Shown: positions 1 to 64,000 of the stretch, piece after piece
Position numbering within the stretch: position 1 is the first letter of the stretch
Layout: every line of letters begins with the position of its first letter
Virus record (IMG/VR): IMGVR_UViG_3300025009_000058
Source of the DNA: a virus
Lineage: Duplodnaviria > Heunggongvirae > Uroviricota > Caudoviricetes
Direction: 5' to 3' (one strand)
DNA length: 64,000 nucleotides
Made by a program: the position numbers and the translations under genes
Notes under the pieces: generated by a model
What the model saw: only the letters and a program-made list of their open reading frames with translations
Databases searched by the model: none
What the model was told of the DNA's origin: nothing

Positions 1-697
1 TTGCAAAAGCTTGTCTGTAAGAATAAATAGTTTCAATGTCTCCAGGATTAGGCTCAATAGCTTCAATTGTCTTTGGATGACCTTTTCTTAAATACACATC
101 CCCCTTTGCGTTATTAAAAAGTAATGAGAAATACTCTCCATCAAGAAAAGCATTTTTAACAATTTCTCTTTCTTTTATTTCCATAGAATTAATTCTACGA
201 AATTCTGAAATAACTTCATTAACTTCTTTCACCGGTGTAGAAACTGTGATACCAGTACCAATAACATAATCAATATAATTATCTACTATTCCATTTATCA
301 AAGGATCTAAAGCATATTTTGTCCAACAAGCATCTTGAATCAACCATAGTTCTGAGTTTGTTAAATCAATCTCAGGAACAGAATCCATAGAGCTTAACAT
401 AATATCATTTACATCATTAAAATTCTTTGAAAACTTCTCATCTTTTACTAATTGTTTCTTAACAAATGCTGTAAGCTCTTTTTTACTATTGTCTCTCCTT
501 TCAATCTCACTAAATAAATATTCTGAATTTGAAGAAAGTATTCTAGCTTCTGCAAGTTCATTTTCAATTCGTTCTTTATGTTTCTCATAGAACAAATTAA
601 CAGCTGCTGATGCAGCTTCTTCAGAAGCTTTACTAATCTGAGTATCAATAGTTTCTTGAGTAGTAATTCTAATTTTGAACTTAAATGGATTTTTCAT
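1..697 (-). CDS. Portal (head-tail connector) protein, 5' portion. The gene continues beyond the window start.
   Basis: ATG at 697 on the minus strand. The frame stays open to position 1 (232 codons, translated by eye: MKNPFKFKIRITTQETIDTQISK...). It sits immediately after the terminase genes in transcription order. The portal call is by position and composition only. Confidence 0.45.
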   Translation of the reverse strand, partial: MKNPFKFKIRITTQETIDTQISKASEEAASAAVNLFYEKHKERIENELAEARILSSNSEYLFSEIERRDNSKKELTAFVKKQLVKDEKFSKNFNDVNDIMLSSMDSVPEIDLTNSELWLIQDACWTKYALDPLINGIVDNYIDYVIGTGITVSTPVKEVNEVISEFRRINSMEIKEREIVKNAFLDGEYFSLLFNNAKGDVYLRKGHPKTIEAIEPNPGDIETIYSYRQAFA

Positions 698-704
698 TTA
701 TATC

Positions 705-1733
705 CTATAGATACGGATTATTCAATCTAGATGATGATCTTAAATCTTGTATATCTCTTGGGTCAGTTGAGATACCATTACCATCATTAGATAATAGATA
801 GTTGTCATATTGTGCTTGAGCGTTCTTATAGAACTGGTCTTGATTCTGTTCAAATTCTTGTTCTGCTTGAGTGGTATAATACATCCTTTCATTCATTACA
901 CAATGGAATGTTGCTCCACATATAGCTTGTTCAACATCAAGTGTACCTCCAGGTGGATGATCTATTTTACCAGTAGCACCCACTTCTTGAGCATAGCTTA
1001 ATTCATCTTCAAAGTAGTCTCTATCATAGCCTACATTTTCTGAATTTGGTATATGTAATCTATCATCATAAATCAATTCTCTTAAGGTATATTGAGCTGC
1101 ATTATAGTTTCCTTCAGTTGACTTCTTTGAATAACCTAATTCATTATCATCAAGTTGTAACCAGTGTGCTGTCCTATCAATAGATAAATGACCAGCTCTA
1201 AAACCATAAGTTCTTAAAATCTGAATACTATCTAATGATTGAAATCTATCAAAAGAAATAAGACCAAAATAAAAGTGACGACGAGCTAATTCATAAATTA
1301 GCTCCCTTATTTCACCTAATATAATATCTTCACCTTTCCTTACAGTAATCCTACCCCAGAAGTCACATTTCACAACGGGTAATTTAACTTTTTCTATCTT
1401 TAATTTATCTTTATCATTAGGATTCTCAAGCCAAACTTCTCTATCAACAAAGGAAGGGACATGGCACATGGCTATACCAACAGCATCTCTATTTTGACCT
1501 AAATCTATATGCATAAAACGTCTAAATGTATCTTTGCAGATAAAATCTGGGTCAAAAGTCTTTGTAAATGGATTAAATAAATTAGGATATGGTTTCTTGC
1601 AGTCTTTTATTTTTCTTTTACGTCTGATAAAAGGATGTATACCTCTCTGGGTAATGTTTGCAATATCTCTAATGAAGTTCTCAATATTCCTTTGAGCACT
1701 AGATTGTAGTGACTTTGGTACACGAATAATCAT
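705..1733 (-). CDS. Large terminase, C-terminal nuclease-domain ORF (separate polypeptide)
   Basis: 342 aa. The RNase-H-like terminase nuclease motif I (FMHIDLGQNRDAVGIAMCHV, D...D) and a later acidic region (KIDHPPGG..DVEQA) are present. It follows the TerL ATPase ORF in the same orientation, with two genes in between. Confidence 0.55.
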   Translation of the reverse strand: MIIRVPKSLQSSAQRNIENFIRDIANITQRGIHPFIRRKRKIKDCKKPYPNLFNPFTKTFDPDFICKDTFRRFMHIDLGQNRDAVGIAMCHVPSFVDREVWLENPNDKDKLKIEKVKLPVVKCDFWGRITVRKGEDIILGEIRELIYELARRHFYFGLISFDRFQSLDSIQILRTYGFRAGHLSIDRTAHWLQLDDNELGYSKKSTEGNYNAAQYTLRELIYDDRLHIPNSENVGYDRDYFEDELSYAQEVGATGKIDHPPGGTLDVEQAICGATFHCVMNERMYYTTQAEQEFEQNQDQFYKNAQAQYDNYLLSNDGNGISTDPRDIQDLRSSSRLNNPYL

Positions 1734-1980
1734 GTTTAACTAATTCCTTTTTATTAATGGCTTTAGCTCCACGAAAAATGCAAGTATTTCTATCTGCTTC
1801 AGAAATATTAAAGTGAAACTCAACTATTTTTGTTGTTCTTTCCGGATTCACCCAGTGTGCTTTATCAGGTTCTAACCCTAAAATCTCTGCAGCAAATATT
1901 ACTAATTCTTCTGCAGACTTATCAGAGAATAGATGGGCATGAGGTTTAACAAGACCATGAATATCAGTTACATATATCAT
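1699..1980 (-). CDS. DUF4031-family protein
   Basis: 93 aa. The N-terminus MIYVTDIHGLVKPHAHLFSD...ELVIFAAEILGL resembles the DUF4031 family often found in phages. The start overlaps the upstream gene's stop. Confidence 0.5.
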   Translation of the reverse strand: MIYVTDIHGLVKPHAHLFSDKSAEELVIFAAEILGLEPDKAHWVNPERTTKIVEFHFNISEADRNTCIFRGAKAINKKELVKHDYSCTKVTTI

Positions 1981-2588
1981 TTTTTATTCCCTACTATATC
2001 TAGTAGATTAATTTGCCAACCCATGAGTAAAATTAAATTGGTTAGTGCAATTGCATCTGATAAAGCTCCATGAGGCCGATGAGTTATCTTCATAGTAGAA
2101 GTCCAAGTTGATAATTGATTGTTTACTAGTTTATTCCTTGATTCTCTACATAATTTTAATGTGTCAATATAAACATGATTAGGAGCAGTAGCACCATAAA
2201 ATTCTAGAAAAGCATGTTCAAAAGCGGCACTGTGTGCATATATTGGATGTTCTCCAAGTACTTCTTTCACTTCTTTTATGACTTCTTTGGTATTAAATGA
2301 TGGAAATCCTTTCAATAAATCAACTGATAAGCCATTTCTTTCAGCAGCTTTATCTGAGATGCTTTTAATAGAATAAAACTTATGATATACATCTTTTACT
2401 TGATTACCTATAACTTTTATAATTGCTATTTCAGCTACTTCACCTCCTACATTAGGACTCAAATTAGTAGTTTCTAAATCAACAACATTAAATGTGGGTA
2501 TGTTATGCATATCTTCCTCTTCTATGGGTTCTTCTATTAGTTTTATTAAGTCTTTCTGTAAAATCAATAATCGACTTACTTCACTCAT
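1977..2588 (-). CDS. DnaQ-like DEDDh 3'-5' exonuclease
   Basis: 203 aa. Exo I VVDLETTNL (D-x-E), Exo II YAHSAAFEHAFL and Exo III HGALSDAIALTNL (H-x4-D) are present. An ATGA start/stop overlap couples it to the upstream TerL-ATPase ORF. Confidence 0.7.
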   Translation of the reverse strand: MSEVSRLLILQKDLIKLIEEPIEEEDMHNIPTFNVVDLETTNLSPNVGGEVAEIAIIKVIGNQVKDVYHKFYSIKSISDKAAERNGLSVDLLKGFPSFNTKEVIKEVKEVLGEHPIYAHSAAFEHAFLEFYGATAPNHVYIDTLKLCRESRNKLVNNQLSTWTSTMKITHRPHGALSDAIALTNLILLMGWQINLLDIVGNKK

Positions 2589-3694
2589 TAACCTACCTTT
2601 AAGTACTTAGCAACTTTTGAAAGGTATTCAGCTTCCATTGACACAATTGGAAAGTTTGCAGCATCAGCAGCATCAAGTAATTCTATGACTTTTGGATCAG
2701 ATATAATCTCTGCATTATCAGTATCAATATAAAAATTATCTTTTTTATGGAGTTTTCCATCTTCATCATAACCTCCATTAAATTCAGGGTAAAATTTATG
2801 CCCTTTTGCTTCCCACATGGGTCTTCTTCTGTAAAAGATTCCAGAATCTGGAATAGTACCCTTTTCTTTTGCTTCCTTTACAATTTTATCATGCAATTCC
2901 ATCTGTTTATGCATAAAATCATCGGGAAAGTTTGGAGAACTAATCATACAGATCATACCTGGTAATTTACCATGTTTCATAAATCTTGAAGTCATTCTGT
3001 TGTAAATAGCATTATACATCTCTTCACAAGCATCAAAACTCCCATCAACAGTCTTATTAGAATCCTCAGTAACTTCCAAAAAAGCAGCTTCATCGATAAT
3101 ACTCCCATATAAGTTATAGCCCAATGCTGAAAGAGCAGAGCTTGTACCAGGGAAAATTGTAGTATTGTTTCTTGAGATCCGGATCTCAGTTGTAAATCTT
3201 GAATCAATAGGAAAATAGTCTTTATTAAATCCACACTGGAAGCGATTAAAGACTTCAGTGAATGTTACCTTTTTAGCTTGTTTCTCTGTGCGGTTCATAT
3301 TAATCAATGCTATAACTGAGCTTGGAGCTAAATCAAAGTAATCTTGTGGGTTATCAATCAAGGACAATTCAAACCATTGAAGCCAAGTAATAATAGAAGA
3401 CTTAGTTGTCTTACCAGAGCCGATTCCTTCCATGAAAATAACTAAGTTTACCTGTCTTTTCTTTCTCTCTTCAAACAAATCTACTATATCTTGTAAAACA
3501 CCATCATAAACTTTATCTCCAAAACCTAAAAAGTATGGATCTTTTATCAAAGTTTCAATAGGGATCTGTGCAAACTCATTAGCAATACGTTGATTCCACT
3601 CAAAAACAGCTCCAGTGGTCTTTTTATTATAATCATCTATATAGTCTTGTGCGAACTTATATAAATAATCTTGTGATTCATCTTTTTTTGCCAT
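2588..3694 (-). CDS. terL: Large terminase, ATPase-domain ORF
   Basis: 368 aa. Walker A GIGSGKTT, Walker B LYGSIIDEAAF and the coupling motif MICMISSP are typical of TerL ATPases. The ORF terminates before any nuclease domain. Confidence 0.8.
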   Translation of the reverse strand: MAKKDESQDYLYKFAQDYIDDYNKKTTGAVFEWNQRIANEFAQIPIETLIKDPYFLGFGDKVYDGVLQDIVDLFEERKKRQVNLVIFMEGIGSGKTTKSSIITWLQWFELSLIDNPQDYFDLAPSSVIALINMNRTEKQAKKVTFTEVFNRFQCGFNKDYFPIDSRFTTEIRISRNNTTIFPGTSSALSALGYNLYGSIIDEAAFLEVTEDSNKTVDGSFDACEEMYNAIYNRMTSRFMKHGKLPGMICMISSPNFPDDFMHKQMELHDKIVKEAKEKGTIPDSGIFYRRRPMWEAKGHKFYPEFNGGYDEDGKLHKKDNFYIDTDNAEIISDPKVIELLDAADAANFPIVSMEAEYLSKVAKYLKVG

Positions 3695-3945
3695 TACTTT
3701 AGCTTCTTTATTTTTATAATTGCTTGTTTTGGTATAGATGTTAATCCACTATAAGGCCTATGGTCTATTGTAGTACAACGACTTTCTGCTAAACAAATAC
3801 CTTCTTTAGTATATTCAATTAGAAAACCTACCGATTGACACTGTGATATATCAATATGACAATCTTGTTTACTCAACCAACCCGGTTGACCACTTGAATC
3901 TACCCAATCAACTAATATTAAATCATCTTTCTTAAGTTTCATCAT
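3694..3945 (-). CDS. Hypothetical protein
   Basis: 83-aa ORF translationally coupled to terL (its stop overlaps the terL start). Confidence 0.4.
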   Translation of the reverse strand: MMKLKKDDLILVDWVDSSGQPGWLSKQDCHIDISQCQSVGFLIEYTKEGICLAESRCTTIDHRPYSGLTSIPKQAIIKIKKLK

Positions 3946-3996
3946 AATCTAATTTTATCCTCCAGTGATCTGGTTTCTGATTTGTCCATTCTAGTT

Positions 3997-4215
3997 TCAT
4001 TCAAAAATCTCATTTATCCTATTTCTGATATAACTATTTTCAGGATTTGTAGGAAGATAAGTATTCCATTTTATTGGGTCATTTTCGAAAGGATTGCATC
4101 CATGTTTTTGTGCATTACTTGCCATTAACAAATTATTTGACATCCATTTACTAGCTTCATATCCTTCCAAAGTTATAACAGTTTTGTCATCTTGTTCAAT
4201 AATAATTCTTGCCAT
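3997..4215 (-). CDS. Hypothetical protein
   Basis: 72-aa ORF in the packaging module. Confidence 0.35.
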   Translation of the reverse strand: MARIIIEQDDKTVITLEGYEASKWMSNNLLMASNAQKHGCNPFENDPIKWNTYLPTNPENSYIRNRINEIFE

Positions 4216-4403
4216 TTATAGTCTCCAAGAGTTTTAAGAGCTTTTCTCAGTTATGATATATGTTTTTGGTATCCAGCCTGGTAGAGTAAAACCTTTTATT
4301 CTGGCATAGACTCTGTCACTATATTTGTGCATAATCCAACATTGAATATACACTGGTTTATAACCAGGACCGGCTAACCAAGCCGCAACATCAACATAGG
4401 TCT

Positions 4404-4610
4404 TCATACTTTCTCAGCATCTTCTTCTTTCAGAGTATACAATTTCTTGTCATACTCAAAGTCTGAGAAAGTTTTTAATCTATTTAATATGGCTTCTTTA
4501 TCAGAGCATAATCTCAGGTCAATGAAATACCATTTCCCCAGAAAACCTTTCGGCCTTTTAGCTTTGATTGCACCAAGATAATATGTTTCAGAATTCACAA
4601 CTCCAGCCAT
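4404..4610 (-). CDS. Hypothetical protein
   Basis: 68-aa ORF whose stop abuts the upstream gene's start. Confidence 0.35.
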   Translation of the reverse strand: MAGVVNSETYYLGAIKAKRPKGFLGKWYFIDLRLCSDKEAILNRLKTFSDFEYDKKLYTLKEEDAEKV

Positions 4611-4612
4611 GA

Positions 4613-5389
4613 TTACTCCACAGGAATAGCAGCTTCAACTTTTTTCAAAAATGAATTTTTCATTTGGTCTGGATCTATTTCTCCAGAATGTATTCTATCT
4701 TTATTTCTAAACGGAATGATGACTTGATTCAGAATATCGTTCATGAGGTTCTTAGCCTCTGGGCCGCGAATTCTTCCAGCAATGATCTCAAATATCTGTT
4801 GGACAAATTCTCTGACGGAGGTTGCATCGAGACGCAATTCTCGCTGTATTTTGTTTTTCAGACCCTTGGCTTTCACCAAATCAAGTGTGATACCTCTGAC
4901 AGTCTCAATTTGGTCGAGAGTCATTTCTTCACCCATTGTCATAATATAGTTTTGCAAAGCATATAGCATTTTGATCTCTGTGTCAACAGACATGAGATCT
5001 TTCTCCTCCAGCTCCTCTGCATGTTCCAATAATTCTGACATCCGTGCTGGGAGCCTGTGTGCCGTTGAAAGCTGAATATTATACAATGACCGTCGACCGT
5101 GATTCGAACATTTTCCGAATCCTTTGTGATCTGATCCCCATCCTGCAGTCAAAAGGCATGGACCATATGTTGTTCTATGGCCACAGATTTTTCTTAGTTT
5201 AACTCCTTCTGGCGATATCAACCAATGAGTGCTCTCAGCTGTATCTTCTTCAACCCGATATCCTTGGAGTTTTTTAAGTTTCCGTATGCCACTAATCTGC
5301 CTGCTAACAGTCTTTATAAATTGTCCAGGGTCATCTTTGGTCTTTGATTGTTCTGAGAGAGATCCGAGTCTTATCTGTTGTTTTGCCAT
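4613..5389 (-). CDS. Zinc-ribbon protein, possibly the small terminase subunit by position
   Basis: 258 aa with a CGHRTTYGPC...CSNHG motif and a C-terminal coiled-coil-like region. The gene is markedly GC-richer (about 45%) than its flanks (about 27%). It lies upstream of terL in the same orientation. Confidence 0.5.
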   Translation of the reverse strand: MAKQQIRLGSLSEQSKTKDDPGQFIKTVSRQISGIRKLKKLQGYRVEEDTAESTHWLISPEGVKLRKICGHRTTYGPCLLTAGWGSDHKGFGKCSNHGRRSLYNIQLSTAHRLPARMSELLEHAEELEEKDLMSVDTEIKMLYALQNYIMTMGEEMTLDQIETVRGITLDLVKAKGLKNKIQRELRLDATSVREFVQQIFEIIAGRIRGPEAKNLMNDILNQVIIPFRNKDRIHSGEIDPDQMKNSFLKKVEAAIPVE

Positions 5390-5766
5390 CTAGGATAGAT
5401 CACTTATGTTTTTACGGAAAATTAAAATGGCTTTATTTAGCCTATCCCATCTATATATGCTAAGAACTCAATCAAAGCACAGCGATACAATTTTATTATA
5501 ATTTGGGAATATGGAGATATTTGTTAGCGTATATTTTATCAATTATATAGTCCTGCTTACACTGGATTAGTTTTATGAAAATCCAAAATTAAAGGATATT
5601 CAATATCTCAGTATAATTTCAAATTGGAAGCCGCTTGCAAGTTGAGTGAAGATTTTTTAGGCATGTGAAAGACGGATGAGTCGGGTAAGTTCAAAAATTT
5701 TTTAAGAAATTTTTTGGAAGATGACTAGACTTTGAAATCGTTGCGAGTTGTTAATAGGTGGAATAA

Positions 5767-5858
5767 TTGGATGATTGGATGATTGGATATTGGCTAATCA
5801 GCTTTAGTGGCTAATCAGCTTTAGTGGCTAATCAGCTTTAGTGGCTAACCGGCTATTC
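5767..5858. repeat. Tandem repeats: (TGGATGAT)x2+TGGATAT, then a 17-mer TGGCTAATCAGCTTTAG x3 plus a degenerate fourth copy
   Basis: Read directly: ggatgattggatgattggatattggctaatcagctttagtggctaatcagctttagtggctaatcagctttagtggctaaccggctattc. It lies in a 750-bp noncoding region next to the putative terS. Confidence 0.85.
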
Positions 5859-5898
5859 CGGATACGGGCTTCTCATTGATAAAAAAAGTTGTCAATTG

Positions 5899-5917
5899 AG
5901 TTGTATTATAGTTGTCA
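5899..5917 (+). promoter_or_regulatory. Short-spacer variant of the conserved promoter-like motif, plus orientation
   Basis: gtattatagttgtcaagtg resembles GTATTATATTTGTTTTGTCAA with a shorter middle. It overlaps the palindrome TTGTCAagTGACAA and lies upstream of the plus-strand island. Confidence 0.25.
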
Positions 5918-6137
5918 AGTGACAAAGACGGAAACATGTCCACAGTAGAAATGCTTATTTTCAAGGTTATGGTGTATAGACAAGGCGACGCCCGTCATAT
6001 ATCTTTGAAACTTTTTTTGAGTTGTAATAGTTTGAGTCTTGATAGTTCACAAAATATATATTATTTATTTTTACAAAGTATTGATTTTTGTTTATACATT
6101 CATTAAGTTTCATTTAGTAATTAATTGAGATATAAAC

Positions 6138-6392
6138 ATGGAAACAATAAAAAAAGAATTTAGAATAGTTACTGCAATTGGAAACAAAATAAGATACTTT
6201 GAATCTAAAGTAACCTATGGGAGATACAAGGGTTGGACTATAGTTTTAAATCTTAATAAAACAGAAGCAACTTTAATTCATCAAAATCAAGTTTTTAGGG
6301 TTCTAATTGATGAGGTTGCAACAGCAAAATTAACATCAGGAAATAAAAGAAATAATAATCAAGACTTAAACAATCACATATTAAGAGGTTAA
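6138..6392 (+). CDS. Hypothetical protein (plus-strand island)
   Basis: 84-aa ORF, the first gene of a short plus-strand island inside the minus-strand arm. Confidence 0.45.
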   Translation: METIKKEFRIVTAIGNKIRYFESKVTYGRYKGWTIVLNLNKTEATLIHQNQVFRVLIDEVATAKLTSGNKRNNNQDLNNHILRG

Positions 6393-6518
6393 AATGAAAA
6401 TAGTTGAAGATAAGCAAGAAAATGGAGTAGGTTTATTTTTAGCAATATTAAGCGGTATTTTTTGGTTATTGGGGTGGGCATGGTATTTAAATAATGAATC
6501 ATTTAATTTTATATTTTA
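6393..6518 (+). CDS. Small membrane peptide (41 aa, single TM)
   Basis: Not in the ORF track (shorter than 60 aa). RBS AAGAGG precedes the ATG at 6393. Translation MKIVEDKQENGVGLFLAILSGIFWLLGWAWYLNNESFNFIF*. Confidence 0.35.
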
Positions 6519-6529
6519 AGGGTAATAGC

Positions 6530-6703
6530 ATGGCAAATCAAATTAATAAAAAGAAAAGTTATGTATCGGCTAATATGGTAAGGCATTCCATAGCTTTAAA
6601 TGAACAAAAAAAACCAAGTCCAATTTTTCAAACTGAGGTTAAATATAATGGTTTGAAACATGACTTAAAAAATGACATTAAACAACAAATTTATAAGTTT
6701 TAG
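6530..6703 (+). CDS. Hypothetical protein
   Basis: The track ORF 6494..6703 is trimmed to the internal Met (MANQINKK..). The RBS is weak. Confidence 0.3.
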   Translation: MANQINKKKSYVSANMVRHSIALNEQKKPSPIFQTEVKYNGLKHDLKNDIKQQIYKF

Positions 6704-6838
6704 ACTTAAGATATAACTTTATAAAAAGCAACTTTATAAAAAAATAACTTGACTTTAGTAAAAAAAGAAATTATTTTTAAACAGCTTAATTAAGGTAATT
6801 AAGCTAAAATAAAAACCAAATCAAATAGGAGTAATATT

Positions 6839-7357
6839 ATGTCAGAGCAAAAATTCAGTGATTCCGTAAACATTAACTCACGGACTTCCCAATCTTCAGA
6901 AGCTCAAAAAGCCCTTGAAGTCCCCTTTTCAACTGATGAGAGTAAGAATTTAAAAACTCACCTGCAAGCTGGAAACATTTACTTAGGCAGTTACTCAGGA
7001 ATTGGTTTAAAAAACCATTCATCAAAAATTGAGCCTTTTTCAAGTTTTAGGCACTATTGCCAAAAAAGTAAAAATTTGGGTATCTCTCAAAATCAAGTGG
7101 TAAAAGATGGCGGTTTAAACTTTGAAGCTATTCAAGAAATTGCTAACTCAAAGAAGTTTGTTTCTATTGATGGTGATATTTGCGCAGTTTCATTCGTTGA
7201 AAAAGGAAACGTTTTACTTTTCAGCTTAACCGGATTGAAAAAACGATTTTCAAAAGTTGAAACTGTTCAAAGTAAAATTGAAACCAAAGCCGAAACCAAA
7301 GCCAAAACCGAAGCTAAAACCGAAGTTAAAACCGAAGTTAAAACCGAAGCTAAGTAA
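6839..7357 (+). CDS. Hypothetical protein with a C-terminal (K/E)T(E/K)(A/V) tandem repeat
   Basis: 172 aa. A strong RBS AGGAG lies 7 nt upstream. The C-terminus is ETKAETKAKTEAKTEVKTEVKTEAK. An intrinsic terminator follows. Confidence 0.6.
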   Translation: MSEQKFSDSVNINSRTSQSSEAQKALEVPFSTDESKNLKTHLQAGNIYLGSYSGIGLKNHSSKIEPFSSFRHYCQKSKNLGISQNQVVKDGGLNFEAIQEIANSKKFVSIDGDICAVSFVEKGNVLLFSLTGLKKRFSKVETVQSKIETKAETKAKTEAKTEVKTEVKTEAK

Positions 7358-7364
7358 TAAAAAG

Positions 7365-7390
7365 AAAAGCGGACTAACAATCCGCTTTTC
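7365..7390 (+). terminator. Rho-independent terminator
   Basis: aaaagcgga-ctaacaa-tccgctttt: a 9-bp stem followed by a T tract, directly after the stop of 6839..7357. Confidence 0.7.
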
Positions 7391-7404
7391 GATGTACCTA
7401 AAAA

Positions 7405-7430
7405 AGATATTAAGGTCTTAATGTAGTTTG
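7405..7430. repeat. 26-bp direct repeat, copy 1, with an internal palindrome ATTAAGgtCTTAAT
   Basis: agatattaaggtcttaatgtagtttg. A second copy lies at 7529-7554 (one mismatch). Confidence 0.8.
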
Positions 7431-7528
7431 CGACTCCCGTGAAATTGCTTTAGATTTAAATACTTTATACTTATAGCGAATCCCGTGGAAATCGGACATT
7501 AGTATCTTATTATCCTATATGGCTAATC

Positions 7529-7554
7529 CGATATTAAGGTCTTAATATAGTTTG
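7529..7554. repeat. 26-bp direct repeat, copy 2
   Basis: cgatattaaggtcttaatatagtttg. The region between the copies also holds the imperfect repeats gactcccgtgaaattg and gaatcccgtggaaatcg. Confidence 0.8.
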
Positions 7555-7805
7555 TTGTTCATGTTGTTTCAATTGCTTTGTATATTATATACATTACAAT
7601 GTAGGGAATTGTGTATTGACAAGTGTAAAGTGGGTGGTGAATAGATAAGTATTATATTTGGTTATATAAGGTGAAATGTAAAAATTTTGTGAGAAGTATT
7701 GGGTGAGTTGTGTAATAGGTAAAATCGTAAAAGCCATATCTTATCCTTATATTATAACTACCCACTTCCATGGTGTTCGCAGGCTTATCTCTGTCCATTT
7801 GCGCG

Positions 7806-7841
7806 CATAAAAAATCCCGGATGGTTAATATGATCCGGGAT
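7806..7841 (-). terminator. Rho-independent terminator for the minus-strand gene 7876..8220
   Basis: Hairpin atcccggat-ggttaatat-gatccggga. It is followed on the minus strand by TTTTTT (plus aaaaaa at 7809-7813), 35 nt after the stop. Confidence 0.65.
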
Positions 7842-7875
7842 CAAGTCAATCATAAATAGTTAAGGAGGCTACTAA

Positions 7876-8220
7876 TTAATATCCGAGAACATATCCGGCT
7901 TTTCCATTATGACGAATAACTCTATTAGCCAATGTAGATAAAGCCATGTTCAGTTTCGATCTTTTTAATTGCAACGATTTGTTTTCTTTTGCTTCTTGAA
8001 TTGATATACCGGTGATAGCTTTAAAGTCTGCAATACTCATACCAGCAGCTTTAGCCAACGCGTAGTTATTAAAACCAATCCGGTGAAGAGCTTGAACAAA
8101 ATTCATTTTATAAAGAGGTTTTGTTCTCTTAAAGCCCTTTTTGTTCGGCGATCCTGTTTCTGATATAACGATCATTTTTAATTTGTTAATGTTATTTTGA
8201 AGTGTAGTTCTAGTAGCCAT
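7876..8220 (-). CDS. Putative DNA-binding protein (HTH-like)
   Basis: The track ORF is trimmed to the internal Met (MATRTTLQNN...), so the conserved promoter motif at 8248-8269 lies upstream rather than inside the gene. The basic region KGFKRTKPLYKMNFVQALHRIGFNNYALAKAAGMS looks HTH-like. Confidence 0.5.
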   Translation of the reverse strand: MATRTTLQNNINKLKMIVISETGSPNKKGFKRTKPLYKMNFVQALHRIGFNNYALAKAAGMSIADFKAITGISIQEAKENKSLQLKRSKLNMALSTLANRVIRHNGKAGYVLGY

Positions 8221-8247
8221 TTTAATTTCCTTAAATATTATTTTTGA

Positions 8248-8269
8248 TTGACAAAACAAATATAATACA
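8248..8269 (-). promoter_or_regulatory. Conserved promoter-like motif, copy (ttgacaaaacaaatataataca)
   Basis: 28 nt upstream of the 8220 start. Confidence 0.6.
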
Positions 8270-8274
8270 TCCGT

Positions 8275-8496
8275 TTATTTATATACTCTTTTCAACTCAA
8301 GATTAACAAATTTAATAAATGAATCAAAAGAGTCAAATCCTCTAATCTTTACTTCTTCAAGTAACTTATTTTGAAAACCATTCAAATAGTCTTCTCTCTC
8401 TGAAGTTGAAGCATAATATGATTTCTCTCTTGATGATAAAAAAGATTCAATTATATAGCCTAGAACAAAATGAGACAATAAATTTAAATTAATCAT
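8275..8496 (-). CDS. Hypothetical protein
   Basis: 73-aa ORF. Confidence 0.4.
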   Translation of the reverse strand: MINLNLLSHFVLGYIIESFLSSREKSYYASTSEREDYLNGFQNKLLEEVKIRGFDSFDSFIKFVNLELKRVYK

Positions 8497-8595
8497 CTGA
8501 ACTTCTCCTCAATTAATATTATTTTATAAAATTGATATTTCAAAATTAATATCTAAATTTTCTTTTGTCAACATTTATTTAACTTTTTATAATTT

Positions 8596-8620
8596 AATTA
8601 CCAAACATAAAAACATCTCT
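8596..8620 (-). promoter_or_regulatory. Degenerate copy of the promoter-like motif (taattaccaaacataaaaacatctc)
   Basis: Upstream of 8275..8496. Confidence 0.3.
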
Positions 8621-8635
8621 AATTTTAGATAATAT

Positions 8636-8720
8636 CATCAGCGAACCCATCGGACTTCGTCCTACCATCTTATATTATCCTGCCGGCTTCCTACTTCAGA
8701 GCCCTCTTATCTTTGAAACA
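8636..8720. repeat. Structured noncoding element A, with a partial repeat at about 10780-10860
   Basis: Shared blocks are atcagcga, a GGAC..GTCC hairpin, atcttatatt and ggcttc. Both copies sit just upstream of promoter-motif copies. Confidence 0.5.
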
Positions 8721-8774
8721 TAGAGGCTTACTTCTTATTAATAAGCTTTCTTATATCTACAAGTTCTTAGCTAT

Positions 8775-9197
8775 CTAATATGATTCACAATAAAATAATA
8801 TTGTTCTATCAACACCCGCTTCCGCAAATACATCATTCCATTGCTCATCATTCAATAAAGCCTTTATGAAAGCATCCCAAATCTTCTGATCTTCTGCATA
8901 TTCTTCTTTAATCAAAAGCCCGTGAGAGACAAAAGCTTCTTTAAAATGGAATGTAGCCGAGATTGAATAAGCACCGTGTAGCTCAACCCAAGTAAATAAT
9001 ATGACCATAGAGCCAATATGTTTTGATATTGCATTAATAGCATCTATCCTACGTTGTTCTCCATCTTTGTATTCTTCCCACTCAGGTCTTATACCAAAGT
9101 CTGGATTAGTATAATGAGCTTTAATAAATGTAGTACCAAGATCAACTCCGTCAGCATTAACATATACTTTTGCAATTACATCTTGTTTCATTTTCAA
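8775..9197 (-). CDS. Hypothetical protein
   Basis: 140-aa ORF. Confidence 0.5.
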   Translation of the reverse strand: MKMKQDVIAKVYVNADGVDLGTTFIKAHYTNPDFGIRPEWEEYKDGEQRRIDAINAISKHIGSMVILFTWVELHGAYSISATFHFKEAFVSHGLLIKEEYAEDQKIWDAFIKALLNDEQWNDVFAEAGVDRTILFYCESY

Positions 9198-9589
9198 TCC
9201 TCCTCATTTATATGTGAATAAATCTTTTTAACATTACCAAACTTCTTTTTGTATTCCCGAATTAACCTCAACTCTTCGGGTTCAGGCTTCCCAAACAATC
9301 TTGTACTACAGATAATAAGATAATCTGCTAATTCCGGATCTTCTATCCCATCAATAAATGCATCAAACTGTGCCAGTCTTTTATTCCTGATTTTACCCCA
9401 ATCAGATCTTCTATATTCTTGTTCTTCTTTGAGTATCTTTTTTTCATCAATTGAAGTTCTAATGCCATTAATAACGTTTTCAGAATAATATTCATCTATC
9501 TTTATTTGTGCTTTTTGTATTACTTCCGCTTGAGTTGGAGGAACATTTTTAATTGTTTTAATCCGCAGTGTATCTTGGTAAACTTCCAT
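9194..9589 (-). CDS. Hypothetical protein
   Basis: 131-aa ORF overlapping its downstream neighbour by 4 nt. Confidence 0.5.
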   Translation of the reverse strand: MEVYQDTLRIKTIKNVPPTQAEVIQKAQIKIDEYYSENVINGIRTSIDEKKILKEEQEYRRSDWGKIRNKRLAQFDAFIDGIEDPELADYLIICSTRLFGKPEPEELRLIREYKKKFGNVKKIYSHINEED

Positions 9590-9618
9590 TTTTTGCCTCC
9601 TTATAGCTTATTAGTTAA

Positions 9619-10143
9619 TTAGTCTTCAATAATATAAAGGTTCATTTCATAATTTGGATTCAATTTTTTAATTTCTTCTTCAACCCTATTATGCCTTTCT
9701 TTATCCTTCTTTGATATTGTATATTTAAGCTTCAATGGGATGAATTTTGAAGAACGGATTGTTTGACTTGTATCATCAAGAGTTTTTAAATAATGATTTA
9801 TAACAATTTTTGAAATGAGGATTGGTTTTTGAGCAATTAGTGATTCAATTTTTTTATTAAAGAAGCCAAATTCCATACCATATTTGGTTATTAACTCAAC
9901 AAGGAGAGGATTGTTTTTGGCTGCAATAGCTTGATTCAATTCAAGAACAAAAGGCTTTACCCTATTTGATTCTTTATACATATTCAATAATTTTGTTCTT
10001 TGAGCATCTTTAATTTTTTGAGCTTCTTCCGCTTCAGTTAAGTATGTTTTTTGTTTAGGAAGGGTAGAACAAAAGCATTTTGTATTATGATGTACTTTTA
10101 TTCTTACCTGCTTCAAATTGATTGTATCAAAATATTGTTGCAT
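9619..10143 (-). CDS. Hypothetical protein
   Basis: Trimmed to the internal Met (MQQYFDT..). This Met has the strong RBS AAAGGAGG and leaves the promoter motif at 10179-10200 upstream of the gene. Confidence 0.5.
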   Translation of the reverse strand: MQQYFDTINLKQVRIKVHHNTKCFCSTLPKQKTYLTEAEEAQKIKDAQRTKLLNMYKESNRVKPFVLELNQAIAAKNNPLLVELITKYGMEFGFFNKKIESLIAQKPILISKIVINHYLKTLDDTSQTIRSSKFIPLKLKYTISKKDKERHNRVEEEIKKLNPNYEMNLYIIED

Positions 10144-10178
10144 TACGTTGCCTCCTTTTGAATTATTTTTTATTTTAA

Positions 10179-10200
10179 TTGACAATTCAAAAATAAATAC
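10179..10200 (-). promoter_or_regulatory. Promoter-like motif copy (ttgacaattcaaaaataaatac)
   Basis: 36 nt upstream of the 10143 start. Confidence 0.45.
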
Positions 10201-10416
10201 TTTTATCAATATTATCAACCATTTTTTAACTTTATTAACATATATAACAGAGCAATCTAAGAGCACACCTCTGCCCCAAAAAGATTATTATAATTATCAG
10301 TTATGCCTGCTTGTCCAGACGTCTGAAAGTTATATAACTTTCTGGGACATTAGTGTATCATCCATATGGGTGAGATAGCTGACATCTTTGCCCAGATGAT
10401 AGCGCGCAATAAAATG

Positions 10417-10728
10417 TTACTGTATGGAGCTTATAATAAAAATATCTTCATTATTTTGAGAGATCCAAACCATTGTTTCATCATCAAATGTGATGTTAAA
10501 ATACTCTTTCAATCCTTCAACTTCTTGTTTGGACATTAGATTATCATAACCAGCATTAATAGATACCATATGTAGAGTTGTATTACCTGGATCATCCGTT
10601 AGCTGTGATAAATCATAATGAGTAAATTTTGCTTTAATATTAGGTTTTATAGTATGATAATATTCTTCAATAGCATCGGAGTAAAGATGTTTTTCTGCAT
10701 TAATTGTAAATGGCATCTGGTACCTCAA
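10417..10728 (-). CDS. Hypothetical protein
   Basis: 103 aa. SD GAGGT lies 8 nt before the ATG. Confidence 0.5.
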   Translation of the reverse strand: MRYQMPFTINAEKHLYSDAIEEYYHTIKPNIKAKFTHYDLSQLTDDPGNTTLHMVSINAGYDNLMSKQEVEGLKEYFNITFDDETMVWISQNNEDIFIISSIQ

Positions 10729-10741
10729 TTTTATTATTTAA

Positions 10742-10763
10742 TTGACAAAACAAATATAATACA
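10742..10763 (-). promoter_or_regulatory. Promoter-like motif copy (ttgacaaaacaaatataataca)
   Basis: 14 nt upstream of the 10728 start. Confidence 0.6.
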
Positions 10764-10769
10764 GCTATC

Positions 10770-12060
10770 TAATCCTATATCATTAATCAGCGAGTCCAGT
10801 GGACGAAGTAAGTCGCAGCTATCATATCTTATATTCTGGGCTTCTTTCCTCAACTTATGTATTATATCCCATAGTTTGTGCCTATTAGCCGGTCAAAGAT
10901 GGAGATCTGGGCTAAGTATTGTATATTGGCAACAATGGTATCTTTTTACCAAGGTTTGCCAACGACTACAAAAGAAAGCCCGACGACTCCAAAGTATGCC
11001 AAGGATACAATTGGAATTTGCAATAGGGGCACATTTGCTATCTGGTGTGGTTATTGAGAGCTGTTCGTTGGATATCCTTGAATAATCTACGGGAGCCATT
11101 TTGGATAGATAAAGTTACTTATATTGAAAAGAAAAACAAACTAGGGGCTCATTGGCTAACCGGCTTGAAGCTGGAACATCGTTTCAAGTTACTGGAACAG
11201 TGGAACATTTTGTTCCATCTATCAATTACAAGATGTTTCAAGTTGCTGGAACATCTATTCCAGCCTAATGGCGGCTGCACGGAACTGACAGGTCGCTTTT
11301 ATTGAATATTAATACATAGTAACATAGCCGGTTAGCCATTTAAAACTGGTTAAGCTTATAGCCATTTTATCCGTCCCAGCCGGTTAAATTTACATTTTTC
11401 CTTTTCTTTTCCATTACATTCATTATCCTACTATTATTCCTATTGTATGTTAAAAGATAGAGTTTTCTTTGAAAAGATATTTTATTTTATCCATTCAATA
11501 CATTACTCTTAGCATATTTTCCTTATATATTTATGTTAATGTATGTATTTGGAATGCTATTGTTTTTAGTTTAAGTCTTATAATGAATAGTATTTATTAT
11601 ATAAAGAATACAACTTATAAGGGCACCAAACTTTTAACGTACACCCCCAAAGTAATGAGTACTATAATATAAATTTGATAGGTGGCGGGTGAGAGGACGG
11701 ACGGAGGCTGTGAAGTGTCCAGATGTGGAGATGATTGTATTTTGGATATTTTGGAAAATTTATTGAATTGGACTATCTGTGTGTGGAGAATGGGATATGG
11801 AGTCAATATTTTGAAAAGAGAGTCAAATGGTATCTGTGGGACCATCCCAAGACCAGATGATCAGAACCGACCAAGATGTCAGGTCTGTGGAATACTGCGT
11901 TGTGAAAGTCAGATTGTCATTTTGGTGATCTTTCTGAATATCGTTCAAATGTTTAGTGAGAAGATCTGTGACCAACGGGGCATTCTTGGAGGATATGATT
12001 CTGGATTGATGAGCTCTCAGTGAAGATGATTTTGATGTAGGCACTATCTGTTTTTTGGTT
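10770..12060. other. GC-elevated, ORF-poor noncoding island with iteron-like repeats
   Basis: No convincing ORF on either strand; track ORFs here carry the DNA repeats. CTGGAACA occurs four times at 11170-11262, with a palindrome tggaacattttgttcca at about 11205. There are repeats of c(c/t)ggtta(a/g)..agccatttt at 11300-11390 and an AT-rich tract at 11400-11680. Confidence 0.5.
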
Positions 12061-12280
12061 TTTATGCCAATTTTATAGATAATTACAGCGAAAATTGAAC
12101 AAAGTATTGACCAAGTCATAACAAACAAAATAATATCTATTAATGTCATCATTTATCCTTTTTATTAATTTCCATTACCTTTTTGAATCTCGAGCTTCTC
12201 ATTTTCATTAATTTATACTTCAAGTGCATTGATGTCACTTAACCTTTGTTTAAACTCTTCTATAGACATCACGTAATACT

Positions 12281-12589
12281 TCACAATTCATCTCCATTTT
12301 TAAAAGGTAATTCATCTTCAATAAATTTAATATAATTCTTTCTCAAATTTTTCAATTTGGAAATAATAGCAGATTCTAATTCAAGGTCAGGTAAAAGATC
12401 TTCAGAAATTGTTATTATGTATCTTGGTTCATGTGGTAACAAACTTTTTCTCAATGAAAGATTAGTAACTTCAATTGAATCAGAATCTTTCAACAACAAT
12501 GCATCAATTTCATCTATCTTGTTTTGAAGCTGTGATATAATCTTAATCTTTTTTTGAAATTCTTGCAAAGTCAATTTAATTTGTCCCAT
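12281..12589 (-). CDS. Hypothetical protein
   Basis: 102-aa ORF. Confidence 0.45.
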   Translation of the reverse strand: MGQIKLTLQEFQKKIKIISQLQNKIDEIDALLLKDSDSIEVTNLSLRKSLLPHEPRYIITISEDLLPDLELESAIISKLKNLRKNYIKFIEDELPFKNGDEL

Positions 12590-12824
12590 TTACGTCTTCC
12601 TTATATGAATAATGTATACAAATAGTTGTTGTGATTGGTGCACCACCATAAAGAGAATGTGATTGTGAGGTTGATAATAGAACTTTAATTGTTAAATCAT
12701 TCTTAGTCTTTCTCAAATGTTCCATAAACAAATTGGCTTCTGTTTCAATCCTTTTAGTATTATCAATACTCTCAAAAATAGCAATTTCATTATAAGTTTT
12801 CATCTTTAACCTCAAGCTTATCAA
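12576..12824 (-). CDS. Hypothetical protein
   Basis: 82-aa ORF. Confidence 0.4.
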   Translation of the reverse strand: MISLRLKMKTYNEIAIFESIDNTKRIETEANLFMEHLRKTKNDLTIKVLLSTSQSHSLYGGAPITTTICIHYSYKEDVNGTN

Positions 12825-13296
12825 TCAATTCTTGAATTCCTTGCAAAGCAGATGGTAGATATATTCGGTCAATAACTTTGTATTCTGACTCCAAGTTATT
12901 GTATTCAATTATATAAGACCGAATATTCAAAAGATTTTTCATCAAACTATTATCTAGTATTGGAAAAGTGAGCTCTCCAACAATAACCTCTTGATATTGT
13001 TTCTTCAATTTGAGAAGGCTATCTACAAGAACAGTTTTTGAAAGAATGTCTTCAATGAAAGCGTCTGATAATGTTATCGTAGTTTGATCATCAATATCCT
13101 GGTCGTTTGCCAATCTAATTTTGAAGCCATCAATTCGAATAGGGCCTTTATGAGCTAAGATCTCATCTATTTTATCAATATTTTCTCTGGTCTCTTTAAC
13201 ACAATCAGAGCGACTCATTAATTCATCTTCAGATATTTTTATTACTGCTTTCATTTTGTACCTCAATTTATTTATTTCTATATTTATCTGCGACAT
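12790..13296 (-). CDS. Hypothetical protein
   Basis: 168-aa ORF. Confidence 0.5.
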   Translation of the reverse strand: MSQINIEINKLRYKMKAVIKISEDELMSRSDCVKETRENIDKIDEILAHKGPIRIDGFKIRLANDQDIDDQTTITLSDAFIEDILSKTVLVDSLLKLKKQYQEVIVGELTFPILDNSLMKNLLNIRSYIIEYNNLESEYKVIDRIYLPSALQGIQELIDKLEVKDENL

Positions 13297-13462
13297 TCTT
13301 CAGTGTATTAAAATGTCTTGGTGAAAGATCTCCTTTTTGAGTATAATATTTATGCGTACTCTTTATGAAACCTAATTCCCAATCAGTTAATTCTTTCTCA
13401 TGTCTCAAAACAATATTAATATTTTCAGAAATGATTTTTGTTCTAATATTACTTAGTGTCAT
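13268..13462 (-). CDS. Hypothetical protein
   Basis: 64-aa ORF. Confidence 0.35.
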   Translation of the reverse strand: MTLSNIRTKIISENINIVLRHEKELTDWELGFIKSTHKYYTQKGDLSPRHFNTLKNVADKYRNK

Positions 13463-13640
13463 AAGTTACTGAGATTGTTATTTCAATAGTTTGAAGAGAC
13501 CTGTTATGAGAATAGTCTCCACTGCGTAATATATCCAATAATTCAGGAACTGCTTCTTGTAATTTTGAAGTTGTTGCTTTTGAAATAATCTGCTGTTTCT
13601 TCAAAGTCTTACTGGCTGTTTTAATCTTTCTTAAGCTCAT
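13449..13640 (-). CDS. Hypothetical protein
   Basis: 63-aa ORF. Confidence 0.35.
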   Translation of the reverse strand: MSLRKIKTASKTLKKQQIISKATTSKLQEAVPELLDILRSGDYSHNRSLQTIEITISVTYDTK

Positions 13641-14034
13641 CTAATAATTCCATTGAATATTTATTCAAAATAGACTGAAGATAATCAGCTCTATCATTTA
13701 ACAATTTTAATATAGCTTTAGGTGAGGGAGGTAAATCCTCATAATCATAAAGTATGTAACTAGGATGAGATTTACATCTCTTAAAATGATCATCTTGACC
13801 TAAAATACATTTATTACAATTATCTGACATACCAAAAAAATGATATGGAAAATAAACTTGCTCACATAATAAACAAGTACCAAATACGTTTAGAACATAT
13901 TTATTTTTTAATTTCTTGGGCACTTTTCCTGCAGAAAAGTCTTCTAATTCTTTATAAACTTGTTTCTCAGTAATACTTCTATATCGTCGAATAACCTCTT
14001 TTAAAGTATCAATATGTTCTTTAGAATATGTCAT
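13621..14034 (-). CDS. Cys-rich (putative zinc-binding) protein, paralog 3 of a tandem triplet
   Basis: MTYSKEHIDTLKEVIRRY.., then CLLC..x..C.KCIL...H..C. Confidence 0.55.
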   Translation of the reverse strand: MTYSKEHIDTLKEVIRRYRSITEKQVYKELEDFSAGKVPKKLKNKYVLNVFGTCLLCEQVYFPYHFFGMSDNCNKCILGQDDHFKRCKSHPSYILYDYEDLPPSPKAILKLLNDRADYLQSILNKYSMELLDELKKD

Positions 14035-14423
14035 AGCTCAACACCTGTTTTTTCACTTAATATTCTTTTCAAATATTTAATTCTTGCATTAATAAGTTTG
14101 ACAAGATGAATTATAGAAAGACAGTGTTCTCCCATTAATAAGTAGGTAGAGCTCTTAACACAAGGATGTTCATCAACAAATAAAATACATTTCATACATT
14201 CTTTATCAATAATAGTATTTTTATTAAGGGACTTACACAATAAACATTCTCCATCTTCAAATACTAATTCTTTTCTAATTAAATAAGGCATCTTTTCCCA
14301 AGTATAAGGATGATAAGTAGCTTTATGCTTAGAATGTATTCTTAATATATCAATATCCGTTATAGACTCATAACGTTTAATGACTTCTTTCAAAGCATCA
14401 ATATGCTCTTTAGAGTATATCAT
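14031..14423 (-). CDS. Cys-rich protein, paralog 2 of a tandem triplet
   Basis: MIYSKEHIDALKEVIKRYESITD.., then ECLLCKSL..C.KCILF. Confidence 0.55.
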   Translation of the reverse strand: MIYSKEHIDALKEVIKRYESITDIDILRIHSKHKATYHPYTWEKMPYLIRKELVFEDGECLLCKSLNKNTIIDKECMKCILFVDEHPCVKSSTYLLMGEHCLSIIHLVKLINARIKYLKRILSEKTGVEL

Positions 14424-14839
14424 AATTCAATTCCAGCCTTTTCTTTTAATACTTTTTTCAAATAATTAATCCTTGCTTTAATCATTTCATAAACCATTAA
14501 ATGATTTGTGCAATTTGAATCAAAAGATATATAAGTAATATGAAAAGTACAAAATTTATACTCTTGTCTATCATATAAAATACAAAACTTACAATTTTTA
14601 TCAGTAACAGACTCTTTATATAATGATTTACATAATAAACATTCATGTCCATCCAAAATATATTCTTTTTTAACAAGATATGGCATTCTTTCCCATATTT
14701 CTTTTTCAGTAATTAAGGATAATTGGTGACGTTCTTTATACTCAACATATACTTTTTTTATCATATCATCCGTTATAGACTCATAACGTTTAATAATTTC
14801 TTGAAGTGCATCAATGTTTTTTTGACCATATCCCATCAA
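14420..14839 (-). CDS. Cys-rich protein, paralog 1 of a tandem triplet
   Basis: ..NIDALQEIIKRYESITD.., then ECLLCKSL..CKFCILY.. Confidence 0.55.
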   Translation of the reverse strand: MMGYGQKNIDALQEIIKRYESITDDMIKKVYVEYKERHQLSLITEKEIWERMPYLVKKEYILDGHECLLCKSLYKESVTDKNCKFCILYDRQEYKFCTFHITYISFDSNCTNHLMVYEMIKARINYLKKVLKEKAGIEL

Positions 14840-15054
14840 TCTAAATCCTTAAAATATTCTTTAATATCATTAAAAGTATCAATTAGATTAATACACATTC
14901 TATAGAGCAAGAAAAACCATAAAATAAAAGGTATCATTAAAATGTGAAATTGTTTCTTAGTTTCAATATATGGATATCCATCTATTACAAGTATTATGAG
15001 AACAAACAATTGAACCACATATGAAACAATTAATAAGATAAGCTCATTTAACAT
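14836..15054 (-). CDS. Small membrane protein
   Basis: 72 aa, two hydrophobic helices. Confidence 0.4.
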   Translation of the reverse strand: MLNELILLIVSYVVQLFVLIILVIDGYPYIETKKQFHILMIPFILWFFLLYRMCINLIDTFNDIKEYFKDLD

Positions 15055-15073
15055 ATTTATCCTATATTTGAAA

Positions 15074-15556
15074 TTATGATGTACTCTTTGGAAACTGATG
15101 TATTGTAACAGATGATTTTACGGGTACTTCAATTGATTCTGGCTTTATATGATCAATTGCAAACAAAAGTATTCTATCAAGCATCTTGGATAAGAATTGC
15201 TCAGGAGACTTATTTCTCCTCTGAATGAAGACCTGAGCCTGTGTCTCAAGGTGTTCTGCAGCATCTTCAAGAAATCTTGCATTTGGTATTTTGGAACTAT
15301 CTATTGAAGTATATATCTTATCAGGAAGAAGTGCACAAACTTGGAATTCCAAAACACCAAATTCATTTCTTAAATCTTCATCAATATTATGTATAATTAA
15401 GTCTGAAGGTATTATAAAATGAAAATCTTGTGAGTCTTCATCATTCAGAAAAAAAGCATTAAACTTTCTACCAAATTTTGAATTGGTAATAAGTATTCTT
15501 AATTCTGGTGTTACTTTTTCGATTATAATTAACAAGTGTTTTTGCAAATGCTTCAT
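15074..15556 (-). CDS. Hypothetical protein
   Basis: 160-aa ORF. Confidence 0.5.
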   Translation of the reverse strand: MKHLQKHLLIIIEKVTPELRILITNSKFGRKFNAFFLNDEDSQDFHFIIPSDLIIHNIDEDLRNEFGVLEFQVCALLPDKIYTSIDSSKIPNARFLEDAAEHLETQAQVFIQRRNKSPEQFLSKMLDRILLFAIDHIKPESIEVPVKSSVTIHQFPKSTS

Positions 15557-15558
15557 TG

Positions 15559-15753
15559 TTATTTATTCCCTTTTGAATAATCTAGTACCTTTGGCATATT
15601 TCTATGTACAAACTGTAATTCATCTCTGTAAACAAAAGAGTTATTTGATTTTCTAATACCATTTCTCTTTCTAAACTCCAATACCAAAGAATCAACCCAC
15701 ATTGGAATCTCTTTTGAAAAAATATATTCTGGAATATATTGAAATGATTCCAT
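15559..15753 (-). CDS. Hypothetical protein
   Basis: 64-aa ORF. Confidence 0.35.
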   Translation of the reverse strand: MESFQYIPEYIFSKEIPMWVDSLVLEFRKRNGIRKSNNSFVYRDELQFVHRNMPKVLDYSKGNK

Positions 15754-16125
15754 TTATAATTTAATATCAAATTTACTTAACAGTGTTTCAAGATCTTTTG
15801 AATCGATCAAAGCCAATTGAATCTCTTCCATTATACTTTCATGATTAGTATTAATTTTCAAAGCTTCAATTCTTGCATCAATTAATTTATCTTTAACTGC
15901 AGATTCTTGAGTTGTTACAGAATAAGAAGATATATAGACATCTGCTTTAAAAGGTAGTTTATTCAATAAATCTTCTGCTCTCTTAATGATAGCTAAACAG
16001 TTACCCAAGGATAAATTGACTGATGCATCTTTTTCTAATCGTTTCTTTTCTTTTACAATCTGTAATATTCTAGCATTTTTAATCTTTGACGCAATTGCAG
16101 ATATTTGAGCTTTATTGAGTTTCAT
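15754..16125 (-). CDS. Hypothetical protein
   Basis: 123-aa ORF. Confidence 0.45.
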   Translation of the reverse strand: MKLNKAQISAIASKIKNARILQIVKEKKRLEKDASVNLSLGNCLAIIKRAEDLLNKLPFKADVYISSYSVTTQESAVKDKLIDARIEALKINTNHESIMEEIQLALIDSKDLETLLSKFDIKL

Positions 16126-16316
16126 ATGATTCCTCTTTTATCAATACAACAAAATTTATATTTCTTTCCACTACCACAAAAACAAAAGTCATTTCTACCA
16201 AGAGTCTTTTTAGCAGTAATAGTTTTTTGCTTAGATATTATATGATGATGGTTTTTTAGAACAAAGGTCTTTTCAAATGGATTAGATGCTTCAATAAAAT
16301 TTAACTTACTATCCAT
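16122..16316 (-). CDS. SEC-C metal-binding motif protein
   Basis: The C-terminal CFCGSGKKYKFCC matches the SecA/YecA-type SEC-C zinc motif. Confidence 0.5.
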   Translation of the reverse strand: MDSKLNFIEASNPFEKTFVLKNHHHIISKQKTITAKKTLGRNDFCFCGSGKKYKFCCIDKRGII

Positions 16317-16343
16317 ATCAAACCTTTTTCAATTTGTTTTTGA

Positions 16344-16365
16344 TTGACAAAACAAATATAATACA
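16344..16365 (-). promoter_or_regulatory. Promoter-like motif copy (ttgacaaaacaaatataataca)
   Basis: 28 nt upstream of the 16316 start. Confidence 0.6.
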
Positions 16366-16626
16366 TCATTCTGAATAAATAGCTTTTTGCATAGAATACT
16401 CTGTACCCCATTTCATATCGCGTCTTGAACCAGTCCATGCTCTTCGGCTTGATTTAATTTCCCACCCAGCAGTAGTTAACTCATTAAATCTTTTATTAGA
16501 TTCATAATTATTTTCTTGAACAAAAATTATTTTAGTTTCATACCCAGTAATAATTTTTTGTTTGGGAGCACAACCTATAAATGTTAGTAACAACCAAGTT
16601 ATTAAAAGCATTCTGTAAAATTTCAT
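16366..16626 (-). CDS. Predicted lipoprotein, o-spanin-like
   Basis: Signal peptide with lipobox MLLITWLLLTFIGC. It lies immediately downstream of a gene for an N-terminal-TM protein. Confidence 0.45.
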   Translation of the reverse strand: MKFYRMLLITWLLLTFIGCAPKQKIITGYETKIIFVQENNYESNKRFNELTTAGWEIKSSRRAWTGSRRDMKWGTEYSMQKAIYSE

Positions 16627-16661
16627 TTATATACCTTTTAGTTTATTAACAAGATTTAAAA

Positions 16662-17009
16662 TTAATTTATTATAGGTTCAATACTTATACCTTTTGAGTG
16701 AATATAAGTAAAAGAATTATTACCATAAGAAAAAGGGAAATACCACAAAGGAATTCTTACGTATACTTCATCATATTCAACTTTTACTATATTCCCTTTT
16801 GATACTATATCTGAGAATTCAGTTATCCATCCGACTGATTGAATATAATAATTTATTGAATATTTATTTAAGCTAGTTGACAGTACTTTCTCAACAATAA
16901 TCTTTCTTTTATACTGATGTTCTTTCTTAATCATAAACACCACCATCCATATAATAGTGATTATTAAGAAAACTATAATCATTGATGCTTTAAAATTAAA
17001 AGTATTCAA
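16662..17009 (-). CDS. N-terminal TM protein, i-spanin-like
   Basis: 115 aa with the TM segment MIIVFLIITIIWMVVFMI. Confidence 0.4.
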   Translation of the reverse strand: MNTFNFKASMIIVFLIITIIWMVVFMIKKEHQYKRKIIVEKVLSTSLNKYSINYYIQSVGWITEFSDIVSKGNIVKVEYDEVYVRIPLWYFPFSYGNNSFTYIHSKGISIEPIIN

Positions 17010-17023
17010 AAGTATGTCTCCTG

Positions 17024-18061
17024 TTATTTATCAAACTTATATGGTGTTTTTGAAGTCTTGTCTAACTCAAAACAAATAGCTAAAGTCTTATATGTTTCAT
17101 CAAAGCTAATATTAGTAGGTTTTGCTGTACCAACCAATTTATATATTGGCTCAAATACATTCTTAGCTATTGTAAATTCAGACGGGGCTCCTTGCAGTCT
17201 GTGCGCTCTTTCAAGATAAGCTCTATCACCAACACAAGATATCTTTTTACCTGTTAATGATTTTTCTATCATAATACAAAACTTTAATAAATTATCATCT
17301 TCAACCACATTCTCAATGATGTATGTAATTCTTGAATCAGTATCATCAACATCATTAATAGCAGACAATTTACAATTCAAAAGACTTCTAAAATAGGAAC
17401 TGAATCTGATTCTTGGGATATGATTCCTTGAGCTATATAAACCACAGTAACGGTCATGTTTACTTAACTTGTTAACATCAATTACTTTAATTTTTGATTC
17501 TAGTTTTTTAAGAGCTTCTGCATGTTTCTTTGATTGAAGCGCAAAAAGCTCTGGATTATAATTCTCTTGAGTTATTGATTGATCTGCCACATTTGCAGCC
17601 TCAACAGGTATATTTTCATTTTCATTTTTATTTTCTTTTTTCCCTTTAAATACTAATCTTCTTAAGAAAATTTTAACATCATTAAAAGAGCTATATCTTT
17701 GAAGAAACAATAATTTAAATATAAATCTAGAAGATATTGTTATTGAGTTAATATTTGGATTAGCATCTACTACATCAAAATACTCAATGCAAGAAAAATA
17801 TTTATTAAAGAATGGTAAATTTCTTGGAAGGATATATTTATGATCAGAAGCATTATGTAATAAATAATAGCCTTGATCTTTAGTATGCTCAAGAAAAAAT
17901 TCAATTTTCAAGATTAACCTTCCCCAAGAGACTTTAAAATAAACTTCTGAGCCTTTCATTAAGTATAATCTGTTACCAATTAATAGATTATTTGGTAATG
18001 AAATTGACATTTGATCAGACCCTGAAGTTGCAAAATAGTCTGCTACTTTAATCTTCATCAT
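17024..18061 (-). CDS. Hypothetical protein
   Basis: 345-aa ORF with a promoter motif 20 nt upstream. Confidence 0.55.
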   Translation of the reverse strand: MMKIKVADYFATSGSDQMSISLPNNLLIGNRLYLMKGSEVYFKVSWGRLILKIEFFLEHTKDQGYYLLHNASDHKYILPRNLPFFNKYFSCIEYFDVVDANPNINSITISSRFIFKLLFLQRYSSFNDVKIFLRRLVFKGKKENKNENENIPVEAANVADQSITQENYNPELFALQSKKHAEALKKLESKIKVIDVNKLSKHDRYCGLYSSRNHIPRIRFSSYFRSLLNCKLSAINDVDDTDSRITYIIENVVEDDNLLKFCIMIEKSLTGKKISCVGDRAYLERAHRLQGAPSEFTIAKNVFEPIYKLVGTAKPTNISFDETYKTLAICFELDKTSKTPYKFDK

Positions 18062-18080
18062 ATATATTACCTCTTTTTAA

Positions 18081-18102
18081 TTGACAATACAAGTATAATA
18101 TC
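18081..18102 (-). promoter_or_regulatory. Promoter-like motif copy (ttgacaatacaagtataatatc)
   Basis: Upstream of 17024..18061. Confidence 0.5.
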
Positions 18103-18106
18103 TCTG

Positions 18107-18343
18107 TCATTTTGGCATTTGAATCTTTAATGGAAAAACATTACCACAAGCTTTATGCTTATATTGATGCTCTTTGAAATCCAATAAAAATAAACCCTCT
18201 GAGAAACCCAACTTTTCATATTGATGACAACAAGGACAGATAAAAGTAATCTGTATAGATTTGACCTGCCCAAATACAATGGATTTATAATTGTTTATAA
18301 TTGCCTGATCCCTCTGTCTTTCTCTATCTTTACTAAAAGCCAT
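18107..18343 (-). CDS. Small Cys-containing protein
   Basis: 78 aa, CPCCH...C. Confidence 0.4.
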   Translation of the reverse strand: MAFSKDRERQRDQAIINNYKSIVFGQVKSIQITFICPCCHQYEKLGFSEGLFLLDFKEHQYKHKACGNVFPLKIQMPK

Positions 18344-18529
18344 CTATTCCTCAGCTTTGATAATTTCTGCTTTGATATTCCAATCTACTAAACAACCACA
18401 ACTTGGACAGATCTCTTCATCATATCCTAATAATACTCCATCACAATTTCCACAAAGAGCTTCTTCTAAAAGATTGCCATAATCTTTAGTTTCTCTTTCG
18501 ACAAGTTTTTTAAGTTTTATAGTTTTCAT
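18344..18529 (-). CDS. Small zinc-ribbon-like protein
   Basis: 61 aa, CGNCDG....CPSCGC. Confidence 0.4.
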   Translation of the reverse strand: MKTIKLKKLVERETKDYGNLLEEALCGNCDGVLLGYDEEICPSCGCLVDWNIKAEIIKAEE

Positions 18530-19050
18530 GTTCTTCTTATTATTTCTTTTGAAAATGCTTGAAAGTTTTGTATTAATATTGATGGGGGTTGATTCTTAAA
18601 AAAGCTATACATTTCTGCAAAAACCAATTCTTTTAATGACGTCCTCATTGTTTTGAGTTTTGATGTTTCAATTAGTTTTAGTTCTTCTTCTAATAGTAAA
18701 ACTTCTGCAAGGTTAAATTTCTTAAATTTTGAAAAAGAACTTTCTATAGGACCACAATAAGTAAATTCTGTATCAAGAACCTCCATTGTGGTTAAGAAAT
18801 CTTTATGAGAGCCTATCATAATAGCATTCACTATATCAAGAGCAGTTCTAAGGCTAATATATTCTTTGTAATTACCTCTGATAAACTTAACCATAGCAAT
18901 TTTTGACTTTTCTTTTACTGCCACTTTAATTAACGGATGGTCTTTGTACTTATCAATTTGTCTTTTACCCTGAAGATGAAGTTTTCCATTACTGTCAGAA
19001 TAAGTAATATAAATTCTATTACTAGTAATTTTATTATAACCTTTTCTCAT
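18526..19050 (-). CDS. Hypothetical protein
   Basis: 174-aa ORF. Confidence 0.5.
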   Translation of the reverse strand: MRKGYNKITSNRIYITYSDSNGKLHLQGKRQIDKYKDHPLIKVAVKEKSKIAMVKFIRGNYKEYISLRTALDIVNAIMIGSHKDFLTTMEVLDTEFTYCGPIESSFSKFKKFNLAEVLLLEEELKLIETSKLKTMRTSLKELVFAEMYSFFKNQPPSILIQNFQAFSKEIIRRT

Positions 19051-19223
19051 TTTAATTTTTTCATCCTTCTTTTAAGATCATCTAATCGAGTTTTCCATTT
19101 CCTTAACTCAAGTGGATTAGTAGTCCTACTTATTAAACCTTCGACTACCTCAATAGCCAATGTAAAATCTTTCTTTGAAAAATTATCCATATCAGTTTTA
19201 TGTTCAAAACTATATTTACTCAT
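19049..19223 (-). CDS. Small protein carrying the duplicated N-terminal module (about 57 aa)
   Basis: Not in the ORF track. MSKYSFEHKTDMDNFSKK.. matches the N-terminus of 19223..19714. It is TAATG-coupled to the upstream gene. Confidence 0.35.
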
Positions 19224-19714
19224 TAGAAATGTACTAAAGTTTCAATAGATTTATCATCAACACAAGCTTTCATAATATTAAGAACCCATCCAGGAAAACC
19301 TTGAACATCATAAAAATCGTCTTCACCATTATAGGAAAATCCATGAGATGCATAAAGAGATATAATATCATGTTCATCTTTATTAGCTATTTCAATGCAT
19401 TTTTCAAGTGAAGTTTCTGTAAAGAAGATACCTTTTTGAATAGTATCAATATGCATAATTAATGATTCAGCATGGTAAATTTTCAAATCAAAATCTCTAT
19501 TAATCTTTTCTTCGATTAAACCCCAATGTTCATGCCTTAAATCTAGAGTCTTCATCATTTCATGAAATTTTGCTTCAAGAGTATTGAACGCTAAAAAATG
19601 TAGGTCCTTTTTAAAGTAAGAAAAATGTTTTGGGATAATTAAAGACTTAAGCATATTTGTTTCCTTTGAAAAATTATCCATATCAGTATAATGCTCAAAA
19701 TTATATTTTGTCAT
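19223..19714 (-). CDS. Hypothetical protein, tandem paralog A
   Basis: 163 aa. Its body is homologous to 19711..20142 (..KGIFFTE(T/A)SLE(K/Q)C..). The N-terminal 18-aa module is repeated upstream. Confidence 0.55.
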   Translation of the reverse strand: MTKYNFEHYTDMDNFSKETNMLKSLIIPKHFSYFKKDLHFLAFNTLEAKFHEMMKTLDLRHEHWGLIEEKINRDFDLKIYHAESLIMHIDTIQKGIFFTETSLEKCIEIANKDEHDIISLYASHGFSYNGEDDFYDVQGFPGWVLNIMKACVDDKSIETLVHF

Positions 19715-20142
19715 TGAAGATACACCGCAGTTTCAGTTGTTTCATCTTTTACACAAGCATCCATAATATCAAAAAGCATCCCAGGAAAACTTTGACCATA
19801 ATCAAAATCATCTCCACCATCATGAGATATATCATGCTTTGAATATAATTCCATAATTTTATCTTCACCGAGATTTGCTATCTTTAAACATTGCTCAAGT
19901 GAAGCCTCAGTAAAGAAAATTCCTTTTTGTTCAAGATCAATATGCATAATCAAGTTTTCAGCATGATAAATTTGTAAATCAAAATCTCCATTAATCAATT
20001 CTTCAACAGTATTATACCCATTAAGCTTCAAATGATCTCTGTTTTCTTTTGGCGCTTGAGCATTCAATGTATCAAATGCTAAATAATGTAAACCATCTTT
20101 GAAATGTGAAAGTGATTTAGGAATTATTAATTCTTTGGACAT
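19711..20142 (-). CDS. Hypothetical protein, tandem paralog B
   Basis: 143 aa with a promoter motif 27 nt upstream. Confidence 0.55.
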   Translation of the reverse strand: MSKELIIPKSLSHFKDGLHYLAFDTLNAQAPKENRDHLKLNGYNTVEELINGDFDLQIYHAENLIMHIDLEQKGIFFTEASLEQCLKIANLGEDKIMELYSKHDISHDGGDDFDYGQSFPGMLFDIMDACVKDETTETAVYLQ

Positions 20143-20168
20143 ATTTGTTTCCTTTCAAATTATTTTGA

Positions 20169-20190
20169 TTGACAAAACAAATATAATACA
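20169..20190 (-). promoter_or_regulatory. Promoter-like motif copy (ttgacaaaacaaatataataca)
   Basis: Upstream of 19711..20142. Confidence 0.6.
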
Positions 20191-20195
20191 TCTGA

Positions 20196-20423
20196 CTATT
20201 CAAGTGCAGTTTTTAGCTTAGTGAAGATTTTTTGATGCATAATATAAAGAGACATAGGTTTCACATCAAGAATTCTACTAATTTCTTTTATTGATAAACC
20301 ATCTCTATATTTGAGGATTAGTAGCGTACGTTCTCTTTCTGGTAATTTCTTTAATAATTCAAGAAGTTTTTGATTAGTTTCTTCTTGTTCAAATTGTTCC
20401 TGTATATCTATACAATTATCCAT
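20196..20423 (-). CDS. Sigma-70 region-4-like HTH protein (region 4 only)
   Basis: 75 aa. LPERERTLLILKYRDGLSIKEISRILDVKPMSLYIMHQKIFTKLK fits the sigma-70 region 4 / LuxR-type HTH pattern. Confidence 0.5.
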   Translation of the reverse strand: MDNCIDIQEQFEQEETNQKLLELLKKLPERERTLLILKYRDGLSIKEISRILDVKPMSLYIMHQKIFTKLKTALE

Positions 20424-20819
20424 TTAAAACTCATCTGAATCAGAAATATCAATTGTTTTTAACTTTTTTGATATCTTTACTTTACTTTCAAGTATTTTAA
20501 ATTGTTCACCATTTAAGATTATATCAGTACTTGTATTAGTAGCTAAGCTAGAATCTATATATTCTTCAACTTTCATTTTAGACTTAGCTTTAATTTTAAT
20601 AACTTCAATTGATTTTTCAATATTATTAATATAATCAAATGAAAAAATATAATAAATGAACATAAGCCCTCTTAAGTATTGATTAATATTATTTCTACAA
20701 TAGATTATTATTTTCTCCAAAGTCTTAATATCAATATTACTATGCAGACCCAAATTAAAATACTTATTATAGCTTTCATCTTTTTTTACTCTGTAAAGAA
20801 TCTTCCAATGATCTATCAA
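20424..20819 (-). CDS. Hypothetical protein
   Basis: 131-aa ORF. Confidence 0.45.
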   Translation of the reverse strand: MIDHWKILYRVKKDESYNKYFNLGLHSNIDIKTLEKIIIYCRNNINQYLRGLMFIYYIFSFDYINNIEKSIEVIKIKAKSKMKVEEYIDSSLATNTSTDIILNGEQFKILESKVKISKKLKTIDISDSDEF

Positions 20820-21240
20820 CTATAAACATAATAACTGCCCAAATACAATGATTTAAATCAGGATATAATTTAGTAAGTTTCTTTTTAATTATTTGTTTCT
20901 TGTACTCAAATTTATCATACTTAAAAAACTCAACAATTGAATTCATTGCTCCATAGTCACTAAGACATAAAGTAATATCTCCACAATGATGAGGTGGAAC
21001 ATCTAATAACTTAAACTCTATAACCCTCAATTTACCCTTCTTTAGAAGCTTAGACCTTTTCAAAGTTTTCAATAAAGCCATTAAGTATTCATCATGATTG
21101 GGGATATAATATATCCTTCTATTTATTGAATAATAATCAATGAAGTTTTTAACAGATAGAGCATGAATAGATTTAATCTTTTTCAAACATTTATAAAGTT
21201 TATGATATTGCTCTATTAATATACTATTTGGAATTTGCAT
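20776..21240 (-). CDS. Hypothetical protein
   Basis: 154-aa ORF. Confidence 0.45.
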   Translation of the reverse strand: MQIPNSILIEQYHKLYKCLKKIKSIHALSVKNFIDYYSINRRIYYIPNHDEYLMALLKTLKRSKLLKKGKLRVIEFKLLDVPPHHCGDITLCLSDYGAMNSIVEFFKYDKFEYKKQIIKKKLTKLYPDLNHCIWAVIMFIVDRSLEDSLQSKKR

Positions 21241-21273
21241 AATAAAATGCCTTCAATTTATTGTATAGATACA

Positions 21274-21699
21274 TTAAAAATTATCCGAGCAATTGGTCTT
21301 AATTGCTTCAATTAGAGAATATCTTGACATCTTTAATCTTGCAGCAGCATTAACAATAATATAAGTAAGTTCTTCCATTAACAGTTGAGCTTCTTCATTA
21401 TTAATATGCATCTCTTCTGACAACTCAGAAGTTATCTCATTTGTAAAACAACGATCCACTTCCCATTTCATTCTAGCATCTAAAAATCCACGTGTATTTT
21501 TAAATTTTGAAATAATGAATGGGTCATTAATAGCTTGAAATTCATCATAAATAGATTTATTTTTAACTCTTCTTTCTTCAAGATCTGAAGTATTAAAATT
21601 ATCATTAATACCTTCAGATAAAACAGATAAAAGGGTTTGAGATGAATCTTTTTTATTGAGCACTATTGCTAATACAGTTTTTGCCATTTTAAACCTCAA
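21274..21699 (-). CDS. Hypothetical protein
   Basis: 141-aa ORF. Confidence 0.5.
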   Translation of the reverse strand: MRFKMAKTVLAIVLNKKDSSQTLLSVLSEGINDNFNTSDLEERRVKNKSIYDEFQAINDPFIISKFKNTRGFLDARMKWEVDRCFTNEITSELSEEMHINNEEAQLLMEELTYIIVNAAARLKMSRYSLIEAIKTNCSDNF

Positions 21700-21724
21700 T
21701 TTTAATTACAATACAAATTTAATA

Positions 21725-21916
21725 CTACTTAGTTCTTTTATATGACATACTTGTTAATTCAATTACAGTTGATACAACCCCTCGATATTTTTGTTTATCA
21801 AGACCATTAACTTCCATGAAAAAATCCACTGCTAGTTCATAAGAATCAGCATATACTCTCGTTATATACTTTTTGGGATCACAAGAATACCCTACAATAA
21901 ATAAATATTCTTTCAT
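21725..21916 (-). CDS. Hypothetical protein
   Basis: 63-aa ORF. Confidence 0.35.
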   Translation of the reverse strand: MKEYLFIVGYSCDPKKYITRVYADSYELAVDFFMEVNGLDKQKYRGVVSTVIELTSMSYKRTK

Positions 21917-22551
21917 AAACCTATTTTCCTTGAGAATAATCTTTTTATTTCATAACTGAATTGACCTTCAGCAAATTGTGAAGCCCAATCTTTTACTATT
22001 TCTTTATTATGATGACCATAAGCAATTACTTTATTAACTTTGTTAATAACAGCATAATACTGTTCTTTCTGAGTTGGTTTAAGTAAATCAATTAATATTA
22101 TTTCGTAATCTACATCTAATATCATATCACTCTCAATTGCCCACTCATCTGCCCAAGTTTTAACAGCTTGTTCGTCATGATTACCATAGGCAATTACTCT
22201 ATTATGTTTATTAACTACAATATAATATGGATTTTCAATAGGTAGCATATCATCTAGTTCAAACTCACCTAATTCTTGAAACTTAGGGTCTTGATTAAAA
22301 GCATTTTGACTCTGAATTAAAGCATTTTGACTTAATTGAGCATGATAATCTTCTTTCATCATTTCAAGTTGATTCTTTGATTTTTTTAATTCAAGTTCAA
22401 GATCTTGAATATATTGAAATAGTGAAAGAACTGCACCATCTCCAGTAAAATTTCTCCAATTACCACCATATCTTAAACAAATAAAAGAACCAATCTCATC
22501 ATCATGTTTAAAAGTATACTTTCCATCACAAAGTGATATAGTATTTATCAT
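21913..22551 (-). CDS. Hypothetical protein with an internal duplication
   Basis: The internal repeat is YYIVVNKHNRVIAYGNHDEQAVKTWADEWA / YYAVINKVNKVIAYGHHNKEIVKDWASQFA. Confidence 0.5.
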   Translation of the reverse strand: MINTISLCDGKYTFKHDDEIGSFICLRYGGNWRNFTGDGAVLSLFQYIQDLELELKKSKNQLEMMKEDYHAQLSQNALIQSQNAFNQDPKFQELGEFELDDMLPIENPYYIVVNKHNRVIAYGNHDEQAVKTWADEWAIESDMILDVDYEIILIDLLKPTQKEQYYAVINKVNKVIAYGHHNKEIVKDWASQFAEGQFSYEIKRLFSRKIGL

Positions 22552-22859
22552 TATATGTCAAACCTCCAATTAAGAGAATCAATAGCAGTAAAAAGTTGTT
22601 TTTGAGTAATATGAGAGAATTTAAGTTTATAATAACTAAGTGAGTTTCTGAACCTCAATGCTTTTTTTGATACAGAATAAATATCTGATCTTACATAAGT
22701 ACCTAAAGGTTTAGCATAAACATGGTAATAAAACTTCTTAGTCTTCTTTTGTTTATTTTCTCTCCAATAAACAACAATGACCTTTTTTGGTTTTGTACCT
22801 ATACAAGTATTCTTACCTATACACATTCCATAAATACCTAAAGGCTTTCTTTTTCTCAT
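22551..22859 (-). CDS. Hypothetical protein (weak GIY-YIG-like N-terminus)
   Basis: LGIYGMCIGKNTCIG loosely resembles GIY...YIG. This is not convincing. Confidence 0.4.
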   Translation of the reverse strand: MRKRKPLGIYGMCIGKNTCIGTKPKKVIVVYWRENKQKKTKKFYYHVYAKPLGTYVRSDIYSVSKKALRFRNSLSYYKLKFSHITQKQLFTAIDSLNWRFDI

Positions 22860-23320
22860 TTAATATCTTTCCTAAATTTTATAAATGAAGTCATCTCATT
22901 ATATAACCAAGTATATCCTTTGATTTGATGGTCCTGTATTAGAGGACGACCAGATAAAACAGCCTCATAATACCTAGAATTTTCCCTTTCCAATATATCT
23001 TCAATTAAATATGGGAGCTCATTAAGGGTTGGCATATTTTTATCTACTAGTGATAATGGACCTACTGGGATATCACCTTTTAAAACTCTTTCAAAGAAAA
23101 CAAGGTTTGCTTTCTCATAAGCCTCTTTAACTACTCTGTGATAGTAATAATCTCTCAATAACAAAAGCATTTGCATGAAAGCATGAGACTGAGTCAAATT
23201 ATAATTTTCTTCAATAAACTTTCTCAAAGACTTTATAAAAAGTCTCTGGGACATAAAATTTGAACTTTCATAAATCGAAGTATTTGCAGATTTCATATGA
23301 TTAATAGGGTTTTTTGCCAT
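22856..23320 (-). CDS. Hypothetical protein
   Basis: 154-aa ORF. Confidence 0.5.
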   Translation of the reverse strand: MAKNPINHMKSANTSIYESSNFMSQRLFIKSLRKFIEENYNLTQSHAFMQMLLLLRDYYYHRVVKEAYEKANLVFFERVLKGDIPVGPLSLVDKNMPTLNELPYLIEDILERENSRYYEAVLSGRPLIQDHQIKGYTWLYNEMTSFIKFRKDIK

Positions 23321-23321
23321 A

Positions 23322-23723
23322 TCATCCTTCCATTAATTCTTCATAACTATCTGTTTCAATAAGAAGCAGCCATTTACTGATATCAGTATCAAATAAATCT
23401 TTATTTGATACATAAAGTTTAAATTCTTCGAGCAATTGATCCTGAATAGGTTGATTATTAAGCCCTTCATCTAGAGAAATAAAAAGCGCTTTAAGTAATG
23501 TTATTTGAGTATGATGAACACCTGGATAAAGCTCTTTCAATTCCTTAATAGAACAGTTAAATTGTCCTTCTAATTGATACTCTTCTCCTGCACCAGTATA
23601 TAAACATCTGTAGAGGTAATCAATTTTATGAGGATTATGATTTCTATTCTCAATATAAATATCATATTGTTCTTTAGTCAATTCACCACCCCAATTCTTT
23701 TGAAATTTCTGAAGTAAATCCAC
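23322..23723 (-). CDS. Hypothetical protein
   Basis: 133-aa ORF. Confidence 0.5.
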   Translation of the reverse strand: MDLLQKFQKNWGGELTKEQYDIYIENRNHNPHKIDYLYRCLYTGAGEEYQLEGQFNCSIKELKELYPGVHHTQITLLKALFISLDEGLNNQPIQDQLLEEFKLYVSNKDLFDTDISKWLLLIETDSYEELMEG

Positions 23724-23907
23724 CTTTTTCTTTCAGAGTGTCTGAAAATAAATCTCCCAAACTTTTACCTTCACTAGTAATTAAATCTTTCCTAAACATT
23801 AAAGTACCAGAAGGAGCAAACCTCCAATTCCTACAAAGGGTATACTGATCCATAGCTTTTATAGTTTCAGCTATACTATCAATTTGTTGTTGAGTTAATT
23901 CTGCCAT
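23683..23907 (-). CDS. Hypothetical protein
   Basis: 74-aa ORF. Its 93-nt leader contains the hairpin ATAGGGG...CCCCTAT. Confidence 0.4.
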   Translation of the reverse strand: MAELTQQQIDSIAETIKAMDQYTLCRNWRFAPSGTLMFRKDLITSEGKSLGDLFSDTLKEKGGFTSEISKELGW

Positions 23908-23998
23908 ATTTTCCTCAAATTTAATGCCTTTATAGGGGGCGGAAATTCATCCTACCCCTATTGGTGAGTGAGTCATATTGCAAAGGCTAGGCAATACA

Positions 23999-24021
23999 AA
24001 AATCAAATTGTTTTAAATCAA
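23999..24021 (-). promoter_or_regulatory. Degenerate type-2 promoter-like motif (aataattcaaatataaagcttcg)
   Basis: Resembles the ..caaatataaagcttc variants at 36999 and 35954. Confidence 0.3.
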
Positions 24022-24025
24022 TAAT

Positions 24026-24253
24026 TCAAATATAAAGCTTCGTTCTCAATTTATGTAAAAATTTGCTGAAAATTGAGTATTTGATTTGATCATTCTTTAT
24101 ATCAACTAATATTGAAATTCTTTCTTCTAGAGAAAACATTTTATTATCCCTTGAAGTTCTTGGCATATTAATTTTGTCAAGCAGTGTATGACACTTATTA
24201 ATAGTCTCAACACTTTCTCTTAGCTTAAACTTTAATAACTCGTTCTGGTCCAT
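24026..24253 (-). CDS. Hypothetical protein
   Basis: 75-aa ORF. Confidence 0.4.
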   Translation of the reverse strand: MDQNELLKFKLRESVETINKCHTLLDKINMPRTSRDNKMFSLEERISILVDIKNDQIKYSIFSKFLHKLRTKLYI

Positions 24254-24259
24254 TTAACC

Positions 24260-24694
24260 TCAGTTAATATTACGGTTCCTTTTATCGATAGATACAATTT
24301 TTGGCTGAGAAGCTACAAAGGTTAGACCTTTTAAGATTTCATTATTAGGTTCAAAATCATTATTAAAAGAATCAATAAAGTCCGAATGCACATCCAATTT
24401 CTTATGCTTAAGTAAGAATTTTATTACTTCTTCAGTTAAAGGATGGAGCTCTGGATAATTCTTTTGAATAATAGCTTGAGAATTTTCAGGAGTCATGTTC
24501 CAAATTGCAGCAATTTCAGGAGCTACTGCCATTTCTATAAATACATTTTTAGTATTGTTTTCACTTGAAATGATATTAATAACTTTAATAACACCAAAAT
24601 TATTCCCATCTCTTTCAAGATTAAAAAAGAATTGTTTCTTGTTAATCTTTACTTCAACTTCCAGAACCGGCATGTTTTTAATTGTTACTTCCAT
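24260..24694 (-). CDS. Hypothetical protein
   Basis: 144-aa ORF. Confidence 0.5.
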   Translation of the reverse strand: MEVTIKNMPVLEVEVKINKKQFFFNLERDGNNFGVIKVINIISSENNTKNVFIEMAVAPEIAAIWNMTPENSQAIIQKNYPELHPLTEEVIKFLLKHKKLDVHSDFIDSFNNDFEPNNEILKGLTFVASQPKIVSIDKRNRNIN

Positions 24695-24712
24695 TATAGT
24701 ACTCTCGTGATT

Positions 24713-25030
24713 TTATTGAATAATATTTTTATTGATTGATAACTCTCGATAAGCTTTGGCAATATCTAAATTAAACCTAAAGTGTTTAATATTTTTAATT
24801 GCAATAAATAGTCTATTAGTTCTGCCTATTAAAAAAATTAAACCATTGATAAATTTTGAACTTCTTTCATGTTGAATGATTTCATCTAGACTTGGTACAT
24901 ATATATCCATCCATCTTTGTTCTTTTTTTCGCAGTTGAATTATTTCATGGTACCAATTTGATGAAATTGAAATATAAATAAAAAATGCAAACAACCCCAT
25001 TAATATCAATAATGCTTCTAAACCATTCAT
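24713..25030 (-). CDS. N-terminal TM protein (holin/lysis-region candidate)
   Basis: 105 aa with the TM segment LEALLILMGLFAFFIYISI. Confidence 0.4.
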   Translation of the reverse strand: MNGLEALLILMGLFAFFIYISISSNWYHEIIQLRKKEQRWMDIYVPSLDEIIQHERSSKFINGLIFLIGRTNRLFIAIKNIKHFRFNLDIAKAYRELSINKNIIQ

Positions 25031-25136
25031 TTTAAAAATCCTTTAAAAAATAAAGCCGGAGTGTTTATTGTGACCCTCACAATACACAAATTAACGCTTT
25101 ACCCGATTGTTTAGTGTTAAAATCTCCGGCTTAAAC

Positions 25137-25571
25137 TTATTCTTCATCTCCTGCTTTAATTGCTTTATCTTTTCTGCGTATGGCAAAAGGTAATAAGATT
25201 AGACCTATTATCAAGAACAATAGATATAATAGAGAATATAAAGCACAAAACTTTATAAAATAATCTCCAGTTAATATAATTATTGACCACTGATTTGTGA
25301 TTTCAATTGTTTCTATTCCAATTACTGCAAGACAACGTATAGCAGCCTCAAAGACCAAAAGGAAAATAAAAGAAGCTAGAGCAAAAGAGAAAAAGAATAT
25401 TGAGGGTCTCCAAATTGGTTCATCTAAATACTTTTGCCATTGAGTTCTTGTGTCTTCAACAGGTTTAGATGAAGGACCTCCTATTCCACCTCTTCTACCT
25501 CTTCTGAAAAAGATTGGAGCAAATAACATTGGTGAGATCATATCTATTATCCTTATTTTATTTCCATTCAT
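25137..25571 (-). CDS. Multi-pass membrane protein (holin candidate)
   Basis: 144 aa with three or four hydrophobic helices and a Gly/Arg-rich loop. Confidence 0.45.
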   Translation of the reverse strand: MNGNKIRIIDMISPMLFAPIFFRRGRRGGIGGPSSKPVEDTRTQWQKYLDEPIWRPSIFFFSFALASFIFLLVFEAAIRCLAVIGIETIEITNQWSIIILTGDYFIKFCALYSLLYLLFLIIGLILLPFAIRRKDKAIKAGDEE

Positions 25572-25857
25572 TTAAATTTTCAATTATGCATTCTTCAAGC
25601 TTATCAAAAACCTCTTTAGAAACATTTACTGTTGTGTGTTCATCCATTATAACTGAAAACCCATCATCTGCAATATATTGATAAGCGTTTATAACCTTTA
25701 ATCCTTTTTTTGAAGACTCGAGCCGTAAACAAGCATTTGTACCAATATTTTTCTTAAAAGCAAATATAATCTTTCTTTTTCTAAAAATGCCTTTATGCAC
25801 AACGCAATAATGAGTACAAGTCTTCAGAGTTGAATAAGCTTTTTCTTCAAAGTTCAT
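25558..25857 (-). CDS. Hypothetical protein
   Basis: 99-aa ORF. Confidence 0.4.
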   Translation of the reverse strand: MNFEEKAYSTLKTCTHYCVVHKGIFRKRKIIFAFKKNIGTNACLRLESSKKGLKVINAYQYIADDGFSVIMDEHTTVNVSKEVFDKLEECIIENLNEWK

Positions 25858-25863
25858 AATAAC

Positions 25864-26529
25864 CTACTTAATTTTCACAAAACCAATTAATTTAATATCT
25901 CTGATCATTTTTTTCATCCAAAGCTCACTGGTAATTTTAATTGTTTTATCTTTGTATAGTTCAGAATAAGCTCCATAATAACGCGTAATAATTCTGCCTA
26001 ATAAATCAGCCCCTGGTTTATGAATTTCTTCATTAATAATATATCTTAAAATATAAGCCGCAGCTTCAATATTAACTTCTGGTATATAAAGATCATTTCT
26101 GTTTTCAGCAATTTTTTTATTTATTAATTTATCACTCCAGTATTCCCAAACCACCCCACCTAGACCAATTGCATTTGTTTCTTTACCTTTTACAAATATC
26201 TTTGGGTGATTAATCATCCATCTATAATCTGACTCAACCCTAAATATTGAATGAAGCATTCCAACCGGAATTGAATATTCTTTTGAAGCCTTCTCGATTG
26301 AACCAATAAAATCTTTATTGACTCTTTTTGAAATATACCCATACATCTCAATGTCTTCTTTTACAAATTGAAGATCAGAACGAAATAGATCTTGTTTGAA
26401 TGAAATAAGTAATTGATCCCTCTCGTCCTTTAGACTTTTTATATAAAAACTTCCGGCAAATACTAAGAATACTATTAAGACGACTAAAGACCACTCAAAC
26501 CATGAAAGTTTTTTATTGAGCTCTAGCAT
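25864..26529 (-). CDS. Lytic transglycosylase (SLT-domain endolysin) with an N-terminal signal-anchor
   Basis: Trimmed to the internal Met (MLELNKK..) so that the promoter motif lies upstream. SLT motifs FRVESDYRW (catalytic E-S), AIGLGGV and AAAYIL..Y are present, along with the N-terminal TM segment LVVLIVFLVFAGSFY. Confidence 0.65.
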   Translation of the reverse strand: MLELNKKLSWFEWSLVVLIVFLVFAGSFYIKSLKDERDQLLISFKQDLFRSDLQFVKEDIEMYGYISKRVNKDFIGSIEKASKEYSIPVGMLHSIFRVESDYRWMINHPKIFVKGKETNAIGLGGVVWEYWSDKLINKKIAENRNDLYIPEVNIEAAAYILRYIINEEIHKPGADLLGRIITRYYGAYSELYKDKTIKITSELWMKKMIRDIKLIGFVKIK

Positions 26530-26547
26530 ATAATACCTTTTTTTTAA

Positions 26548-26569
26548 TTGATAAAACAAAATTAATACT
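26548..26569 (-). promoter_or_regulatory. Promoter-like motif copy (ttgataaaacaaaattaatact)
   Basis: 19 nt upstream of the 26529 start. Confidence 0.5.
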
Positions 26570-27062
26570 ACCTTGTCTTTAAATTCAAATCAATGGTATT
26601 AATAATTGAATTCTTTGGTATATAGAATCTAAATTCAGCATTACATAATGACTTAGCGTATGAGTCAGAAGAAAAATACTGTGATACAAAATTATTAATA
26701 TCAGTAATTTGAACATTGCCAGAAGATAAAGCCATATTCATTGATTTAGTGTTTAAGAAAACATACAAATGCAAATGCTCATTAGACTCTATTATGGTAA
26801 CAAATCTTGCAGGAATATTTAATGGATATATAATTCCATACCTTTCAACATAACAAGAATATATCATTTCTTGACCTGATTGAGATTGATATGAACCTAT
26901 ACCCAAAAAGAATTGACCTGATCCATTTCCATGTGTTTGAGATGATACTACTAACTGTTTTAAGTTAAAAGTGCCCATAGCTTGACTAATCCAAGGCTGG
27001 CTCTTAATTACAATTGAAGTAAAAAACAACATTAATGCAATTATTAGTGTCTTTTTGCACAT
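26568..27062 (-). CDS. Secreted protein (signal peptide)
   Basis: 164 aa, MCKKTLIIALMLFFTSIVIKSQPW. Confidence 0.5.
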   Translation of the reverse strand: MCKKTLIIALMLFFTSIVIKSQPWISQAMGTFNLKQLVVSSQTHGNGSGQFFLGIGSYQSQSGQEMIYSCYVERYGIIYPLNIPARFVTIIESNEHLHLYVFLNTKSMNMALSSGNVQITDINNFVSQYFSSDSYAKSLCNAEFRFYIPKNSIINTIDLNLKTR

Positions 27063-27082
27063 AATTTTATCTCTTTTAAAAA

Positions 27083-27104
27083 TTGATAAAACAAAATTAA
27101 TACT
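27083..27104 (-). promoter_or_regulatory. Promoter-like motif copy (ttgataaaacaaaattaatact)
   Basis: 21 nt upstream of the 27062 start. Confidence 0.5.
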
Positions 27105-27123
27105 ACAGCTGCTAAAACTTATC

Positions 27124-27324
27124 TTACTTTCTCAAAGGTCTGATAACAATAGTGTCTGAAAGGAAAAGATTATTTTTAAGACTTTGAATAGATTTTAAAA
27201 CATTTGATTCTTTTTTATAGCCTTCACTTTGAGCCATAATTTTTCCATTTCTTGAAACAATAGAAAAATACCATTGATTATTCTTTGAGGATTTTTTAAC
27301 AATTATCTTAAGAGCAGCTTTCAT
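27124..27324 (-). CDS. DUF1508 (YegP-like) domain protein
   Basis: KNNQWYFSIVSRNGKIMAQSEGYKKESNVLKSIQSLK fits the YegP/DUF1508 pattern. Confidence 0.5.
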   Translation of the reverse strand: MKAALKIIVKKSSKNNQWYFSIVSRNGKIMAQSEGYKKESNVLKSIQSLKNNLFLSDTIVIRPLRK

Positions 27325-27338
27325 GATTAGCCTTTTGT

Positions 27339-27638
27339 TTAGTTTTTATTATCTTCAGAATAAAATTCTTCTATATTATCTTCAAGGAGTCTACCTCTAT
27401 CAATTGGATAATAGATGATCTCTAAACCCATCTCATCTCTTTGAAGTTTCATTTTTGCAGCTTTTTTAATATCATCTGCGTAAATTTCTTTTCTTCTGTT
27501 TGTGCAGACTGCTGGACCTGTCCAAGAGAATCTTCCATGATAGTCTCTAACCGGAATATTAGCCTTAACCATTCTTTTAACAAATTGATTACATTTTTCA
27601 TTATCATAAACCAAAGGTAATTTTATTTTTGTACTCAC
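27339..27638 (-). CDS. Hypothetical protein
   Basis: 99-aa ORF. Confidence 0.45.
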   Translation of the reverse strand: MSTKIKLPLVYDNEKCNQFVKRMVKANIPVRDYHGRFSWTGPAVCTNRRKEIYADDIKKAAKMKLQRDEMGLEIIYYPIDRGRLLEDNIEEFYSEDNKN

Positions 27639-27988
27639 TTTAAATGCTCCTTTAAGAATTCTTCATAATTAATAACAATGTGATCAGTCAACGCAGCTAA
27701 AGATTCTGAATCGTCTCCCATTTCAATATATTCTCTAATCATATCTTCTAGTAAATCATAGATGGAAATTAAGACTAATGGTACTGAATTTATTGAAATC
27801 TGAGCTAACATATCATCATCAATTTCTTCAGCAATTTCAATATCATGAAAAGCTTTAAACTCACGAAAAGTTTCATCAAAATTAATGTTTTTAGATAAAT
27901 AGACGCATCTAAGAGAGTGTATACCTCTTAATCTCTCAAGAGTAAATATAATACATTCATTTAACTCAGAAAGCTTAGGATCCAACAT
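27635..27988 (-). CDS. Hypothetical protein
   Basis: Trimmed to the internal Met (MLDPKLSEL..), which leaves the motif at 28015-28037 27 nt upstream. Confidence 0.45.
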   Translation of the reverse strand: MLDPKLSELNECIIFTLERLRGIHSLRCVYLSKNINFDETFREFKAFHDIEIAEEIDDDMLAQISINSVPLVLISIYDLLEDMIREYIEMGDDSESLAALTDHIVINYEEFLKEHLK

Positions 27989-28014
27989 TATATCCTCTTC
28001 AAATTTTATTTTAA

Positions 28015-28037
28015 TTGGTAAAAACAAATATAAGGCT
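28015..28037 (-). promoter_or_regulatory. Promoter-like motif, type 2 (ttggtaaaaacaaatataaggct)
   Basis: Upstream of 27635..27988. Confidence 0.45.
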
Positions 28038-28130
28038 TTTAAAATAATAAACTTAACTTAATTCAATTTAACAGAACTGAATATACTGTAACTTAATTCA
28101 ATCGAATATAAAGTAAAAGACTTAAAAATC

Positions 28131-28168
28131 AAATTTGAGGCCTCTATTAGACTAGAGGCCTCAAACTT
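28131..28168. repeat. GC-clamped perfect palindromic hairpin, copy 1 (tttgaggcctcta-N6-tagaggcctcaaa)
   Basis: 13-bp perfect arms containing AGGCCT, embedded in an AT-rich region with many aattcaat / actgaa words. Confidence 0.85.
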
Positions 28169-28300
28169 AATATAATTGAATCTAATAAACTGAAACTGAA
28201 CTAACCTGAATAAAGTGAAATTCAATTCAATAGAAGTTAATGCAATTCAATCTAATACAATTTAACTGAATCAATCTAGATATATTCAAATTTAATAATC

Positions 28301-28338
28301 AAATTTGAGGCCTCTAATCTAGTAGAGGCCTCAAACTT
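28301..28338. repeat. GC-clamped palindromic hairpin, copy 2
   Basis: aaatttgaggcctctaatctagtagaggcctcaaactt, with the same flanks (aatc aaatttgagg ... cctcaaacttaa) as copy 1, 170 bp away. Confidence 0.85.
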
Positions 28339-28413
28339 AACTTAATGAAATACAATCAAATCCACAGCAACTAAATATAGTAAAATAAAATGAAACCGAG
28401 CTTAATTGAATAA

Positions 28414-28998
28414 TTAAGATGTTGCAATTTTATTAGAAAAAGTTTTCTTGTAAAAATCAATGTCAGGAGTAAATAAAAGTTTATTTGACTTCTCTGGTGA
28501 TTTAAGTGCGTTCAATGTTTTAACGCTTGAGAATTGTTTTAACATTCCAAATTGAGCAATCTTAGAAATATAAGTTTGACGTTGCTCAGCTGGGAGGGAA
28601 TCAACATTTACTGATGTTAACTTTCTTATTGACCTAGATGCAGTCTTAGATATCCTCCTGCGTTCTCCATCTGTTAAATCTGATATCTCTGAAGGATTTA
28701 AGCACTTAATACAATCTTGCTTATATAATCGTTTCCATACTAGTCCATTGTTTCTAAGTACATAAGAAATAGCAGACAATAAGAATTGATATCCACTTCT
28801 GCTAGGTCTAGTATCTTTGTTGATTAAGATCATCATCTCTGCATCTGAAATAATGTCTCCTACTTGTTTTGAAGACAATAATGTAATCAACTGAGCAGTA
28901 AATACTGATTTATGTGGAAAATGTCTAATTTCTTGTGTTTCCATATCATAACTCAACTTCTTTATATGATTTAACAAGAAAACGTCCATATTCTCCAC
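28414..28998 (-). CDS. Hypothetical protein
   Basis: 194-aa ORF. Its start may be an internal Met, since the first 53 nt overlap the upstream gene. Confidence 0.5.
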   Translation of the reverse strand: MENMDVFLLNHIKKLSYDMETQEIRHFPHKSVFTAQLITLLSSKQVGDIISDAEMMILINKDTRPSRSGYQFLLSAISYVLRNNGLVWKRLYKQDCIKCLNPSEISDLTDGERRRISKTASRSIRKLTSVNVDSLPAEQRQTYISKIAQFGMLKQFSSVKTLNALKSPEKSNKLLFTPDIDFYKKTFSNKIATS

Positions 28999-29533
28999 CT
29001 TTTCTTGGACGCATAGCCAACAATCCTACAAATTTACCGGCTTTATCAAGATATTCAATAACCTTTTCAGACCTATCAATCAAAATAGGATCAATAATTA
29101 TGATTCTTGCTTTTCCAGTCCATTCTGTAATAACTGGAAATTTCTTCCATACCCTTGAACTTCCGCCCTTTTTACCATCAGAAGGTACAAACATTGGTAG
29201 ATAACTTACTGCACTTTCATCAATACCCAATTGGATATTTTCAGGAATTGATATGCCAGCTTCAAAATGTTTTGTGTAAGTTGCTTTGCCTTTACCAGGA
29301 ACTGATTCTGATAAAAATCTTGCACATTCAACTAAAGTGTTACTAAGTGCTCTACCAGGAATGTAAACTTCTTTAGTTGTTGGATCAAAATGAAGTCTTT
29401 CTTTCCAAGTCTTGTCTTCAAATTTTTCATGAGCATCTCCAGCTTCTTTTTTGGAGATAATAGGCTTATTATACAAAATTGGACTTGCGCTTGTTAATTC
29501 AACTTCAAAGCATTTGATTGTTTCTTTTTTCAT
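28946..29533 (-). CDS. Hypothetical protein
   Basis: Trimmed to the internal Met (MKKETIKCFEV..), which leaves the motif at 29561-29582 28 nt upstream. Confidence 0.5.
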   Translation of the reverse strand: MKKETIKCFEVELTSASPILYNKPIISKKEAGDAHEKFEDKTWKERLHFDPTTKEVYIPGRALSNTLVECARFLSESVPGKGKATYTKHFEAGISIPENIQLGIDESAVSYLPMFVPSDGKKGGSSRVWKKFPVITEWTGKARIIIIDPILIDRSEKVIEYLDKAGKFVGLLAMRPRKGGEYGRFLVKSYKEVEL

Positions 29534-29560
29534 CTTTATACCCTTTTTAATTGTTTTTAA

Positions 29561-29582
29561 TTGATAAAAACAAATATAAGGC
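29561..29582 (-). promoter_or_regulatory. Promoter-like motif, type 2 (ttgataaaaacaaatataaggc)
   Basis: Upstream of 28946..29533. Confidence 0.5.
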
Positions 29583-29665
29583 TTCACTCATATTAAACCT
29601 CATAAATTTAATATGGCGAAGCCTTTGGATTAAGAAGGAAAAGAGTGCTTTCTCAAAAAACCTTC

Positions 29666-30316
29666 TTAAATAAGAGTAGTACTGTATTTTAATATGTAAA
29701 ACTCTTCAAGTCTTTTATCTTTAAGAACAGTCTCAAGTTCACTTGCATTTTCCCCTACTTCAACTTCATCGACCTCCCCATCAAGAATAATTTGAAATGT
29801 CTCATGAGTAGGAAAAGATAAAGAGCTTACTGCATAAACATCTGCAATAATTGTATTTAATAAAGCCAAAGAGATTTCAGTAATAGTTTCATTGATTGAA
29901 TATACTGAGTCACAGCCCCAAAAACTAAGGCCCGTCAATACATCTGAGTCTACTGAAAAATTCCATAAAATCTTTGCATGTTCTTTGTTTAGCATTTTTA
30001 ATCTTCTTAGAAGATCTGAAAGCATCAAATGATAAAAATAGATTAATTGTGTTTTAACCCAGTAACGTCCAAAACTGTTAAGAGGTGGTAAATACCAACT
30101 GATTTTAGACTTAATAAATTCTTTTAGAAACATTTTCTGAAAGACCTGAATATAATTTAAAGCTATTATTTCAGAGTAATTTCCTTTTGCTCTTTGAAGC
30201 TCAGCTTCAAATTCTTTACAGCGTTCAACAAAGAATGGGAAGTTTAATACAGCTTGTTCAATGTCGGTTCTTGTTATAGGTTGTTTCAACCTATCTGTCA
30301 AGTATAACCTTTCCAT
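29666..30316 (-). CDS. Hypothetical protein
   Basis: 216-aa ORF. Confidence 0.55.
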   Translation of the reverse strand: MERLYLTDRLKQPITRTDIEQAVLNFPFFVERCKEFEAELQRAKGNYSEIIALNYIQVFQKMFLKEFIKSKISWYLPPLNSFGRYWVKTQLIYFYHLMLSDLLRRLKMLNKEHAKILWNFSVDSDVLTGLSFWGCDSVYSINETITEISLALLNTIIADVYAVSSLSFPTHETFQIILDGEVDEVEVGENASELETVLKDKRLEEFYILKYSTTLI

Positions 30317-30363
30317 TTAGTACCTCTATTTTAGTTATTTATTTACCCTGTTTTTCAAGGAGT

Positions 30364-30627
30364 TTAAAATCTATTCCTTTCATGATAAAACTTTGATTTT
30401 ACCCAATGTTTTCTTTTCCTTTTCTCAATAAAAACTTCTTTTGGGATTTCAAATAGTGCATTACTAAGCTTGAAAATCTCAGGTACTAGTCTTTCAGGTG
30501 TCTTAATTATTATCTCGAACAATTCAATGTTTCTTAATTTACTATTAATTGACACCATATGAGATATTAATTGAGCTTCTATTTCACCAAAATCAACTCC
30601 GATTATAGCAATTTTATTATGACTCAT
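30364..30627 (-). CDS. Hypothetical protein
   Basis: Trimmed to the internal Met (MSHNKIAIIG..) to remove a 134-nt overlap with 30617..30850. Confidence 0.4.
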   Translation of the reverse strand: MSHNKIAIIGVDFGEIEAQLISHMVSINSKLRNIELFEIIIKTPERLVPEIFKLSNALFEIPKEVFIEKRKRKHWVKSKFYHERNRF

Positions 30628-30850
30628 CAGGTTTAACTCTAAAATTTTCAGGATATGAAATAATATCAAATAGTGACACTGAAATTCTATCTGCCCATCT
30701 CTCTTTGCTAAATTTACCTGCTTTTGATTGTAGATCTTTTCCCTCTTCAATAGCTTTTAAAAGTCTTGACACATTTAATAATGATATAGACTTTCCTCCT
30801 TTGAGAGTTATTCTCTCTATTTCACTACTGCTATATATAAGTTGTGTCAT
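30617..30850 (-). CDS. Hypothetical protein
   Basis: 77-aa ORF. Confidence 0.4.
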   Translation of the reverse strand: MTQLIYSSSEIERITLKGGKSISLLNVSRLLKAIEEGKDLQSKAGKFSKERWADRISVSLFDIISYPENFRVKPDES

Positions 30851-30858
30851 TTAAAACC

Positions 30859-31146
30859 TCAAATAAATGCTATATCTTTGCATTGAACTGTAATATCTAT
30901 TTTATGGGTAAAAGACCAAACAAGAACAGATTTATTACTAAATCTATCATCAATAATGACAGGATTACAAATTGTTATACTACCTTTAGGTAATATATTG
31001 CCCATTTTGGTTTTTATTCTTTTTTTCACTTGGATTAAAACATAATTATCAAAATGTCCTTTATATTGAGGATAAGTCATTACTTGCTCGTAAGCATTCT
31101 GTCTTAATTTTAAAACTATTAGAGCATCAGCCATTTTAGACCTCAA
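30859..31146 (-). CDS. Hypothetical protein
   Basis: 95-aa ORF. Confidence 0.45.
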   Translation of the reverse strand: MRSKMADALIVLKLRQNAYEQVMTYPQYKGHFDNYVLIQVKKRIKTKMGNILPKGSITICNPVIIDDRFSNKSVLVWSFTHKIDITVQCKDIAFI

Positions 31147-31148
31147 GA

Positions 31149-31364
31149 TTATTTTTCTTTTTTCATAATGAAAGAATCACAATATGTCTGTTTGTGTTTA
31201 TTAGTACTTTTTAAATTAAAGCATTCTCTATACACATAACATGAATTAATAGATTTCCTATAAACAATCTCTAAAGTTTTGTTATCACTACCAAAACCTA
31301 TTGAAATTAGAACCTTTGCATTGATTAATTTTTCATTAGTTACAATCTGTATTTTATTAGCCAT
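31149..31364 (-). CDS. Hypothetical protein
   Basis: 71-aa ORF. Confidence 0.4.
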   Translation of the reverse strand: MANKIQIVTNEKLINAKVLISIGFGSDNKTLEIVYRKSINSCYVYRECFNLKSTNKHKQTYCDSFIMKKEK

Positions 31365-31382
31365 GTAAATCCTTTTTATTTG

Positions 31383-31456
31383 CGGAGGCGTTAGGACTCG
31401 AACCTAAATCCCATATCATTTCTGATACGATAATTACCATTATTACAACATCTCCG
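31383..31456 (-). tRNA. tRNA-like element, possibly a tRNA pseudogene or a noncanonical tRNA
   Basis: The minus-strand sequence folds with a canonical T-arm (TTAGG-TTCGAGT-CCTAA). It has a 7-8 bp acceptor stem (GGAGATG / CGCCTCC with one A-C mismatch), a D-arm with GG in the loop and a total length of 73 nt. The anticodon arm is TATC-AGAAAT-GATA, a 6-nt loop that lacks U33. No tRNA search program could be run. Confidence 0.4.
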
Positions 31457-31498
31457 TAATCAAAGTACGTTTTTAATTCCTTTGATTGCTAGCCTATT

Positions 31499-32446
31499 TT
31501 ATTGATTAGGACCTAACAATGAGCCTGTTTGTACGGGTATTGGCCCATAATGATTTGCTGGGACATATCTTCCATCCCATCTTTTAATTTCTTCATATTT
31601 ATTTTGTAGCCGGATTTTTTCCAATTCATATTGCATAAATGAAGCAGTCAATATGTAGTACTTTTGTAGGCCTTCTCCTTCTTTGAACTTAGCCTTAGCA
31701 TTGATTTCTGCCGCAGCGAGATTTCCTTCCGCAATTAATACTTTCGCTGTCTTTTGAGCCTCTGCCTGTTTTACTTGCTTTTGAGCTTCTTGTTCTGCAA
31801 TCAATAATTCTTGTTGTTTTACTTTCACTTGTTGAGCTTCAGCCATAGTTCGTTCAATTTGCTTCTCAAATTGTTCTGACCAGTCGTAGTTAATGATTTT
31901 GAAATTATCTACCAAGACAGGATAGATTTTTAATTCCTGCTTTATAAGAGCTTCGACTTGACCAGCAATCATTTGCTGATTAGCTGCGACATCAAATATA
32001 GTATATTTACCAATAACTTGCTTAAATGCGGATTGAAGAGTTCGATAAACAATGCTCTTCATCTTGTCAACGCCCACTTTTTGCCACAGATAATGCAGTT
32101 TGTATTCATTGTTAGATATAAATAGTTTAGTACTCGCACCGACTGTTTGGTTATCTTTTGTAATAGCGCCTTCCGGACCTACAAGAACATCAACTTCTAT
32201 TTCTTCAGGCCGCACAGACAAAACTTCAACCGATTGAAAGAATGGCATAGTAAATTGAACGCCAGGATTAAGTGTACTTTGTTCAAGTTTACCCATGTTA
32301 AAACGCAAACCTCGAGAACCTTCTGGTATGATTGTAATAACCATCCAGAGAACGATTAAGATACCAAAGATACCTAAACCGATTTTCAATCCTTTGCTTG
32401 ATTTCAAAGTATTGAGTAATTGTTGCATTGGTGATTCGTAAGCCAT
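31499..32446 (-). CDS. SPFH / Band-7 (prohibitin/HflK-like) membrane protein
   Basis: 315 aa. It has an N-terminal TM segment (IGLGIFGILIVLWMVITII), an SPFH-like core (..VDVLVGPEGAITKDNQTV..) and a long Ala/Gln/Glu/Lys coiled-coil. Confidence 0.55.
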   Translation of the reverse strand: MAYESPMQQLLNTLKSSKGLKIGLGIFGILIVLWMVITIIPEGSRGLRFNMGKLEQSTLNPGVQFTMPFFQSVEVLSVRPEEIEVDVLVGPEGAITKDNQTVGASTKLFISNNEYKLHYLWQKVGVDKMKSIVYRTLQSAFKQVIGKYTIFDVAANQQMIAGQVEALIKQELKIYPVLVDNFKIINYDWSEQFEKQIERTMAEAQQVKVKQQELLIAEQEAQKQVKQAEAQKTAKVLIAEGNLAAAEINAKAKFKEGEGLQKYYILTASFMQYELEKIRLQNKYEEIKRWDGRYVPANHYGPIPVQTGSLLGPNQ

Positions 32447-32477
32447 TATAGCTCCTTTTATTGTTTGAATTAATTTA

Positions 32478-32499
32478 TTGACAAAACAAATATATCTCT
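32478..32499 (-). promoter_or_regulatory. Promoter-like motif copy (ttgacaaaacaaatatatctct)
   Basis: 32 nt upstream of the 32446 start. Confidence 0.5.
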
Positions 32500-32598
32500 T
32501 CTAATAAAAATGCCTCTTAAGTTTTAAATGCTTCCAATTGTGGGGGGTCAATTGGACATATTAAAGACAAAAGAGGCAAACTTTATTTAATCAAAAAA

Positions 32599-32620
32599 GT
32601 ACAAAACAAAAATAATACAT
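32599..32620 (-). promoter_or_regulatory. Degenerate promoter-like motif (gtacaaaacaaaaataatacat)
   Basis: Lacks the TTGACA end. It lies just downstream of the thyX stop. Confidence 0.3.
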
Positions 32621-32628
32621 CAGTGATT

Positions 32629-33534
32629 CTATTTTTTATTTAATTTACTGAAAGGTGAGGAAATGCCTAGTAATTTCAACTTAGATTCAAACTCATCTAA
32701 TTCTCTTGAAACCTTAATATAAGAATTATCAACATACGACAACCAACCAAATTCTGTGGCCAATTCAAAAATATCTTTTGGAGTATATTTCTCAGCAATG
32801 ATCATTTGTATTAAGTTATAGTCTTTCTGGAAAAGTTTTAAAGAATATAACTCATACTCTTCAAATGCAGACCATGATATTGGGAACTCTTCTTTAACAA
32901 ATTCTGCAATAGCCAAAGCATACTGATGGATCTCATATTGTGCATGCGAGTCCAATCGAAGTCTTAAAAAGTTAAATAAGTTATGCAAATCAATCTTCCA
33001 ATAAGCTTCTGTATAAGTTGATAATGGAAGATCTTTTCTTGCTTGTTCTTTTGCAACTCCAGCTTCAATTCGTTCATTATATATTCTTGTAGCGATAGCT
33101 TGAAAATTTTTCTCATCTTTTGAAAGATTATGGGCTAATATAGGGTTTATATCTTCAAGTTTTCCAGCAGAACCTTGTTTATTGTCTTGAGCTTGTACTC
33201 TCCACTGATTTTGTGCAGTTTCTTGTTTCTCATCAATTGCTAATGAATATCTGGTTGAATATTCATTTACATTTGCAGTTCTATGTCTAATCCATTGACG
33301 CCAACAATCCATAGGAACTTTAACATGAAATTTCATTTCAACCATTTCAAATGGTGATGTGTGCCCATGTCTATAAAGATATTTTATTAAACCTTTGTCT
33401 TCAGAGACTTTTTTAGTACCAGCACCATATGAAACTCTTGCTGCTTGAACAATTGAGTCATCAGAGCCCATTACATCAACAAGGCGTACAAATCCCTTAT
33501 CTAAAACATTAATTTTTCTACTCCACTGTTCCAT
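32629..33534 (-). CDS. thyX: Flavin-dependent thymidylate synthase ThyX
   Basis: The ThyX signature RHRTANVNEYSTRY (RHR-x7-S) is present, along with HGHTSPFEMV and an N-terminal VLDKGFVRLVDVMGSD. Confidence 0.85.
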   Translation of the reverse strand: MEQWSRKINVLDKGFVRLVDVMGSDDSIVQAARVSYGAGTKKVSEDKGLIKYLYRHGHTSPFEMVEMKFHVKVPMDCWRQWIRHRTANVNEYSTRYSLAIDEKQETAQNQWRVQAQDNKQGSAGKLEDINPILAHNLSKDEKNFQAIATRIYNERIEAGVAKEQARKDLPLSTYTEAYWKIDLHNLFNFLRLRLDSHAQYEIHQYALAIAEFVKEEFPISWSAFEEYELYSLKLFQKDYNLIQMIIAEKYTPKDIFELATEFGWLSYVDNSYIKVSRELDEFESKLKLLGISSPFSKLNKK

Positions 33535-33815
33535 TATTTTTTTCCTTTAAATATTAATATGGTATTATCGATGATTAACAATAAACCCCAGAGGATAAAC
33601 ATAGAACCAAAAGAATAAGCAATAATATCAGTAGGCCATTCACTGACAGGTTTTAAACTAAATAAGTTTATTACTATCTGTAAGCCAATTGAAAAAATAA
33701 ATACACCAAGAGAAATGAGAAATATACCTGACATAATTGATGATTTCACTATTACCTCTTTTAATAATAAAAAATAATGGCCGGTATTGCTACCAGCCAT
33801 AAATGAATAATGCAA
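33534..33815 (-). CDS. Small two-TM membrane protein
   Basis: 93 aa with two hydrophobic helices. Confidence 0.45.
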   Translation of the reverse strand: MHYSFMAGSNTGHYFLLLKEVIVKSSIMSGIFLISLGVFIFSIGLQIVINLFSLKPVSEWPTDIIAYSFGSMFILWGLLLIIDNTILIFKGKK

Positions 33816-33920
33816 AAAGAATCACGTGTTTGTCTTGGAGTCCGTTATGTAAGCGGTTTTAAAGACGTTTAGAGTGACACTACGTGTTCATCACTTTTGA
33901 CCAATTCGAATTGGTCAAAC

Positions 33921-34688
33921 TTAAAATATATTACGATCTATCATATATGATCTATAAGCATGTAAACTATTAATAAGAACAATAAGTTTACCGGGTTCAA
34001 TTGGCACTCCATCAACTAGTTGATCATTAATTCTTTTAGTTACCCAATCATTTAATTTTCCAGCAAGGTACATGTCATTGATAAAATGCGTGTAAAAATC
34101 ACAACTCCTCATGTGATAAAACATAATCAATTTATTATCACGAATCAACCAAGAATAATCTAAAGAACAAGAAACCCGTCCAGTTTGTTCATTCATGTCT
34201 TGGTCAAGATCACTTGAATAGATATTTAATACTTGACGTCTTGAATTCCTATCTAATACAAGTTGATTAATAATACGAAGCAGAAGATTATTACGGAAGA
34301 AGCGCTCATTGTAAGTATATTCAAAACGACCATTAACCATAATTGGTTCCCAAACATACCGACGTAATTTCCAAGCTTCACCAGGATTGGGACTAATAGC
34401 TGATTCATCTACTCTTTCAAGAAACTCAACATTGGCCCATGCAAGAACGTTATCTGGTTGTTCTATTGAATCTTTATAGATAAAAGCATAAGCCTTTTTA
34501 ACTTCAGCTAATGGGTCTAGTATTGAGAATGTTTCTCCTTGAATTTCTTTAGTAGTATACTTCTCAACAAGTTCAGGTGTGTCAAGTTTTTTGTTCTGAA
34601 ATGACTTAAGTCTAACCTCTTGACCCATTTCGAATAAGTTTCTTTGTGTTTCTTTCACTGTCTCGTAAAGATTTTTGTAAATCCTCAT
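33921..34688 (-). CDS. T4 gp42-like deoxycytidylate 5-hydroxymethylase (ThyA-family)
   Basis: 255 aa. The C-terminal half aligns to ThyA/dCMP-hydroxymethylase motifs: SRRQVLNIYS, the catalytic Cys in RVSCSLDYSWLIRD, MRSCDF, FINDMY (Asp at the ThyA Asn177 / T4 gp42 Asp179 position) and GKLIVLINSLHAY. The alignment to T4 gp42 is from memory. Confidence 0.6.
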   Translation of the reverse strand: MRIYKNLYETVKETQRNLFEMGQEVRLKSFQNKKLDTPELVEKYTTKEIQGETFSILDPLAEVKKAYAFIYKDSIEQPDNVLAWANVEFLERVDESAISPNPGEAWKLRRYVWEPIMVNGRFEYTYNERFFRNNLLLRIINQLVLDRNSRRQVLNIYSSDLDQDMNEQTGRVSCSLDYSWLIRDNKLIMFYHMRSCDFYTHFINDMYLAGKLNDWVTKRINDQLVDGVPIEPGKLIVLINSLHAYRSYMIDRNIF

Positions 34689-34911
34689 ATTCTTCTCCTT
34701 TAACTATGAAGTCTTTAGTATTTATATAACGATTAAATTCAACAATTTCACCTTCAGCTAAGTCTCTTATAGCAAAACCATTTATATCTTGTATGCCAAA
34801 ATTTCTAAATACATTAATAGATTTTGATTTTTCTTTAAAAGAGATGGGCTCACCTTTTTTAATTTTGACTAGACATTTACATTTAAAAATGTATTTATGT
34901 TTATCTCCCAT
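34612..34911 (-). CDS. Hypothetical protein
   Basis: 99-aa ORF whose 3' end overlaps the downstream gene's start. One of the two starts is probably an internal Met. Confidence 0.35.
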   Translation of the reverse strand: MGDKHKYIFKCKCLVKIKKGEPISFKEKSKSINVFRNFGIQDINGFAIRDLAEGEIVEFNRYINTKDFIVKGEEYEDLQKSLRDSERNTKKLIRNGSRG

Positions 34912-35173
34912 TTCTAAATTCCTGTATTAGTTCTTTACCTAATTCAAATACCTCCTCAACTTTAAAATCAACTGTATTTAATGATATCCAAACCCCTTTT
35001 TTTGTTGGCAGCCAAGTACCTGTTTCAGAAAGAGTATATAACCTAATATCAAGATAAAACTTATTACTTAATTCCATTATTGTAAGTTTTATCTTGGTAC
35101 TGTCACTCATTTCAATTTCTTTACTTTGATGAGCAACACCAGTAAATTCTTTTTTTACTTTGCTATTTGCCAT
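34901..35173 (-). CDS. Hypothetical protein
   Basis: 90-aa ORF. Confidence 0.45.
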   Translation of the reverse strand: MANSKVKKEFTGVAHQSKEIEMSDSTKIKLTIMELSNKFYLDIRLYTLSETGTWLPTKKGVWISLNTVDFKVEEVFELGKELIQEFRNGR

Positions 35174-35460
35174 TTATCATCCAAGAAGATAAAAACTTCA
35201 ATTGGTATAACTTGCTTACCAAAAGATTTCCTAGTTAATTTCTTAAAATTTTGAATTGCTCTTCTACGATTTACTGCTCTTGTTGAGAATTCATATCCTT
35301 TTACATCACATTTATAAAGATTTAAATTCTCTTGAAGAGATATAACCTTTTGTTTACCATCAATCTCAACTTGTACACTTCCTTCTAAATCTAAATTAAA
35401 TTCAGTTACAATACTCTTTACATCTAGCTTTGATAATGAATGCTTAAATTTATCTTTCAT
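35155..35460 (-). CDS. Hypothetical protein
   Basis: 101-aa ORF. Confidence 0.45.
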   Translation of the reverse strand: MKDKFKHSLSKLDVKSIVTEFNLDLEGSVQVEIDGKQKVISLQENLNLYKCDVKGYEFSTRAVNRRRAIQNFKKLTRKSFGKQVIPIEVFIFLDDKWQIAK

Positions 35461-35490
35461 AAACCAGGAAAGGGACCTGAGTCCCTTTCA

Positions 35491-35910
35491 TTAATTTGCT
35501 ACAACTTCTGTAGGGATAATAAGAGAAATTGCTTTTGCATTTTCAACAATCTCATCTTTAAATGAGCCACCAGATGTTTCAATTTTTCTCTTGCATTGAC
35601 GAAGTTTTTCTCTACCTGAACTTGTATGGGGAAGAGAAAAGGTATCAAGTAGATCTTTAATTTTGTGGGGCTTTCCATCAGAAACAATTTCAAAGAATTT
35701 TTCAAAGATTGAATCGCCTTTTGAAGCTTTCTGCGTCTTTAAATCAGCAGGAGCAGTTTCAACTTGTTTCAATGATTTAACAGCTGATTTTGTTTGTTCA
35801 ACTGGAACAACAGTCTCTGTTTTTTCAATTTGCGTAGATTCAACTGGAGCATCAGCCTTTTGTTTAACTGTTTCTCCATTGCTTAACCTTAAACCTGATA
35901 ATTTTGCCAT
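35491..35910 (-). CDS. Basic DNA-binding-like protein (MAKLSGL.. family)
   Basis: 139 aa. It shares the MAKL(A/S)GL start and a K-rich character with 36497..36943. RBS GGGAGG. Confidence 0.5.
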   Translation of the reverse strand: MAKLSGLRLSNGETVKQKADAPVESTQIEKTETVVPVEQTKSAVKSLKQVETAPADLKTQKASKGDSIFEKFFEIVSDGKPHKIKDLLDTFSLPHTSSGREKLRQCKRKIETSGGSFKDEIVENAKAISLIIPTEVVAN

Positions 35911-35953
35911 TTTTAATTAGGCCTCCCGACCTTGTTTTGTTAATAAAATAAAA

Positions 35954-35975
35954 TTGACAAAACAAATATAATGCT
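35954..35975 (-). promoter_or_regulatory. Promoter-like motif copy (ttgacaaaacaaatataatgct)
   Basis: 44 nt upstream of the 35910 start. Confidence 0.5.
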
Positions 35976-35980
35976 TCTTG

Positions 35981-36391
35981 TCAGCGATCTTTTAAAGCCC
36001 TTTCTAATTCTAGTATATGGCGTTTAATGTCATCAACAGATTTTAATTCAAATTCATCCAACTCAATTCCAGGTTCAAAAAAAGATTCCACTTCTAATTC
36101 ATATTTATAGAATAAAATTTCTTTTTTTGTAAGATCAGTTTCTTCTTCCCATTTCTTTTCAAGTTCTCTTAATGCTGCATCAAGCTTTTTTAAGTGAGGA
36201 TTATTTTGCTTCCATATGATATCAATTTGTTCTAGCTTTTGCGAACCCAATGAAGTCTGGAATACTTTATTATTTAATCTTTTCCCCTCAATTACTTTAT
36301 ATCTTGAACCATCAACATTTTTAGATTTATTAAACAATTCTTGTAAAAATTTTGGACGTCCAGCAATATCATTTGTTGTATCTATTCCCAT
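35981..36391 (-). CDS. Hypothetical protein
   Basis: 136-aa ORF. Confidence 0.5.
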   Translation of the reverse strand: MGIDTTNDIAGRPKFLQELFNKSKNVDGSRYKVIEGKRLNNKVFQTSLGSQKLEQIDIIWKQNNPHLKKLDAALRELEKKWEEETDLTKKEILFYKYELEVESFFEPGIELDEFELKSVDDIKRHILELERALKDR

Positions 36392-36496
36392 ATCTTCCTC
36401 AAATGATTAATTGTTCCCTAATACGACATAAGCCCATTCAATACTTTCTCTGTTATGAGTATTTCTTGAATGGGCTTAAATCATGACATGGGATAT

Positions 36497-36943
36497 TTAT
36501 GCAACCGGTAATTTGTAGACTTTTTTGTTTGAACCTTGAGTCTGAGTCTTTGTGCAATGAAGCTGATCTCTCAACATTCCGCGAACTTTTCGATCAAATT
36601 TTTCTGCTTTCAATTGTTCAATTGGCGTTGAGCTAATTGATTTCAAAATTTCTTCAGTTCCGAGACCGTCAGGATTTTTTGTAAGAACGTCCTTCAATGC
36701 ATTTAACAATGCTTCGTCTGCTGCTGCTTGTTCCGGAGATTTTGTACGAGGTTTAAGATTTGCAAGTCGCATTGCCTTGAGTTCTTCTTCAGTTTTCTTC
36801 GGCTTGTCTTCTTTAACCTTTTTTTCTTTCTTTGGTTTTGTTTCTACTGCGGCTGCTGCTGCATCTTGTGAGGCAACTTGACCAGCTGCTGCATCCGTTG
36901 CAACTGCAGCGTCTTTTGCTTTTAATCCTGCTAATTTTGCCAT
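36497..36943 (-). CDS. Histone-H1-like Ala/Lys/Pro-rich basic protein
   Basis: 148 aa with a low-complexity AAAA/KPKKEKK N-terminus. Its 5' UTR (catttgtttggctccttttagt) is near-identical to that of 41145..41402. Confidence 0.55.
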   Translation of the reverse strand: MAKLAGLKAKDAAVATDAAAGQVASQDAAAAAVETKPKKEKKVKEDKPKKTEEELKAMRLANLKPRTKSPEQAAADEALLNALKDVLTKNPDGLGTEEILKSISSTPIEQLKAEKFDRKVRGMLRDQLHCTKTQTQGSNKKVYKLPVA

Positions 36944-36998
36944 TTGTTTGGCTCCTTTTAGTTATTAATTGATTTTTTATTTCTCATTGAAATAAAAA

Positions 36999-37019
36999 TT
37001 TGATAAACAAATATAAAGC
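36999..37019 (-). promoter_or_regulatory. Promoter-like motif, type 2 (ttgataaacaaatataaagct)
   Basis: Upstream of 36497..36943. Confidence 0.45.
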
Positions 37020-37043
37020 TTCTTTCTATTCTGTTCTGCAAAA

Positions 37044-37421
37044 TTAATCTTTATCTCTTAACAAGCTGTGAGTATCAAGAAATTCATTTAATGAAAAAGT
37101 ACCTTTTTTATGTTCAACAAACATTGCCCAATATGTTAAAAAGTCTATATCGGGCCTTTGGTTTTTTGAGTCAAAGATTACATTACTAGTACTCCTAAAA
37201 CAAATTTGGAATTCTTTAAATTTTTTCAAGCATTCTGCAGTATTTATAACTAAGCCATTTTCAAGATTTATAAATTTAAAATAAGGAAAAGTTTCACCAA
37301 CAAGATAATTCTCAATTGAATCTTCTTTTCCCTCAGGTAAACCAATAAAATAAGATGGTGCTAAATCTTTAACTTTTGAAATCTCAATATTATCCTCAGT
37401 AAAAACAAGAAATTTAGTCAT
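37044..37421 (-). CDS. Hypothetical protein
   Basis: Trimmed to the internal Met (MTKFLVF..). This Met has RBS AGAGGA and an ATGA overlap with the upstream small ORF. Confidence 0.5.
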   Translation of the reverse strand: MTKFLVFTEDNIEISKVKDLAPSYFIGLPEGKEDSIENYLVGETFPYFKFINLENGLVINTAECLKKFKEFQICFRSTSNVIFDSKNQRPDIDFLTYWAMFVEHKKGTFSLNEFLDTHSLLRDKD

Positions 37422-37549
37422 ATTTTTCCTCTGGAAAGGGTATAAATTAAATAAACAAAACATCCTAAACAAAAAAATATAAATAGTGCAAATAAAGGTA
37501 GAATTACTTGAAGCATTAATAATGTAAACATTAGAGGTATTAATCTCAT
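37418..37549 (-). CDS. Small hydrophobic membrane peptide (43 aa)
   Basis: Not in the ORF track. Translation MRLIPLMFTLLMLQVILPLFALFIFFCLGCFVYLIYTLSRGKI*. Its stop is coupled to the next gene's start, and a promoter motif lies 26 nt upstream. Confidence 0.45.
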   Translation of the reverse strand: MRLIPLMFTLLMLQVILPLFALFIFFCLGCFVYLIYTLSRGKI

Positions 37550-37574
37550 TTAATCCCTTAATTGAATATTTTTA

Positions 37575-37596
37575 ATTGAATTACAAATATAATATC
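37575..37596 (-). promoter_or_regulatory. Promoter-like motif copy (ttgaattacaaatataatatct)
   Basis: Upstream of the small peptide gene at 37418..37549. Confidence 0.45.
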
Positions 37597-37678
37597 TCTT
37601 TGATACTTGAAAATATTATATTTTGCTCAATTAATATGTGAGATATAGTTATTTGGATTTTTAAACTATACGTGAAGG

Positions 37679-38131
37679 CTAGATTACTCCAATGATCCTT
37701 GCATTTTTCAGAGTTGCCTCCATAAACCTTTGTACATCTCCTGGATTGACTCCTTGCTTACCAGTACCAATTAAAGGCACAAAGACTTTTTTACCTCTTG
37801 CTTCTAGATCATCAAAGTTCTTATCTCCCCAAGCTCTTAACCATAAAATTGATTCTTGAATTACAGAGAAGTCAGATTTATTTCTTTGAGTAGACTTACA
37901 AGGTAACAGGATTATGTTGTGTTCTTTATAATATTGATGAAAATCACCTGATAAAATATCTACATTATATTGAGCTCTAAGTCCTGGATTCTGAGCAAAT
38001 ACTTCTTTCAAATAACTTGAAACCTTTAGTGCTTTGCCTTCTGCTTTTTTATTAGGGTCTACACCTAGCACAATAATGTGACCAATTTGATGATATATAT
38101 ATAGTTTTGAATCTCTCCATTCCATAATCAT
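37679..38131 (-). CDS. Possible macro-domain-like protein
   Basis: 150 aa. VFVPLIGTGKQGV resembles the macro-domain diphosphate-binding loop (..AFPAISTGVYG..). The assignment is weak. Confidence 0.3.
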   Translation of the reverse strand: MIMEWRDSKLYIYHQIGHIIVLGVDPNKKAEGKALKVSSYLKEVFAQNPGLRAQYNVDILSGDFHQYYKEHNIILLPCKSTQRNKSDFSVIQESILWLRAWGDKNFDDLEARGKKVFVPLIGTGKQGVNPGDVQRFMEATLKNARIIGVI

Positions 38132-38394
38132 CCTTGAAGTTTTTTAGCTTTCTTTTTTAAATATTTCCAATATAAATAAATACCAACATATACATATGAT
38201 TTATTTATAATATTAAGATTCATCTTTTTAATTTGAGACTTAATCCAGAGAATATTACCATGTATGAGTAGTATACCAGTATTAGCACAAACTAATCTAT
38301 ATTCACCGGCATCTCTATTAACTTTCTTAAGTCTAAATTTATATCTTTGAGCATCTGCAAAACTGTTTAATGTAATAATATCTTCAATCATCAT
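38128..38394 (-). CDS. Hypothetical protein
   Basis: 88-aa ORF. Confidence 0.4.
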   Translation of the reverse strand: MMIEDIITLNSFADAQRYKFRLKKVNRDAGEYRLVCANTGILLIHGNILWIKSQIKKMNLNIINKSYVYVGIYLYWKYLKKKAKKLQG

Positions 38395-38486
38395 TTCACC
38401 AATAGTTCTTTATATCTTGACCGAAGAAATGAAATTCTTTATCTGTATTTAATGACTTATCAAGACCTATATAAAGTATTTTCATT

Positions 38487-39896
38487 TTATCCTCTTCCAG
38501 TTTTTATACAATCTGGTCTAAATCTTTTAAAAATAGGAAATCTTAATGAATGCGTACCTTGTTTGTTAATAGTAATTTCTTGAGAAACTACTTCTATAAA
38601 TTGACCTATTAATTCATCTTTTCTTTTCCAAAAATCATTTCTTTCTTTATCTTCAAACCCTCCTCCACACTTACCAGATATTTTTACTGTTTTCTCTTCA
38701 ATAGCAATATCTTCATCGACTAGTGGTATTTCAGCTTCATAGGTAAACCCACCTAATCTATCTTCATTTTTAGTACCTTTTTCACCTAAATAAGCATCTA
38801 AAATCTTAACAATATATTCACTTTCATTTGTGTTGCCCATTACTTCATCATAGTCTTGAATTTTGAACTTCCACCAAGTTGCTTGTTTTCCTCCTCTCTT
38901 TGAACCCGCTGAATACATGTACATTGAGTTTGAGTCTTTACAAATGACTCCCTCCTCCCCAACTTCACCTTTCCAATATTCAAAAGACTTAATTACATCA
39001 TCCATGCTGTTAACTTCACCATATGGAAGTGTAACTAAGTGAGGTGCCATTAAAGGTTCTCCATCATCAAATAAGAATTCATTGAGTCTATTTTTTCTAT
39101 CTTTTAATTTATGGGTACATTTTTCTTCTAAAAACTCTTCTAAAGGAAGAATGTCCCATAATTTGAATACTGCCTCATCACATTGTACATCATGAATACG
39201 TCTTGCATTATTCATAATACCATTAAATGTTTTATCTTGAATCTCACCATCTAAAACAACTCCATTTTTATAAAACTCTTTTTCTCTGTCATAAAATGAT
39301 TCCCATAAAGTTCTAGTTTCTTGTTCAATTACTTTGAAATTTGTATATGGAATTCCGCTTCTAGCTTTGATTTCAATGTTTCCATCTGGATTAATGAATA
39401 TGAGAGCCCTTACCCCATCAATTTTTGGTTCAATCAAAAGAGGGAATTTAGGTTTTACTTTCTTGAACCTCTCACATAAACCTAATTTAAATTCAGGAAT
39501 CCAATCAGGCCAAATATCATTTATAAGACCAATTCCTACACCAATTTTAAGATCTTTCTTTAGGATTTTTTCAAGATATGGTCTAAACTCAAAAGGTAAT
39601 CCAGTATAAATATTTTCCACATGTTCTCTAGCTTGATTACCTGTTATGACTCTGTCATGTAGTGGTTGCAATTGATCCATTAAGTCATCTACAGTGTACA
39701 GTAACTTACAAGCATTAATTTCACTAATTAATACTACTTTTGCTACATAAAACTTAATATATGGATCATATGCAAAACGAAAAATCAATTTAAGATCTTC
39801 ATCATTTTTATAAAGATTTATTAAATCTTTCTTTGCATTTGTTGATGATATCTTTGAAAGATCATCAAAGACTAATCCAATTGTTTTTAAATCCAT
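38487..39896 (-). CDS. ATP-dependent DNA ligase
   Basis: 469 aa. It has the adenylation motif I KIDGVRALIF (KxDG) and a nucleotidyltransferase-plus-OB-fold layout. Confidence 0.8.
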   Translation of the reverse strand: MDLKTIGLVFDDLSKISSTNAKKDLINLYKNDEDLKLIFRFAYDPYIKFYVAKVVLISEINACKLLYTVDDLMDQLQPLHDRVITGNQAREHVENIYTGLPFEFRPYLEKILKKDLKIGVGIGLINDIWPDWIPEFKLGLCERFKKVKPKFPLLIEPKIDGVRALIFINPDGNIEIKARSGIPYTNFKVIEQETRTLWESFYDREKEFYKNGVVLDGEIQDKTFNGIMNNARRIHDVQCDEAVFKLWDILPLEEFLEEKCTHKLKDRKNRLNEFLFDDGEPLMAPHLVTLPYGEVNSMDDVIKSFEYWKGEVGEEGVICKDSNSMYMYSAGSKRGGKQATWWKFKIQDYDEVMGNTNESEYIVKILDAYLGEKGTKNEDRLGGFTYEAEIPLVDEDIAIEEKTVKISGKCGGGFEDKERNDFWKRKDELIGQFIEVVSQEITINKQGTHSLRFPIFKRFRPDCIKTGRG

Positions 39897-40451
39897 TTAG
39901 ACTCCTATTTTAGAAGATAAAACTTCTATTGATTTGTTGAATCTATTTAAATGTTGTTTAACTAATTCTTTTTGATTATAAGCTTCTTGAGCTTTTTCAA
40001 TCTTTAGTCTAAGATCTAATTTTTTTAATAAAAAGCTAATTATTTGTTCTACAAATAAAGCTGTCTTATTAATATCAACATTATAATATTTATTTGGGAT
40101 TTTTCTTTCACCCGAATCTTTATTAATGTACTCAAATAGTTCTCTGGAGCCTTCTAAATTGATATTAAATTCAAACTTAGGCACACATATACCCATACCA
40201 TCATCAGTTTTATTGTCAGTATAGATAGTCCACGAAAAAATTTCTACTCCTTTATAGAAAATATTATACTCACCAATATTCTCTGATATCCATTCTAATT
40301 TGATTATATAATTATCATTATGTGGACCATAAGATATATTCTTTTTATAATCATCAATCAATAAGCCTAAATTAAAATTAAGCTTACAAAAATCAGGGTA
40401 CCTTTGATTAAATAATCTAGAAATAGGATTATCCAGTTTAAAAGGGTTCAT
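39897..40451 (-). CDS. Hypothetical protein
   Basis: 184-aa ORF. Confidence 0.5.
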   Translation of the reverse strand: MNPFKLDNPISRLFNQRYPDFCKLNFNLGLLIDDYKKNISYGPHNDNYIIKLEWISENIGEYNIFYKGVEIFSWTIYTDNKTDDGMGICVPKFEFNINLEGSRELFEYINKDSGERKIPNKYYNVDINKTALFVEQIISFLLKKLDLRLKIEKAQEAYNQKELVKQHLNRFNKSIEVLSSKIGV

Positions 40452-40753
40452 TTTTGTCTCATATCTGTGACAGCTATTGATATTGATCCATTAGATGAAT
40501 TAGCAATTACATATATAATTTTTCCAGTTTGAAAATCCATTACACGATATAATTCATCATTAAACTTGCCCGTATTAATTATATGTGTATTTGTAATAGA
40601 TGCAGAAGTATTATGATACCATTCTCTATATTGAAATGTAGTACCAAAGAAAGAAAAGATAACAATAATTATAAATACAATTATTGCAATTTCCATAAAT
40701 ATTTGTTTTCTAGTTTTCATATATTTTCTCTTTAGGACATTTATAAAAATCAA
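40448..40753 (-). CDS. Small TM protein
   Basis: 101 aa with the TM segment EIAIIVFIIIVIFSFFGTTF. Confidence 0.45.
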   Translation of the reverse strand: MIFINVLKRKYMKTRKQIFMEIAIIVFIIIVIFSFFGTTFQYREWYHNTSASITNTHIINTGKFNDELYRVMDFQTGKIIYVIANSSNGSISIAVTDMRQK

Positions 40754-41042
40754 ATTTAGTTTTCAACTTTTCTACATTACGTAGAATGAAATTCTTAGCA
40801 TCAATACTACTATTAAAAGATATTTTAAGAGTTATATTCCTCTTAGTTATATTTTCATCCTTTACATAGAAATGTATCTTATGCATACCATCATCAGGAT
40901 GAGATCTAGCAAAAGTTCTTTGTACTTGTATATACCCTATCTTCAGTCCACCTAATTTAATATCATGAGTCTCAGGTTCAAATGATTTCCATCTACCTAT
41001 ATGTTTAATTTTTTTAAAAGAGAAATTTTCTTTTTTTGCCAT
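40710..41042 (-). CDS. Hypothetical protein
   Basis: 110-aa ORF. Confidence 0.45.
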   Translation of the reverse strand: MAKKENFSFKKIKHIGRWKSFEPETHDIKLGGLKIGYIQVQRTFARSHPDDGMHKIHFYVKDENITKRNITLKISFNSSIDAKNFILRNVEKLKTKFDFYKCPKEKIYEN

Positions 41043-41144
41043 ATCAATTATTTATTTTTATTCAACAAATATAATTCATCATTAATACAGAAATGCCAGA
41101 AAATAAATTCTGGCATTTCTAGACTAAGAATATTTAGAAGAATA

Positions 41145-41402
41145 TTAAGCTTGAGGTGCAGATGCAATTGTTTCGCGTTTCTCTCTTAAAGCAGCTCTAA
41201 GTTCCTTCATGAATTTGGTCATTGCAGAACTGCCAGTATTTACTCTTTTGCCTGGAGCTTTCATACCCTTATCAAAAAAGCGAATAATATCTGTTTTCAA
41301 CTGTTCAGTAATTTCATCTAATTTACCACAAAGCAATTCACCTTGTGTTGGATCTACTACTGCAGTTTCTGTTGCAACGGATTCTGTTTTTACTTCTGCC
41401 AT
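41145..41402 (-). CDS. Small basic protein (paralogous 5' UTR to 36497..36943)
   Basis: 85 aa with RBS AAGGAG. It is the first gene of the minus-strand arm. Confidence 0.5.
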   Translation of the reverse strand: MAEVKTESVATETAVVDPTQGELLCGKLDEITEQLKTDIIRFFDKGMKAPGKRVNTGSSAMTKFMKELRAALREKRETIASAPQA

Positions 41403-41440
41403 TTGTTTGGCTCCTTTTAGTGGTTGAAATTAATTTATTA

Positions 41441-41464
41441 TTTGAGACAACAAATATATTACAT
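41441..41464 (-). promoter_or_regulatory. Promoter-like motif copy (ttgagacaacaaatatattacatc)
   Basis: 39 nt upstream of the 41402 start. Confidence 0.45.
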
Positions 41465-41698
41465 CTTTTATTTTTTGATGTGAAAAATTTTTAGAACCAT
41501 ACTTTATTGATAAAATATAAAATGTATCTTATTAGTGAAATAATTGATAATCAAAATATTCTAATAAATAAACTTCTTTCCAATGCGCTCGCCCGTAGTT
41601 GCTTTTATATTTTATATCAGAATGTTAATAATATAAATGTTAAGATCTTGTTTACCATAATTTAATTCAAATTTAATTTAAAAACACCCGTTGAACCG

Positions 41699-41728
41699 TT
41701 GACTTCATTAGTGAATATGTCATATAAC
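41699..41728 (+). promoter_or_regulatory. Candidate host sigma-70-type promoter (TTGACT-N18-TATAAC)
   Basis: Lies in the divergent intergenic region. It is bracketed by the 8-bp inverted repeat ttgaaccg (41691) / cggttcaa (41766) and the palindrome gtcaaaag..cttgtgtgttttgac. Confidence 0.35.
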
Positions 41729-41950
41729 AAGTCAAAAGTAACTTGTGTGTTTTGACTTTTTCTGGCGGTTCAAAAATCAATCTGTAAAAAGTTTAAAACT
41801 CTCAATTTGAAGAACACCGAGTTCGAAAATCCTAATATATTATATATAAATAAGGTTAATAATTTAAAACTAAAATAAGTTAAATAGCTTTTTAGTTAAA
41901 TATATTGGAATTTTCCGCAACTCTGAGTATACTTTATTTTATTGAGATTA

Positions 41951-42175
41951 TTAGCCACCAATCTTAAGTAGCTTTCCATCAGATTCAAGATAATTTTCAT
42001 AGTAGATATCAATTATTTCACTGGGAGAATCCTTTACATATATCATCAATCCTACAACTCCGGAGTTTTTATTGATATAACCTCTACCCTCTAATTGGAG
42101 TTCGCCTAAAGCAATTTTTTCTATAAGTTGCTCAACAGGGGTATTGGACGTTATTTTAATCTCTTTCTCATCCAT
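41951..42175 (-). CDS. Hypothetical protein
   Basis: 74-aa ORF in the divergent region. Confidence 0.35.
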   Translation of the reverse strand: MDEKEIKITSNTPVEQLIEKIALGELQLEGRGYINKNSGVVGLMIYVKDSPSEIIDIYYENYLESDGKLLKIGG

Positions 42176-42411
42176 TAATTAACCTTATCTCTTTTATAGT
42201 TTTCAATCATATTTGATAGTGTTTCTATACAATCTGTAAAATTATCTTCATTCTCCTGAGATTTTAACCATAAGTTAAATTCTGGATCATTTAGTAGTGA
42301 AACTAATTCTTCAAACAATATCTTATATTCTTCTGGATTCAATTAATTTCGCACCAATGGAGTAACTGATTGTTTAATTTTGTCACATCAATTTTGGAGT
42401 AAATTTTCAAT

Positions 42412-43206
42412 ATGATTAATATAATTTCACCAGAACAATTTACTAGTCTGAGTAATTCAGAGGCTAAACTTTTATTCTACCTCTTTCTTTGTCGCAGCAA
42501 TATATCCTCACAATTTAATTTAAATGTTATTAAGAAATCATTTGATGGTAGCCATCAACAAGTATTTTTTCTATTAAATAAACTTGAAGCAGCAGAACAC
42601 TTTGAATATAATATTAATAAAAATGAATTAGGTGTTTTATTCCCTTCTGGATTTGTATCTTTTCATGTTGAAGATTGGACAAATGATCAAATTATTGATA
42701 TGCAATCTACTATATTTGAAAATGATTTAACTACTATTGAAGGATTGATAGAGCAAGTATATATACCTCAGAATATATATACTAAAAAACTAGAACAGTT
42801 AAGTATACCTGCTACTTCAAAAATCAAATGCACAACTAAAACAGAGCGTAGAAAACAAAGAAAGAAAGAGCAAGCAGAATTGATGAAAGATCCAAAGTTT
42901 ATCTTGGCAATTGATGTAGTTGAATATTTGTATTTAAAATTAAAGGAAAAAAATATAAGAGAAGTATATCTCACTACTAAAGATAGAAATAGTGAGATAA
43001 GAAAAATATTTACTCTTGTGAAAGCTAATCCTTCTGTATCATTGGAAGAATATCAAAAAGTAGTTGATTATTTTACAAGCCACACAAATTTCTGGCAGAA
43101 AGTTATTATTGATTGTACTACTCTCCAGAAAAATTTCTTTAAAGGCTTAGTACAGATTAAAGCAGCAAATAGAACTTCTAATTCTCATGGGATTAAATTT
43201 TTATGA
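42412..43206 (+). CDS. Putative replication initiator / replisome organizer
   Basis: 264 aa. The first gene of the plus-strand arm, directly upstream of a loader-like gene and DnaB. The call is by position only. Confidence 0.4.
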   Translation: MINIISPEQFTSLSNSEAKLLFYLFLCRSNISSQFNLNVIKKSFDGSHQQVFFLLNKLEAAEHFEYNINKNELGVLFPSGFVSFHVEDWTNDQIIDMQSTIFENDLTTIEGLIEQVYIPQNIYTKKLEQLSIPATSKIKCTTKTERRKQRKKEQAELMKDPKFILAIDVVEYLYLKLKEKNIREVYLTTKDRNSEIRKIFTLVKANPSVSLEEYQKVVDYFTSHTNFWQKVIIDCTTLQKNFFKGLVQIKAANRTSNSHGIKFL

Positions 43207-43724
43207 CAGATGGTCTTAAAAAATATGAAGAAGACTGGAATTTAAGGTACCTTAATTTAACTGATCCATCACTTATTGAATCTTCATTAAGTGAAGCCAG
43301 CTTGGAAGCATTAAATAAAGTAATTAATAGTTTTCCAGATGTAGACCCAAAAATCATATCTTTTACAGGTGATACATTTATTGGAAATTTAATCTATAAT
43401 TACTTGATTACTACCTTTATGGAAAGTAAATTCATACGTACTAAATGCGTAAGAATAACAAATAGTTGGCAGTATGACAGCATAAGAGAATTAAGTCGAT
43501 CTACATATGATATGAGGCTTCTTGACAATTTAGAATTTTCATTATATAATAATATACAAAAAGAAGCATTAAATAATTATATTGAGACTATTTATAATCA
43601 GACAAAATTAATCATACTAAATGTCCCATCAAGTGAAGATTGGGAATTTGCCCCTAAATCTTTACAGAAATTAATCTCAAACCACTCATTAAACATCCTG
43701 ATCAAGTCCAAGGGCACAATATGA
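43203..43724 (+). CDS. Hypothetical protein (helicase loader candidate by position)
   Basis: 173 aa, translationally coupled on both sides. Confidence 0.4.
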   Translation: MTDGLKKYEEDWNLRYLNLTDPSLIESSLSEASLEALNKVINSFPDVDPKIISFTGDTFIGNLIYNYLITTFMESKFIRTKCVRITNSWQYDSIRELSRSTYDMRLLDNLEFSLYNNIQKEALNNYIETIYNQTKLIILNVPSSEDWEFAPKSLQKLISNHSLNILIKSKGTI

Positions 43725-45070
43725 TTGAAGATTTTTTATCCGAGCAATTAGCAGTTGGTTTAATGCTTAATAGCCGAGAAGCTGCATTCAAAGGAATTGG
43801 TGAATTAGATGATGGAGATTTTGCAAATCCAAATTTTATCGTAGTATTTAGAGCAATTAGAAAAGTTATTGAGCAGCAAAAAGAAGTTGATATATTCTCA
43901 GTAAATTCAATGCTTGAGAATATGGGAAAACCTTTGAGTCTTGAAGAACTATTCAATATTGAAGACAAATTCTATGTTGAAGAGAAGTTTGATTCTATTA
44001 TTGAGATTTTACATGATAAGAAGAACAGAAGAATTACAGATCAAAAATTAAAAGAAGTATCAAAAAGGCTTAATAATGATAATACTTCTTTTGATACTAT
44101 TATAAGAGATATTGATTCAGTTTTTGATACAAAGACTTATTCATCAAATGTAGTCTCAGGTACAAACTATCTTGAGTTTAGAGCTCAACAGGATAAAGAA
44201 AAAAGAGAAAGAAAATGGATTCTTACAGGCTTTGAAGAAATTGATAATATTTTAACCTATAAAATATCAAGGGGGGAAATATCAGTAATTGCTGCAAGAC
44301 CCTCAAATGGTAAATCTGCCCTAAAAACTAATCTAATTAAAAATATGTGTGAGCAAGGAGTAGGTGTAGTAAACTATGCTCTTGAGCAAACAATGGAAGT
44401 TGAATCTGATAGACTAGAATCTTTAGTCAGTGGGATACCTGGTCAATTTATTGTAGATTGCCACATATGGGAAGATACAGATTTTAGAAAGATAAAATTA
44501 ATGGAAGCAAGAGAAAAGATTGCTACTTGGAATTACCATTTAATTGAAGGTATAAGTAAATCTCTCGCTGAGATAAAAAGTGAATTAAGAATGCTAAAGA
44601 GAAAAGGTATTGAAATTGCATTCTTTGATTTATTTGATAGAATAAAAGATGTTGTAAATAGTACATCAAATAAAGCTCAACAAGTAACAAAGTGTTTAAC
44701 TGAGATGCTTGCTATTGCAAAAGAATTAAATATACATATTTGTGTTATAGTACAATTAAATAGAGATCTTACTAAAAGAAAGAGTATGATTCCACAACTA
44801 TCTGATTTAAAAGATTCTGGAGCATATGAAGAAGTTGCAAGAACAGTATTCTTTTTACATTATCCAAAAGCTCATGATAGAAAATTAGTAGAATCAAACA
44901 TTACATGGATCATTGCAAAACAAAATAATGGGCCATTATTTGAGATGGATATTCCTTTCCAAGAAGACATAGGAAAATTTATTTCAAAAGATCCAAGTAA
45001 TCAAGGTATTAAGAAAAAAGGTCTAAGTCAACCATCTTCTAATATTGAGACTCAAAATGATAGAAAATGA
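43721..45070 (+). CDS. DnaB-like replicative DNA helicase
   Basis: 449 aa with a DnaB N-terminal domain. RecA-like core with Walker A IAARPSNGKSALKTNLI and QLNRDL. Confidence 0.8.
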   Translation: MIEDFLSEQLAVGLMLNSREAAFKGIGELDDGDFANPNFIVVFRAIRKVIEQQKEVDIFSVNSMLENMGKPLSLEELFNIEDKFYVEEKFDSIIEILHDKKNRRITDQKLKEVSKRLNNDNTSFDTIIRDIDSVFDTKTYSSNVVSGTNYLEFRAQQDKEKRERKWILTGFEEIDNILTYKISRGEISVIAARPSNGKSALKTNLIKNMCEQGVGVVNYALEQTMEVESDRLESLVSGIPGQFIVDCHIWEDTDFRKIKLMEAREKIATWNYHLIEGISKSLAEIKSELRMLKRKGIEIAFFDLFDRIKDVVNSTSNKAQQVTKCLTEMLAIAKELNIHICVIVQLNRDLTKRKSMIPQLSDLKDSGAYEEVARTVFFLHYPKAHDRKLVESNITWIIAKQNNGPLFEMDIPFQEDIGKFISKDPSNQGIKKKGLSQPSSNIETQNDRK

Positions 45071-45716
45071 GGAATTAGTTAAATTTTGTGCAAAATATCA
45101 AGAAGGTAAAGTAACTGATAAAGAATTATGTTACTACTTTTATAAACTAAAAAGATCTTGGTATTTAAAGTATTATGAGGATAAATCAGGAATATTATTA
45201 AAAGAAGATTTTGAATCTATTGCCTATTTTGGTTATATAAAAGCATTAAAAACATATAATCCATTAAAAAATAACTCTCCACACGCATGGATATATATGC
45301 TTGTAAAACAAGCAGTGGTTAAAGAAATTATTTCAATTTTTAAAAAATCAGGTATGGTTATAAATTCTCATATGGACCCAAATTTAGAAATTGAAAATTA
45401 TGATATTGAGATTGAAGTTCCAATGGATTTTGATATTAGGGTTTATGTATCAGATGGTACACTTATAAAATTTATAAAAGAAATACAAGGAGTTTTTAGA
45501 GGGAAGTCTGGTCAAAAAATTGGTAATATCTTTCAATTAAAACTTATGTTTCCAAACATGAAAAGAGAAACTATCGCAAAAATCATTGGTTATAGTAGAC
45601 GAAATGGTATTGCAAAACCTATGAAAAAGATAAGAGCAATGTTTCATAATGTTGATATTAATACTTCTTCTATAAATTCTAAATTTATAGATTATATCAC
45701 TAAGTCATTATCATGA
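45057..45716 (+). CDS. Sigma-70 family RNA polymerase sigma factor (phage-encoded)
   Basis: Region 2-like AYFGYIKALKTYNPLKNNSPHAWIYMLVKQAV (compare ..GLMKAVEKFDP..FSTYATWWIRQAI). The C-terminal HTH is region 4-like (RETIAKIIGYSRRNGIAKPMKKIRAMF). The start is placed at MIENEEL. Confidence 0.55.
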   Translation: MIENEELVKFCAKYQEGKVTDKELCYYFYKLKRSWYLKYYEDKSGILLKEDFESIAYFGYIKALKTYNPLKNNSPHAWIYMLVKQAVVKEIISIFKKSGMVINSHMDPNLEIENYDIEIEVPMDFDIRVYVSDGTLIKFIKEIQGVFRGKSGQKIGNIFQLKLMFPNMKRETIAKIIGYSRRNGIAKPMKKIRAMFHNVDINTSSINSKFIDYITKSLS

Positions 45717-47233
45717 ATCTAAGAATACAACATAATTATACTTATTTCTCTATTAATAAAGAAGAGAATCCATATGAGATGTATAACTATGTGCAACAAG
45801 CATGTAAATTTGAGTATTCTGCATTTCACAGAGGTAATGGAGAGATAATCCATCAAGATAAATCTTTATGTTTAGCAAATTTGAATTTAAGAAAATTTCC
45901 TACAGGCTTGTTTAACAAAGTTGTTGAAGAAGTACCAGAATCAATTGAATTAAATATAATTGATGAAAGAAATTATAAGGATATAATTGAGGAACAACAC
46001 GCTAAATTTGATTATGATTTTTATGATAAACAAAAACTAGCTATTGATATTGGGATTGAAAATAGAAGAGGTTATTATCATATTGCTACTGGAGGAGGAA
46101 AAACTACTATTATTGCTACGTTGCTAGGACATTTCAAAGGTAAAGCACTTGTTATAGTACCCAGTATTGATTTAGTTGAACAAATAGGATTTGATATATT
46201 TAATGCATTAAATGAAGATATTGATTTTATCATTGGTAAAGAATCTATTTATGCTTCTCAAAGCAGAATTAAAGTTGCTAGTGTTGATACACTCGATTCT
46301 TCATTTGATGAATTAGTTTCTAATGGCTGGTTAGAACAATTTAATACAATTATGTTAGATGAAGCACATCATGCTAATTTTACTAAAGCAAAAATTATAA
46401 AGAAAGGTGGAAGGATTATTAGAAGAATTCCTCAAGGATACACTGGTTACTATAAAATTGCAATGGCTTGTCCTGCTGAGAATAGATTTGGTTTTTCAGC
46501 AACTCCAGAAGAAAGTGAATTATTCATTCAAGCTGTCTGTGGTAAAAAGCTAATACAAATTGATGAAGATTATTTAATATCAATTGGTAGATTGGCAAAA
46601 CCTTATATATTAATCTATAAGCATAAAGTTCCTTTCTATGAAGATGAGAAAGAAGCCACAAAGAATAATATTTATTTAAATGAAAATAGAAATTATATGC
46701 TTTTAAAAGCTATTCAGACTATTAATCAACATGATGGAACAAGCTTGTTAATGATTGATAGTAAAAAATTCCAGTTAGATTTATTAAGGCAGATAAGCGA
46801 TGAGATTATTGAAGTAACGGGTGATACTAAATTAAAAGAAAGAAAAAGAATATATACTCAGCTAGAAAATAAGGAAATCAATAATATAGTATTAACTGTG
46901 GGAAAAGAAGGTCTCAATATCCCAAGTGTTGATGCTATTGTAAGAGGTTCTGCTAAAAAATCAGAGAGGTTAGTTGTACAAGAAAAAGGAAGAGGAGCAA
47001 GAGTTACTAAGACTAAAGGTAAAGTATTGCTTATTGACACTTATGATGATGATGGAGTTAATAAGATTCAAAAAGAAGAATATAAATGGATTACAAAAGT
47101 AGGACATTTAAGAAAACATTCTGAGGAAAGACTAGATATTTATAAAAAGACTAAAGCATCAATAATTAAAATTGTTGAAACTGAGGAAGACTTTATTGAT
47201 TATATAAATAAGTTTTTTAATGGAGAATTATAG
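45713..47233 (+). CDS. SF2 DEAD/DEAH-box DNA helicase
   Basis: 506 aa. Motif I IATGGGKTTI, motif II MLDEAHH, motif III FSATPEE and motif VI QEKGRGARV are present. Confidence 0.75.
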   Translation: MNLRIQHNYTYFSINKEENPYEMYNYVQQACKFEYSAFHRGNGEIIHQDKSLCLANLNLRKFPTGLFNKVVEEVPESIELNIIDERNYKDIIEEQHAKFDYDFYDKQKLAIDIGIENRRGYYHIATGGGKTTIIATLLGHFKGKALVIVPSIDLVEQIGFDIFNALNEDIDFIIGKESIYASQSRIKVASVDTLDSSFDELVSNGWLEQFNTIMLDEAHHANFTKAKIIKKGGRIIRRIPQGYTGYYKIAMACPAENRFGFSATPEESELFIQAVCGKKLIQIDEDYLISIGRLAKPYILIYKHKVPFYEDEKEATKNNIYLNENRNYMLLKAIQTINQHDGTSLLMIDSKKFQLDLLRQISDEIIEVTGDTKLKERKRIYTQLENKEINNIVLTVGKEGLNIPSVDAIVRGSAKKSERLVVQEKGRGARVTKTKGKVLLIDTYDDDGVNKIQKEEYKWITKVGHLRKHSEERLDIYKKTKASIIKIVETEEDFIDYINKFFNGEL

Positions 47234-47635
47234 ATGGAGAATAAAAGAAAAATTAATACTAAGAATGAATTTGAACAAGACATTGATAAATTTTTACTTG
47301 AAAAGAAAGGTATAGAATCATTTTTTATTAGTGGAATTGGCTTAAGAACCAACAGAAAGAAGAATGAAAGATATCATCAACTTAAAGTTAATATACCCAA
47401 AATGAATGTAGAAGCATTTCAAACTTTTGCTTTATATTTAATGCTCACATATAGAACAGAAAAAGTTGATAGAAAACCCCCAATAACCAAATGGTTAGTA
47501 GAACTTGTTAGTCAAAAGATTAAAGAATTAGTTGATAGTAAGGATCCAACTTGGATTGAGGCTAGAAATCTTTTAAGAGACTATAAGTTTCAATATCATA
47601 AAAAATTAATGGAACAAGGAAATAAAAATCAATGA
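47234..47635 (+). CDS. Hypothetical protein
   Basis: 133-aa ORF. Confidence 0.45.
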   Translation: MENKRKINTKNEFEQDIDKFLLEKKGIESFFISGIGLRTNRKKNERYHQLKVNIPKMNVEAFQTFALYLMLTYRTEKVDRKPPITKWLVELVSQKIKELVDSKDPTWIEARNLLRDYKFQYHKKLMEQGNKNQ

Positions 47636-47671
47636 TATATTATATTTGTAAATAAATAAAAAGGATTTATT

Positions 47672-48154
47672 ATGTCTACTGATAATAATTCAGTAAAAAT
47701 AATTGGGAAAGAGGATTTTAGAAGATGTGTTCTAAACTATGATTTACCTTTTTCTCAGAGACTTGCTTTAGTAAAAGAGGAATTTGATTTAGAAATGCCT
47801 GATCATATTGAAGATGGGGAACCTTTCTTAGATTTAGTATATTCAAAATACATGAATATGGTAAATGAATTTCAACTAATGAAGAATGTAAAATATTCAA
47901 TTCAAAGAAATAAAGAGAATCCAACAGAATCAAAAAAATCATTTATAGTAAAAACTATATTTGAAAGTAAGAATGGTATCTTTTATAAAGAGCTATATGA
48001 TACTGTAGATGTCAAGTTTGAATATAGTAAATATGGTCAATCTCCAAGAACAAGATTGAGAAAAGTTATTGAAGAATTAACCATGAAAAACCTAATTGAA
48101 GATACTATGCTTGATGGAAAACGCTACTTGAAAATTATAAAGGCGCAGCAATGA
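47672..48154 (+). CDS. Hypothetical protein
   Basis: 160-aa ORF. Confidence 0.5.
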   Translation: MSTDNNSVKIIGKEDFRRCVLNYDLPFSQRLALVKEEFDLEMPDHIEDGEPFLDLVYSKYMNMVNEFQLMKNVKYSIQRNKENPTESKKSFIVKTIFESKNGIFYKELYDTVDVKFEYSKYGQSPRTRLRKVIEELTMKNLIEDTMLDGKRYLKIIKAQQ

Positions 48155-49053
48155 TAACAGTTATTGACGGTTCTAATCTTGCTTATAGAGCATACCATAC
48201 TTTTATTCAATTTGAATCAAGTGGTGGCGCACCTACGGGTATGTTATATGGGTTTTTATCTATCCTTAATTCTTATGCTAATAGGTTTGGCTCTAGTATT
48301 GTAATTACTTGGGACAAAAAACCCTATTGGAGAAAGATATATTATCCTGCATATAAAGAATCCAGAAAGGAAAATGAAGAATTTGAAAAAATGCGTATTG
48401 AAGAGTCTTTTAGGATACTAAAGGAAGTACTAACGCATTGTGGAATAGTTCAAATTGATAAATTAACTTATGAAGCAGATGACATAATTGCCTTTATAGT
48501 AAAAAAGTTTAGTAGAGATATCACAGTTATATCTGGAGATAAAGATTTACTTTCATTAATGGATGAGAGTAAAAATATAAATATTGTTAGACCCGGTAAG
48601 AAAGGACTTATAAAATATAATGAACAAATGGTAATGGAAGAATTTGGAGTATCAAAAGCAGATATACCAAAATATCTTGCTATTGTTGGTGATAAATCTG
48701 ATAACATTATTGGATTATATGGATTTGGTCCGGTCAAGACAGCAAAATTGATTGATGAGCATCCAGATTTGATGAATAAACTTAATCAATTATTTCCTGC
48801 AGATTTTCAAAGAATTAAGCTTAATCTAGAATTGGTTGATTTAAAGAATCCAAAAGTGAAAATTAATTATCTTGAAAGAGAAGATATTAAAATGCCAAAT
48901 CCAGACAGATTGAAACTCTCCATGGTATTAAGAGATTCTGAAATTAAAGCTTTTAGTCCTTCTGATCTTATTGAGAATTTTAGCAATCTTAAAATAAAAA
49001 CAGACGTATTAAATTTGTTAACTGAAAAAATTGAAACCCGGTTTAATAATTAA
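48151..49053 (+). CDS. 5'-3' exonuclease / flap endonuclease (Pol I N-terminal-like)
   Basis: VIDGSNLAYRAYHT, TYEADDII, ISGDKDL and GDKSDNIIGLYGFGPVKTAKL are the classic 53EXO/FEN motifs. Confidence 0.8.
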   Translation: MITVIDGSNLAYRAYHTFIQFESSGGAPTGMLYGFLSILNSYANRFGSSIVITWDKKPYWRKIYYPAYKESRKENEEFEKMRIEESFRILKEVLTHCGIVQIDKLTYEADDIIAFIVKKFSRDITVISGDKDLLSLMDESKNINIVRPGKKGLIKYNEQMVMEEFGVSKADIPKYLAIVGDKSDNIIGLYGFGPVKTAKLIDEHPDLMNKLNQLFPADFQRIKLNLELVDLKNPKVKINYLEREDIKMPNPDRLKLSMVLRDSEIKAFSPSDLIENFSNLKIKTDVLNLLTEKIETRFNN

Positions 49054-49422
49054 ATGTTTGATGCAGTAAAAGAAAAATTGGTATTAAGCTATATGCTTAA
49101 AAATCCTGACAAGGAATTCTTATTATATTGGTCTGGTGGACAAGATGATGATAAATATATTGTTATGTCAGAGGTAATTAGGGAGAGTAAAGTATGTTGG
49201 TATGTAAAACCAATACATGGTTTTTTTGAAGTAAGGATTAGCAAGCACTTGAATAAAAAATTTCTTGGGTATATATACAAAGGCAAGATTACACAAGAGA
49301 TAGAATTATTTATTACTAGAAGTATAAATATTAAAATTGAAAAGCAACAATTGACAGAAGCCTTTCAAAAATTAAGAGATGAAATAAATATATTAACATT
49401 AAAAAGTATTAATCAGGTATAA
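49054..49422 (+). CDS. Hypothetical protein
   Basis: 122-aa ORF. Confidence 0.45.
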   Translation: MFDAVKEKLVLSYMLKNPDKEFLLYWSGGQDDDKYIVMSEVIRESKVCWYVKPIHGFFEVRISKHLNKKFLGYIYKGKITQEIELFITRSINIKIEKQQLTEAFQKLRDEINILTLKSINQV

Positions 49423-49423
49423 G

Positions 49424-49645
49424 ATGTTAAGAACTGTCAAAAGATTTATGTATGGTGGAAGTTCAGGAATTTGTGGAAAGGTATCTAATGAAGAATTTTG
49501 CAGTAGTATGAAAACAGATTATATGTATGAATTAAGTTGTGGACATACATATGTAGAATCATTTAAAGGTAAAGAAGGAAAAATTCTTGATAATGATTCA
49601 TTAGTCTTATGTGAAAAATGTGATAAATTACCAAACCAGGAGTAG
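49424..49645 (+). CDS. Small Cys-rich protein
   Basis: 73 aa, C..C...C.H.....C.KC. Confidence 0.4.
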   Translation: MLRTVKRFMYGGSSGICGKVSNEEFCSSMKTDYMYELSCGHTYVESFKGKEGKILDNDSLVLCEKCDKLPNQE

Positions 49646-49649
49646 TAAA

Positions 49650-50300
49650 ATGAACGTATATGATTTTCCAGATCAATTTAATGAAGAACACTTATCAAAG
49701 ATATATGAACTTATTTTTGATAGACAAGAGCAATTAGCTCAAAAATATACACCTCTTGAACACCAGAATGGCTTAAGATGGACTCAAGATATGCCAGTCA
49801 ATATTCATGATGGAAAAGGCCAAGCACAATTGAAAGATATGGCTTGGAGAACAATGGAGGAGATTGGAGAATCACTTGAAGCATGGTTTGATGATAGTGA
49901 GAATGTTGAAACTCAAAATGAGCAACTTTTACATGCAAAAGAAGAACTTGCAGATGGCTTACATTTCTTAACAGAATTGGGTATACTTTCAGGTATAAAA
50001 CATACTGATATTAATATTTCACTTGAAAAAGTAGTACATCAAGCTAAAGAGGTTGTAAGTATTGATGAAGCTGTTACTGATTTTGTTTTGAGACTTGGTA
50101 TTACAATGAATTGTTTGAAGAATAAACCTTGGAAATGCTCTCAATATCCAACAGATGAAGCAAAATTCAAGAAACACTATTTATTAGCATATGAGGCTTA
50201 TATTGTTCTTATGCTTGAAATAATGGAACCACTTGAAATTCTTAATCTTTACTTTAGAAAATCAAACGTAAACCAGTTTAGAATTGAATCTAAATATTAG
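49650..50300 (+). CDS. MazG-like / all-alpha NTP pyrophosphohydrolase (dCTPase/dUTPase candidate)
   Basis: Two EExxE-type motifs (MEEIGESLEAW and EELADGLHFL). The start is placed at MNVYDF after RBS AGGAG. Confidence 0.5.
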   Translation: MNVYDFPDQFNEEHLSKIYELIFDRQEQLAQKYTPLEHQNGLRWTQDMPVNIHDGKGQAQLKDMAWRTMEEIGESLEAWFDDSENVETQNEQLLHAKEELADGLHFLTELGILSGIKHTDINISLEKVVHQAKEVVSIDEAVTDFVLRLGITMNCLKNKPWKCSQYPTDEAKFKKHYLLAYEAYIVLMLEIMEPLEILNLYFRKSNVNQFRIESKY

Positions 50301-50309
50301 GAGGTTGTT

Positions 50310-50555
50310 TTGGAAAGAGATGCTATACTTTTGAAATTTAAGAGTATCTTAGAGAATAAGTTGGGTGTTCATTTTTCTGAAATTACAGAAAGCTCACACT
50401 TAATAAATGATTTAGGTGCTGATTCACTAGATGTTATAGAAATTCTAATGGAGTGTGAATCACTTTTTGATATTTCTATACCAGAGGGGGATGTTGAAAA
50501 TCTTTTCACTGTAAAAGAATTAGTTGATTATGGTTATGGGAGGTTAAGTGGCTGA
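50310..50555 (+). CDS. Acyl carrier protein
   Basis: 81 aa. The phosphopantetheine site LGADSLDVIEILMECE (DSL motif) lies in a four-helix ACP-like sequence. Confidence 0.6.
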   Translation: MERDAILLKFKSILENKLGVHFSEITESSHLINDLGADSLDVIEILMECESLFDISIPEGDVENLFTVKELVDYGYGRLSG

Positions 50556-50781
50556 TTTTTGTAAACAATGTCATGATAAATTATTTAAACCTCTTGAGGA
50601 TTCAACTAAGTATGATTTTTATGGTTTAAGCACTCCTGAAGATGATAAAAATGAATTATATCCAGTTGTATTATGCGAAGGTTGTAAAATACAAGGTGGA
50701 TACATACAAGTTAACTCAAAAGGTGAATGCATAAGTCCAGATTGTGGCTCTCATGGAGGAAAGATTTATCCAATAACATAA
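50548..50781 (+). CDS. Zinc-ribbon protein
   Basis: 77 aa, CKQCH...CEGCK...CISPDCGSHGG. Confidence 0.45.
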   Translation: MADFCKQCHDKLFKPLEDSTKYDFYGLSTPEDDKNELYPVVLCEGCKIQGGYIQVNSKGECISPDCGSHGGKIYPIT

Positions 50782-50852
50782 GGAGATCTTATGACTTAAA
50801 AACTATCTATAATCGAAATGTATAGATAGATTGGTAGAGTTATTTTTTGCAC

Positions 50853-50874
50853 AGGCCCTCTAAGTTGAGGGCCT
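50853..50874 (+). terminator. GC-clamped hairpin (aggccctc-taagtt-gagggcct), putative terminator or processing site
   Basis: 8-bp GC-rich stem after 50548..50781. It lacks a U-tract and is similar in style to the hairpins at 28.1-28.3 kb. Confidence 0.35.
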
Positions 50875-50894
50875 AAATTATAAAGGAGTTTAAA

Positions 50895-51155
50895 ATGGCA
50901 AGAACAGCAGTTGACCAATATGAAAGCATGATCACAGTTATTTTTCAACAAAAAGGTGTACAGAGACAAGAATTTTCTCAATCGATGGCTATTTCAATCC
51001 CATCAACTGTTTTTATTGATTTAAGCAAATTAAAAGCAAGACTAGAAGAAGTAACTATTAATCTTATTGATGAGTACAAAAATACCGGATCTTTTCCAGA
51101 ATTAGCAATTATAGATCCATCATTAGATGAACAACCAAAAGATATAACATCATGA
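50895..51155 (+). CDS. Hypothetical protein
   Basis: 86-aa ORF with RBS AAAGGAG. Confidence 0.45.
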   Translation: MARTAVDQYESMITVIFQQKGVQRQEFSQSMAISIPSTVFIDLSKLKARLEEVTINLIDEYKNTGSFPELAIIDPSLDEQPKDITS

Positions 51156-51409
51156 TAAATATGTCTGAAGGAATCTATAAACGATTTATAGACAAGCAAG
51201 TTATAGTCTCAAATAATGTTACTGCAGGTTTTTACTTCTTTGAAGATACAAATACTATTATTATGAATAATAAATCATTTGTATCAATGCTATTTAGAAG
51301 TTTAGAATTTAATAAAGCTTTAGAAACTTATTCAAGTTATTATATCAATAAATTGATGACAAAAGCAGATATACTTTTTTCACGGAAGTTTCCACATGAG
51401 GTTTTATAA
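51152..51409 (+). CDS. Hypothetical protein
   Basis: 85-aa ORF. Confidence 0.4.
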   Translation: MINMSEGIYKRFIDKQVIVSNNVTAGFYFFEDTNTIIMNNKSFVSMLFRSLEFNKALETYSSYYINKLMTKADILFSRKFPHEVL

Positions 51410-51462
51410 TTTATTAAATTGCATCAATTTATTTGATTAAGAATTAAAACTCAAGAGAAAAA

Positions 51463-52356
51463 ATGACATCAGATAATTTTCAAGAAATTTATATAAAGAT
51501 TCTTCAAAAAACTTTAGACGAAGGTATTTTGTGGGCAAAAGCTAAGACAATTACTCCAATTAGTTTTACAATTACAAATCCTGTTTTATCATTAATTAAC
51601 CATAAGAAAAACTGGTCATGGGCTTTTGTTGAACTAGCAAACAGGTTGGCTTTTGAGGAAAAGGAAATGCAAAATCCTGGATCAGCATGGACTTTTAGAC
51701 CTGCTTGGAAAAGAAAACTTGAAAAAGAAAATGGAGAATTTCATTATAGTTATGGTGAGGAATATACAATACAAATTCCACACATCTTAAAAAAATTAAA
51801 ACTTTCAGCAGATCGAGAAGCTATTTTAACAATGTGGAAACCTGAGTATCTTTACATAAAAGAAATGGATAGAAGGCCTTGTACATTAAATATTCACTTC
51901 TTCAAAATTCAGAATAAGTTACATTGTTCTGTATATATGCGTACTGTTGATATAATGAATCTATTACCATATGATGTTTTTCATCACACAATGCTACAAA
52001 GATATTTAGCCTCTGTATTAGGAATTGAATTAGGAAATTTTAACTTTAATGCTTCATTTGGGTACTATCAAAAGAAAAGAGATGTTACAGGTAGTGTGCA
52101 AAATACTCTAAATGCATTATCAAAAACCTCTTCCCTTGATTATTGTGATGATTGGAGATTTGGTGAGAAAGAAAGATTAGAAATAACTAATATAGCTTTT
52201 AGACTTGATAGAGGTGAAGGCTTTTTTTACTATCATAATCATGAACTCAGTTCCTTTGGTCAACAATATGCAAATGCTCTCATATATATTTATCAGAAAA
52301 ATGCTTTATTAAAAGGGTCTGAAATTATAAATGAATTTAAAATTCTTTTACTCTAA
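51463..52356 (+). CDS. ThyA-family pyrimidine C5 hydroxymethylase/methylase with Asp at the Asn177-equivalent (predicted dCMP-specific)
   Basis: 297 aa. The catalytic RPCTLNIHFF (PC) is present. MRTVDIMNLLPYDVFHH aligns to ThyA QRSCDVFLGLPFNIASY with D replacing N177, as in T4 dCMP hydroxymethylase Asp179. Confidence 0.6.
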   Translation: MTSDNFQEIYIKILQKTLDEGILWAKAKTITPISFTITNPVLSLINHKKNWSWAFVELANRLAFEEKEMQNPGSAWTFRPAWKRKLEKENGEFHYSYGEEYTIQIPHILKKLKLSADREAILTMWKPEYLYIKEMDRRPCTLNIHFFKIQNKLHCSVYMRTVDIMNLLPYDVFHHTMLQRYLASVLGIELGNFNFNASFGYYQKKRDVTGSVQNTLNALSKTSSLDYCDDWRFGEKERLEITNIAFRLDRGEGFFYYHNHELSSFGQQYANALIYIYQKNALLKGSEIINEFKILLL

Positions 52357-52360
52357 CAAA

Positions 52361-52381
52361 GCTGAATTATATTTGTTTTGT
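52361..52381 (+). promoter_or_regulatory. Plus-orientation copy of the conserved promoter-like motif (gaattatatttgttttgtaaa)
   Basis: Reverse complement of the minus-arm consensus. It lies 20 nt upstream of the dNMP kinase start. Confidence 0.5.
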
Positions 52382-52401
52382 AAAATTAAGGGATTAATTA
52401 C

Positions 52402-52908
52402 ATGATTTATATCTTTGAAGGCTCAGATTTATCAGGAAAAACAACGTTAGCTGAAGCCTTTTCAAAAAAGAATAACATTCCACTCATTAAAAAACGTTTT
52501 GATGTATTGGGGATGTCAAAAGAATTCTTACTTACAAATTTAATTGAAGAATTACAAAAATTCTTTTGGCTTACTATATGGCCAATAAGAGAACTTATTA
52601 ATGTGGCAGTTGATAGGTCATTACTTTCATCACTTGTTTATGGTACTTTCTTTGAAAGAGAATATGATAAAACATATATAATGGAAGCTTTAAAAGATCC
52701 ATTTGTAAAAGTTTTCTTTGTATATGCTGATTCAAACTCTATTGAGAGAAGAAAACTTGTCAGAACAGAAAAACTTTTCAGTTTAGATGAAATATTAAAA
52801 ATTCAAACCATGTATTTTGAAGTAGTTAAAGTACTTGAAAATGAGGGTATTAAGATTATTTCAATAAATAATTCAGATAATTCAAATATAGAAATACCGA
52901 GTATATAA
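52402..52908 (+). CDS. Thymidylate-kinase-family dNMP kinase
   Basis: The P-loop MIYIFEGSDLSGKTTLAEAF resembles Tmk IVIEGLEGAGKTT. The DRY-like DRSLLSSLVYG is also present. Confidence 0.6.
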   Translation: MIYIFEGSDLSGKTTLAEAFSKKNNIPLIKKRFDVLGMSKEFLLTNLIEELQKFFWLTIWPIRELINVAVDRSLLSSLVYGTFFEREYDKTYIMEALKDPFVKVFFVYADSNSIERRKLVRTEKLFSLDEILKIQTMYFEVVKVLENEGIKIISINNSDNSNIEIPSI

Positions 52909-53552
52909 TGCAAACTTTTTTATTGTCTGATAAAGAATTTGCTGAAACTATCTATTTCAAAGACTTATGTAAAGGCTTAGAATTTCTTGATAATAAGCGT
53001 TTAAATAAACAAATTCTTGAAGCATACCAAATCTTACAAATTTTAATAAAAGGAACTGGTAGATATTTGAGTCATCCTGTGGTTCAAATGTGGATGAGCT
53101 CAGAGAATCTTTTAGCAAGATATGGTTTTGAATGTTGTAAAGCTTTTCAATCAAAAAGTGCTATAAAGACTATACATAAGTATATGAGCTTCTTTGAAGA
53201 ATATTGTTATACAGCACGACATGCTTATTTTAAAGAACCCTTTTGGTTAGAAAATCAGAATTTTTTACATGAATTAGTAAAGTCTCATAAATCTAATCTT
53301 CAATATAAAGACTCAAGTTATTATCAATTTAATGATATTGACTCAAATCTTTTATATGTTTGGCCTTCATATTATGTATTTGATAAAAATAATGGATTTA
53401 GAATCTCTTATGAAGGTAAAGAAGCTTTACTAAAAACATGTAAAAGGAAAGCAATCAAAGAAGATATTTATCAATCTGAAATATTAAACTCATTCATGTA
53501 TTATGATGGAAATAAATGGGTAAGAGCACTTCATTTAATGGAGAAACAATGA
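52908..53552 (+). CDS. Hypothetical protein
   Basis: 214-aa ORF in the nucleotide-modification cluster. Confidence 0.5.
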   Translation: MQTFLLSDKEFAETIYFKDLCKGLEFLDNKRLNKQILEAYQILQILIKGTGRYLSHPVVQMWMSSENLLARYGFECCKAFQSKSAIKTIHKYMSFFEEYCYTARHAYFKEPFWLENQNFLHELVKSHKSNLQYKDSSYYQFNDIDSNLLYVWPSYYVFDKNNGFRISYEGKEALLKTCKRKAIKEDIYQSEILNSFMYYDGNKWVRALHLMEKQ

Positions 53553-54538
53553 AATTTTCTGTTGGTGGTTTTCAATGCGGCATAGGTAATTTATTAGGCT
53601 TCCAATTAGAAGGTTATAATGTGCTTTTTAATGTGGATAATAGAGAGTTTATACATAAAGGTAAGGTAGCTTTTTATGATAATTTCCCTAATATAAGTAT
53701 TAGTAATGATTTTGATGATGGATTAGTAAATTATCCTACTCCAACAGTTTTAATATCATCTCCATCCTGTAGTCAAATTTCTGCATTAGGAGTGAAAAGA
53801 AAGGATCGTTCAAGTTTAAAGACTCTTGGCATTAAAGATTTTGAATTTTATCATGCTCTAGTAAAATTACTTTATACAAATGCTCCATATATTGTTATGG
53901 AATATTTACCTTCTCTCCTTAGGTTTTTTGAAGTAAGGCATAATGAACTTTATTGTATATCAACAAAAGAATCATTCTCATATCCAGATCATTATCGTGT
54001 TCAAATTGTTAATGTTGATTCACAAATATATGGAACGCCACAGTCTAGAAAACGTTTATTTATTTTCTTTTCGCTAAAGAATTTAGATTTTATGTATCTT
54101 AAACCTTCTACAATGCTCGCTGGTAAAAAAGCTGGAGAAGTTTTAATTGTATTAGATCTTTTAAGAAAAGATAGAAAATTATATGATGATGAACATCCTA
54201 ATCATTCTGAAGAAAGAAAACAAGGTTTTAATAAGCTCTTACCAGGTGATAGTTTTTATGGAACTCAAAATAATAAAAGATTAGATCCTGAAAAGATTTG
54301 CCCAGTTATTGCATCATCAAAAACTCAATATGTACATCCTTGGCATGATAGAGTACTTACACCAAGAGAAGCGGCTACATTTCAAGGATTCCCATTAGAT
54401 TTTCAATTTGGGCATATAAGTTTTTCAACAAAGCTGGATTTAATTGGTAGAAGTATACCAGTACAAGTTGCTGCTCATATAGCAAGTGAGATTAAATACA
54501 ATTATGAAAGAAATATTGATTTAGGAGTTATAGGATGA
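53549..54538 (+). CDS. DNA C5-cytosine methyltransferase-fold protein, paralog 1
   Basis: Motif I FQCGIGNLLGF, motif IV SSPSCSQISALG (PC), motif VI MEYLPS (ENV-like), motif VIII QSRKRLF and the C-terminal LTPREAATFQGFPLDFQF are present. Confidence 0.6.
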   Translation: MKFSVGGFQCGIGNLLGFQLEGYNVLFNVDNREFIHKGKVAFYDNFPNISISNDFDDGLVNYPTPTVLISSPSCSQISALGVKRKDRSSLKTLGIKDFEFYHALVKLLYTNAPYIVMEYLPSLLRFFEVRHNELYCISTKESFSYPDHYRVQIVNVDSQIYGTPQSRKRLFIFFSLKNLDFMYLKPSTMLAGKKAGEVLIVLDLLRKDRKLYDDEHPNHSEERKQGFNKLLPGDSFYGTQNNKRLDPEKICPVIASSKTQYVHPWHDRVLTPREAATFQGFPLDFQFGHISFSTKLDLIGRSIPVQVAAHIASEIKYNYERNIDLGVIG

Positions 54539-54849
54539 GTAATTTTCAATCGATACTAATAACAATTAATGGTTCTAGAATTAAAGAGATGGCTTCTAGA
54601 AAAATGGTATTATTACAAACTGTTGCAGCTAAATTAGCTGAACAAATGGAAGATTTAAGAAGAGGCCATCTTAATGCAGACGATCGTCAACTTATTAAAG
54701 AAAAGAAAGATTTTGAGTTATTGAAAATAGATGACTCTGTTAACTTCTGTCAAGTTTTAATAGATTTTATTCCAAATGAAAAGGAATATGAATTAAGTGC
54801 GAGAGAATTAAATTTCTTACGTAATGATAAGATAATTTCTTATGAATGA
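54535..54849 (+). CDS. Hypothetical protein
   Basis: 104-aa ORF. Confidence 0.4.
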   Translation: MSNFQSILITINGSRIKEMASRKMVLLQTVAAKLAEQMEDLRRGHLNADDRQLIKEKKDFELLKIDDSVNFCQVLIDFIPNEKEYELSARELNFLRNDKIISYE

Positions 54850-55606
54850 AATCCTAGTAAATCAAGTTTATCAATGTGATAATCTATACTTACTCAAAGA
54901 ATTACCAAGTAAGTGTATAGATTTGATATATGGGGATGTGTTATTTGGTACTGGAAAAGATTTTAAGGAGTTTAAAGATTTAAAACCTGTGAGATTAGAC
55001 ATATTGGAATTCTATACTCCAAGATTAATAGAAATGCATAGGGTTCTTAAACCAACTGGTTTATTATACTTTCATTGTGATTCAATCATTTCCCATTGGA
55101 TAAGAATACTTATTGATGGTATTTTTGGTGATCATAATTTCAGAAATGAAATAATATGGTACTATAATTCTGCACCTCGTAAGAAAAAAGATTTTGGAAA
55201 AAGACATGATACTATATTAAGATATACAAAAACTGAGAACTATTATTTCAACCCAGATTCTAAATATGTAAGACAACCATATTCAGAAACTGCACCAAGA
55301 GGTTATGATAAAGAAAAATATTATGATCAAAGAGGTAAAATATTAGACGATGTATGGACCATTTCAATTCTAGGTCAAAATGATAAAACAGAGAGAACTG
55401 GTTACCCTACTCAAAAGCCAAAATCTTTATTATATCCAATTATAGACTCAAGTTGTCCAAGTGATGGAGTATTCTTTGATCCTTTTGTTGGTTCAGGAAC
55501 TTCTGTTGTTGTTGCAAAAGAATTAAATATAGATTTCATTGGGTGTGACATAAATCATAATGCTATTTCTTATACTATAGAGAGGTTAAAGAATGTTAAT
55601 TGCTGA
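54842..55606 (+). CDS. Beta-class N6A/N4C DNA methyltransferase-like protein with a degenerate DPPY motif
   Basis: The C-terminal YPTQKPKSLL...FFDPFVGSGTSVVVA is present. The N-terminal IDLIYGDVLFG aligns to VDLIFADPPYN, so the catalytic Pro-Pro-Tyr is replaced by Val-Leu-Phe. Confidence 0.6.
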   Translation: MNEILVNQVYQCDNLYLLKELPSKCIDLIYGDVLFGTGKDFKEFKDLKPVRLDILEFYTPRLIEMHRVLKPTGLLYFHCDSIISHWIRILIDGIFGDHNFRNEIIWYYNSAPRKKKDFGKRHDTILRYTKTENYYFNPDSKYVRQPYSETAPRGYDKEKYYDQRGKILDDVWTISILGQNDKTERTGYPTQKPKSLLYPIIDSSCPSDGVFFDPFVGSGTSVVVAKELNIDFIGCDINHNAISYTIERLKNVNC

Positions 55607-55895
55607 CATAATTAAATTAGCGGAATCAGATTTTTCAGAGTGTTTGGAAACATTAAGAAAAAAGGGGAATGACTATGCTGCAGAGATTGATGGTCTTTCT
55701 AATTTTAAATATTCCGGTGATTTTGCTGGAGTTACACAAGAGCAATCTTGTAAAGTACTAATTGGTACTAAGCTTGCAAGATTAAGAGAATTAACTAATA
55801 ATCCAAACAAAGTTGTTGCAAATGAATCAGTAAATGATACTATCAAAGATTTAATAAATTATTTAATCTTATGGAAAAGTATTAGAAATGAGTAA
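55593..55895 (+). CDS. Hypothetical protein
   Basis: 100-aa ORF. Confidence 0.4.
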   Translation: MLIADIIKLAESDFSECLETLRKKGNDYAAEIDGLSNFKYSGDFAGVTQEQSCKVLIGTKLARLRELTNNPNKVVANESVNDTIKDLINYLILWKSIRNE

Positions 55896-56910
55896 AATTC
55901 TAAGCACTAAAGATGAATTAATACCACATCCAATATCGAAAGTTTCTTTTGGTAGTATCTATTGTGGAGCAGGTTTTCCTATTTTAGGAGCACTTTGGGC
56001 AGGTATGAATGCTAGATGGGGTCTAGAACCACGACCTTATTTTAATATAAAAACTTTCCGTAGCAATTTTCAATCTATTATGTATTCAAGTGAACTGGAA
56101 GCTTTTCATCAATACCCAGTTGATGTTATTTGGGGAAGTCCAAGTTGTGGAGAGATATCATCAAGTTCTAGAAATTCCAAGAATGCAAAAACTATGGCTA
56201 TGAAAGAATTTCAAGATTTTGAATATGTAAGATTTATATTAGAAATTATTGCTAGAAAACCAAAAGTATTCATTCTTGAAAATATACCTTCTGTGAAAAA
56301 CTTTGTTCAATTTAATTCTACTCCTGCTGGATTTATATTAAAGCATCAAATCTCAAAAGAAGAAGTTCCTCTGTATGATTATTATATTGAAGAGCATAGG
56401 ATTACCCCAACTGAAGTTGGTATACCTCAAGTGAGAGATAGGCTATTTACAATTGGTAGTAGATTTCCTTTTAGGTTTATGTTAGAACCACCAGAAAAAG
56501 ATTATAGAGCTGAACTATCTATTGGGCCTATCTTTGAAGAACTTGATGACCTTAGAAGACAAGGTGTTACTTTACATAATGATCATTTTCCAAAACATTC
56601 AGAAGAAAAAATTGAAAAAATGTCTCGTATTCGTCCTGGAGAAGGTCTCTACGGAGGAATCAACAACAAAAGACTGGACTCAACAAAATGTGGTCCAGTT
56701 ATCATGTCTTCAGCAACTAGGTACATACATCCTTGGGAACATAGACTCCTTACAGGAAGAGAATCAGCATGCCTTATGGGACTACCTTTAGACTTCTTGT
56801 TTATTGGAAGCGAAAATAAAGTATTAGATCAGATAGGGAAAGGTATTGTACCACAAGTTGGTGAATATATTCTAAAACAAGTAAAAAAGTATTTGGAAAA
56901 AGAGTCATGA
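55888..56910 (+). CDS. DNA C5-cytosine methyltransferase-fold protein, paralog 2
   Basis: IYCGAGFPILGA, GSPSCGEISSSS (PC), ILENIPSV (ENV), QVRDRLF (QxRxR) and LLTGRESACLMGLPLDFLF are present. Confidence 0.65.
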   Translation: MSKILSTKDELIPHPISKVSFGSIYCGAGFPILGALWAGMNARWGLEPRPYFNIKTFRSNFQSIMYSSELEAFHQYPVDVIWGSPSCGEISSSSRNSKNAKTMAMKEFQDFEYVRFILEIIARKPKVFILENIPSVKNFVQFNSTPAGFILKHQISKEEVPLYDYYIEEHRITPTEVGIPQVRDRLFTIGSRFPFRFMLEPPEKDYRAELSIGPIFEELDDLRRQGVTLHNDHFPKHSEEKIEKMSRIRPGEGLYGGINNKRLDSTKCGPVIMSSATRYIHPWEHRLLTGRESACLMGLPLDFLFIGSENKVLDQIGKGIVPQVGEYILKQVKKYLEKES

Positions 56911-57203
56911 GAAATAATGTCCAGATTATATCAGAATATAAGCTAAAGAGTAATTCAATACGGAAAGGTTTTTATTTAAGTCAAGTATTGATAACATGGT
57001 TAATATTAGATAAGTTTAACCCATCTACAGTAATAAGTACAATTTATTATGTATTAGTAGCACTTTTTCTAGTAATAAGATTAGTTTACATTACACAAAT
57101 TGAAAAAGAGATGTCATTAGAAAGCTTGGTATATGGTATTTTAAAAAATGTTAGTGATAATAAATCAATTAAATCAATTAATGATATTATAAATAAAAAT
57201 TAA
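56907..57203 (+). CDS. Small membrane protein
   Basis: 98 aa with two TM helices. Confidence 0.4.
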   Translation: MRNNVQIISEYKLKSNSIRKGFYLSQVLITWLILDKFNPSTVISTIYYVLVALFLVIRLVYITQIEKEMSLESLVYGILKNVSDNKSIKSINDIINKN

Positions 57204-57214
57204 AGGAAATAGTA

Positions 57215-59083
57215 ATGAATAAAATAAGTACTGAACAATTCAAGAAAGCTACTTCAGAGATAATGAAAGGTATAAATACCCCTCATAATAGAGAGATTGT
57301 TAAAGAATATTATAGAGGTAATGAGAATGTATGGCTTGATTCAGCAAATAATCCTTTAATAAGACCTAGACTTGATTTTGTAAAAAATGCAGTATCAACT
57401 CTTAGTGCTGTAAAAGGTAAAGATATCAAAATTCTTGATATTGGAGCTTGGTCTGGTTTGTTTTCAAATGAGCTTAAAATGTTGGGTTATAATAAAGTTC
57501 AATGTCTTGAATTAAATGTAAAGGCATGTCACTTAGGAGAATTTAGATATGCTTTACCCTACATCAATGCAGATGTTGAAACATATAAAACATTTGAAAA
57601 GTTTGATGTTATCATAATGGGAGAGATTATTGAACATTTAATCAATCCAGCTGAGACAATTAATAAAGTTAAATCTTGGTTATCTGATAATGGACTTTTA
57701 TTAATAACTATACCAAGAGAAGAACATATGTGGCCAGGAGTTACTGGAAATCCAGCAGATGAAGGATCTGAGCATATTAACCAGATATCAATTGAGGATC
57801 TTGAAAAACTAGGTATGGTTATTACAGATACTATAACCGCTGCTAACAATGAAATGTCATGGCATGTTGGGTATATAGTGAATTCAGTTATTGAAACAAA
57901 ATTGAAAGAACCAGAAAAACCAACGTTTCACCTATTAGGCTTAGCAGATTATAAACTTGGATGGGAAGAAGCACCTAATAATCCATTCAATACTAAAATT
58001 ATTTATATGTGCAGGATGCTTAAAGAATTAGACTATAAAGTAATTGTTTATGGTGTTGAAGGAAGCAAAATTGATGAGAAGATTGATGAATTTGTTTCTG
58101 TTGTTTCTGAGAGCATGCATAATAAAATACATGGCAAAAGAGATAAAAATGCTCTTGACCATCTAACTAATCAAGAAGGTCTTGATTTTGAAGCTTTTAT
58201 TAAGAATACAATTGAAAGTCTTGAGTCAAGAGTTAAAAAGCATGATTTTATTCTAAATTTCTTTGGGGATGCTTTTAGACCTATCACAGATGTCTATGCA
58301 TCTCATTGTATTTGTATTGAACCTGGAATAGGACATGGTGGATCATATTTACCGGATAGAATTTTTGAATCATACACATGGGCAACAGCTTGTTACTATA
58401 GGTGGAATAAAAACTCTCCCTCATATTTTCCAAACAACTATGATTATGTTATCCCAGCATATTTTAATGTAGATGATTACCCATTTGAAGCAGAGAAAGA
58501 TGATTATTATGTATTCTTGGGAAGGAAAACTTGGGGTAAAGGCTTATCAGTTGCTATTGATGTCACTCACCAATTAGGCAAAAAACTTGTAGTTATAGGC
58601 GGTGGTAGTATATTTGATCCTGACATTCAAGCGGGTTCAGTATATAAAGTATTTGATCATGTAGTTGAAGTAGGAGTATTACCACTTAAGCAAAAAGTTA
58701 AATACTTATCAAAAGCTAAAGCTCTAATCTATTTTAGTCTATATGTTGAGCCATTTGGTCATGCTCCAATTGAAGCCATGTTATGTGGTACTCCAATTAT
58801 TACCAGTGACTATGGAGCTTTTGTTGAAACAAACCTCCATGGAATAACTGGTTATAGATGTAAAACTATGAATGATATTTACTGGGCTTGTAAATCATCT
58901 GAGAAGCTTAATCCAGAAAAGATAAGAAAATATGCTGTTGAAAATTATGGGTTAGAGAACATAAAAGAAATGTTTAAAAGATATTTTAAAGATACTCATG
59001 ATTTAAGAACAGGAAAAGCAGACTGGTATACAATTGACAAACAAAATCCTGCAAACCTTGAATATCTAAGGAAAAAAATATGA
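57215..59083 (+). CDS. Bifunctional class-I SAM methyltransferase / GT-B glycosyltransferase fusion
   Basis: The N-terminal MTase has motif I ILDIGAWSGLF and motif II FDVIIMGEIIEHL. The C-terminal GT1/GT4 has the motif EPFGHAPIEAMLCGTPIITSDYGAFVE. Confidence 0.65.
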   Translation: MNKISTEQFKKATSEIMKGINTPHNREIVKEYYRGNENVWLDSANNPLIRPRLDFVKNAVSTLSAVKGKDIKILDIGAWSGLFSNELKMLGYNKVQCLELNVKACHLGEFRYALPYINADVETYKTFEKFDVIIMGEIIEHLINPAETINKVKSWLSDNGLLLITIPREEHMWPGVTGNPADEGSEHINQISIEDLEKLGMVITDTITAANNEMSWHVGYIVNSVIETKLKEPEKPTFHLLGLADYKLGWEEAPNNPFNTKIIYMCRMLKELDYKVIVYGVEGSKIDEKIDEFVSVVSESMHNKIHGKRDKNALDHLTNQEGLDFEAFIKNTIESLESRVKKHDFILNFFGDAFRPITDVYASHCICIEPGIGHGGSYLPDRIFESYTWATACYYRWNKNSPSYFPNNYDYVIPAYFNVDDYPFEAEKDDYYVFLGRKTWGKGLSVAIDVTHQLGKKLVVIGGGSIFDPDIQAGSVYKVFDHVVEVGVLPLKQKVKYLSKAKALIYFSLYVEPFGHAPIEAMLCGTPIITSDYGAFVETNLHGITGYRCKTMNDIYWACKSSEKLNPEKIRKYAVENYGLENIKEMFKRYFKDTHDLRTGKADWYTIDKQNPANLEYLRKKI

Positions 59084-61203
59084 AAAATAAGATTGCAATT
59101 TTAGTAATTAATTATGAAACCCCAGAATTAACAAAAAACTTAATGAATCAAATTAAGACATTTGATGAATCAAAGTTTGATTTAACTATTTGGGATAATA
59201 GTTCTTCAAATAAGATGACAGAAGCTACTGAACTTAGCACCCGTAATCTTGGATTCGATCAAACTGTATTAAAATGGTTAAGCTGTAAAGAAGATTATGC
59301 TGGATATTGGCTTTTAAATAGTGATTGTGTTTTGGATTTACAATATAATTACTTAGATAAATTCTTAAATTTGATTAATCATGCTGATAATATTGGTATA
59401 GTCACAACAAAGGTTAATGACACTCTTAATGGATTTATATCTCCCCAGAGAATTACACAAAAGGGTATATTTCTCACTAGATATTCTGATTTGCAATCTG
59501 CAGTTTTGTCAAATTCATTTGTAAAAGCTTTCTTAAAAGGTTTAAAAGGGAAAAAATTAAATTACTTTCATGGCGGATTAGATTTAGATTTTGCATTATT
59601 TGCTGAACGAGAAAATTTCTTAATATTAGTAGATTCTACTATGGAAATCAATCATTTGGTTGGAAAATCAACGGATAAAGCGATACCCATTAATGATTTT
59701 ACCAATTTCTTGATTGAAAGGTTTGGTAATTTATCAATACTTGACAAATATACCAATTCTACTGATACTATTAGATTTAATGAAGGTAATGCAGAACTAT
59801 TAAGTGCTACTTTGATTGAAAGATATTCAATGCCTGTACCAGAAAATAAAACACCTTTAAAAGCAGTCATTGAATTAAAATCAAAAAAACTACAAGGACA
59901 AATGGTAGATTGGGGAATTATTAATTTTAATAACGGAATTAAGCTTTTTAATGAAATTAAATATGCAGAAGCTATTCCATATCTTAAAATAGCTGCTTAT
60001 GCAGGAATACATCAAGCATATGCATATTTAAGTAGTTGTTATGATCAGACTGGTCGATTCTCAGAAGGATCTGAGTTTTTTAAACCATTAGTTAATCTAG
60101 AAGTTTATGATGATGTTAGGTCAAGGTATGAATATTTAACTGCTCAAAGAGACACTTATGAAGTTGTAAAAAGAAAACAACAGTTAATAGTTTTCTATGT
60201 AAAACCTGATGCTGGGCATACTTGGGACGCAGATAACACTGAGAAAGGAATTGGCGGATCTGAAATTGCAGTAATACAACTTTCAAAAGAACTTGCTAAA
60301 TTAGGTCACTTAGTTTATGTTTTTAATAATTGTGGTAATCCAAAAATCATTGATGGTGTAGCTTGGGAACCTATAGAGAAATTTGATGCTTTTGAAAAGA
60401 TAAATGAAATACATACTTTAATAGTGTCAAGATTACCAGAATTTAGATTTGTGAATCCAAAGACTAAAGTTTATTTTTGGGCTCATGATTTAAACTATTA
60501 TAACAGGATTAATCCTATTAATATAAACTATTTTGATAAATTTTTAGTGTTATCAAGATATCATTATAGATTCTTTACGGCTGCATATCCATTTATACCT
60601 ACTAGTAAAATGGAGATTTTTGCTAATGGTTTAGATTTATCAAGATTTAACCAAAAAGTAGAAAGAATACCTACAAAATTAATATATTCAAGTAATCCAG
60701 ATAGAGGCATGACTGAGTTGATACCCATTTTTGAAGAACTAAAAAAATGGGATAATAGATTAGAATTACATGTTTTTGGATACTATCCAGATAATATTAG
60801 AAAACATCCAAATTATTGGAAAGAAACACCTGGATTAATTTATAGAGGATATCATAATCAGAAAGATCTTGCAAAAGAATATATGTCTAGTAAATTATGG
60901 TTATATCCTTGCACATGGTTAGAAACATTTTGTATTACAGCCATTGAAGCTCAAGCAGCAGGAACTCCAGCAGTTGCTTCAGATTGGGGTTGTTTGAGAG
61001 AAAGAGTTGGAAATGCCGGTATTATTGTTGATGGTTGGATAAAAAATAAAGACCATAGAGAAAATTTTATAAATGCTGTTAAACATTTATTAACCAATGA
61101 TATTGACTGGTATGATTATCATCAAAAAGGATTAGAACAGTCTAAGAACTTATCTTGGATTAATGTTGCAAAAAGATTCTTAGAATTGGGAGATAAATTA
61201 TGA
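59080..61203 (+). CDS. Multi-domain glycosyltransferase (GT2-like N-terminus, TPR-like middle, GT-B C-terminus)
   Basis: N-terminus IAILVINYET...DLTIWDNSSSN. C-terminus TFCITAIEAQAAGTPAVASDWGCLRERV (GT1/GT4 E..G..lEA.a.G.P motif). Confidence 0.6.
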   Translation: MKNKIAILVINYETPELTKNLMNQIKTFDESKFDLTIWDNSSSNKMTEATELSTRNLGFDQTVLKWLSCKEDYAGYWLLNSDCVLDLQYNYLDKFLNLINHADNIGIVTTKVNDTLNGFISPQRITQKGIFLTRYSDLQSAVLSNSFVKAFLKGLKGKKLNYFHGGLDLDFALFAERENFLILVDSTMEINHLVGKSTDKAIPINDFTNFLIERFGNLSILDKYTNSTDTIRFNEGNAELLSATLIERYSMPVPENKTPLKAVIELKSKKLQGQMVDWGIINFNNGIKLFNEIKYAEAIPYLKIAAYAGIHQAYAYLSSCYDQTGRFSEGSEFFKPLVNLEVYDDVRSRYEYLTAQRDTYEVVKRKQQLIVFYVKPDAGHTWDADNTEKGIGGSEIAVIQLSKELAKLGHLVYVFNNCGNPKIIDGVAWEPIEKFDAFEKINEIHTLIVSRLPEFRFVNPKTKVYFWAHDLNYYNRINPININYFDKFLVLSRYHYRFFTAAYPFIPTSKMEIFANGLDLSRFNQKVERIPTKLIYSSNPDRGMTELIPIFEELKKWDNRLELHVFGYYPDNIRKHPNYWKETPGLIYRGYHNQKDLAKEYMSSKLWLYPCTWLETFCITAIEAQAAGTPAVASDWGCLRERVGNAGIIVDGWIKNKDHRENFINAVKHLLTNDIDWYDYHQKGLEQSKNLSWINVAKRFLELGDKL

Positions 61204-61394
61204 CACAAGAACAAAAAGAGCAAGTTTCTGAATTTTTATTATATGAGATAGCATCTTCTCCATTTGCATCATTTATAGGGTTACATTATTTTCAAAACAT
61301 AACAGCAATATATTTTGCTTGGAAGGTTAAAAGAAAATTTAATAAATATTTATTATTTAAGGCTAAGAAAAATGGAATCAAACAGAGTAGTTAA
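61200..61394 (+). CDS. Hypothetical small protein
   Basis: 64-aa ORF coupled to the upstream GT. Confidence is low. Confidence 0.3.
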   Translation: MTQEQKEQVSEFLLYEIASSPFASFIGLHYFQNITAIYFAWKVKRKFNKYLLFKAKKNGIKQSS

Positions 61395-61627
61395 TACATA
61401 TTTAGGTATGATTGAAGATGAGAAAACTTGTTTAAAAGTAAACAAAGTCAAACTAAAATTAGCACTTCTAGGCTATGGTCAACATCAATTAGAGGGAATA
61501 GGATACGTAGGTATATTAGAAATGCTTATGAAAGAAGAGAAAAATAAACGTAGAATTATATTTATTCAATTAAAAATACTCTATTATAATTTTATTAAAT
61601 GGTTTCCTATTAAAATTAGTATAAGAA

Positions 61628-63019
61628 TTGAACACGAAAGAATTAAAAGATAAAGTAAAGATTGAAGATATCATATCTCAATATATAAAGATTGAGCGTG
61701 ACTCAAACTATTCTGACATGAGGGCACAATGCCCATTCCATGAGGGAGATCAAAATCCCTCTTTTAGTGTAAATGGTGTTAAACAACTTTTTTATTGCTT
61801 TGGGTGTAAAAAAGGTGGCGATGTATTTAAGTTTGTAGAATACATTGATAAAATTAATTTTCAAGAAAGTATAAAAAGAGTAGCAAAACTTGCAGGTATT
61901 GAAGTTGAACTTGGAGATCTAGATTTACTTAATCAAATCACTGAATATTACCACGAGCAGATCAATCTACCAAGAGGTATTAAGTTTTTAGATGATAGAG
62001 AAATTCCCGATGAGATGGCTATTGAATTTAAACTCGGCTATGCAAATGAAAATCTTTATGCTCTTTATAATGCTTTTCCAGATTTTAAACAACAGTTGAT
62101 AGATTTAAACTTCATTGATTCAAAATATGCAGGAACAGTAAACGAGATAAATCCTTCTAGATTTTCAAACAGGATTATGATTCCTATTACGTCGAACATT
62201 GGTACCATTGGATTTTCTGGCAGAACTTTAATTGACAGTGAAGATAAATATAAAAATATTAAAAATAATCGTTTCTTCAATAGGAGAGAAATGGTATTTG
62301 GTTTACCTCAAGCAAGAAAATCTATTATTGAGATGGGAAACTGCTATTTAGTAGAGGGCTTTCTTGGGAAAATAAGAATGCATCAAAGACATTATTTTAA
62401 TACGGTTTCTATCTTTGGTTCTGCATTAACTATTGAACAAGCAAGACTTATAAGGAGATATACTAATAAAGTAACATTTTTATTTGATGGAGATGAGGGA
62501 GGTTTTACAGCTTGTATGTTTTCTGCTAAGTCATGTATTATGGCAGGTTTAGATTTTGATATATTAATACTTCCAGATGGATTAGATCCTGATGATTATC
62601 TAAAAAAGTCAAAAAATAAAATAGAAACATTAGATAGTATTGATAAAGTAATCTTCTTGAAAGAAGTATTTATTAAATCAGATATACTAGATTGTGTTGA
62701 GAAAGCAGATAATATTGAAAAAATTCCAGTTGATATTATTGATGGCTTTAAGATTAATTTGGATATGGTAAGGAAAAACAGGACTACGTCAATTGTCAAA
62801 AACTACAATATGAAAAATCTGACAAAATTCTCCCACATGTTAATGCTTATTGAATCACACCCAAAACTTGAAGTTTTATTAACTGATGAAGAAAGAGTAG
62901 AAATTGATAAAGAAAAAAATAATATGGATTTATTAGAAAATATAATAGATGGTAATAATTTTTATACTAAAGTCAAAGATCCAGAAAAACTATTTAACAC
63001 AATGAGGAACTCAAAATGA
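61628..63019 (+). CDS. DnaG-type DNA primase
   Basis: Has the CHC2 zinc finger CPFHEGDQNPSFSV...CFGCKKGGDVFKF and a TOPRIM region (..YLVEGF.., FLFDGDEGG). Confidence 0.8.
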   Translation: MNTKELKDKVKIEDIISQYIKIERDSNYSDMRAQCPFHEGDQNPSFSVNGVKQLFYCFGCKKGGDVFKFVEYIDKINFQESIKRVAKLAGIEVELGDLDLLNQITEYYHEQINLPRGIKFLDDREIPDEMAIEFKLGYANENLYALYNAFPDFKQQLIDLNFIDSKYAGTVNEINPSRFSNRIMIPITSNIGTIGFSGRTLIDSEDKYKNIKNNRFFNRREMVFGLPQARKSIIEMGNCYLVEGFLGKIRMHQRHYFNTVSIFGSALTIEQARLIRRYTNKVTFLFDGDEGGFTACMFSAKSCIMAGLDFDILILPDGLDPDDYLKKSKNKIETLDSIDKVIFLKEVFIKSDILDCVEKADNIEKIPVDIIDGFKINLDMVRKNRTTSIVKNYNMKNLTKFSHMLMLIESHPKLEVLLTDEERVEIDKEKNNMDLLENIIDGNNFYTKVKDPEKLFNTMRNSK

Positions 63020-63474
63020 GTAGAATCACAAGACAGGATTATTTTATGGCTATTGCACAATTAACAGCATTAAGAGGAACTTGTAATAGATTACAAGTTG
63101 GTTGTGTTTTAGTAAATGATAATAGAATTGCTTCTGTGGGATATAATTCATCAGTAAAAGGCACAGCTCATTGTATAGATGTAGGCTGTTTAATGGTTGA
63201 TGGGCATTGTAAAAGATGTCCTCATGCTGAAGTAGCAGCAGTTGCTAACCTAACAAGAAGATATCCTCAACTAAAAGCATATATAACACATCAACCTTGT
63301 TTAGATTGTCTAAAATTACTTGTAACTGCAAATGTAACAGAAATATATTATATTAAGGAATATCAATCTGCTGAAAGAAACAGAGTACTTGATGAAATCT
63401 CTCAAGCTCATCCTAATTTTATTATGCAACAAATTATCCCAATAACTAATCTTTTATTAGGTAGTTCTAGGTGA
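63016..63474 (+). CDS. dCMP deaminase (CDA-fold)
   Basis: Zinc ligands CPHAEVAAV and HQPCLDCLKLL (HAE / PCxxC) are present. Confidence 0.75.
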   Translation: MSRITRQDYFMAIAQLTALRGTCNRLQVGCVLVNDNRIASVGYNSSVKGTAHCIDVGCLMVDGHCKRCPHAEVAAVANLTRRYPQLKAYITHQPCLDCLKLLVTANVTEIYYIKEYQSAERNRVLDEISQAHPNFIMQQIIPITNLLLGSSR

Positions 63475-63710
63475 AAAGGTATCTTGTAGTAGTTATAAAG
63501 AATAAAAAACCTATCACAGTAATAAATTCTTTTCTTGAAAAAGAAACTAAAATTGATGAGTTAGGAGAGATAAGTTATATTTATTATATTAATTTTGAAA
63601 ATCAAAAACATGTAGTTAAGTCTGCTACTATTGATTTGTCGAAAATTCCTTGTTGTAAGTTTAAAAATCTATACATTGAAATAATAGAAGAGTTTAAAAA
63701 TGACAGTTAA
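63471..63710 (+). CDS. Hypothetical protein
   Basis: 79-aa ORF. Confidence 0.4.
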   Translation: MKRYLVVVIKNKKPITVINSFLEKETKIDELGEISYIYYINFENQKHVVKSATIDLSKIPCCKFKNLYIEIIEEFKNDS

Positions 63711-63742
63711 TGAATGGTTAAATCAGCCTAAGGTAAATAAAG

Positions 63743-64000
63743 ATGTCTGAAGATCAAATACCAAAAAAGATTTACGATGTATTAAAAAAATTAATGAATC
63801 TAAAAGAAGGTGCAGAAAAAATAGGCTCAATTCATGAAGCAGAGAATGCTGCAGCCAGAATTAATGAAATTCTTCTTAAATATAACTTAGAGCTTTCTGA
63901 AATTAAATTTTCAGAGAAATCAAAGATTGAATATGATGAAACAGCTTTACCAGGTATTGTATTTGAAGATGGAATATTTAAAAATAAACGTAAAAATGAA
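63743..64000 (+). CDS. Hypothetical protein (5' portion; continues past the window end)
   Basis: ATG at 63743. The open frame MSEDQIPKKIYDVLKK... runs to the end of the window. Confidence 0.4.
   Translation, partial: MSEDQIPKKIYDVLKKLMNLKEGAEKIGSIHEAENAAARINEILLKYNLELSEIKFSEKSKIEYDETALPGIVFEDGIFKNKRKNE

Follow-up and report, generated by a model that had tools for sequence, protein, structure and literature searches.

About 20 copies of a 24-base signal stand before non-structural genes of an uncultured phage with a genome of ~121 kb. The sequence and setting of this signal make it almost certain that it is a promoter, of a type that has no -35 box. The chances are about even that in it the non-structural genes have a promoter class of the phage's own, read by host core RNA polymerase carrying a very divergent 219-aa sigma factor of the phage ('sigma219'). 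The main rival to this reading is that the host sigma recognizes the signal, whether unaided or together with a phage activator.

Distribution of the motif

The stretch under study, here termed the window, is 64,000 nucleotides long. An iterated PWM scan of the window and 12.8 kb of its flanks with a cut-off of at least 14 bits gave 23 sites as against none in 10 shuffles, where the top score was 13.8, so that the kind of motif search suggested in an earlier note on this DNA confirms the repeated element. Twenty sites fall inside the window: the minus strand has 19 (8248-41465) and the plus strand one (52361-52384). The earlier count of at least 17 minus-strand copies with one reversed was right, if slightly conservative; three more sites lie past the window end. 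Exact and near-exact searches gave eight copies with up to 2 mismatches (0.06 expected) and 18 with up to 3 (2.2 expected). Orientation matches that of the local genes at all 23 sites (P = 1e-7), and at least 21 of them are in non-coding sequence, which makes up 10.6% of the total (binomial P = 6e-19). The start codons downstream carry Shine-Dalgarno (SD) sequences and for most copies are 14-60 nt from the end of the core, close to the 14-56 nt first reported, with three exceptions (24018, 37575 and 32598). The visible structural genes, in the portal arm and the arm with the 1484-aa protein, are without any copy.

On the minus strand, GATGTATTATATTTGTTTTGTCAA (8248..8271; 39.1 bits) is 27 nt before a 114-aa gene (7876-8220), a degenerate copy, AAGTATTTATTTTTGAATTGTCAA (10179..10202; 21.4 bits), is 35 nt before the gene at 9619-10143, and GCTGTATTATATTTGTTTTGTCAA (10742..10765; 37.3 bits) is 25 nt before that at 10417-10716. 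The copy at 16344..16367 (39.7 bits), where the upstream gene's stop codon overlaps the GATG, is 27 nt before the gene at 16122-16316, and GAGATATTATACTTGTATTGTCAA (18081..18104; 32.3 bits) is 19 nt before a 345-aa gene (17024-18061). The top-scoring copy (20169..20192; 40.9 bits) is 26 nt before the gene at 19711-20142; it sits 9 nt after the gene for a region-4 protein described below. Then come GTAGTATTAAATTTGTATTGTAAT (21705..21728; 25.9 bits), 17 nt before the gene at 21274-21687, GAAGCTTTATATTTG, given here in partial letters (24018..24041; 23.0 bits), with a 110-nt leader to the gene at 23683-23907, and GTAGTATTAATTTTGTTTTATCAA (26548..26571; 30.9 bits), 18 nt before the gene at 25864-26529, whose sequence recurs at 27083..27106 (28.4 bits), 20 nt before the gene at 26568-27062. 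Further along are AAAGCCTTATATTTGTTTTTACCA (28016..28039; 24.0 bits), 27 nt before the gene at 27635-27988, GAAGCCTTATATTTGTTTTTATCA (29562..29585; 25.1 bits), 28 nt before the 195-aa start of the gene at 28946-29533, and GAAGAGATATATTTGTTTTGTCAA (32478..32501; 29.8 bits), 31 nt before a Band_7 gene (31499-32446).

The remaining minus-strand copies with a gene after them are GAAGCATTATATTTGTTTTGTCAA (35954..35977; 36.6 bits), 43 nt before the gene at 35491-35910, GAAGCTTTATATTTGTTTATCAAA (36999..37022; 24.9 bits), 55 nt before that at 36497-36943, the weak GAGATATTATATTTGTAATTCAAT (37575..37598; 20.5 bits), 153 nt before that at 37044-37421, GATGAATTATATTTGTTGAATAAA (41057..41080; 26.6 bits), 14 nt before that at 40710-41042 and with a terminator-like hairpin just ahead of it, and GATGTAATATATTTGTTGTCTCAA (41442..41465; 31.1 bits), 39 nt before an Hc1-like gene (41145-41402). 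The plus-arm copy, GCTGAATTATATTTGTTTTGTAAA (52361..52384; 30.2 bits), is 17 nt before a dNMP-kinase-like gene (52402-52908), as the earlier note had it. In extended coordinates the PWM sites beyond the window, all on the plus strand, are at 64512-64535, before PolA, and at 68806-68829 and 71103-71126.

One copy, GATGTATTATTTTTGTTTTGTACT (32598..32621, minus strand; 27.0 bits), has no ORF after it. From its predicted +1 runs a candidate small RNA of ~100 nt (32496..32602, minus strand) that folds as a long hairpin (-30.1 kcal/mol, z = -5.9) and finishes in a U-run just ahead of the next motif copy, a pattern that is as expected if the orphan copy is a promoter.

Anatomy of the motif

The sequence of the motif, taken on the transcribed strand, is GAWG-N2-TTATATTTG-TTTT-RTCAAT. 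An upstream block of G-19, A-18, W-17 and G-16 is followed by two free bases and then by a -10-like block, (T)-13, T-12, A-11, W, W, T-8, T-7, T-6, G-5; four further bases lead to R at the predicted +1 and then TCAAT. The hexamer is TATATT or TAWWTT, with A-11 and T-7 invariant and TTG directly after it. Domain 2 of sigma-70-family factors melts and captures -10 elements of this kind, TAWWTT with A-11 and T-7. An earlier objection that the spacing does not fit sigma-70 arose from reading the non-transcribed orientation, as the transcribed strand has a good -10-type hexamer and a purine at +1; the motif thus looks like a sigma-70-family promoter without a -35, not like something foreign to sigma-type recognition. 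Both the transcription start and the promoter function are inferred. The two flank variants already recognized, GATGTA and GAAGCN on the transcribed strand, are both present, and what had been missed is that they have a conserved G in common at two positions.

At the 23 sites a -35 is found in 4 (3.5 expected) and a -33 TTTG in 1 (0.6 expected), that is, neither element is present, and TG at -15/-14 is absent from the motif. RNA structure is also lacking there (mean z = -0.5).

Conservation in related phages

Metagenomic phages L267, L269, L270 and L271, with DNA ligases 41-50% identical and GC contents of 25-38%, served as relatives. GAWG-N2-WTAWWTTT occurs in them ahead of genes at ~5-20 times the dinucleotide-shuffle expectation, and GAWG-N2-WTAWWTTTR is kept before genes, orthologous ones included, in all four with diverged flanks. 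The site upstream of the Hc1-like gene is retained in 4 of 5 phages with unalignable flanks, the orthologous promoter of copy 41442..41465 being kept in L269, L270 and L271. In all 45 aligned sites the information is in G-19, G-16, T-12, A-11 and TTTG, with none in the stretch 7-50 nt ahead of the TTATATTTG core, roughly -20 to -63. The part that is invariant across related phages is GAWG-N2-WTAWWTTTR, not the TTTTGTCAA tail that had been put forward as nearly invariant.

Within this phage ~24 contiguous bases are nearly invariant among the best copies, and RTCAAT downstream of the predicted +1 is kept. The former would suit a promoter for an RNA polymerase of the phage's own, either single-subunit or of a non-canonical multisubunit type, with its gene in the 34 kb that lie outside the 86.7 kb of genome read, but the relatives conserve only a sigma-type -10 pattern with A-11/T-7 and two G residues. 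As the earlier note had found for a single-subunit enzyme in the window, and in the wider search that it proposed, no RNA polymerase gene was recognized in the 86.7 kb, and the 34-kb stretch is flanked on both sides by structural genes on one strand (portal; 1484-aa tail-like protein), all of which makes a phage polymerase extremely unlikely.

Variant promoters

At 8531..8571 (minus strand) the motif's -10 and +1 blocks are present in TTGACA-N17-TAATTTTG-N4-ATCAAT, where a canonical -35 replaces GAWG, and the same block with a perfect TTGACA at 17 nt is found in an unrelated phage contig, L004. A second type of variant, GATTGTTTAATTTTG-TCAC-ATCAAT (42368..42392, plus strand), lies at the head of the operon with the sigma219 gene, ending 19 nt short of the operon's first gene; it has T, not G, at -16 and recurs in L267 and L276. 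Motif variants upstream of the sigma operon are present in the window, L267, L270, L271 and L276. A weak internal copy, GATATATTATATTTGTAAAT (47634..47658, plus strand), precedes the gene at 47672-48154 and has orthologous counterparts in L267, L270, L271, L275 and L276. The -35-bearing and sigma-operon variants leave open a role for the host sigma.

The pairing of the element with canonical -35 hexamers at 17 nt also speaks against a role other than that of a promoter, whether exerted through the transcript or as an operator; examples would be a site for RNA processing or stability, a translational operator in the 5′ leader, and a site where a repressor binds. The element's constant position in short leaders before start codons and the retention of RTCAAT past the predicted +1 would suit such a role, yet the absence of RNA structure, a start-codon distance ranging from 14 to 153 nt, the copy that leads into a non-coding hairpin RNA, and the retention in relatives of the upstream DNA-like -10 pattern and not of the part nearest the ribosome site make it very improbable. 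In placement and direction, in its phylogenetic footprint and in forming no RNA structure, the element behaves like a promoter, in line with its first description.

The phage sigma factor and the region-4 protein

The sigma219 gene (45057..45716, plus strand) is located between those for DnaB and a DEAD/ResIII helicase, an order that is syntenic in 7 of 7 related loci examined. Alone, sigma219, with its sigma-2 and sigma-4 domains, scores below the Pfam threshold and it was recognized via family-level analysis: a profile of its family (21 representatives) matches, among solved sigma factors, sigma-H (3mzy) with E = 3.6e-6 over residues 47-209, with further matches to SigK, FliA, WhiG and SigI, and Sigma70_r2 of Pfam is matched by 17 of 23 family members. 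The best 50 PDB matches of its AlphaFold model (pLDDT 83) are all sigma factors. To judge by profile and model, it is a genuine, very divergent sigma-70-family factor. A 75-aa protein (20196..20423, minus strand) matches Sigma70_r4_2 with E = 6.7e-12 and is, by its sequence, a clear standalone region-4 (HTH) domain; a search of the ~20 kb fetched from each relative did not find it. Both proteins are as first described.

What may read the motif

In the mechanism proposed, the motif would drive non-structural genes, those for replication and nucleotide metabolism as well as dozens of small ORFs, with sigma219 on host core RNA polymerase as its most likely reader. The two upstream conserved G residues and the TTG after the hexamer may supply the binding energy missing without a -35, and the sigma operon would have as its promoter the variant without G-16, startable by host holoenzyme. 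The pairing of sigma219 with the motif is suggested by their joint presence in a single phage lineage, where common descent is a confounder. Specificity to these phages, in that GAWG does not go with the 18-mer in 256 occurrences elsewhere, and to one gene class, in that visible structural genes lack the motif, counts for sigma219. Counting against it, the model has a region-4 HTH, yet the promoters offer no -35 for it to read. Furthermore, motif variants precede the sigma operon itself, and so whatever apparatus is there when infection starts must recognize something very similar.

Also counting against sigma219, the -10 block matches the housekeeping -7 box of Bacteroidota, where the sigma-A -7 element is TAnnTTTG and the -33 element is weak (PMC6847099, PMC9723704). 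The host primary sigma alone could then read the motif as an optimized Bacteroidota-like '-7 box' or extended -10 promoter, with the phage sigma serving another class, such as late genes. The invariant T-12, A-11, T-8, T-7, T-6 and G-5, the variability at -10/-9 and the purine 4 nt on fit the sigma-A element exactly; almost all non-structural transcription units have the motif or a variant, among them the sigma operon and dozens of small ORFs that look early; a separate early promoter class is not evident; and both the joining of the -10/+1 block to a canonical -35 and the absence of the motif from visible structural genes are in keeping with this. But a GGAG, GAGG or AGGA core precedes the start codon in 76 of 136 genes (8.5 expected), and SD sequences are absent from Bacteroidota mRNAs (PMC6847099). 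The want of the -33, -35 and TG elements also tells against the host sigma alone, as do the strongest columns, G-19 and G-16, which match no host consensus found and are not tied to the motif's 18-mer in its 256 other genomic occurrences. On balance this reading is unlikely.

GAWG and a canonical -35 appear as alternative upstream modules on one -10/+1 block, and G-16 is specifically missing from the sigma-operon variants. Host sigma-A might accordingly read the -10 block while the place of the -35 contact is taken by a phage DNA-binding co-factor, either bound at GAWG or acting to remodel sigma region 4; the standalone region-4 HTH protein encoded by the phage or another small phage protein would be a candidate. 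Such an arrangement is quite improbable, as GAWG is a 4-bp element 3 bp from the -10 hexamer, very near sigma domain 2/3, where a separate HTH protein would have little space, the region-4 protein did not turn up in the ~20 kb seen of each relative with the motif, and no MotA- or AsiA-like protein was recognized.

Comparison with known systems

The co-factor arrangement is modelled on sigma appropriation by MotA/AsiA of T4, and the near-invariance of ~24 bases in the best copies of this phage resembles promoters of the T7 type. With sigma219 as reader, a cascade from a host-started sigma operon to the phage sigma would be likened to that of the SPO1 gp28 type. In known phages a phage sigma usually serves late structural genes; unlike such targets, the late structural genes here are without the motif, which counts against sigma219 as its reader. 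Systems of this kind are already known, but its motif and its sigma family are both new.

Placement and anatomy of the element

The plus-strand string TTGACAAAACAAATATAA occurs 8 times at no more than 2 mismatches, where 0.06 would be expected, and 18 times at no more than 3 (2.2 expected). With the motif rebuilt in gene orientation and a position-weight matrix iterated over the window and fetched flanks (76.8 kb), there are 23 sites at or above the threshold of 14 bits and none in shuffled sequence. The minus strand carries 19 of them, spread over 8248-41465, and the plus strand a single one within the window, at 52361-52384; a further three plus-strand sites follow directly past the window end, and one of these stands 29 nt before the gene for DNA polymerase I. 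All 23 match the local gene direction, at least 21 are in non-coding DNA, which is 10.6% of the sequence (P = 6e-19), and in 20 the end of the core is 14-60 nt from the start codon. The earlier note's description of an element repeated upstream of minus-strand genes is thus correct.

On the transcribed strand the consensus is GAWG-N2-TTATATTTG-TTTT-RTCAAT. Its TAWWTT conforms to the TAnnnT of a -10 hexamer, A-11 and T-7 being essentially invariant in 45 aligned sites, and may be read as such, in which case the invariants would be T-12, A-11, T-8, T-7, T-6 and G-5, with a conserved purine at +1. On the same numbering no columns of the motif are stronger than G-19 and G-16. No position 7-50 nt upstream of the TTATATTTG core (approximately -20 to -63) carries information, and a -35 TTGACA 16-18 nt upstream, with at least 4 of the 6 bases, is at background (4 of 23 sites against 3.5 expected). 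The judgement in the earlier note that the motif does not fit sigma-70 was reached because the opposite strand was read; the correct strand has a sigma-type -10 promoter without a -35. The same note had called the core nearly invariant; across the 45 sites it is the GAWG and -10 positions that are kept, and the TTTTGTCAA tail is limited to this phage.

The motif is very probably a promoter. Four things support this well: where the sites lie and how they are oriented, the phylogenetic footprint seen across relatives, the invariance of A-11 and T-7 as at sigma-type promoters, and an orphan copy, 32598, that precedes a hairpin RNA and not an ORF. A non-promoter role is correspondingly improbable. 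An explanation by RNA structure was rejected, as the sites have no folding potential (mean z = -0.5), and so was the derivation of GAWG as a by-product of overlapping stop codons, which holds for a few copies only.

Conservation in related phages

Relatives were reached through DNA ligase, giving four phage contigs of 41-50% identity and 25-38% GC. The order DnaB-sigma-helicase is kept in all four, and GAWG-N2-WTAWWTTT stands before genes in each of them at approximately 5-20 times the dinucleotide-shuffle expectation. A site before the orthologous gene for an Hc1-like protein is kept in four of five phages though its flanks are unalignable, and an internal site after the helicase is kept in all seven loci examined. 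What is conserved across the 45 aligned sites is only G-19, A-18, G-16, T-12, A-11, TTT and G/A-5. The GAWG form was not seen in a more distant relative, L272, whose intergenic regions are too few for its own motif to be defined.

Among the matches listed for the exact 18-mer in viral, metagenome and genome collections there are single matches, mostly due to chance, and, loci of this phage itself aside, none of 266 loci scanned has more than two matrix hits; in 256 occurrences of this 18-mer elsewhere, GAWG is not associated with it. The only informative 18-mer match among those listed is in L004 (IMGVR_UViG_3300014204_000402; 8320-8520), an unrelated phage contig of approximately 40% GC with no protein homology to the window, where a 35-nt stretch is 94% (33/35 bases) identical to copy 16344 (window 16343-16376) and has a perfect TTGACA upstream at 17 nt. 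The likeness may come from promoter transfer between phages. In L004 the motif-like stretch is followed by a GC-rich leader of approximately 140 nt with long-range GGGGTGGA/TCCACCCC complementarity. No mention of the motif strings or of the sample accessions was found in the searched literature.

Genome setting and genes behind the motif

The window is part of a metagenomic contig of 121,179 bp, ENA ERZ27254811 k141_110238, in which window position x corresponds to record position 117816 - x, and the same phage has also been assembled in JGI and Logan data, with an NCBI entry under a mis-binned 'Nanoarchaeia' MAG; microdiversity comparison finds these assemblies essentially identical. Its GC content is approximately 29%. 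No close isolate phage was found by megablast and tblastn against 50,697 isolate phages, in which the portal is without any match and the best matches of the helicase and PolA are in Bacillus SPO1-like phages at approximately 24-27% identity. A core Shine-Dalgarno (SD) sequence precedes 76 of 136 genes, 8.5 being expected.

Genes bearing the motif comprise dozens of small ORFs and those for a histone-like Hc1 protein, a Band_7 protein, dNMP kinase and DNA polymerase I, and the methylase, glycosyltransferase and primase genes are served through read-through. The visible structural genes have no copy: one, for the portal, lies directly beyond the window start, and the other, which encodes a tail-like protein of 1484 aa, converges on the plus arm at approximately 80 kb. 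What the motif marks is therefore the non-structural portion of the genome. In place of an ORF, copy 32598 is followed by a hairpin RNA of approximately 100 nt with a U-run (z = -5.9). Rfam gave no match in the window.

Some leaders are themselves distinctive. Behind copy 24018 (window 23905-24022) is a 110-nt leader with a GC-rich hairpin (AGGGG...CCCCCU) just before the ribosome-binding site, which folds only slightly better than shuffles do (z = -1.6). The 5′ leader and start, ACTAAAAGGAGCCAAACAAATGGCA (window 36944-36968 and 41403-41427), are the same in two genes behind motif copies, 36497-36943 and the Hc1-like 41145-41402.

Two sigma-related proteins

The earlier note had pointed to a phage sigma factor and a protein consisting of region 4 only, and both assignments hold, the first through family profile and fold matches and the second through a clear domain. 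The former, sigma219, is a 219-aa protein encoded at 45057-45716 (+). Taken alone it scores 20.9 bits against Pfam Sigma70_r2, for which the gathering threshold is 24, and no word-sharing relatives and no tblastn match in 50,697 phage records were found. An exhaustive HMMER search yielded a family of 21 representatives; Sigma70_r2 is matched by 17 of 23 family members, with a best E of 3.3e-8, and the alignment displays the region 2.1-2.4 pattern D-x-x-Q/A...G...KA...Y/F...W-I-x-x-x-V-K/R-Q together with a C-terminal HTH. The family profile matches solved sigma factors, the top one being sigma-H 3mzy (E = 3.6e-6, residues 47-209). An AlphaFold model (pLDDT 83) has sigma-2, a disordered linker and sigma-4, with four C-terminal helices at residues 135-198, where the Pfam r4 search of the protein gave no match; the top 50 Foldseek matches of the model in the PDB are all sigma factors, with weak E values (3e-3 or worse) and probabilities up to 1.0. 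In region 2, in the C-terminal region 4 HTH and in overall fold, sigma219 is thus of the sigma-70 family. T4 gp55 is among the fold matches (rank 35), a likeness of the generic sigma-2 fold only.

The second protein, of 75 aa and encoded at 20196-20423 (-), is unambiguously a region-4 domain, and it was not found in the fetched parts of relatives. That the two halves of a split sigma are encoded here was considered and rejected, the ORF upstream of the region-4 gene giving no support as a region-2 half.

Which factor reads the motif

The putative reader is sigma219, and we would put its chances at about even. In the mechanism proposed, host core RNAP would, under the direction of a small phage sigma, move to the many phage-specific promoters that precede genes for replication and nucleotide metabolism. 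A phage sigma is favored because canonical host holoenzyme should not use sites lacking both a -35 and TGn, because G-19 and G-16, the most informative positions, are in no host consensus and are unlinked to the 18-mer elsewhere, and because all relatives that have kept the motif also have the sigma219 gene.

Several observations count against this dependence. At window 8531-8571 and again in L004, the -10/+1 block of the motif is joined to a perfect TTGACA at 17 nt; the promoter of the operon containing the sigma219 gene itself is a variant with GATT instead of GATG, kept in the relatives L267 and L276; the Bacteroidota -7 box, TAnnTTTG, is matched exactly by the -10 block; and phage sigmas more often serve late genes. 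Host sigma alone as the reader would sit easily with such sites, yet it faces the missing -35 and the two conserved Gs, and is rather unlikely; host sigma aided by a phage co-factor is less likely still. As the earlier note had stated for the window, no single-subunit RNAP gene was recognized, nor was any other RNAP gene, in the 86.7 kb read of the 121 kb, and a phage polymerase encoded in the 34 kb of unseen sequence is very unlikely to be the reader.

If sigma219 does read the motif, an elaboration is possible, though offered tentatively: a hitherto unrecognized two-domain sigma family would read a -35-less promoter in which GAWG (4 bp, -19 to -16) and a TTG discriminator replace the -35 contact, the -10 being the Bacteroidota -7 box in phages with strong SD usage and DNA that is maybe hypermodified. 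Should the pairing hold, it would provide a ready-made orthogonal sigma/promoter pair with approximately 45 natural promoter variants from five phages, and a new sigma family with a compact promoter needing no -35; GAWG standing in for the -35 contact would, if true, be a new way of doing so. For a lineage of approximately 121 kb without a cultured relative there would also be a predicted transcription map, with promoters, one candidate small RNA and the boundary to a motif-free late region.

Other features of the genome

The nucleotide genes and their associates are at window 32629-33534, 49650-50300, 51463-52908, 53516-61203 and 63016-63474. A bona fide ThyX (185 bits) is encoded, and a very divergent ThyA-like protein (40 bits, cut-off 108) adjoins the dNMP-kinase-like gene; there are also a dCMP deaminase, a dUTPase_2-like protein, three DNA methyltransferases and two large glycosyltransferases, one of them fused to a methyltransferase. 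Two ThyA-family genes are present in relatives as well. Taken together, this set suggests that the DNA bases are hypermodified.

Two adjacent tandem arrays, ATTGGATG x3.6 and TGGCTAATCAGCTTTAG x3.4 (100% identical), are at 5766-5848 in a divergent gap of 546 nt, with the structural arm on one side and a small cluster of plus-strand genes on the other; they are iteron-like and might indicate an origin, a site of packaging or a region that controls late promoters. A palindrome of approximately 46 nt, AAATTTGAGGCCTCTA-N6-TAGAGGCCTCAAACTT, occurs in two copies 170 nt apart at 28122-28343, in a repeat-rich gap of 425 nt; it may serve as an operator or origin, or the copies may form two strong hairpins. 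At 41700-41765, within a 548-nt gap free of ORFs, the promoter-like site TTGACT-N18-TATAAC is followed approximately 20 nt on by a hairpin, AACAAGTCAAAA/TTTTGACTTTTT, with a T-run, and the arrangement could reflect either a terminator or a very short transcript. ARAGORN called a single tRNA-like feature in the window, at 31382-31455, with a four-base 'gaaa' anticodon and no identity assigned. ORF 6839-7357 has at its 3′ end (7281-7353) a 12-nt coding repeat, AAACCAAAGCCA x5.8, which would give the protein a tail of Lys/Pro-rich repeats.

Two independent assemblies (L028 and the ERZ contig) end approximately 20 bp apart within the structural arm, at window position approximately -3340, which suggests a real genome terminus or a repeat boundary. 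At the other extreme, the plus arm ends in a bidirectional terminator-like hairpin, AACTCCAGG...CCTGGAGTT (L274:17900-18010; window approximately 80.1 kb), and the convergent minus-strand genes after it include that for the 1484-aa protein, which resembles a tail component and has no family or PDB match.

Comparison with known systems

In sigma-54 promoters the dinucleotides GG (-24) and GC (-12) are invariant and 10 nt apart, and a sigma-54 reading was rejected: the G-to-G spacing of 11 nt here is suitable, but WG and GT stand in those places with an invariant TA between them, and there is no sigma-54-like gene. Archaeal promoters have a BRE/TATA box approximately 26 nt upstream of the start, which would put the start within the SD, or past it, in those copies that are only 14-20 nt from the ATG; this reading was likewise rejected, as was that of an archaeal virus, the replication genes (DnaB, DnaG, PolA and RecA) being of bacterial type. 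Extended -10 promoters (TGn) are -35-independent owing to T-15/G-14 just upstream of the hexamer. The motif is like them in that conserved bases just upstream of the hexamer would compensate for the missing -35, but its Gs are at -16 and -19, TG at -15/-14 is absent, and the TGnTAnnnT register never fits the family-wide alignment.

Bacteroidota sigma-A promoters have a -33 TTTG, a spacer of 19-21 nt and a -7 TAnnTTTG at -12 to -5 (PMC6847099, PMC9723704). The latter is identical in the motif (T-12, A-11, H, H, T-8, T-7, T-6, G-5), as is the spacing to the start purine, and in neither is there more than a weak upstream element (PMC6847099, PMC9723704); TTTG at 19-21 nt was found at 1 of 23 sites, a background level (0.6 expected). 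Bacteroidota genes are without SD sequences (PMC6847099), in contrast to the strong SD usage here (76/136 genes), and GAWG at -19 to -16 and the canonical TTGACA with the same block at 8531-8571 also depart from their consensus. A Bacteroidota host is made less likely by the SD usage and by the examples with a canonical -35, and the combination of a Bacteroidota-type -7 box with strong SD usage may serve to narrow down what the host is.

The closest analogues are the SPO1 gp28 cascade and the -10-only late promoters of T4. SPO1 middle promoters are bipartite, with -35 and -10, unlike the motif here. In the SPO1 cascade the phage sigma gp28 serves middle genes (PMC13401047). The present phage is likewise large, its replication module is distantly similar to that of Herelleviridae, and it too has a histone-like protein and a divergent ThyA-like enzyme. 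Sigma219, however, has no specific similarity to gp28, gp34 or gp33, homology to which was rejected at hhalign probabilities of at most 1.3% (for sigma219, 0.7% with gp28 and 1.3% with gp34). T4 late promoters drive structural genes, whereas the motif is absent from the visible ones, and gp55, which has no region 4, requires gp33 and the sliding clamp, whereas sigma219 does possess a sigma-4 domain and the sequence read shows no clamp genes. The T4 element is TATAAATA at -13 to -6, read by gp55 (PMC1524935), and the motif resembles it in being short, highly conserved, AT-rich and -10-only with, as proposed here, a phage sigma-family reader (PMC1524935); its sequence is different, and G-19/G-16 and the TTG after the hexamer are without T4 counterpart.

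A conserved motif, repeated upstream of co-oriented phage genes and distinct from the host consensus, is what would be expected of the class of phage-sigma promoters. Judged on sequence, membership of sigma219 in the gp28, gp34 or gp55 families fails, and the architecture as aligned departs from SPO1 and T4 in lacking a -35, in the conserved G at -19 and -16 and in the TTG after the hexamer. The sigma family and the promoter sequence are new; the kind of system is familiar.

Follow-up and report, generated by a model that had tools for sequence, protein, structure and literature searches.

The window analyzed here comprises 64 kb of the ~121-kb genome of a lytic-type phage whose assemblies are circular, the contigs being rotated versions of the circular assembly. 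It contains three gene-free regions, located at 5390-6137 (748 bp), 7358-7875 (518 bp), and 10717-12280 (1,564 bp), the last of which is the largest non-coding gap of the window by the criterion of codon usage. The initial annotation described this gap as a repeat-rich, GC-elevated, and ORF-poor island, an observation that is largely real. The GC content is 0.38 to 0.42 at 10800-11400 and 11600-12000, compared to 0.25 to 0.31 in the flanks and ~0.29 in the window as a whole, and two GC-elevated blocks, left (10880-11415) and right (11680-12025), lie on either side of an AT-rich spacer. The gap is a composite untranslated region whose left and right parts differ in kind, and it contains the following features.

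10735-10763, minus strand: early-promoter-like motif GTATTATATTTGTTTTGTCAATT of the 99-aa gene at 10716, at the left edge of the untranslated region
10858-10867, plus strand: TGTATTATAT, the 5' half of the early-promoter motif, candidate promoter of a plus-strand RNA, directed into the structured block
10900-10991, no strand assigned: domain 1, five almost exclusively Watson-Crick helices that form an interrupted palindrome or hairpin of 92 nt, with pair probabilities of 0.79 to 0.99
11034-11113, plus strand only: domain 2, a G-U-rich 80-nt hairpin, weakly significant (z of -2.8 on the plus strand and +0.9 on the minus strand)
11126-11411, plus strand: domain 3, a predicted multibranch fold with four hairpins within three stacked closing helices
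11153-11165, plus strand: 13-mer TGGCTAACCGGCT, left arm of a perfect inverted pair (repeat search)
11171-11253, plus strand: TGGAACA cluster with four direct copies and one inverted copy (word search)
11326-11338, minus strand: 13-mer TGGCTAACCGGCT, right arm of the pair, at an inter-arm distance of 160 nt (repeat search)
11344-11389, plus strand: two degenerate copies of the 13-mer, AACTGGTTAAGCT and CAGCCGGTTAAAT (motif search)
11390-11660, no strand assigned: AT-rich spacer with a pyrimidine-rich start on the plus strand, including a 21-nt near-palindrome at 11577-11621
11670-11677, plus strand: TAAATTTG box, an instance of the TAnnTTTG core of the phage's promoter motif, directly 5' of the G-rich block (putative function)
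11715-12023, plus strand: Cys-rich ORF of 102 codons, or of 113 if the GTG at 11682 is the start, listed by the GenBank pipeline as the hypothetical protein HLD98136.1
11823-12152, minus strand: 109-aa ORF overlapping the 102-codon ORF, its first 30 residues forming a hydrophobic helix in the AT-rich part

The AT-rich tract noted earlier is present at ~11390-11660, with a GC content of 0.215 in 11400-11599, but it is not unusual for this genome, where other intergenic stretches show values of 0.19 to 0.21 and intergenic GC in general ranges from 0.19 to 0.28. The G-rich block of the earlier description was located as ggtggcgggtgagaggacggacggaggc at 11681-11708. The GC skew is positive over the left block, like that of the coding strand of every gene block, and amounts to +0.25 to +0.42 in the four profile windows covering 11600-12099.

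The perfect 13-nt inverted pair of TGGCTAACCGGCT in the left block is absent from the initial annotation and encloses five copies of TGGAACA, which lie within 82 bp, compared to 13 copies in the entire 64 kb. This cluster includes two 19-nt direct repeats, GTTTCAAGTTRCTGGAACA. The repeat said to occur there four times, CTGGAACA, has three copies (11171, 11192, and 11246), the fourth being GTGGAACA. The hairpin described as a perfect palindrome does exist, as TGGAACA-TTT-TGTTCCA at 11201-11217, but it consists of two inverted 7-bp arms with 3 nt between them. The further repeats ccggttagcc, ctggttaagc, and ccggttaaa were found at 11327, 11345, and 11379. Other degenerate copies of the 13-mer occur at 10886-10898 (plus strand) and 10783-10791 (minus strand), and 8 of the window's 10 GCYGRTTAR sites are contained in the two islands at 10717-12280 and 5390-6137.

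The left block is strongly structured in prediction. Expressed as a z score of the folding energy against dinucleotide shuffles (100 shuffles for 10880-11400), the fold of 10880-11400 reaches -5.7 on the plus strand and -3.7 on the minus strand. The difference between the strands vanishes when G-U pairs are forbidden (-3.6 on the plus strand versus -4.3 on the minus strand), which indicates that the plus-strand advantage comes from wobble pairs. By subdomain, the plus strand shows z scores of -5.7 (10895-10995), -2.8 (11034-11113), and -7.5 (11120-11415), compared to values between +1.3 and -3.6 for seven control pieces. Domain 1 has no strand preference, since its z scores are similar on both strands and slightly better on the minus strand (-7.0, compared to -5.7 on the plus strand). 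Domain 3 shows -7.5 on the plus strand and -4.7 on the minus strand, and its closing helices consist of 10 bp (GAAAAGAAAA/UUUUCUUUUC), followed by 5 bp and then by the perfect 13 bp of the inverted pair. Helix probabilities are 0.8 to 0.99 across the left-block fold, and its strongest helices are perfect Watson-Crick inverted repeats devoid of G-U pairs, with equal stability on either strand. GNRA and UNCG loops are missing from the predicted fold, and a search for intrinsic terminators was negative. The right block shows no excess structure on either strand (11640-12080, z of +0.9 and +0.4). The earlier proposal of a long structured RNA can thus be retained for the left 530 nt, with their fold z scores and the plus-strand promoter-like element upstream, but not for the right 400 nt.

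Promoter-like elements lie to the left of both blocks. The minus-strand element GTATTATATTTGTTTTGTCAATT matches with 0 mismatches the 21-nt core common to ~12 sites just upstream of genes, and GAGGT is found 5 nt ahead of the ATG of the 99-aa gene at 10716. Back to back with this promoter, at a distance of 95 bp, lies TGTATTATAT, which occurs six times in 64 kb compared to 0.7 expected occurrences; four of the copies are true promoters, and the one at 10858 is the only copy on the plus strand. At 10858, conservation does not extend to the 3' half of the motif. The TAAATTTG box is the only plus-strand match to TAnnTTTG in the 10717-12280 island. The TAnnTTTG box would suggest a Bacteroidota host, but the clear Shine-Dalgarno sequences of the genes make this doubtful. 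The early-promoter motif used as bait in IMG/VR yielded four contigs, all of them unrelated.

The 13-mer of the gap is present in a second gene-free island as well, in an occurrence at 5792-5854 that is absent from the initial annotation. This island adjoins the packaging side of the genome, with the following features.

2588-3694: large terminase (TerL), best matches being Vibrio and Rhizobium siphophages with ~32% identity
4613-5389, minus strand: conserved 258-aa gene, candidate binder of the 13-mer, downstream of the array and five genes upstream of the large terminase
5792-5854, plus strand: tandem array with a 17-bp period, three GGCTAATCAGCT and one GGCTAACCGGCT, in the gene-free island 5390-6137, 5.3 kb from the main one

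The array is located 400 to 465 nt upstream of the 258-aa gene and varies in copy number, with three or four units depending on the assembly; two other assemblies are one unit shorter and otherwise identical. Allowing up to 2 mismatches, GGCTAACCGGCT has 6 sites in the window, all within the two islands, compared to 0.43 expected. A variant of the 13-mer, TGGCTAATCCGAT, occurs at 7521 in the remaining gene-free region, and 13-mer-like sites lie near the promoter-like elements at 5893, 7650, and 10858. The 258-aa protein has one relative, with 63% identity, on a 2.9-kb contig that ends inside the repeat region, where two copies of the related repeat AGATGGTTAAGA occupy the corresponding position upstream of the gene. 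In Pfam and PHROG searches, the protein matches no TerS family, and its structure model is unusable (pLDDT of 42). A metagenome scan with the relative's own motif as a predicted inverted pair gave 25 matches, all of them chance matches and unrelated. The recurrence of the 13-mer as an array upstream of a conserved gene indicates that the proposed RNA locus and the promoter region of the 258-aa gene are probably tied together, through either one DNA-binding protein or base pairing.

Searches for relatives covered RNA families, nucleotide collections, and proteins. Rfam 15, including GOLLD, ROOL, group I and II introns, HEARO, tmRNA, and RNase P, shows no match at an E value of ≤1 in 10000-13000 and none at the gathering score across the whole 64-kb window, and a scan of 5300-8000 gave chance-level matches only. 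The gap has no blastn match ("distant" sensitivity) among 50,697 phage records or 72,556 plasmids, nor does megablast with 20 kb of the phage find any. Scans of IMG/VR through the flanking proteins revealed no relatives, and the TerL scan led only to a 4.2-kb fragment of the same phage. In a search of 5.8 billion proteins, each flanking protein matches itself only, and almost no early gene of this phage has a relative there. The 13-nt inverted pair of the gap was not found in IMG/VR or GTDB genomes. No homologue of the gap or of its flanking genes is present in any collection searched. Other assemblies are identical to the window across the gap; the sampled phage population is nearly clonal, so that conservation across samples says nothing.

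The best explanation, put forward tentatively, is a plus-strand locus for a structured noncoding RNA (ncRNA) alongside a small independent transcription unit. The left two thirds of the gap would be the ncRNA locus, antisense to the surrounding genes. Here, transcription would start just to the right of the promoter-like element at 10858-10867 and give an RNA of ~530 nt (~10880-11411) with a three-domain fold. Stacked helices of ~28 bp, including the perfect 13-bp TGGCTAACCGGCT/AGCCGGTTAGCCA stem, would close domain 3, with the five TGGAACA copies placed in hairpins inside this stem. The high GC content in an AT-rich genome would reflect the requirement of stable helices. The data show directly the lack of a phage-like coding signal, the repeats, the fold statistics, and the 13-mer common to two islands with its varying copy number; transcription, its strand, the ends of the RNA, and any regulatory role are inferred. 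The right third would be a separate plus-strand unit comprised of the TAAATTTG box, a leader that is G-rich and contains GGAGG, and the 102-codon Cys-rich ORF of foreign composition, and this unit would behave like a moron. Points against an ncRNA are the lack of an Rfam match, of GNRA or UNCG loops, and of a terminator, the presence of only half of the promoter motif at 10858, the strand symmetry of the strongest helices, the slightly better fold of domain 1 on the minus strand, and the absence of a homologue among the collections searched. With one sequence as the sole source of evidence so far, the finding counts as a lead and not as a discovery.

A more elaborate form of the ncRNA model, which as a whole is unlikely, has the ~530-nt RNA antisense to the early genes present a 160-nt core on a ~28-bp stalk, or have this core excised from it. 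The 13-nt stem sequence would be that of the array upstream of a packaging-operon gene, and this RNA, or a protein common to both loci, would couple early transcription to the onset of packaging-gene expression.

A DNA locus acting in cis is nearly as likely as an ncRNA. Its putative sites for one or two phage DNA-binding proteins would be the 13-mer AGCYGRTTAGCCA and TGGAACA, and the structure would be a by-product of the two orientations of these sites. Besides the 258-aa protein, a 75-aa sigma-region-4-like protein and a 114-aa HTH-like protein are candidates for such binding. A protein bound at the inverted pair and at the array 5.3 kb away could loop or pair both loci; examples of the pairing of remote sites are the iterons of R6K and P1, the pac synapsis of the T4 terminase, and the IRC/IRD repeats of T5. 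The locus could serve in origin or copy control, in packaging recognition, or in the control of plus-strand promoters in all three gene-free regions. An asymmetric 13-mer in both orientations, together with a copy-variable 17-bp array in another intergenic region, is the pattern of protein sites, and the confinement of GGCTAACCGGCT-like sites to the two islands, with most GCYGRTTAR sites there, agrees with it. The position of the two AGATGGTTAAGA copies, upstream of the orthologous gene in the relative with 63% identity, suggests that the sites evolve together with the adjacent protein. The symmetry of the fold signal between strands once G-U pairs are forbidden, the 13-mer-like sites near the three promoter-like elements, and the adjacent AT-rich tract point in the same direction, as does T5, which has three untranslated repeat regions with common inverted repeats (10.1101/866236). 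Short sites, however, do not explain a GC content of 0.40 held over ~600 nt in a genome of 29% GC, and the plus strand gains fold stability through G-U pairs. Further points against DNA-binding sites are the lack of a DNA-binding, Rep, ParB, integrase, or TerS family in the flanking proteins, the lack of regular iteron phasing in the gap, DnaA boxes that are not enriched, and the position of the replication genes and GC-skew minimum at ~42 kb.

A replication origin in the gap takes only a small share of the total probability, and such a role is one that sequence alone cannot show. The initial annotation argued for it from iterons next to an AT-rich tract, an argument that is weak, as the TGGAACA copies are 7-mers at uneven intervals (21, 9, and 46 nt, with a further copy inverted) and the AT-rich tract is ordinary. 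Tandem Repeats Finder (TRF) detects two weak two-copy arrays only within 10717-12280, both in AT-rich DNA, and no phased iteron array; a true 17-bp tandem array exists only at 5792-5854, outside the gap. The DnaA box TTATCCACA, at up to 1 mismatch, has 18 sites compared to 23 expected, with one of them in the gap. No Rep, initiator, ParB, integrase, TerS, or DNA-binding domain was found in any flanking protein. The replication genes and the cumulative GC-skew minimum are ~30 kb away, at ~42 kb, with DnaB and DnaG at 43.7-63 kb. No iterons were found beside the DnaB module, and no better origin candidate was located.

Unrecognized or decaying coding DNA is a quite unlikely explanation, in which the GC-rich blocks would be foreign small genes (morons) or their remnants, missed by phage-trained gene finders. 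The candidates are the Cys-rich plus-strand ORF of 102 or 113 aa and the membrane-anchored minus-strand ORF of 109 aa. The statement that no plausible ORF exists was too strong, since ORFs of 155, 113, and 109 aa are present, but none of them has phage-like codon usage, and one metagenome gene caller predicts no gene in 10717-12280. All ORFs of the island score -0.28 to +0.08 per codon, compared to 0.35 ± 0.08 for 42 phage genes. The 113-codon frame on the plus strand covers the right block from end to end, a length that appears in 0.1% of block shuffles on that strand, although the p value is 0.046 when either strand is allowed. Three pipelines call versions of 77, 102, and 113 aa in the 11682-12023 frame. 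The 102-codon version is preceded by GGAGG (11703-11707), 7 nt before the GTG at 11715, and shows a purine frequency of 0.64 at codon position 1, as in real genes. Its codon score of 0.03 is far below that of the phage genes, G1 equals G2, GC3 is 0.41, there is no three-base periodicity in G, and its AlphaFold model has a pLDDT of 41. Among 1.8 billion cluster representatives, the 113-aa ORF has no homologue, the sole non-self match being a translated tandem repeat artifact. Copies of ATCTGTG in the right block fall in frame as Ile-Cys codons, and their periodicity is not significant. The segment 11715-12023 is either a foreign-looking, moron-like small gene or a G-rich untranslated transcript.

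The 109-aa ORF has AAGGA ahead of its ATG and a hydrophobic N terminus, and its codon score is +0.16 over the first 30 codons and -0.23 over the remainder. It is absent from the protein collection, its length is ordinary in shuffles, and as a whole it is probably not a gene. Coding DNA would apply to the right 400 nt only, as the left block has stops in every frame; the longest left-block frame (R1 of 0.44, score of -0.18) has a noncoding composition. An alternative genetic code or stop-codon recoding was rejected, with all three stop codons present in all six frames. No match in the gap was obtained with Pfam (six-frame translation and ORFs) or PHROGs (ORFs). A decayed gene was likewise rejected, as no domain appears even with stops masked, and the decayed acquired segment offered as an alternative in the initial annotation finds no support in the Pfam, PHROG, and blastn searches, which gave no match, the last to phages and plasmids. 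A MITE, an inverton, or another invertible segment is not supported either, with no target duplication, no recombinase, and the same orientation in all three assemblies.

Least probable is a tolerated spacer of no specific function with repeats from local duplication and slippage: the 17-bp array elsewhere shows active slippage and near-clonal sampling makes cross-sample conservation uninformative, but neutral DNA under strong AT pressure should not keep a GC content of 0.40, chance falls far short of explaining the z scores of -6 to -7.5, the perfect 13-nt pair, and the occurrence of one 13-mer in three identical copies across two islands, and phage genomes are tightly packed, with this gap the largest in 64 kb.

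Several known systems resemble parts of the locus. Morons are transcription units of their own, deviant in composition and inserted between the genes of a phage. The right block shares with them a promoter-like box, a Shine-Dalgarno sequence, an ORF, a deviant GC content, and an orientation opposite to that of its neighbors, in contrast to which it shows no convincing terminator and no homologue, and its ORF is only a coding candidate. Recognition sites of small terminases are found upstream of terS, as with the R sites of lambda cosB and pacL/pacR of SPP1. The island 5390-6137, and only this one, is similar in that asymmetric sites recur ahead of the gene that opens the packaging and structural operon and apparently covary with this adjacent gene in the relative; the 258-aa protein, however, fits no TerS family, and the 10717-12280 island is 5.3 kb from its gene. 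Iteron-type origins with remote iteron clusters include lambda ori, P1 incC/incA, and R6K alpha/beta/gamma. Compared by description, they share with the phage an asymmetric site of 13 to 17 bp, a tandem cluster plus single or inverted copies kilobases away, and an AT-rich neighboring tract, whereas the phage locus has no initiator gene, no DnaA boxes, and no helical phasing (17 bp in the other island, irregular in the gap) and is far from the replication genes.

Large lytic phages repeatedly carry long gene-free stretches, which hold either abundant RNAs (ICP1, GOLLD, and ROOL) or sites for injection, replication, or packaging (T5). The gap offers a clean and sharply bounded case of such a stretch, in a phage lineage that is otherwise unstudied, and its explicit parts are the promoter-like element, the three domains of the fold, the 13-mer in common with the packaging-side region, and the polymorphic tandem array. 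As an RNA, it would be a new large phage RNA; as a binding platform, it would mark the site of a key phage DNA transaction. The terminal repeat of T5 has untranslated regions too, among them the injection stop signal (Davison, bioRxiv 10.1101/866236). Like those of the present phage, they lie in a genome of ~121 kb and number three within a few kilobases, with sizes of 629, 188, and ~1,200 bp compared to 748, 518, and 1,564 bp here. Both sets contain nested direct and inverted repeats and palindromes, with one repeat common to two regions (here, the 13-mer in the first and the third). The paired DnaA boxes that are a hallmark of T5 are absent here, in contrast, and the large terminase is not T5-like.

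GOLLD and ROOL (Harris & Breaker 2018, as cited in PMC7567579), large structured RNAs frequent in phages and prophages, belong to a size class of 500 to 800 nt and stand out as GC-rich intergenic elements in AT-rich genomes, all of which resembles the left block. Unlike them, the left block shows no covariance-model match at an E value of ≤1, no nearby tRNA cluster, and no GNRA-type loops, and it is represented by a single sequence. In ICP1, the most abundant transcript is an ncRNA of ~800 nt located between gp139 and gp140, in a 1-kb gap lacking ORFs (Barth et al. 2020, PMC7567579), and in the PLE satellite inverted repeats enclose the top transcript, which is antisense to gene leaders (PMC7567579). 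Transcription is demonstrated by RNA-seq in both of these systems and is inferred here, and the gap shows no blastn similarity to phage records. In addition, the 13-mers of the gap pair with each other in the predicted fold and are not obviously free for pairing in trans, in contrast to PLE. The likeness to PLE consists of an RNA between inverted repeats and short complementarity upstream of other genes, here a 13-nt pair around 160 nt and a 13-mer that recurs upstream of another gene. With ICP1, the locus shares a gap of ~1 kb or longer lacking ORFs in a phage of ~120 kb, and if the ~530-nt antisense RNA is real, it would join GOLLD, ROOL, and the ICP1 ncRNA as a new family.

The interval 10717-12280 is a real, composite, repeat-rich region without a convincing gene. 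A codon log-likelihood score, for which long ORFs from the window served as the training set (42 ORFs, or ORFs of at least 600 nt for the gap survey), gives 0.35±0.08 per codon for real genes and 0.35 and 0.32 for the two flanking genes, compared to −0.28 to +0.08 for all ORFs inside the interval, which is the longest stretch left uncovered by the score in the 64 kb. A metagenome gene caller places zero genes here. All six frames contain all three stop codons, so that recoding rescues no ORF, and a recoded reading frame is ruled out. The GC rise described in the initial annotation is confirmed, with values of 0.38 to 0.42 in 10800-11400 and 11600-12000 and a drop to 0.215 between them, in a phage genome of ∼29% GC.

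Features of the interval
10735-10867: divergent promoter zone, holding the − strand promoter that serves the adjoining 99-aa gene on the left
Within this zone, +, 95 bp from that promoter: TGTATTATAT, the 5' half of the GTATTATATTTGTTTTGTCAATT motif
10880-11415: structured block (left block) with three folded parts
10900-10991: interrupted hairpin of 92 nt
11034-11113: G-U-rich hairpin
Third folded part: multibranch domain of 285 nt; helices of 10, 5, and 13 bp stack to close it
11390-11660: AT-rich spacer, pyrimidine-rich at its start on the + strand
11670-12025, +: possible unit of box, G-rich leader, GGAGG, and 102-codon ORF
12025-12280: AT-rich tail, in which a 109-aa ORF starts on the − strand; the initial 30 residues of this ORF resemble a membrane helix

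The left block is noncoding by every test, with a codon score of −0.18 and a purine frequency of 0.44 at codon position 1. The earlier statement that no plausible ORF exists holds for this block, on codon score and stops, and is less secure for the right block (∼11680-12025), whose coding status is ambiguous. The TAAATTTG box of the right unit is the sole + strand TAnnTTTG of the island, and GGAGG lies 7 nt ahead of the GTG of the 102-codon, Cys/Gly/Arg-rich ORF. This ORF has a good ribosome-binding site and is called by three pipelines. A 113-codon + strand open frame is matched in only 0.1% of shuffles of the block, a P value that rises to 0.046 when either strand is allowed. The codon score is 0.03, codon positions 1 and 2 have the same frequency of G, and GC3 is 0.41, compared to 0.15 to 0.25 in phage genes. 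Among 1.8 billion representatives, no homologue other than a repeat artefact is found, and the AlphaFold model is uninformative. Because this evidence conflicts, the ORF is listed as a possible moron-like small gene.

Features elsewhere in the window
2588-3694, −: large terminase (TerL), ∼32% identical to the TerL annotated in Vibrio and Rhizobium phages
4613-5389, −: 258-aa ORF, five genes before TerL
5390-6137: second GC-elevated gene-free island, 5.3 kb from the interval, housing a tandem array
5792-5854: tandem array of 17-bp period (GGCTAATCAGCTTTAGT), with three GGCTAATCAGCT and one GGCTAACCGGCT
7358-7875: third gene-free region, between convergent genes
8246, 10740, 16342, 20167, and 35952, −: example sites of the GTATTATATTTGTTTTGTCAATT motif
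52366, +: further example site of this motif
32629-34688, 49611-54538, and 57215-61203: ThyX, ThyA-like, dUTPase, methyltransferase, and glycosyltransferase genes
45045-45716: 223-aa sigma-like protein with sigma-70 region 2
One further gene: 75-aa sigma-like region-4 protein

Tentatively, the left 530 nt are read as a structured RNA locus, with transcription and RNA ends predicted from the sequence. A GC content of 0.40 is held over ∼600 nt, compared to 0.19 to 0.28 in the spacers of this genome. Fold stability is extreme: against dinucleotide shuffles, 10880-11415 shows z scores of −5.7 on the + strand and −3.7 on the − strand. The corresponding values are −5.7 and −7.0 for the 92-nt hairpin, −2.8 and +0.9 for the G-U-rich hairpin, and −7.5 and −4.7 for the multibranch domain; seven pieces taken from the phage as controls for these parts score between +1.3 and −3.6. 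The + strand gain depends on wobble pairs. With a single sequence as evidence, the structured RNA proposed in the initial annotation is retained for the left 530 nt and not for the right block, which has no excess structure.

A promoter-like element is also aimed into the structured block. The near-invariant 21- to 23-nt motif GTATTATATTTGTTTTGTCAATT, followed by a Shine-Dalgarno sequence, stands ahead of about a dozen genes, 20 to 45 nt from the start codon. It is presumably the early promoter of the phage, perhaps read by the sigma-like proteins that the phage itself encodes. Its 5' half TGTATTATAT occurs 6 times in the window versus 0.7 expected; four of the six are true promoters, and the copy in the divergent promoter zone is the only one on the + strand.

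A protein-binding DNA locus is a nearly equally likely alternative, and both readings can hold together. Perfect Watson-Crick repeats make up the strongest helices, which are as good on one strand as on the other; when G-U pairs are disallowed, the z scores of the structured block become equal between strands (−3.6 on + and −4.3 on −). GNRA or UNCG loops and a terminator, as looked for in the block, are not found. A perfect 13-nt inverted repeat, TGGCTAACCGGCT, overlooked initially, lies at 11153-11165 with its complement at 11326-11338 and flanks a TGGAACA cluster on both sides. The repeats reported earlier are present: of the 13 TGGAACA copies found across the window, five fall within 82 bp, although CTGGAACA is counted three times rather than four, and the "perfect palindrome" is an inverted repeat of only 7 bp with a 3-nt loop.

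The 13-mer is asymmetric, is present in both orientations, and builds a tandem array prone to slippage in a different stretch of intergenic DNA, the second island, where the final unit of the array is the same word as TGGCTAACCGGCT. At up to 2 mismatches, 6 sites are found versus 0.43 expected, all in the two islands, as are 8 of the 10 GCYGRTTAR sites of the window. Four array units are present in the window and three in two independent assemblies that are otherwise identical (11.7 kb and 20.3 kb). The second island sits between the 258-aa gene (−) and a small + strand operon. Its other features are a tandem of GGATGATT, a G-rich stretch whose GC skew reaches +0.47, and a promoter-like copy on the + strand at 5893-5915.

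The 13-mer further appears to change along with the neighboring gene. The array lies 400 to 465 nt upstream of the 258-aa ORF, whose single relative in 5.8 billion proteins (63% identity; contig L004, 494-1294) carries the related word AGATGGTTAAGA twice upstream at the equivalent position. A metagenome scan for the predicted inverted pair of this motif gave chance matches only. The 258-aa gene is GC-elevated (0.41 to 0.45; GC3, 0.35), and so is its relative; the high GC therefore belongs to the gene and not to a recent transfer. The protein has a conserved Cys/His cluster (C69, H71, C78, C94, and H97), no family match was found for it, and its AlphaFold model is unusable; one gene caller shortened it to 126 aa.

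The third gene-free region possibly encodes a small + strand RNA of ∼150 nt. It contains two 25-nt direct repeats (7406 and 7530), and a 34-nt inverted repeat (7628-7661 and 7734-7767). The 13-mer is represented at 7521 by the variant TGGCTAATCCGAT, and position 7650 carries a + strand copy of the promoter core GTATTATATTTG. A hairpin at 7815-7842 resembles the terminator, on the − strand, of the gene that ends at 7876.

An iteron-type replication origin, as initially proposed, is unlikely. Its sole basis is repeats beside AT-rich DNA, and the AT-rich tract, though present, is unexceptional for this genome. Against it, the island has no phased iteron array, DnaA boxes are not enriched, no initiator gene is found nearby, and both the GC-skew minimum and the genes for replication are located at ∼42 kb. 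At that site, a divergent AT-rich intergenic region (41403-41950; GC, 0.235) adjoins the replication module and coincides with a gene-orientation switch and the cumulative GC-skew minimum. Its position makes it the more conventional candidate for an origin, but a search of the site gave no iterons. A decayed gene is unsupported, with no protein domains in the left block even with stops masked.

The phage encodes DnaB, a DnaG-type primase, an SF2 helicase, an ATP-dependent ligase, and a 5'-3' exonuclease. ThyX, two divergent ThyA-like proteins, a dUTPase (dUTPase_2), a thymidylate-kinase-like protein, a C5 cytosine methyltransferase, and two large glycosyltransferase proteins, one a methyltransferase fusion, are also encoded; the ThyX/ThyA/dUTPase/methyltransferase/glycosyltransferase set suggests hypermodified DNA bases. 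TerL (368 aa) looks ATPase-only and is followed by a separate 203-aa protein (together 1977-3694, −) whose match is to the RNase_T (DEDD exonuclease) family, not to the nuclease domain that terminases usually have. Small − strand genes, mostly without relatives, extend from ∼40.4 kb down to 7.9 kb. An ARAGORN tRNA call at 31382-31455 (−), with a four-base anticodon (gaaa) and no amino acid assigned, is probably a false positive, since Rfam at gathering score has no tRNA in the window.

The phage is found in many samples as contigs of 121 to 123.5 kb, and in public data its lineage stands nearly alone. Two of the full-length contigs differ by a rotation of 12.3 kb, which indicates a circular assembly of ∼121.4 kb. 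Assemblies of different samples (L001, L037, and L034) are identical over 11.7 to 20.3 kb; the population sampled is nearly clonal, with not one mismatch across 20 kb. One short contig carries three SNPs, none inside the GC-rich blocks. Past window position 12330, the JGI contig L034 is chimeric and runs into an unrelated gene that looks like one for a surface protein. GenBank places the contig in a Candidatus Nanoarchaeia MAG (HLD98135.1 and HLD98136.1), probably a binning error, because the replication and sigma genes are of bacterial type.

The interval belongs to a known general kind: long stretches without ORFs in large phages, which are either noncoding RNA (ncRNA) genes or cis-acting sites. 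Precedent for the RNA reading comes from ICP1 and its satellite, in which the most abundant transcripts are ncRNAs: one sits in a 1-kb ORF-less gap, and the other, which matches the leaders of genes in antisense, is located between inverted repeats (PMC7567579).

Follow-up and report, generated by a model that had tools for sequence, protein, structure and literature searches.

A tRNA-like gene with a predicted closed anticodon arm beside an SPFH gene in an uncultivated AT-rich bacteriophage

Among the closest described systems are the mascRNA of MALAT1, the MEN-beta tRNA-like RNA and the vtRNAs of murine gammaherpesvirus-68, which are eukaryotic or herpesviral, are conserved among relatives, and whose processing has been shown experimentally. 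Phages, for their part, frequently integrate into the 3' halves of tRNA genes. Phage-encoded tRNAs are also known as counter-measures to tRNA-cleaving defences, as is the case for mycobacteriophage tRNAs against VapC and PrrC, T5 tRNA-Lys against PARIS, and T5 tRNA-Tyr against retron effectors, and these molecules are decoding-competent, keep 7-nt anticodon loops, carry point substitutions, and refill the cleaved pool (PMC10264068, PMC11464382, PMC11555353). Expanded 8-nt anticodon loops have been found to decode in both engineered and natural systems (PMC9094753, PMC8481270). On anticodon-less mimics or pseudogenes of tRNAs in phages, nothing specific was found in the literature searched. Here, we describe a tRNA-like gene from an uncultivated AT-rich bacteriophage of about 122 kb, analyzed within a stretch of 64 kb that is hereafter called the window. 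On its modeled structure, this element is almost certainly incapable of reading codons.

Cloverleaf and anticodon arm of the element

The original prediction was of a 73-nt cloverleaf on the minus strand, and the sequence agreed with this, placing the whole gene at 31383..31455 and leaving position 31456, which had been included in the span, as one extra base. ARAGORN, Rfam, and the minimum free energy (MFE) fold supported this assignment; CCA is not encoded, and the 3' trailer is CAAAUAAAAAGG. All parts of the element and the neighboring genes described below are on the minus strand. Read from 31455 to 31383, the sequence opens with the 5' strand of the acceptor stem, GGAGAUG (31449..31455), with GG at its start, and this faces the 3' strand CGCCUCC (31384..31390) in seven pairs that, according to the sequence, the Rfam alignment, and the ARAGORN drawing, include one A5.C68 mismatch, flagged 'v' by Rfam, and one U6.G67 wobble. 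A stem of 7–8 bp had been proposed, and the seven positions were there, with the C at 31456 as a potential partner of the discriminator G73 (31383) in an eighth pair, but two of the seven are the mismatch and the wobble. After the dinucleotide UU comes the D-arm, GUAAU-AAUGGUA-AUUAU (31430..31446), with at most 5 bp and a 7-nt loop in the Rfam, MFE, and ARAGORN views; the expected GG of the D-loop was seen as G18 and G19, accompanied by A14, A15, and A21. The 8-9/26 junction is irregular, with either a 3-nt 8-9 connector, in the register of ARAGORN and Rfam, or a missing unpaired position 26. The anticodon arm (31412..31429) is followed by the variable region GGAU (31408..31411; sequence and ARAGORN), in which U48 could make a Levitt pair with A15 by analogy with standard tRNA architecture. 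The T-arm, UUAGG-UUCGAGU-CCUAA (31391..31407), was read directly in the sequence just as it had been proposed, and it has five Watson–Crick pairs and a consensus T-loop, also recognized by Rfam and ARAGORN. The element has, then, the 7-bp acceptor, the D-arm with G18 G19, and the T-arm with a GTTCRA T-loop expected of a canonical tRNA. The pairs of the D, T, and anticodon stems are all standard, the bases for tertiary contacts are present, and the MFE fold is the cloverleaf, with a fold z-score of -2.76. The GC content of the element is 40%, compared with 28% in the flanking gap and 29.5% in the genome.

Canonical tRNAs bear a 7-nt loop in which position 33 is U and position 37 is a purine, and such a loop was not observed in the anticodon arm. 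The loop could be drawn as the 6-nt AGAAAU of the original prediction, which was seen in the sequence, or as the 8-nt CAGAAAUG, and U33 is absent from both. The stem proposed with that loop, TATC with GATA, turned out to be longer, since CGUAUC and GAUAUG form 6 bp and, in the MFE structure, the A and U of the loop also pair, generating the 7-bp arm CGUAUCA-GAAA-UGAUAUG closed by a GNRA tetraloop, GAAA (31419..31422). The predicted probabilities of the seven arm pairs were 0.93–0.999. The calculated energies were -5.3 kcal/mol for the closed arm, -3.7 kcal/mol with the 6-nt loop, and +0.1 kcal/mol with the 8-nt loop of ARAGORN, so opening the hairpin to the latter form would cost about 5.4 kcal/mol. 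The closed arm is, physically, about as long as the anticodon arm of a normal tRNA, and the predicted structure is that of a non-decoding tRNA-like RNA, i.e., a tRNA-like fold without a functional anticodon.

The proposal would have been refuted if tRNA predictors had found nothing, and ARAGORN called the element, the only tRNA call in the window, as tRNA-??? / tRNA-?(Phe|Phe)(gaaa) with a score of 101.2. This value is below the 5th percentile, 102.4, of the normal tRNAs in the fetched loci (n = 133; range 100.3–125). Against Rfam RF00005, the element scored 28.1 bits (E = 0.0011 when 651 nt were scanned), which is under the gathering score of 29, and a tRNA was the sole credible match when 31100..31750 was scanned at E ≤ 10. 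In gathering mode, there were 0 matches in the window. No tmRNA was called by ARAGORN, and no curated tRNA-mimic family of Rfam release 15 matched the window in gathering mode. The NCBI pipeline seems to have annotated no RNA gene here, judging from the consecutive locus tags VI815_02575..02595, which match consecutive protein accessions.

Genomic setting and distribution

The phage encodes DnaB, DnaG, a sigma-70-like protein, a Pol I-type 5'-3' exonuclease, and SLT; the NCBI label 'Candidatus Nanoarchaeia', which would make it an archaeal virus, was rejected because its replication and lysis genes are bacterial-type. The element lies on the coding strand in a gap of 134 nt, between an SPFH/Band-7 (prohibitin-like) gene immediately upstream (31499..32446; Pfam PF01145, 7e-24) and a 71-aa ORFan directly downstream (31149..31364), whose ATG is 18 nt past the element and is preceded by AAAGGA, and for which the family search gave zero matches. 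No promoter-like or terminator-like site belonging to the element was seen in this gap. Further upstream are a ThyX gene (32629..33534; Pfam PF02511, 2e-52) and a thymidylate-synthase-like gene (33921..34688), the latter identified by Pfam and PHROG matches and by tblastn to relatives, with identities of 50% to L024 and 45% to L025.

The true relatives of this phage are four genomes (L023–L026) that share 13–20 collinear genes with it. The sequence comparison indicates that the thymidylate-synthase-like gene is the last conserved collinear gene upstream of the element and so marks the edge of the variable region. After this gene, ThyX, SPFH, and the element are all missing in the four relatives, where no tRNA call, nor even a weak Rfam tRNA match, was obtained. 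The absence of ThyX, SPFH, and a tRNA at this spot places the element in a lineage-specific insertion, to which the ThyX gene, absent in L024 and L025, also belongs. ThyX was unhelpful as a synteny anchor, since its nearest homologues are on cellular contigs of Ignavibacteriota and Bacteroidota; as a hint to the host, they point to either of these two groups. The SPFH gene was rejected for the same use after sixteen loci had been fetched, because it was the only gene they had in common with the window (L002–L016), and they are therefore not relatives. In these loci, tRNAs were found near SPFH in L002, L006, L008, L010, L012, and L016, with an ordinary tRNA at the same position in L002. SPFH is mobile cargo, and in unrelated phages it commonly has tRNAs on its flanks. 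A tRNA-repair context was discarded, because RNA ligase and PNKP, which are beside SPFH in L002–L005, are absent from the window, and no tRNA-related enzyme gave a Pfam match among the approximately 50 window ORFs.

The sequence of the element was identical in the ENA assembly (L001) and in a JGI assembly made independently from a different sample (L048), and it is, therefore, not an assembly error. No homologue was found in IMG/VR, the JGI metagenomes, or the 185,579 species genomes of GTDB; GenBank phages contained no close DNA relative over 5 kb around the element, and the matches of a blastn with 101 nt were limited to generic T-arm similarity with tRNA-Asn genes. A fixed-loop structure pattern (D-loop..GAAAT..T-loop), confirmed to match the window itself, gave 0 matches in IMG/VR and the JGI metagenomes. 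The single IMG/VR match to ATCAGAAATGAT..GGTTCGANTCC, in L017, was dismissed as a chance match with no Rfam tRNA match and a fold z-score of 0.06. The conservation or covariation expected of a functional tRNA-like RNA was not observed, the sole copies being identical.

Relic or retained function

The reading that we favor, by a little more than even confidence, is that the element is tRNA-derived, has lost decoding, and is the degenerating relic of a cargo tRNA that arrived with the SPFH (and ThyX) accessory genes. A degenerate phage tRNA was one of the possibilities raised in the original prediction, and it gained support from the phage genome, from scores at or below the edge of both detectors, and from the absence of the element in the true relatives. 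Its defects are independent of one another, i.e., a 6-nt loop, no U33, an A at position 32, the A5.C68 mismatch, and the irregular 8-9/26 junction, and the ordinary tRNAs that flank SPFH genes in unrelated phages make a cargo origin plausible. Loss of loop length is a known route of tRNA gene breakage, as indicated by the odd-loop calls and by the restoration of U33. Loops of 6 or 8 nt were found in 4 of the 137 distinct tRNA calls in the fetched loci (~3%), and the four odd-loop calls other than our element had the loops CUUCGA (L018), AUUGUA (L029), UCGCAUAU (L039), and UUAAAU (L044). The first of these is in a high-scoring cellular tRNA and lacks a single base of the normal Arg(UCG) loop, and the last is also in a lone, AT-rich 6-nt-loop element, with a score of 100.6. 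When the 28 single-base insertions were compared, a U at position 33 was the best and converted the element into a tRNA-Phe(GAA) with a score of 108.7, in the normal range. Since GAAA is at positions 34–37 in half of real phage tRNA-Phe genes, a tetraloop left after the loss of U33 requires no special selection.

Some observations count against the relic. For a pseudogene in a genome with 29.5% GC, the remaining parts of the molecule are well preserved. The lineage is clonal: around the element, the protein clusters at 90% are singletons, and there are 0 mismatches over 8.7–12.9 kb. It therefore provides zero power to test relaxed constraint, and this was counted against the relic. Moreover, the body of the element is closer to phage tRNA-Gln(UUG) with G73 than to tRNA-Phe, and the putative ancestor loop, AUGAAAU, would carry A32:U38, a combination present in 0/135 reference 7-nt loops (U33 in 131/135 and R37 in 133/135); a history of one deletion is, therefore, not clean. 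The anticodon arm may have been remodeled and not merely damaged, which would be a better fit to a retained function.

Under the favored reading of a decaying cargo tRNA, the element would be transcribed together with SPFH and the downstream ORFs. The acceptor/T-arm half is all that RNase P, 3'-end processing, and the CCA-adding enzyme recognize, and an RNA of about 73 nt is, for this reason, probably still excised from the transcript, an event that would incidentally sever the mRNA between SPFH and the 71-aa ORF. The closed anticodon loop would prevent codon pairing and probably recognition by most synthetases. Charging by anticodon-independent synthetases is also unlikely under known identity rules, since the sequence has no G3:U70 (Ala), no G-1 (His), and no long variable arm (Ser, Leu, Tyr). 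A GG 5' end and a weakened acceptor stem are the signature by which the CCA-adding enzyme adds CCACCA, a decay mark (PMC4307339), and with its GG start and weak acceptor, the RNA product of this element may thus be short-lived.

The alternative that survives best is a functional, deliberately anticodon-less tRNA-shaped RNA, with its arm sealed by the GNRA tetraloop, and we hold it as tentative and, on the whole, unlikely. Such an RNA could possibly act as RNase P/RNase Z 'punctuation' between the SPFH mRNA and the downstream ORFs, or could possibly soak up host proteins that bind tRNA (e.g., defence nucleases that attack tRNAs, modification enzymes, or the CCA-adding enzyme) as a decoy or sponge that is uncleavable at the anticodon loop. 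The fuller version, where a Gln-type body received a rebuilt, sealed 7-bp GNRA arm and became either an uncleavable decoy or an RNase P-dependent switch uncoupling SPFH from the downstream genes, is more doubtful. The intact cloverleaf and tertiary-contact bases at 40% GC against 28–29.5% are consistent with a maintained RNA, as is the arm, a perfect 7-bp helix with GAAA and near-normal length; the Gln-type body with an arm unrelated to the Gln arm suggests remodeling; in the operon-like array, where the element has neither promoter nor terminator to itself, tRNA-type processing would cut the mRNA; and phage tRNAs do counter tRNA-cleaving defences. However, the element is absent in the four true relatives, homologues were found nowhere in the collections searched, the window contains no tRNA-related enzymes (RNA ligase and PNKP included; Pfam, ~50 ORFs), and the acceptor mismatch with the GG start predicts instability. 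The known anti-defence phage tRNAs decode and differ by point changes, and are thus not anticodon-less, and the other odd-loop tRNAs form no tetraloop, which argues against a recurring class.

A working decoder, either a tRNA-Phe(GAA)-like molecule for UUY or a quadruplet (+1 frameshift) reader with GAAA for UUUC, is very unlikely. ARAGORN does draw an 8-nt loop with gaaa and Phe|Phe, and on the same strand there are three pairs of ORFs with +1-frame overlaps and an in-frame UUU_C, e.g., 28946..29587 and 28414..28998. However, in each of these pairs the downstream ORF has a start codon of its own, and with more than 500 TTTC per strand, three such overlaps are compatible with chance in AT-rich DNA. 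The 8-nt loop C-A-GAAA-U-G has A at position 33 and U instead of a purine after the anticodon, whereas U33 and R37 are found in 97–99% of reference tRNAs, and the closed hairpin is favored over this open form by 5.4 kcal/mol. In addition, the G73 of the element is not the Phe discriminator, A73 being a PheRS identity element, and the element is missing in the relatives. The combination of an open 8-nt loop, U33, a 4-base anticodon, and a 3' purine that defines a quadruplet tRNA was not found, and the 4-base "gaaa" call of ARAGORN is not evidence of quadruplet decoding, since the loop is predicted to be closed; it is a useful calibration case. The suppressor-type tRNA of the original prediction did not fare better: the loop contains no CUA, UCA, or UUA that could serve as a stop-suppressor anticodon, no candidate anticodon comes with U33 or a 3' purine, the cost of opening is the same ~5.4 kcal/mol, and the ORFs are clean, being dense and uninterrupted in code 11, the standard reading.

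An att-site remnant or tRNA 3'-end mimic, derived from integration into a host tRNA gene or from recombination with one, had also been suggested and is hardly credible. The imperfectly complementary acceptor strands would be possible in a hybrid, but the entire cloverleaf is present, not the 3' half alone, and the make-up of the genome is that of a large phage of lytic type that encodes its own replication machinery. When the 3' half was compared with host tRNA genes, as had been advised, the 21–23-nt T-arm plus acceptor 3' part gave 0 matches by exact-pattern matching in the 185,579 species genomes, either as an exact 23-nt pattern or as a 21-nt pattern with three positions relaxed. Neither a second copy of the 3' half nor a flanking att-like repeat was found within the window, and the remark that no integrase is visible there was borne out among the ~50 ORFs scanned in these 64 kb of the ~122-kb phage.

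A chance cloverleaf in AT-rich DNA, with no tRNA descent, has next to no probability: the ARAGORN score is no higher than noise can reach, since 100 dinucleotide-preserving shuffles of the window gave two calls of at least 101 (scores 101–104), and the Rfam score is under the gathering threshold, but this amounts to ~0.02 calls per window, to be multiplied by a further ~3.5–7% because only ~7% of positions could house a 74-nt element wholly intergenic and this one is also on the coding strand, and the element combines a perfect GGTTCGAGTCC T-loop box with a TAATGGTAA D-loop, a pair found elsewhere, in two large collections, in 19/20 cases in genuine tRNAs, mainly tRNA-Gln, and otherwise in one other 6-nt-loop call.

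Comparison with known systems

Like the mascRNA, the MEN-beta tRNA-like RNA, and the vtRNAs, the element has a tRNA shape with no usable anticodon and lies within what would be a longer transcript, and by analogy with them, its acceptor/T-arm half alone would be expected to direct RNase P/Z-type processing and the addition of CCA or CCACCA. Unlike them, it is not conserved in relatives. If the functional reading were true, it would be the bacterial-virus counterpart of mascRNA and the herpesvirus non-decoding tRNA-like RNAs, and a new RNA tool in the phage–host conflict over tRNAs. With the phage tRNAs that evade anticodon nucleases, it shares being phage-encoded and having a loop off the host norm, and a sealed loop would be uncleavable; in contrast to those tRNAs, it could not substitute for any tRNA in translation.

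The likeness to sufD-type and engineered quadruplet tRNAs is limited to the 8-nt loop with the 4-base GAAA that ARAGORN can draw, as those molecules keep U33, a 3' purine, and an open loop, whereas the element has A33, a 3' U, and two extra closing pairs in the predicted fold. The attP/attB cores of temperate phages that use tRNA genes consist of the T-arm and acceptor 3' half, also present here, but the element is full-length and comes without a host match, repeat, or integrase. As found, it is ordinary, one more substandard phage tRNA gene; such genes account for a few per cent of phage tRNA calls, and their omission by annotation pipelines is justified. It resembles the odd-loop phage tRNA pseudogenes called 'tRNA-???' by ARAGORN in its good T-arm and D-loop, its non-7-nt loop, and its low score. 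It differs from the pseudogenes of phage tRNA sets, which are in tRNA clusters, as the lone tRNA-type gene in 64 kb, and among the odd-loop tRNA calls, it is the only one predicted to close fully into a GNRA tetraloop on a 7-bp helix.

Structure of the tRNA-like element

ARAGORN made a single tRNA-type call in the 64-kb window, 'tRNA-?(Phe|Phe)(gaaa)' with a score of 101.2, and this corresponded to a 73-nt element on the minus strand (31455 to 31383). As read from the sequence, it comprises acceptor strands GGAGAUG and CGCCUCC, UU, a D-arm GUAAU-AAUGGUA-AUUAU, an anticodon arm CGUAUCA-GAAA-UGAUAUG, GGAU, a T-arm UUAGG-UUCGAGU-CCUAA, and the discriminator G73. At Rfam gathering thresholds, no match was obtained in the whole window; in a permissive local scan, the tRNA model RF00005 aligned end-to-end with 28.1 bits against a cutoff of 29 bits, and the anticodon loop was handled as an insert. 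The minimum free energy fold was a cloverleaf (-21.7 kcal/mol, z=-2.76 versus shuffles). The sequence, the ARAGORN call, the Rfam alignment, and the fold thus agree with the original prediction of a cloverleaf at this site, including the T-arm and the GG in the D-loop. The acceptor stem, described as 7-8 bp, has seven pairs, one of them an A.C mismatch and one a G.U, and an eighth is possible between C31456 and G73. The window was identical to the ENA assembly L001 over 12.9 kb and to L048, a 122,452-bp contig of a JGI assembly from a different sample, over 8.7 kb, ruling out an assembly slip.

The anticodon arm had been described as TATC-AGAAAT-GATA, a 6-nt loop without U33. The absence of U33 was borne out; the stem as written is too short, and the helix is actually longer. 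CGUAUC and GAUAUG are paired and the terminal loop bases A and U can pair too, so that the end state is GAAA, a GNRA tetraloop, capping a 7-bp stem. The partition function gave pair probabilities of 0.93-0.999 for all seven pairs, and the energies of the isolated arm were -5.3 kcal/mol when closed, -3.7 with the 6-nt loop, and +0.1 with the 8-nt loop drawn by ARAGORN. All three forms lack both U33 and a purine 3' of a plausible anticodon. Of the 135 7-nt-loop tRNAs from the fetched comparison loci that served as reference, 131 had U33 and 133 a purine at position 37. As modelled, the RNA of the element does not offer standard anticodon presentation.

Genomic setting and relatives

The window has 29.5% GC and contains two divergent blocks of closely packed genes, with a replication and lysis set of DnaB, DnaG primase, a sigma-70-like protein, a superfamily-2 helicase, a Pol I-type 5'-3' exonuclease, an ATP-dependent DNA ligase, and an SLT transglycosylase. 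Its source is a bacteriophage. The NCBI proteins HLD98179-HLD98197 (locus tags VI815_02555-02645) are labelled as a 'Candidatus Nanoarchaeia archaeon' MAG, and this is probably mis-binning, given the bacterial-type DnaB, DnaG, sigma-70-like factor, exonuclease, and transglycosylase. Locus tags and accessions run consecutively at the element, suggesting that the NCBI pipeline annotated no RNA gene there. The stop codon of an SPFH/Band-7 gene (31499..32446) lies 43 nt before the element, and the ATG of a 71-aa ORFan (31149..31364) 18 nt after it. Neither a sigma-70-like promoter nor an intrinsic terminator was detected in this gap, so co-transcription with the neighbours is the default expectation.

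Other features of the window were also recorded. Pyrimidine and DNA-modification genes are dense at 32629..34688, 49611..57203, and 57215..61203: ThyX, dUTPase_2, a thymidylate-kinase-like protein, three thymidylate-synthase-like paralogues (33921..34688, 51463..52356, and the ThyX neighbour), two C5 and one N6/N4 DNA methyltransferases, a pyrimidine-dimer glycosylase-like protein, and two large methyltransferase/glycosyltransferase proteins. This gene set suggests that the phage DNA is hypermodified and possibly glycosylated. The nearest ThyX homologues, from Ignavibacteriota and Bacteroidota, are a possible pointer to the host. A mostly non-coding 1.37-kb region between the divergent blocks (41043..42411), at the cumulative GC skew minimum, is probably an origin or early-promoter region; it holds two small minus-strand ORFs, one (41145..41402) matching Hc1 histone-like proteins of the relatives L023-L026 and the other (41951..42175) conserved in relatives too. 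In the first 12 kb, strand orientation flips repeatedly, and intergenic gaps of 350-725 nt (5390..5966, 6114..6838, 11086..11614, and 10267..10617) gave no match by Rfam at the gathering threshold or by ARAGORN.

SPFH was a poor anchor for relatives because phages with homologues otherwise have nothing in common with the window, and so was ThyX, since its nearest homologues lie in cellular contigs beside GroES/EL and RelA. The DNA ligase delimited a real clade, L023-L026, with 13-20 collinear genes in common with the window; these four gave neither ARAGORN tRNA calls nor weak Rfam tRNA matches. Two of them, L024 and L025, keep the thymidylate-synthase-like gene (window 33921..34688) and beyond it lack ThyX, SPFH, and the element, which places the latter in a lineage-specific insertion within a variable region. 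The phage lineage is clonal (singleton 90% clusters), and the element is limited to it. Two segments of the relatives that are absent from the window, an intein-like one in DnaB (L025 1906..3636; 576 versus 449 aa) and a LAGLIDADG-like ORF after the ligase (L023 11620..12270), each with a faint Pfam match, may be selfish-element insertions.

In numerous unrelated phages, SPFH/Band-7 genes act as mobile cargo (L002 1898..1970 and 3109..3184; L003 838..3405; L006 8429..8659; also L008 and L016), and in L002-L005 the gene is also flanked by an RNA ligase and a PNKP-type kinase/phosphatase, the T4-style tRNA-repair pair. Ordinary tRNAs often flank SPFH in unrelated phages (L002, L006, L008, L010, L012, and L016); in L002, tRNA-Arg(UCG) precedes it and tRNA-Arg(GCG) directly follows. 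A tRNA could well have been carried along with this cargo.

Interpretation of the element

The element derives from a tRNA and lies on the coding strand inside a gene array; it has a cloverleaf whose anticodon loop is either sealed or too short. We favour, with moderate confidence, a decaying cargo-tRNA relic, and among the readings originally offered, that of a degenerate phage tRNA was the right one. The element would be transcribed together with its neighbours. Since the acceptor/T-arm half is what RNase P, 3' processing, and CCA addition require, the element would probably be excised, cutting the mRNA between SPFH and the 71-aa ORF; decoding would be impossible. A GG start and a weakened acceptor stem constitute the CCACCA tagging and decay rule for unstable tRNAs and tRNA-like RNAs (PMC4307339), and those of the element fit it.

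A retained non-decoding function, either as a processing signal or as a decoy against tRNA-targeting defences (for comparison, PMC10264068, PMC11464382, and PMC11555353), is a tentative and rather unlikely alternative. Only one feature deserves an inexpensive experiment: the GNRA-capped arm, which closes perfectly on a tRNA body that is otherwise intact.

Unusual decoding is very improbable. An in-frame UUU_C occurs in three +1 overlapping ORF pairs, but this is no evidence for quadruplet UUUC reading, as each strand holds more than 500 copies of TTTC and each downstream ORF has a start codon of its own. The proposed suppressor-type tRNA was rejected: there is no stop-complementary anticodon, and the ORFs are uninterrupted in code 11.

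The suggestion of an att-site remnant or tRNA 3'-end mimic is hardly tenable, since a full cloverleaf rather than a 3' half is present. The T-arm and acceptor 3' part had no exact match in IMG/VR, nor any in 185,579 species genomes, also when three positions were relaxed; the window contained neither a second copy nor an att-like repeat, and the ~50 ORFs scanned included no integrase, about 58 kb of the phage lying beyond the window.

A chance cloverleaf is equally hard to credit. Normal tRNA calls in the fetched loci have their 5th percentile at 102.4, above the element's score of 101.2. Tellingly for a tRNA origin, 100 dinucleotide-preserving window shuffles (6.4 Mb) gave two ARAGORN calls of at least 101, about 0.02 per window; the element, in coding-strand orientation, takes up the greater part of a 134-nt gap (31365..31498) in a ~89% coding genome, where only ~7% of positions could hold it entirely intergenically; and the D-loop TAATGGTAA plus T-arm GGTTCGAGTCCTAA pattern had 20 matching loci in JGI metagenomes and IMG/VR, 19 of them ordinary tRNAs and one another 6-nt-loop call.

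Ancestry and other odd-loop tRNAs

The best of all 28 single-base loop insertions was U at position 33 (AUGAAAU), which ARAGORN called as tRNA-Phe(GAA) with a score of 108.7, within the normal range. G-A-A-A already stands at 34-37 in two of four genuine phage tRNA-Phe genes compared, so a GAAA tetraloop after U33 loss would require no selection. Counted against a clean U33 loss is G73; A32:U38 of the putative ancestor was found in 0/135 reference loops. Outside the anticodon arm, the body is nearest to phage tRNA-Gln(UUG), with Gln accounting for 15 of the 20 pattern matches and for 10 of the 15 best body matches; the best, L032, matched at 42/55 positions (19/32 excluding pattern-forced bases). 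Generic tRNA-Asn T-arm matches were not decisive. This leaves two histories: accumulation of more than one change, or remodelling of the arm.

Across all fetched loci, 137 distinct tRNA sequences were called, four of them with anticodon loops of 6 or 8 nt; odd-loop tRNA genes thus recur regularly as a minority, at about 3% of this biased sample. Three of the four are on viral contigs: L029 (5841..5915, AUUGUA), L039 (963..1038, minus strand, UCGCAUAU), and L044 (6486..6557, minus strand, UUAAAU, score 100.6, in a 25% GC region). The fourth, L018 (2720..2793, score 116.7), has the 6-nt loop CUUCGA, which lacks a single base of a normal Arg(UCG) loop. L018 is a cellular contig with a GroES/EL, RelA, and ParB neighbourhood, where this tRNA adjoins tRNA-Ile and tRNA-Leu; ARAGORN made no such call in its sisters L019 and L020, whose fetched parts cover less upstream of tRNA-Ile.

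Collectively, the original observation was confirmed and its interpretation partly supported. The L044 element resembles that of the window in being lone and AT-rich, with a 6-nt loop and the same D-loop and T-arm, although its phage has no genes in common with the window. Compared with the other odd-loop tRNAs, the window element stands out solely by its closure into a tetraloop.
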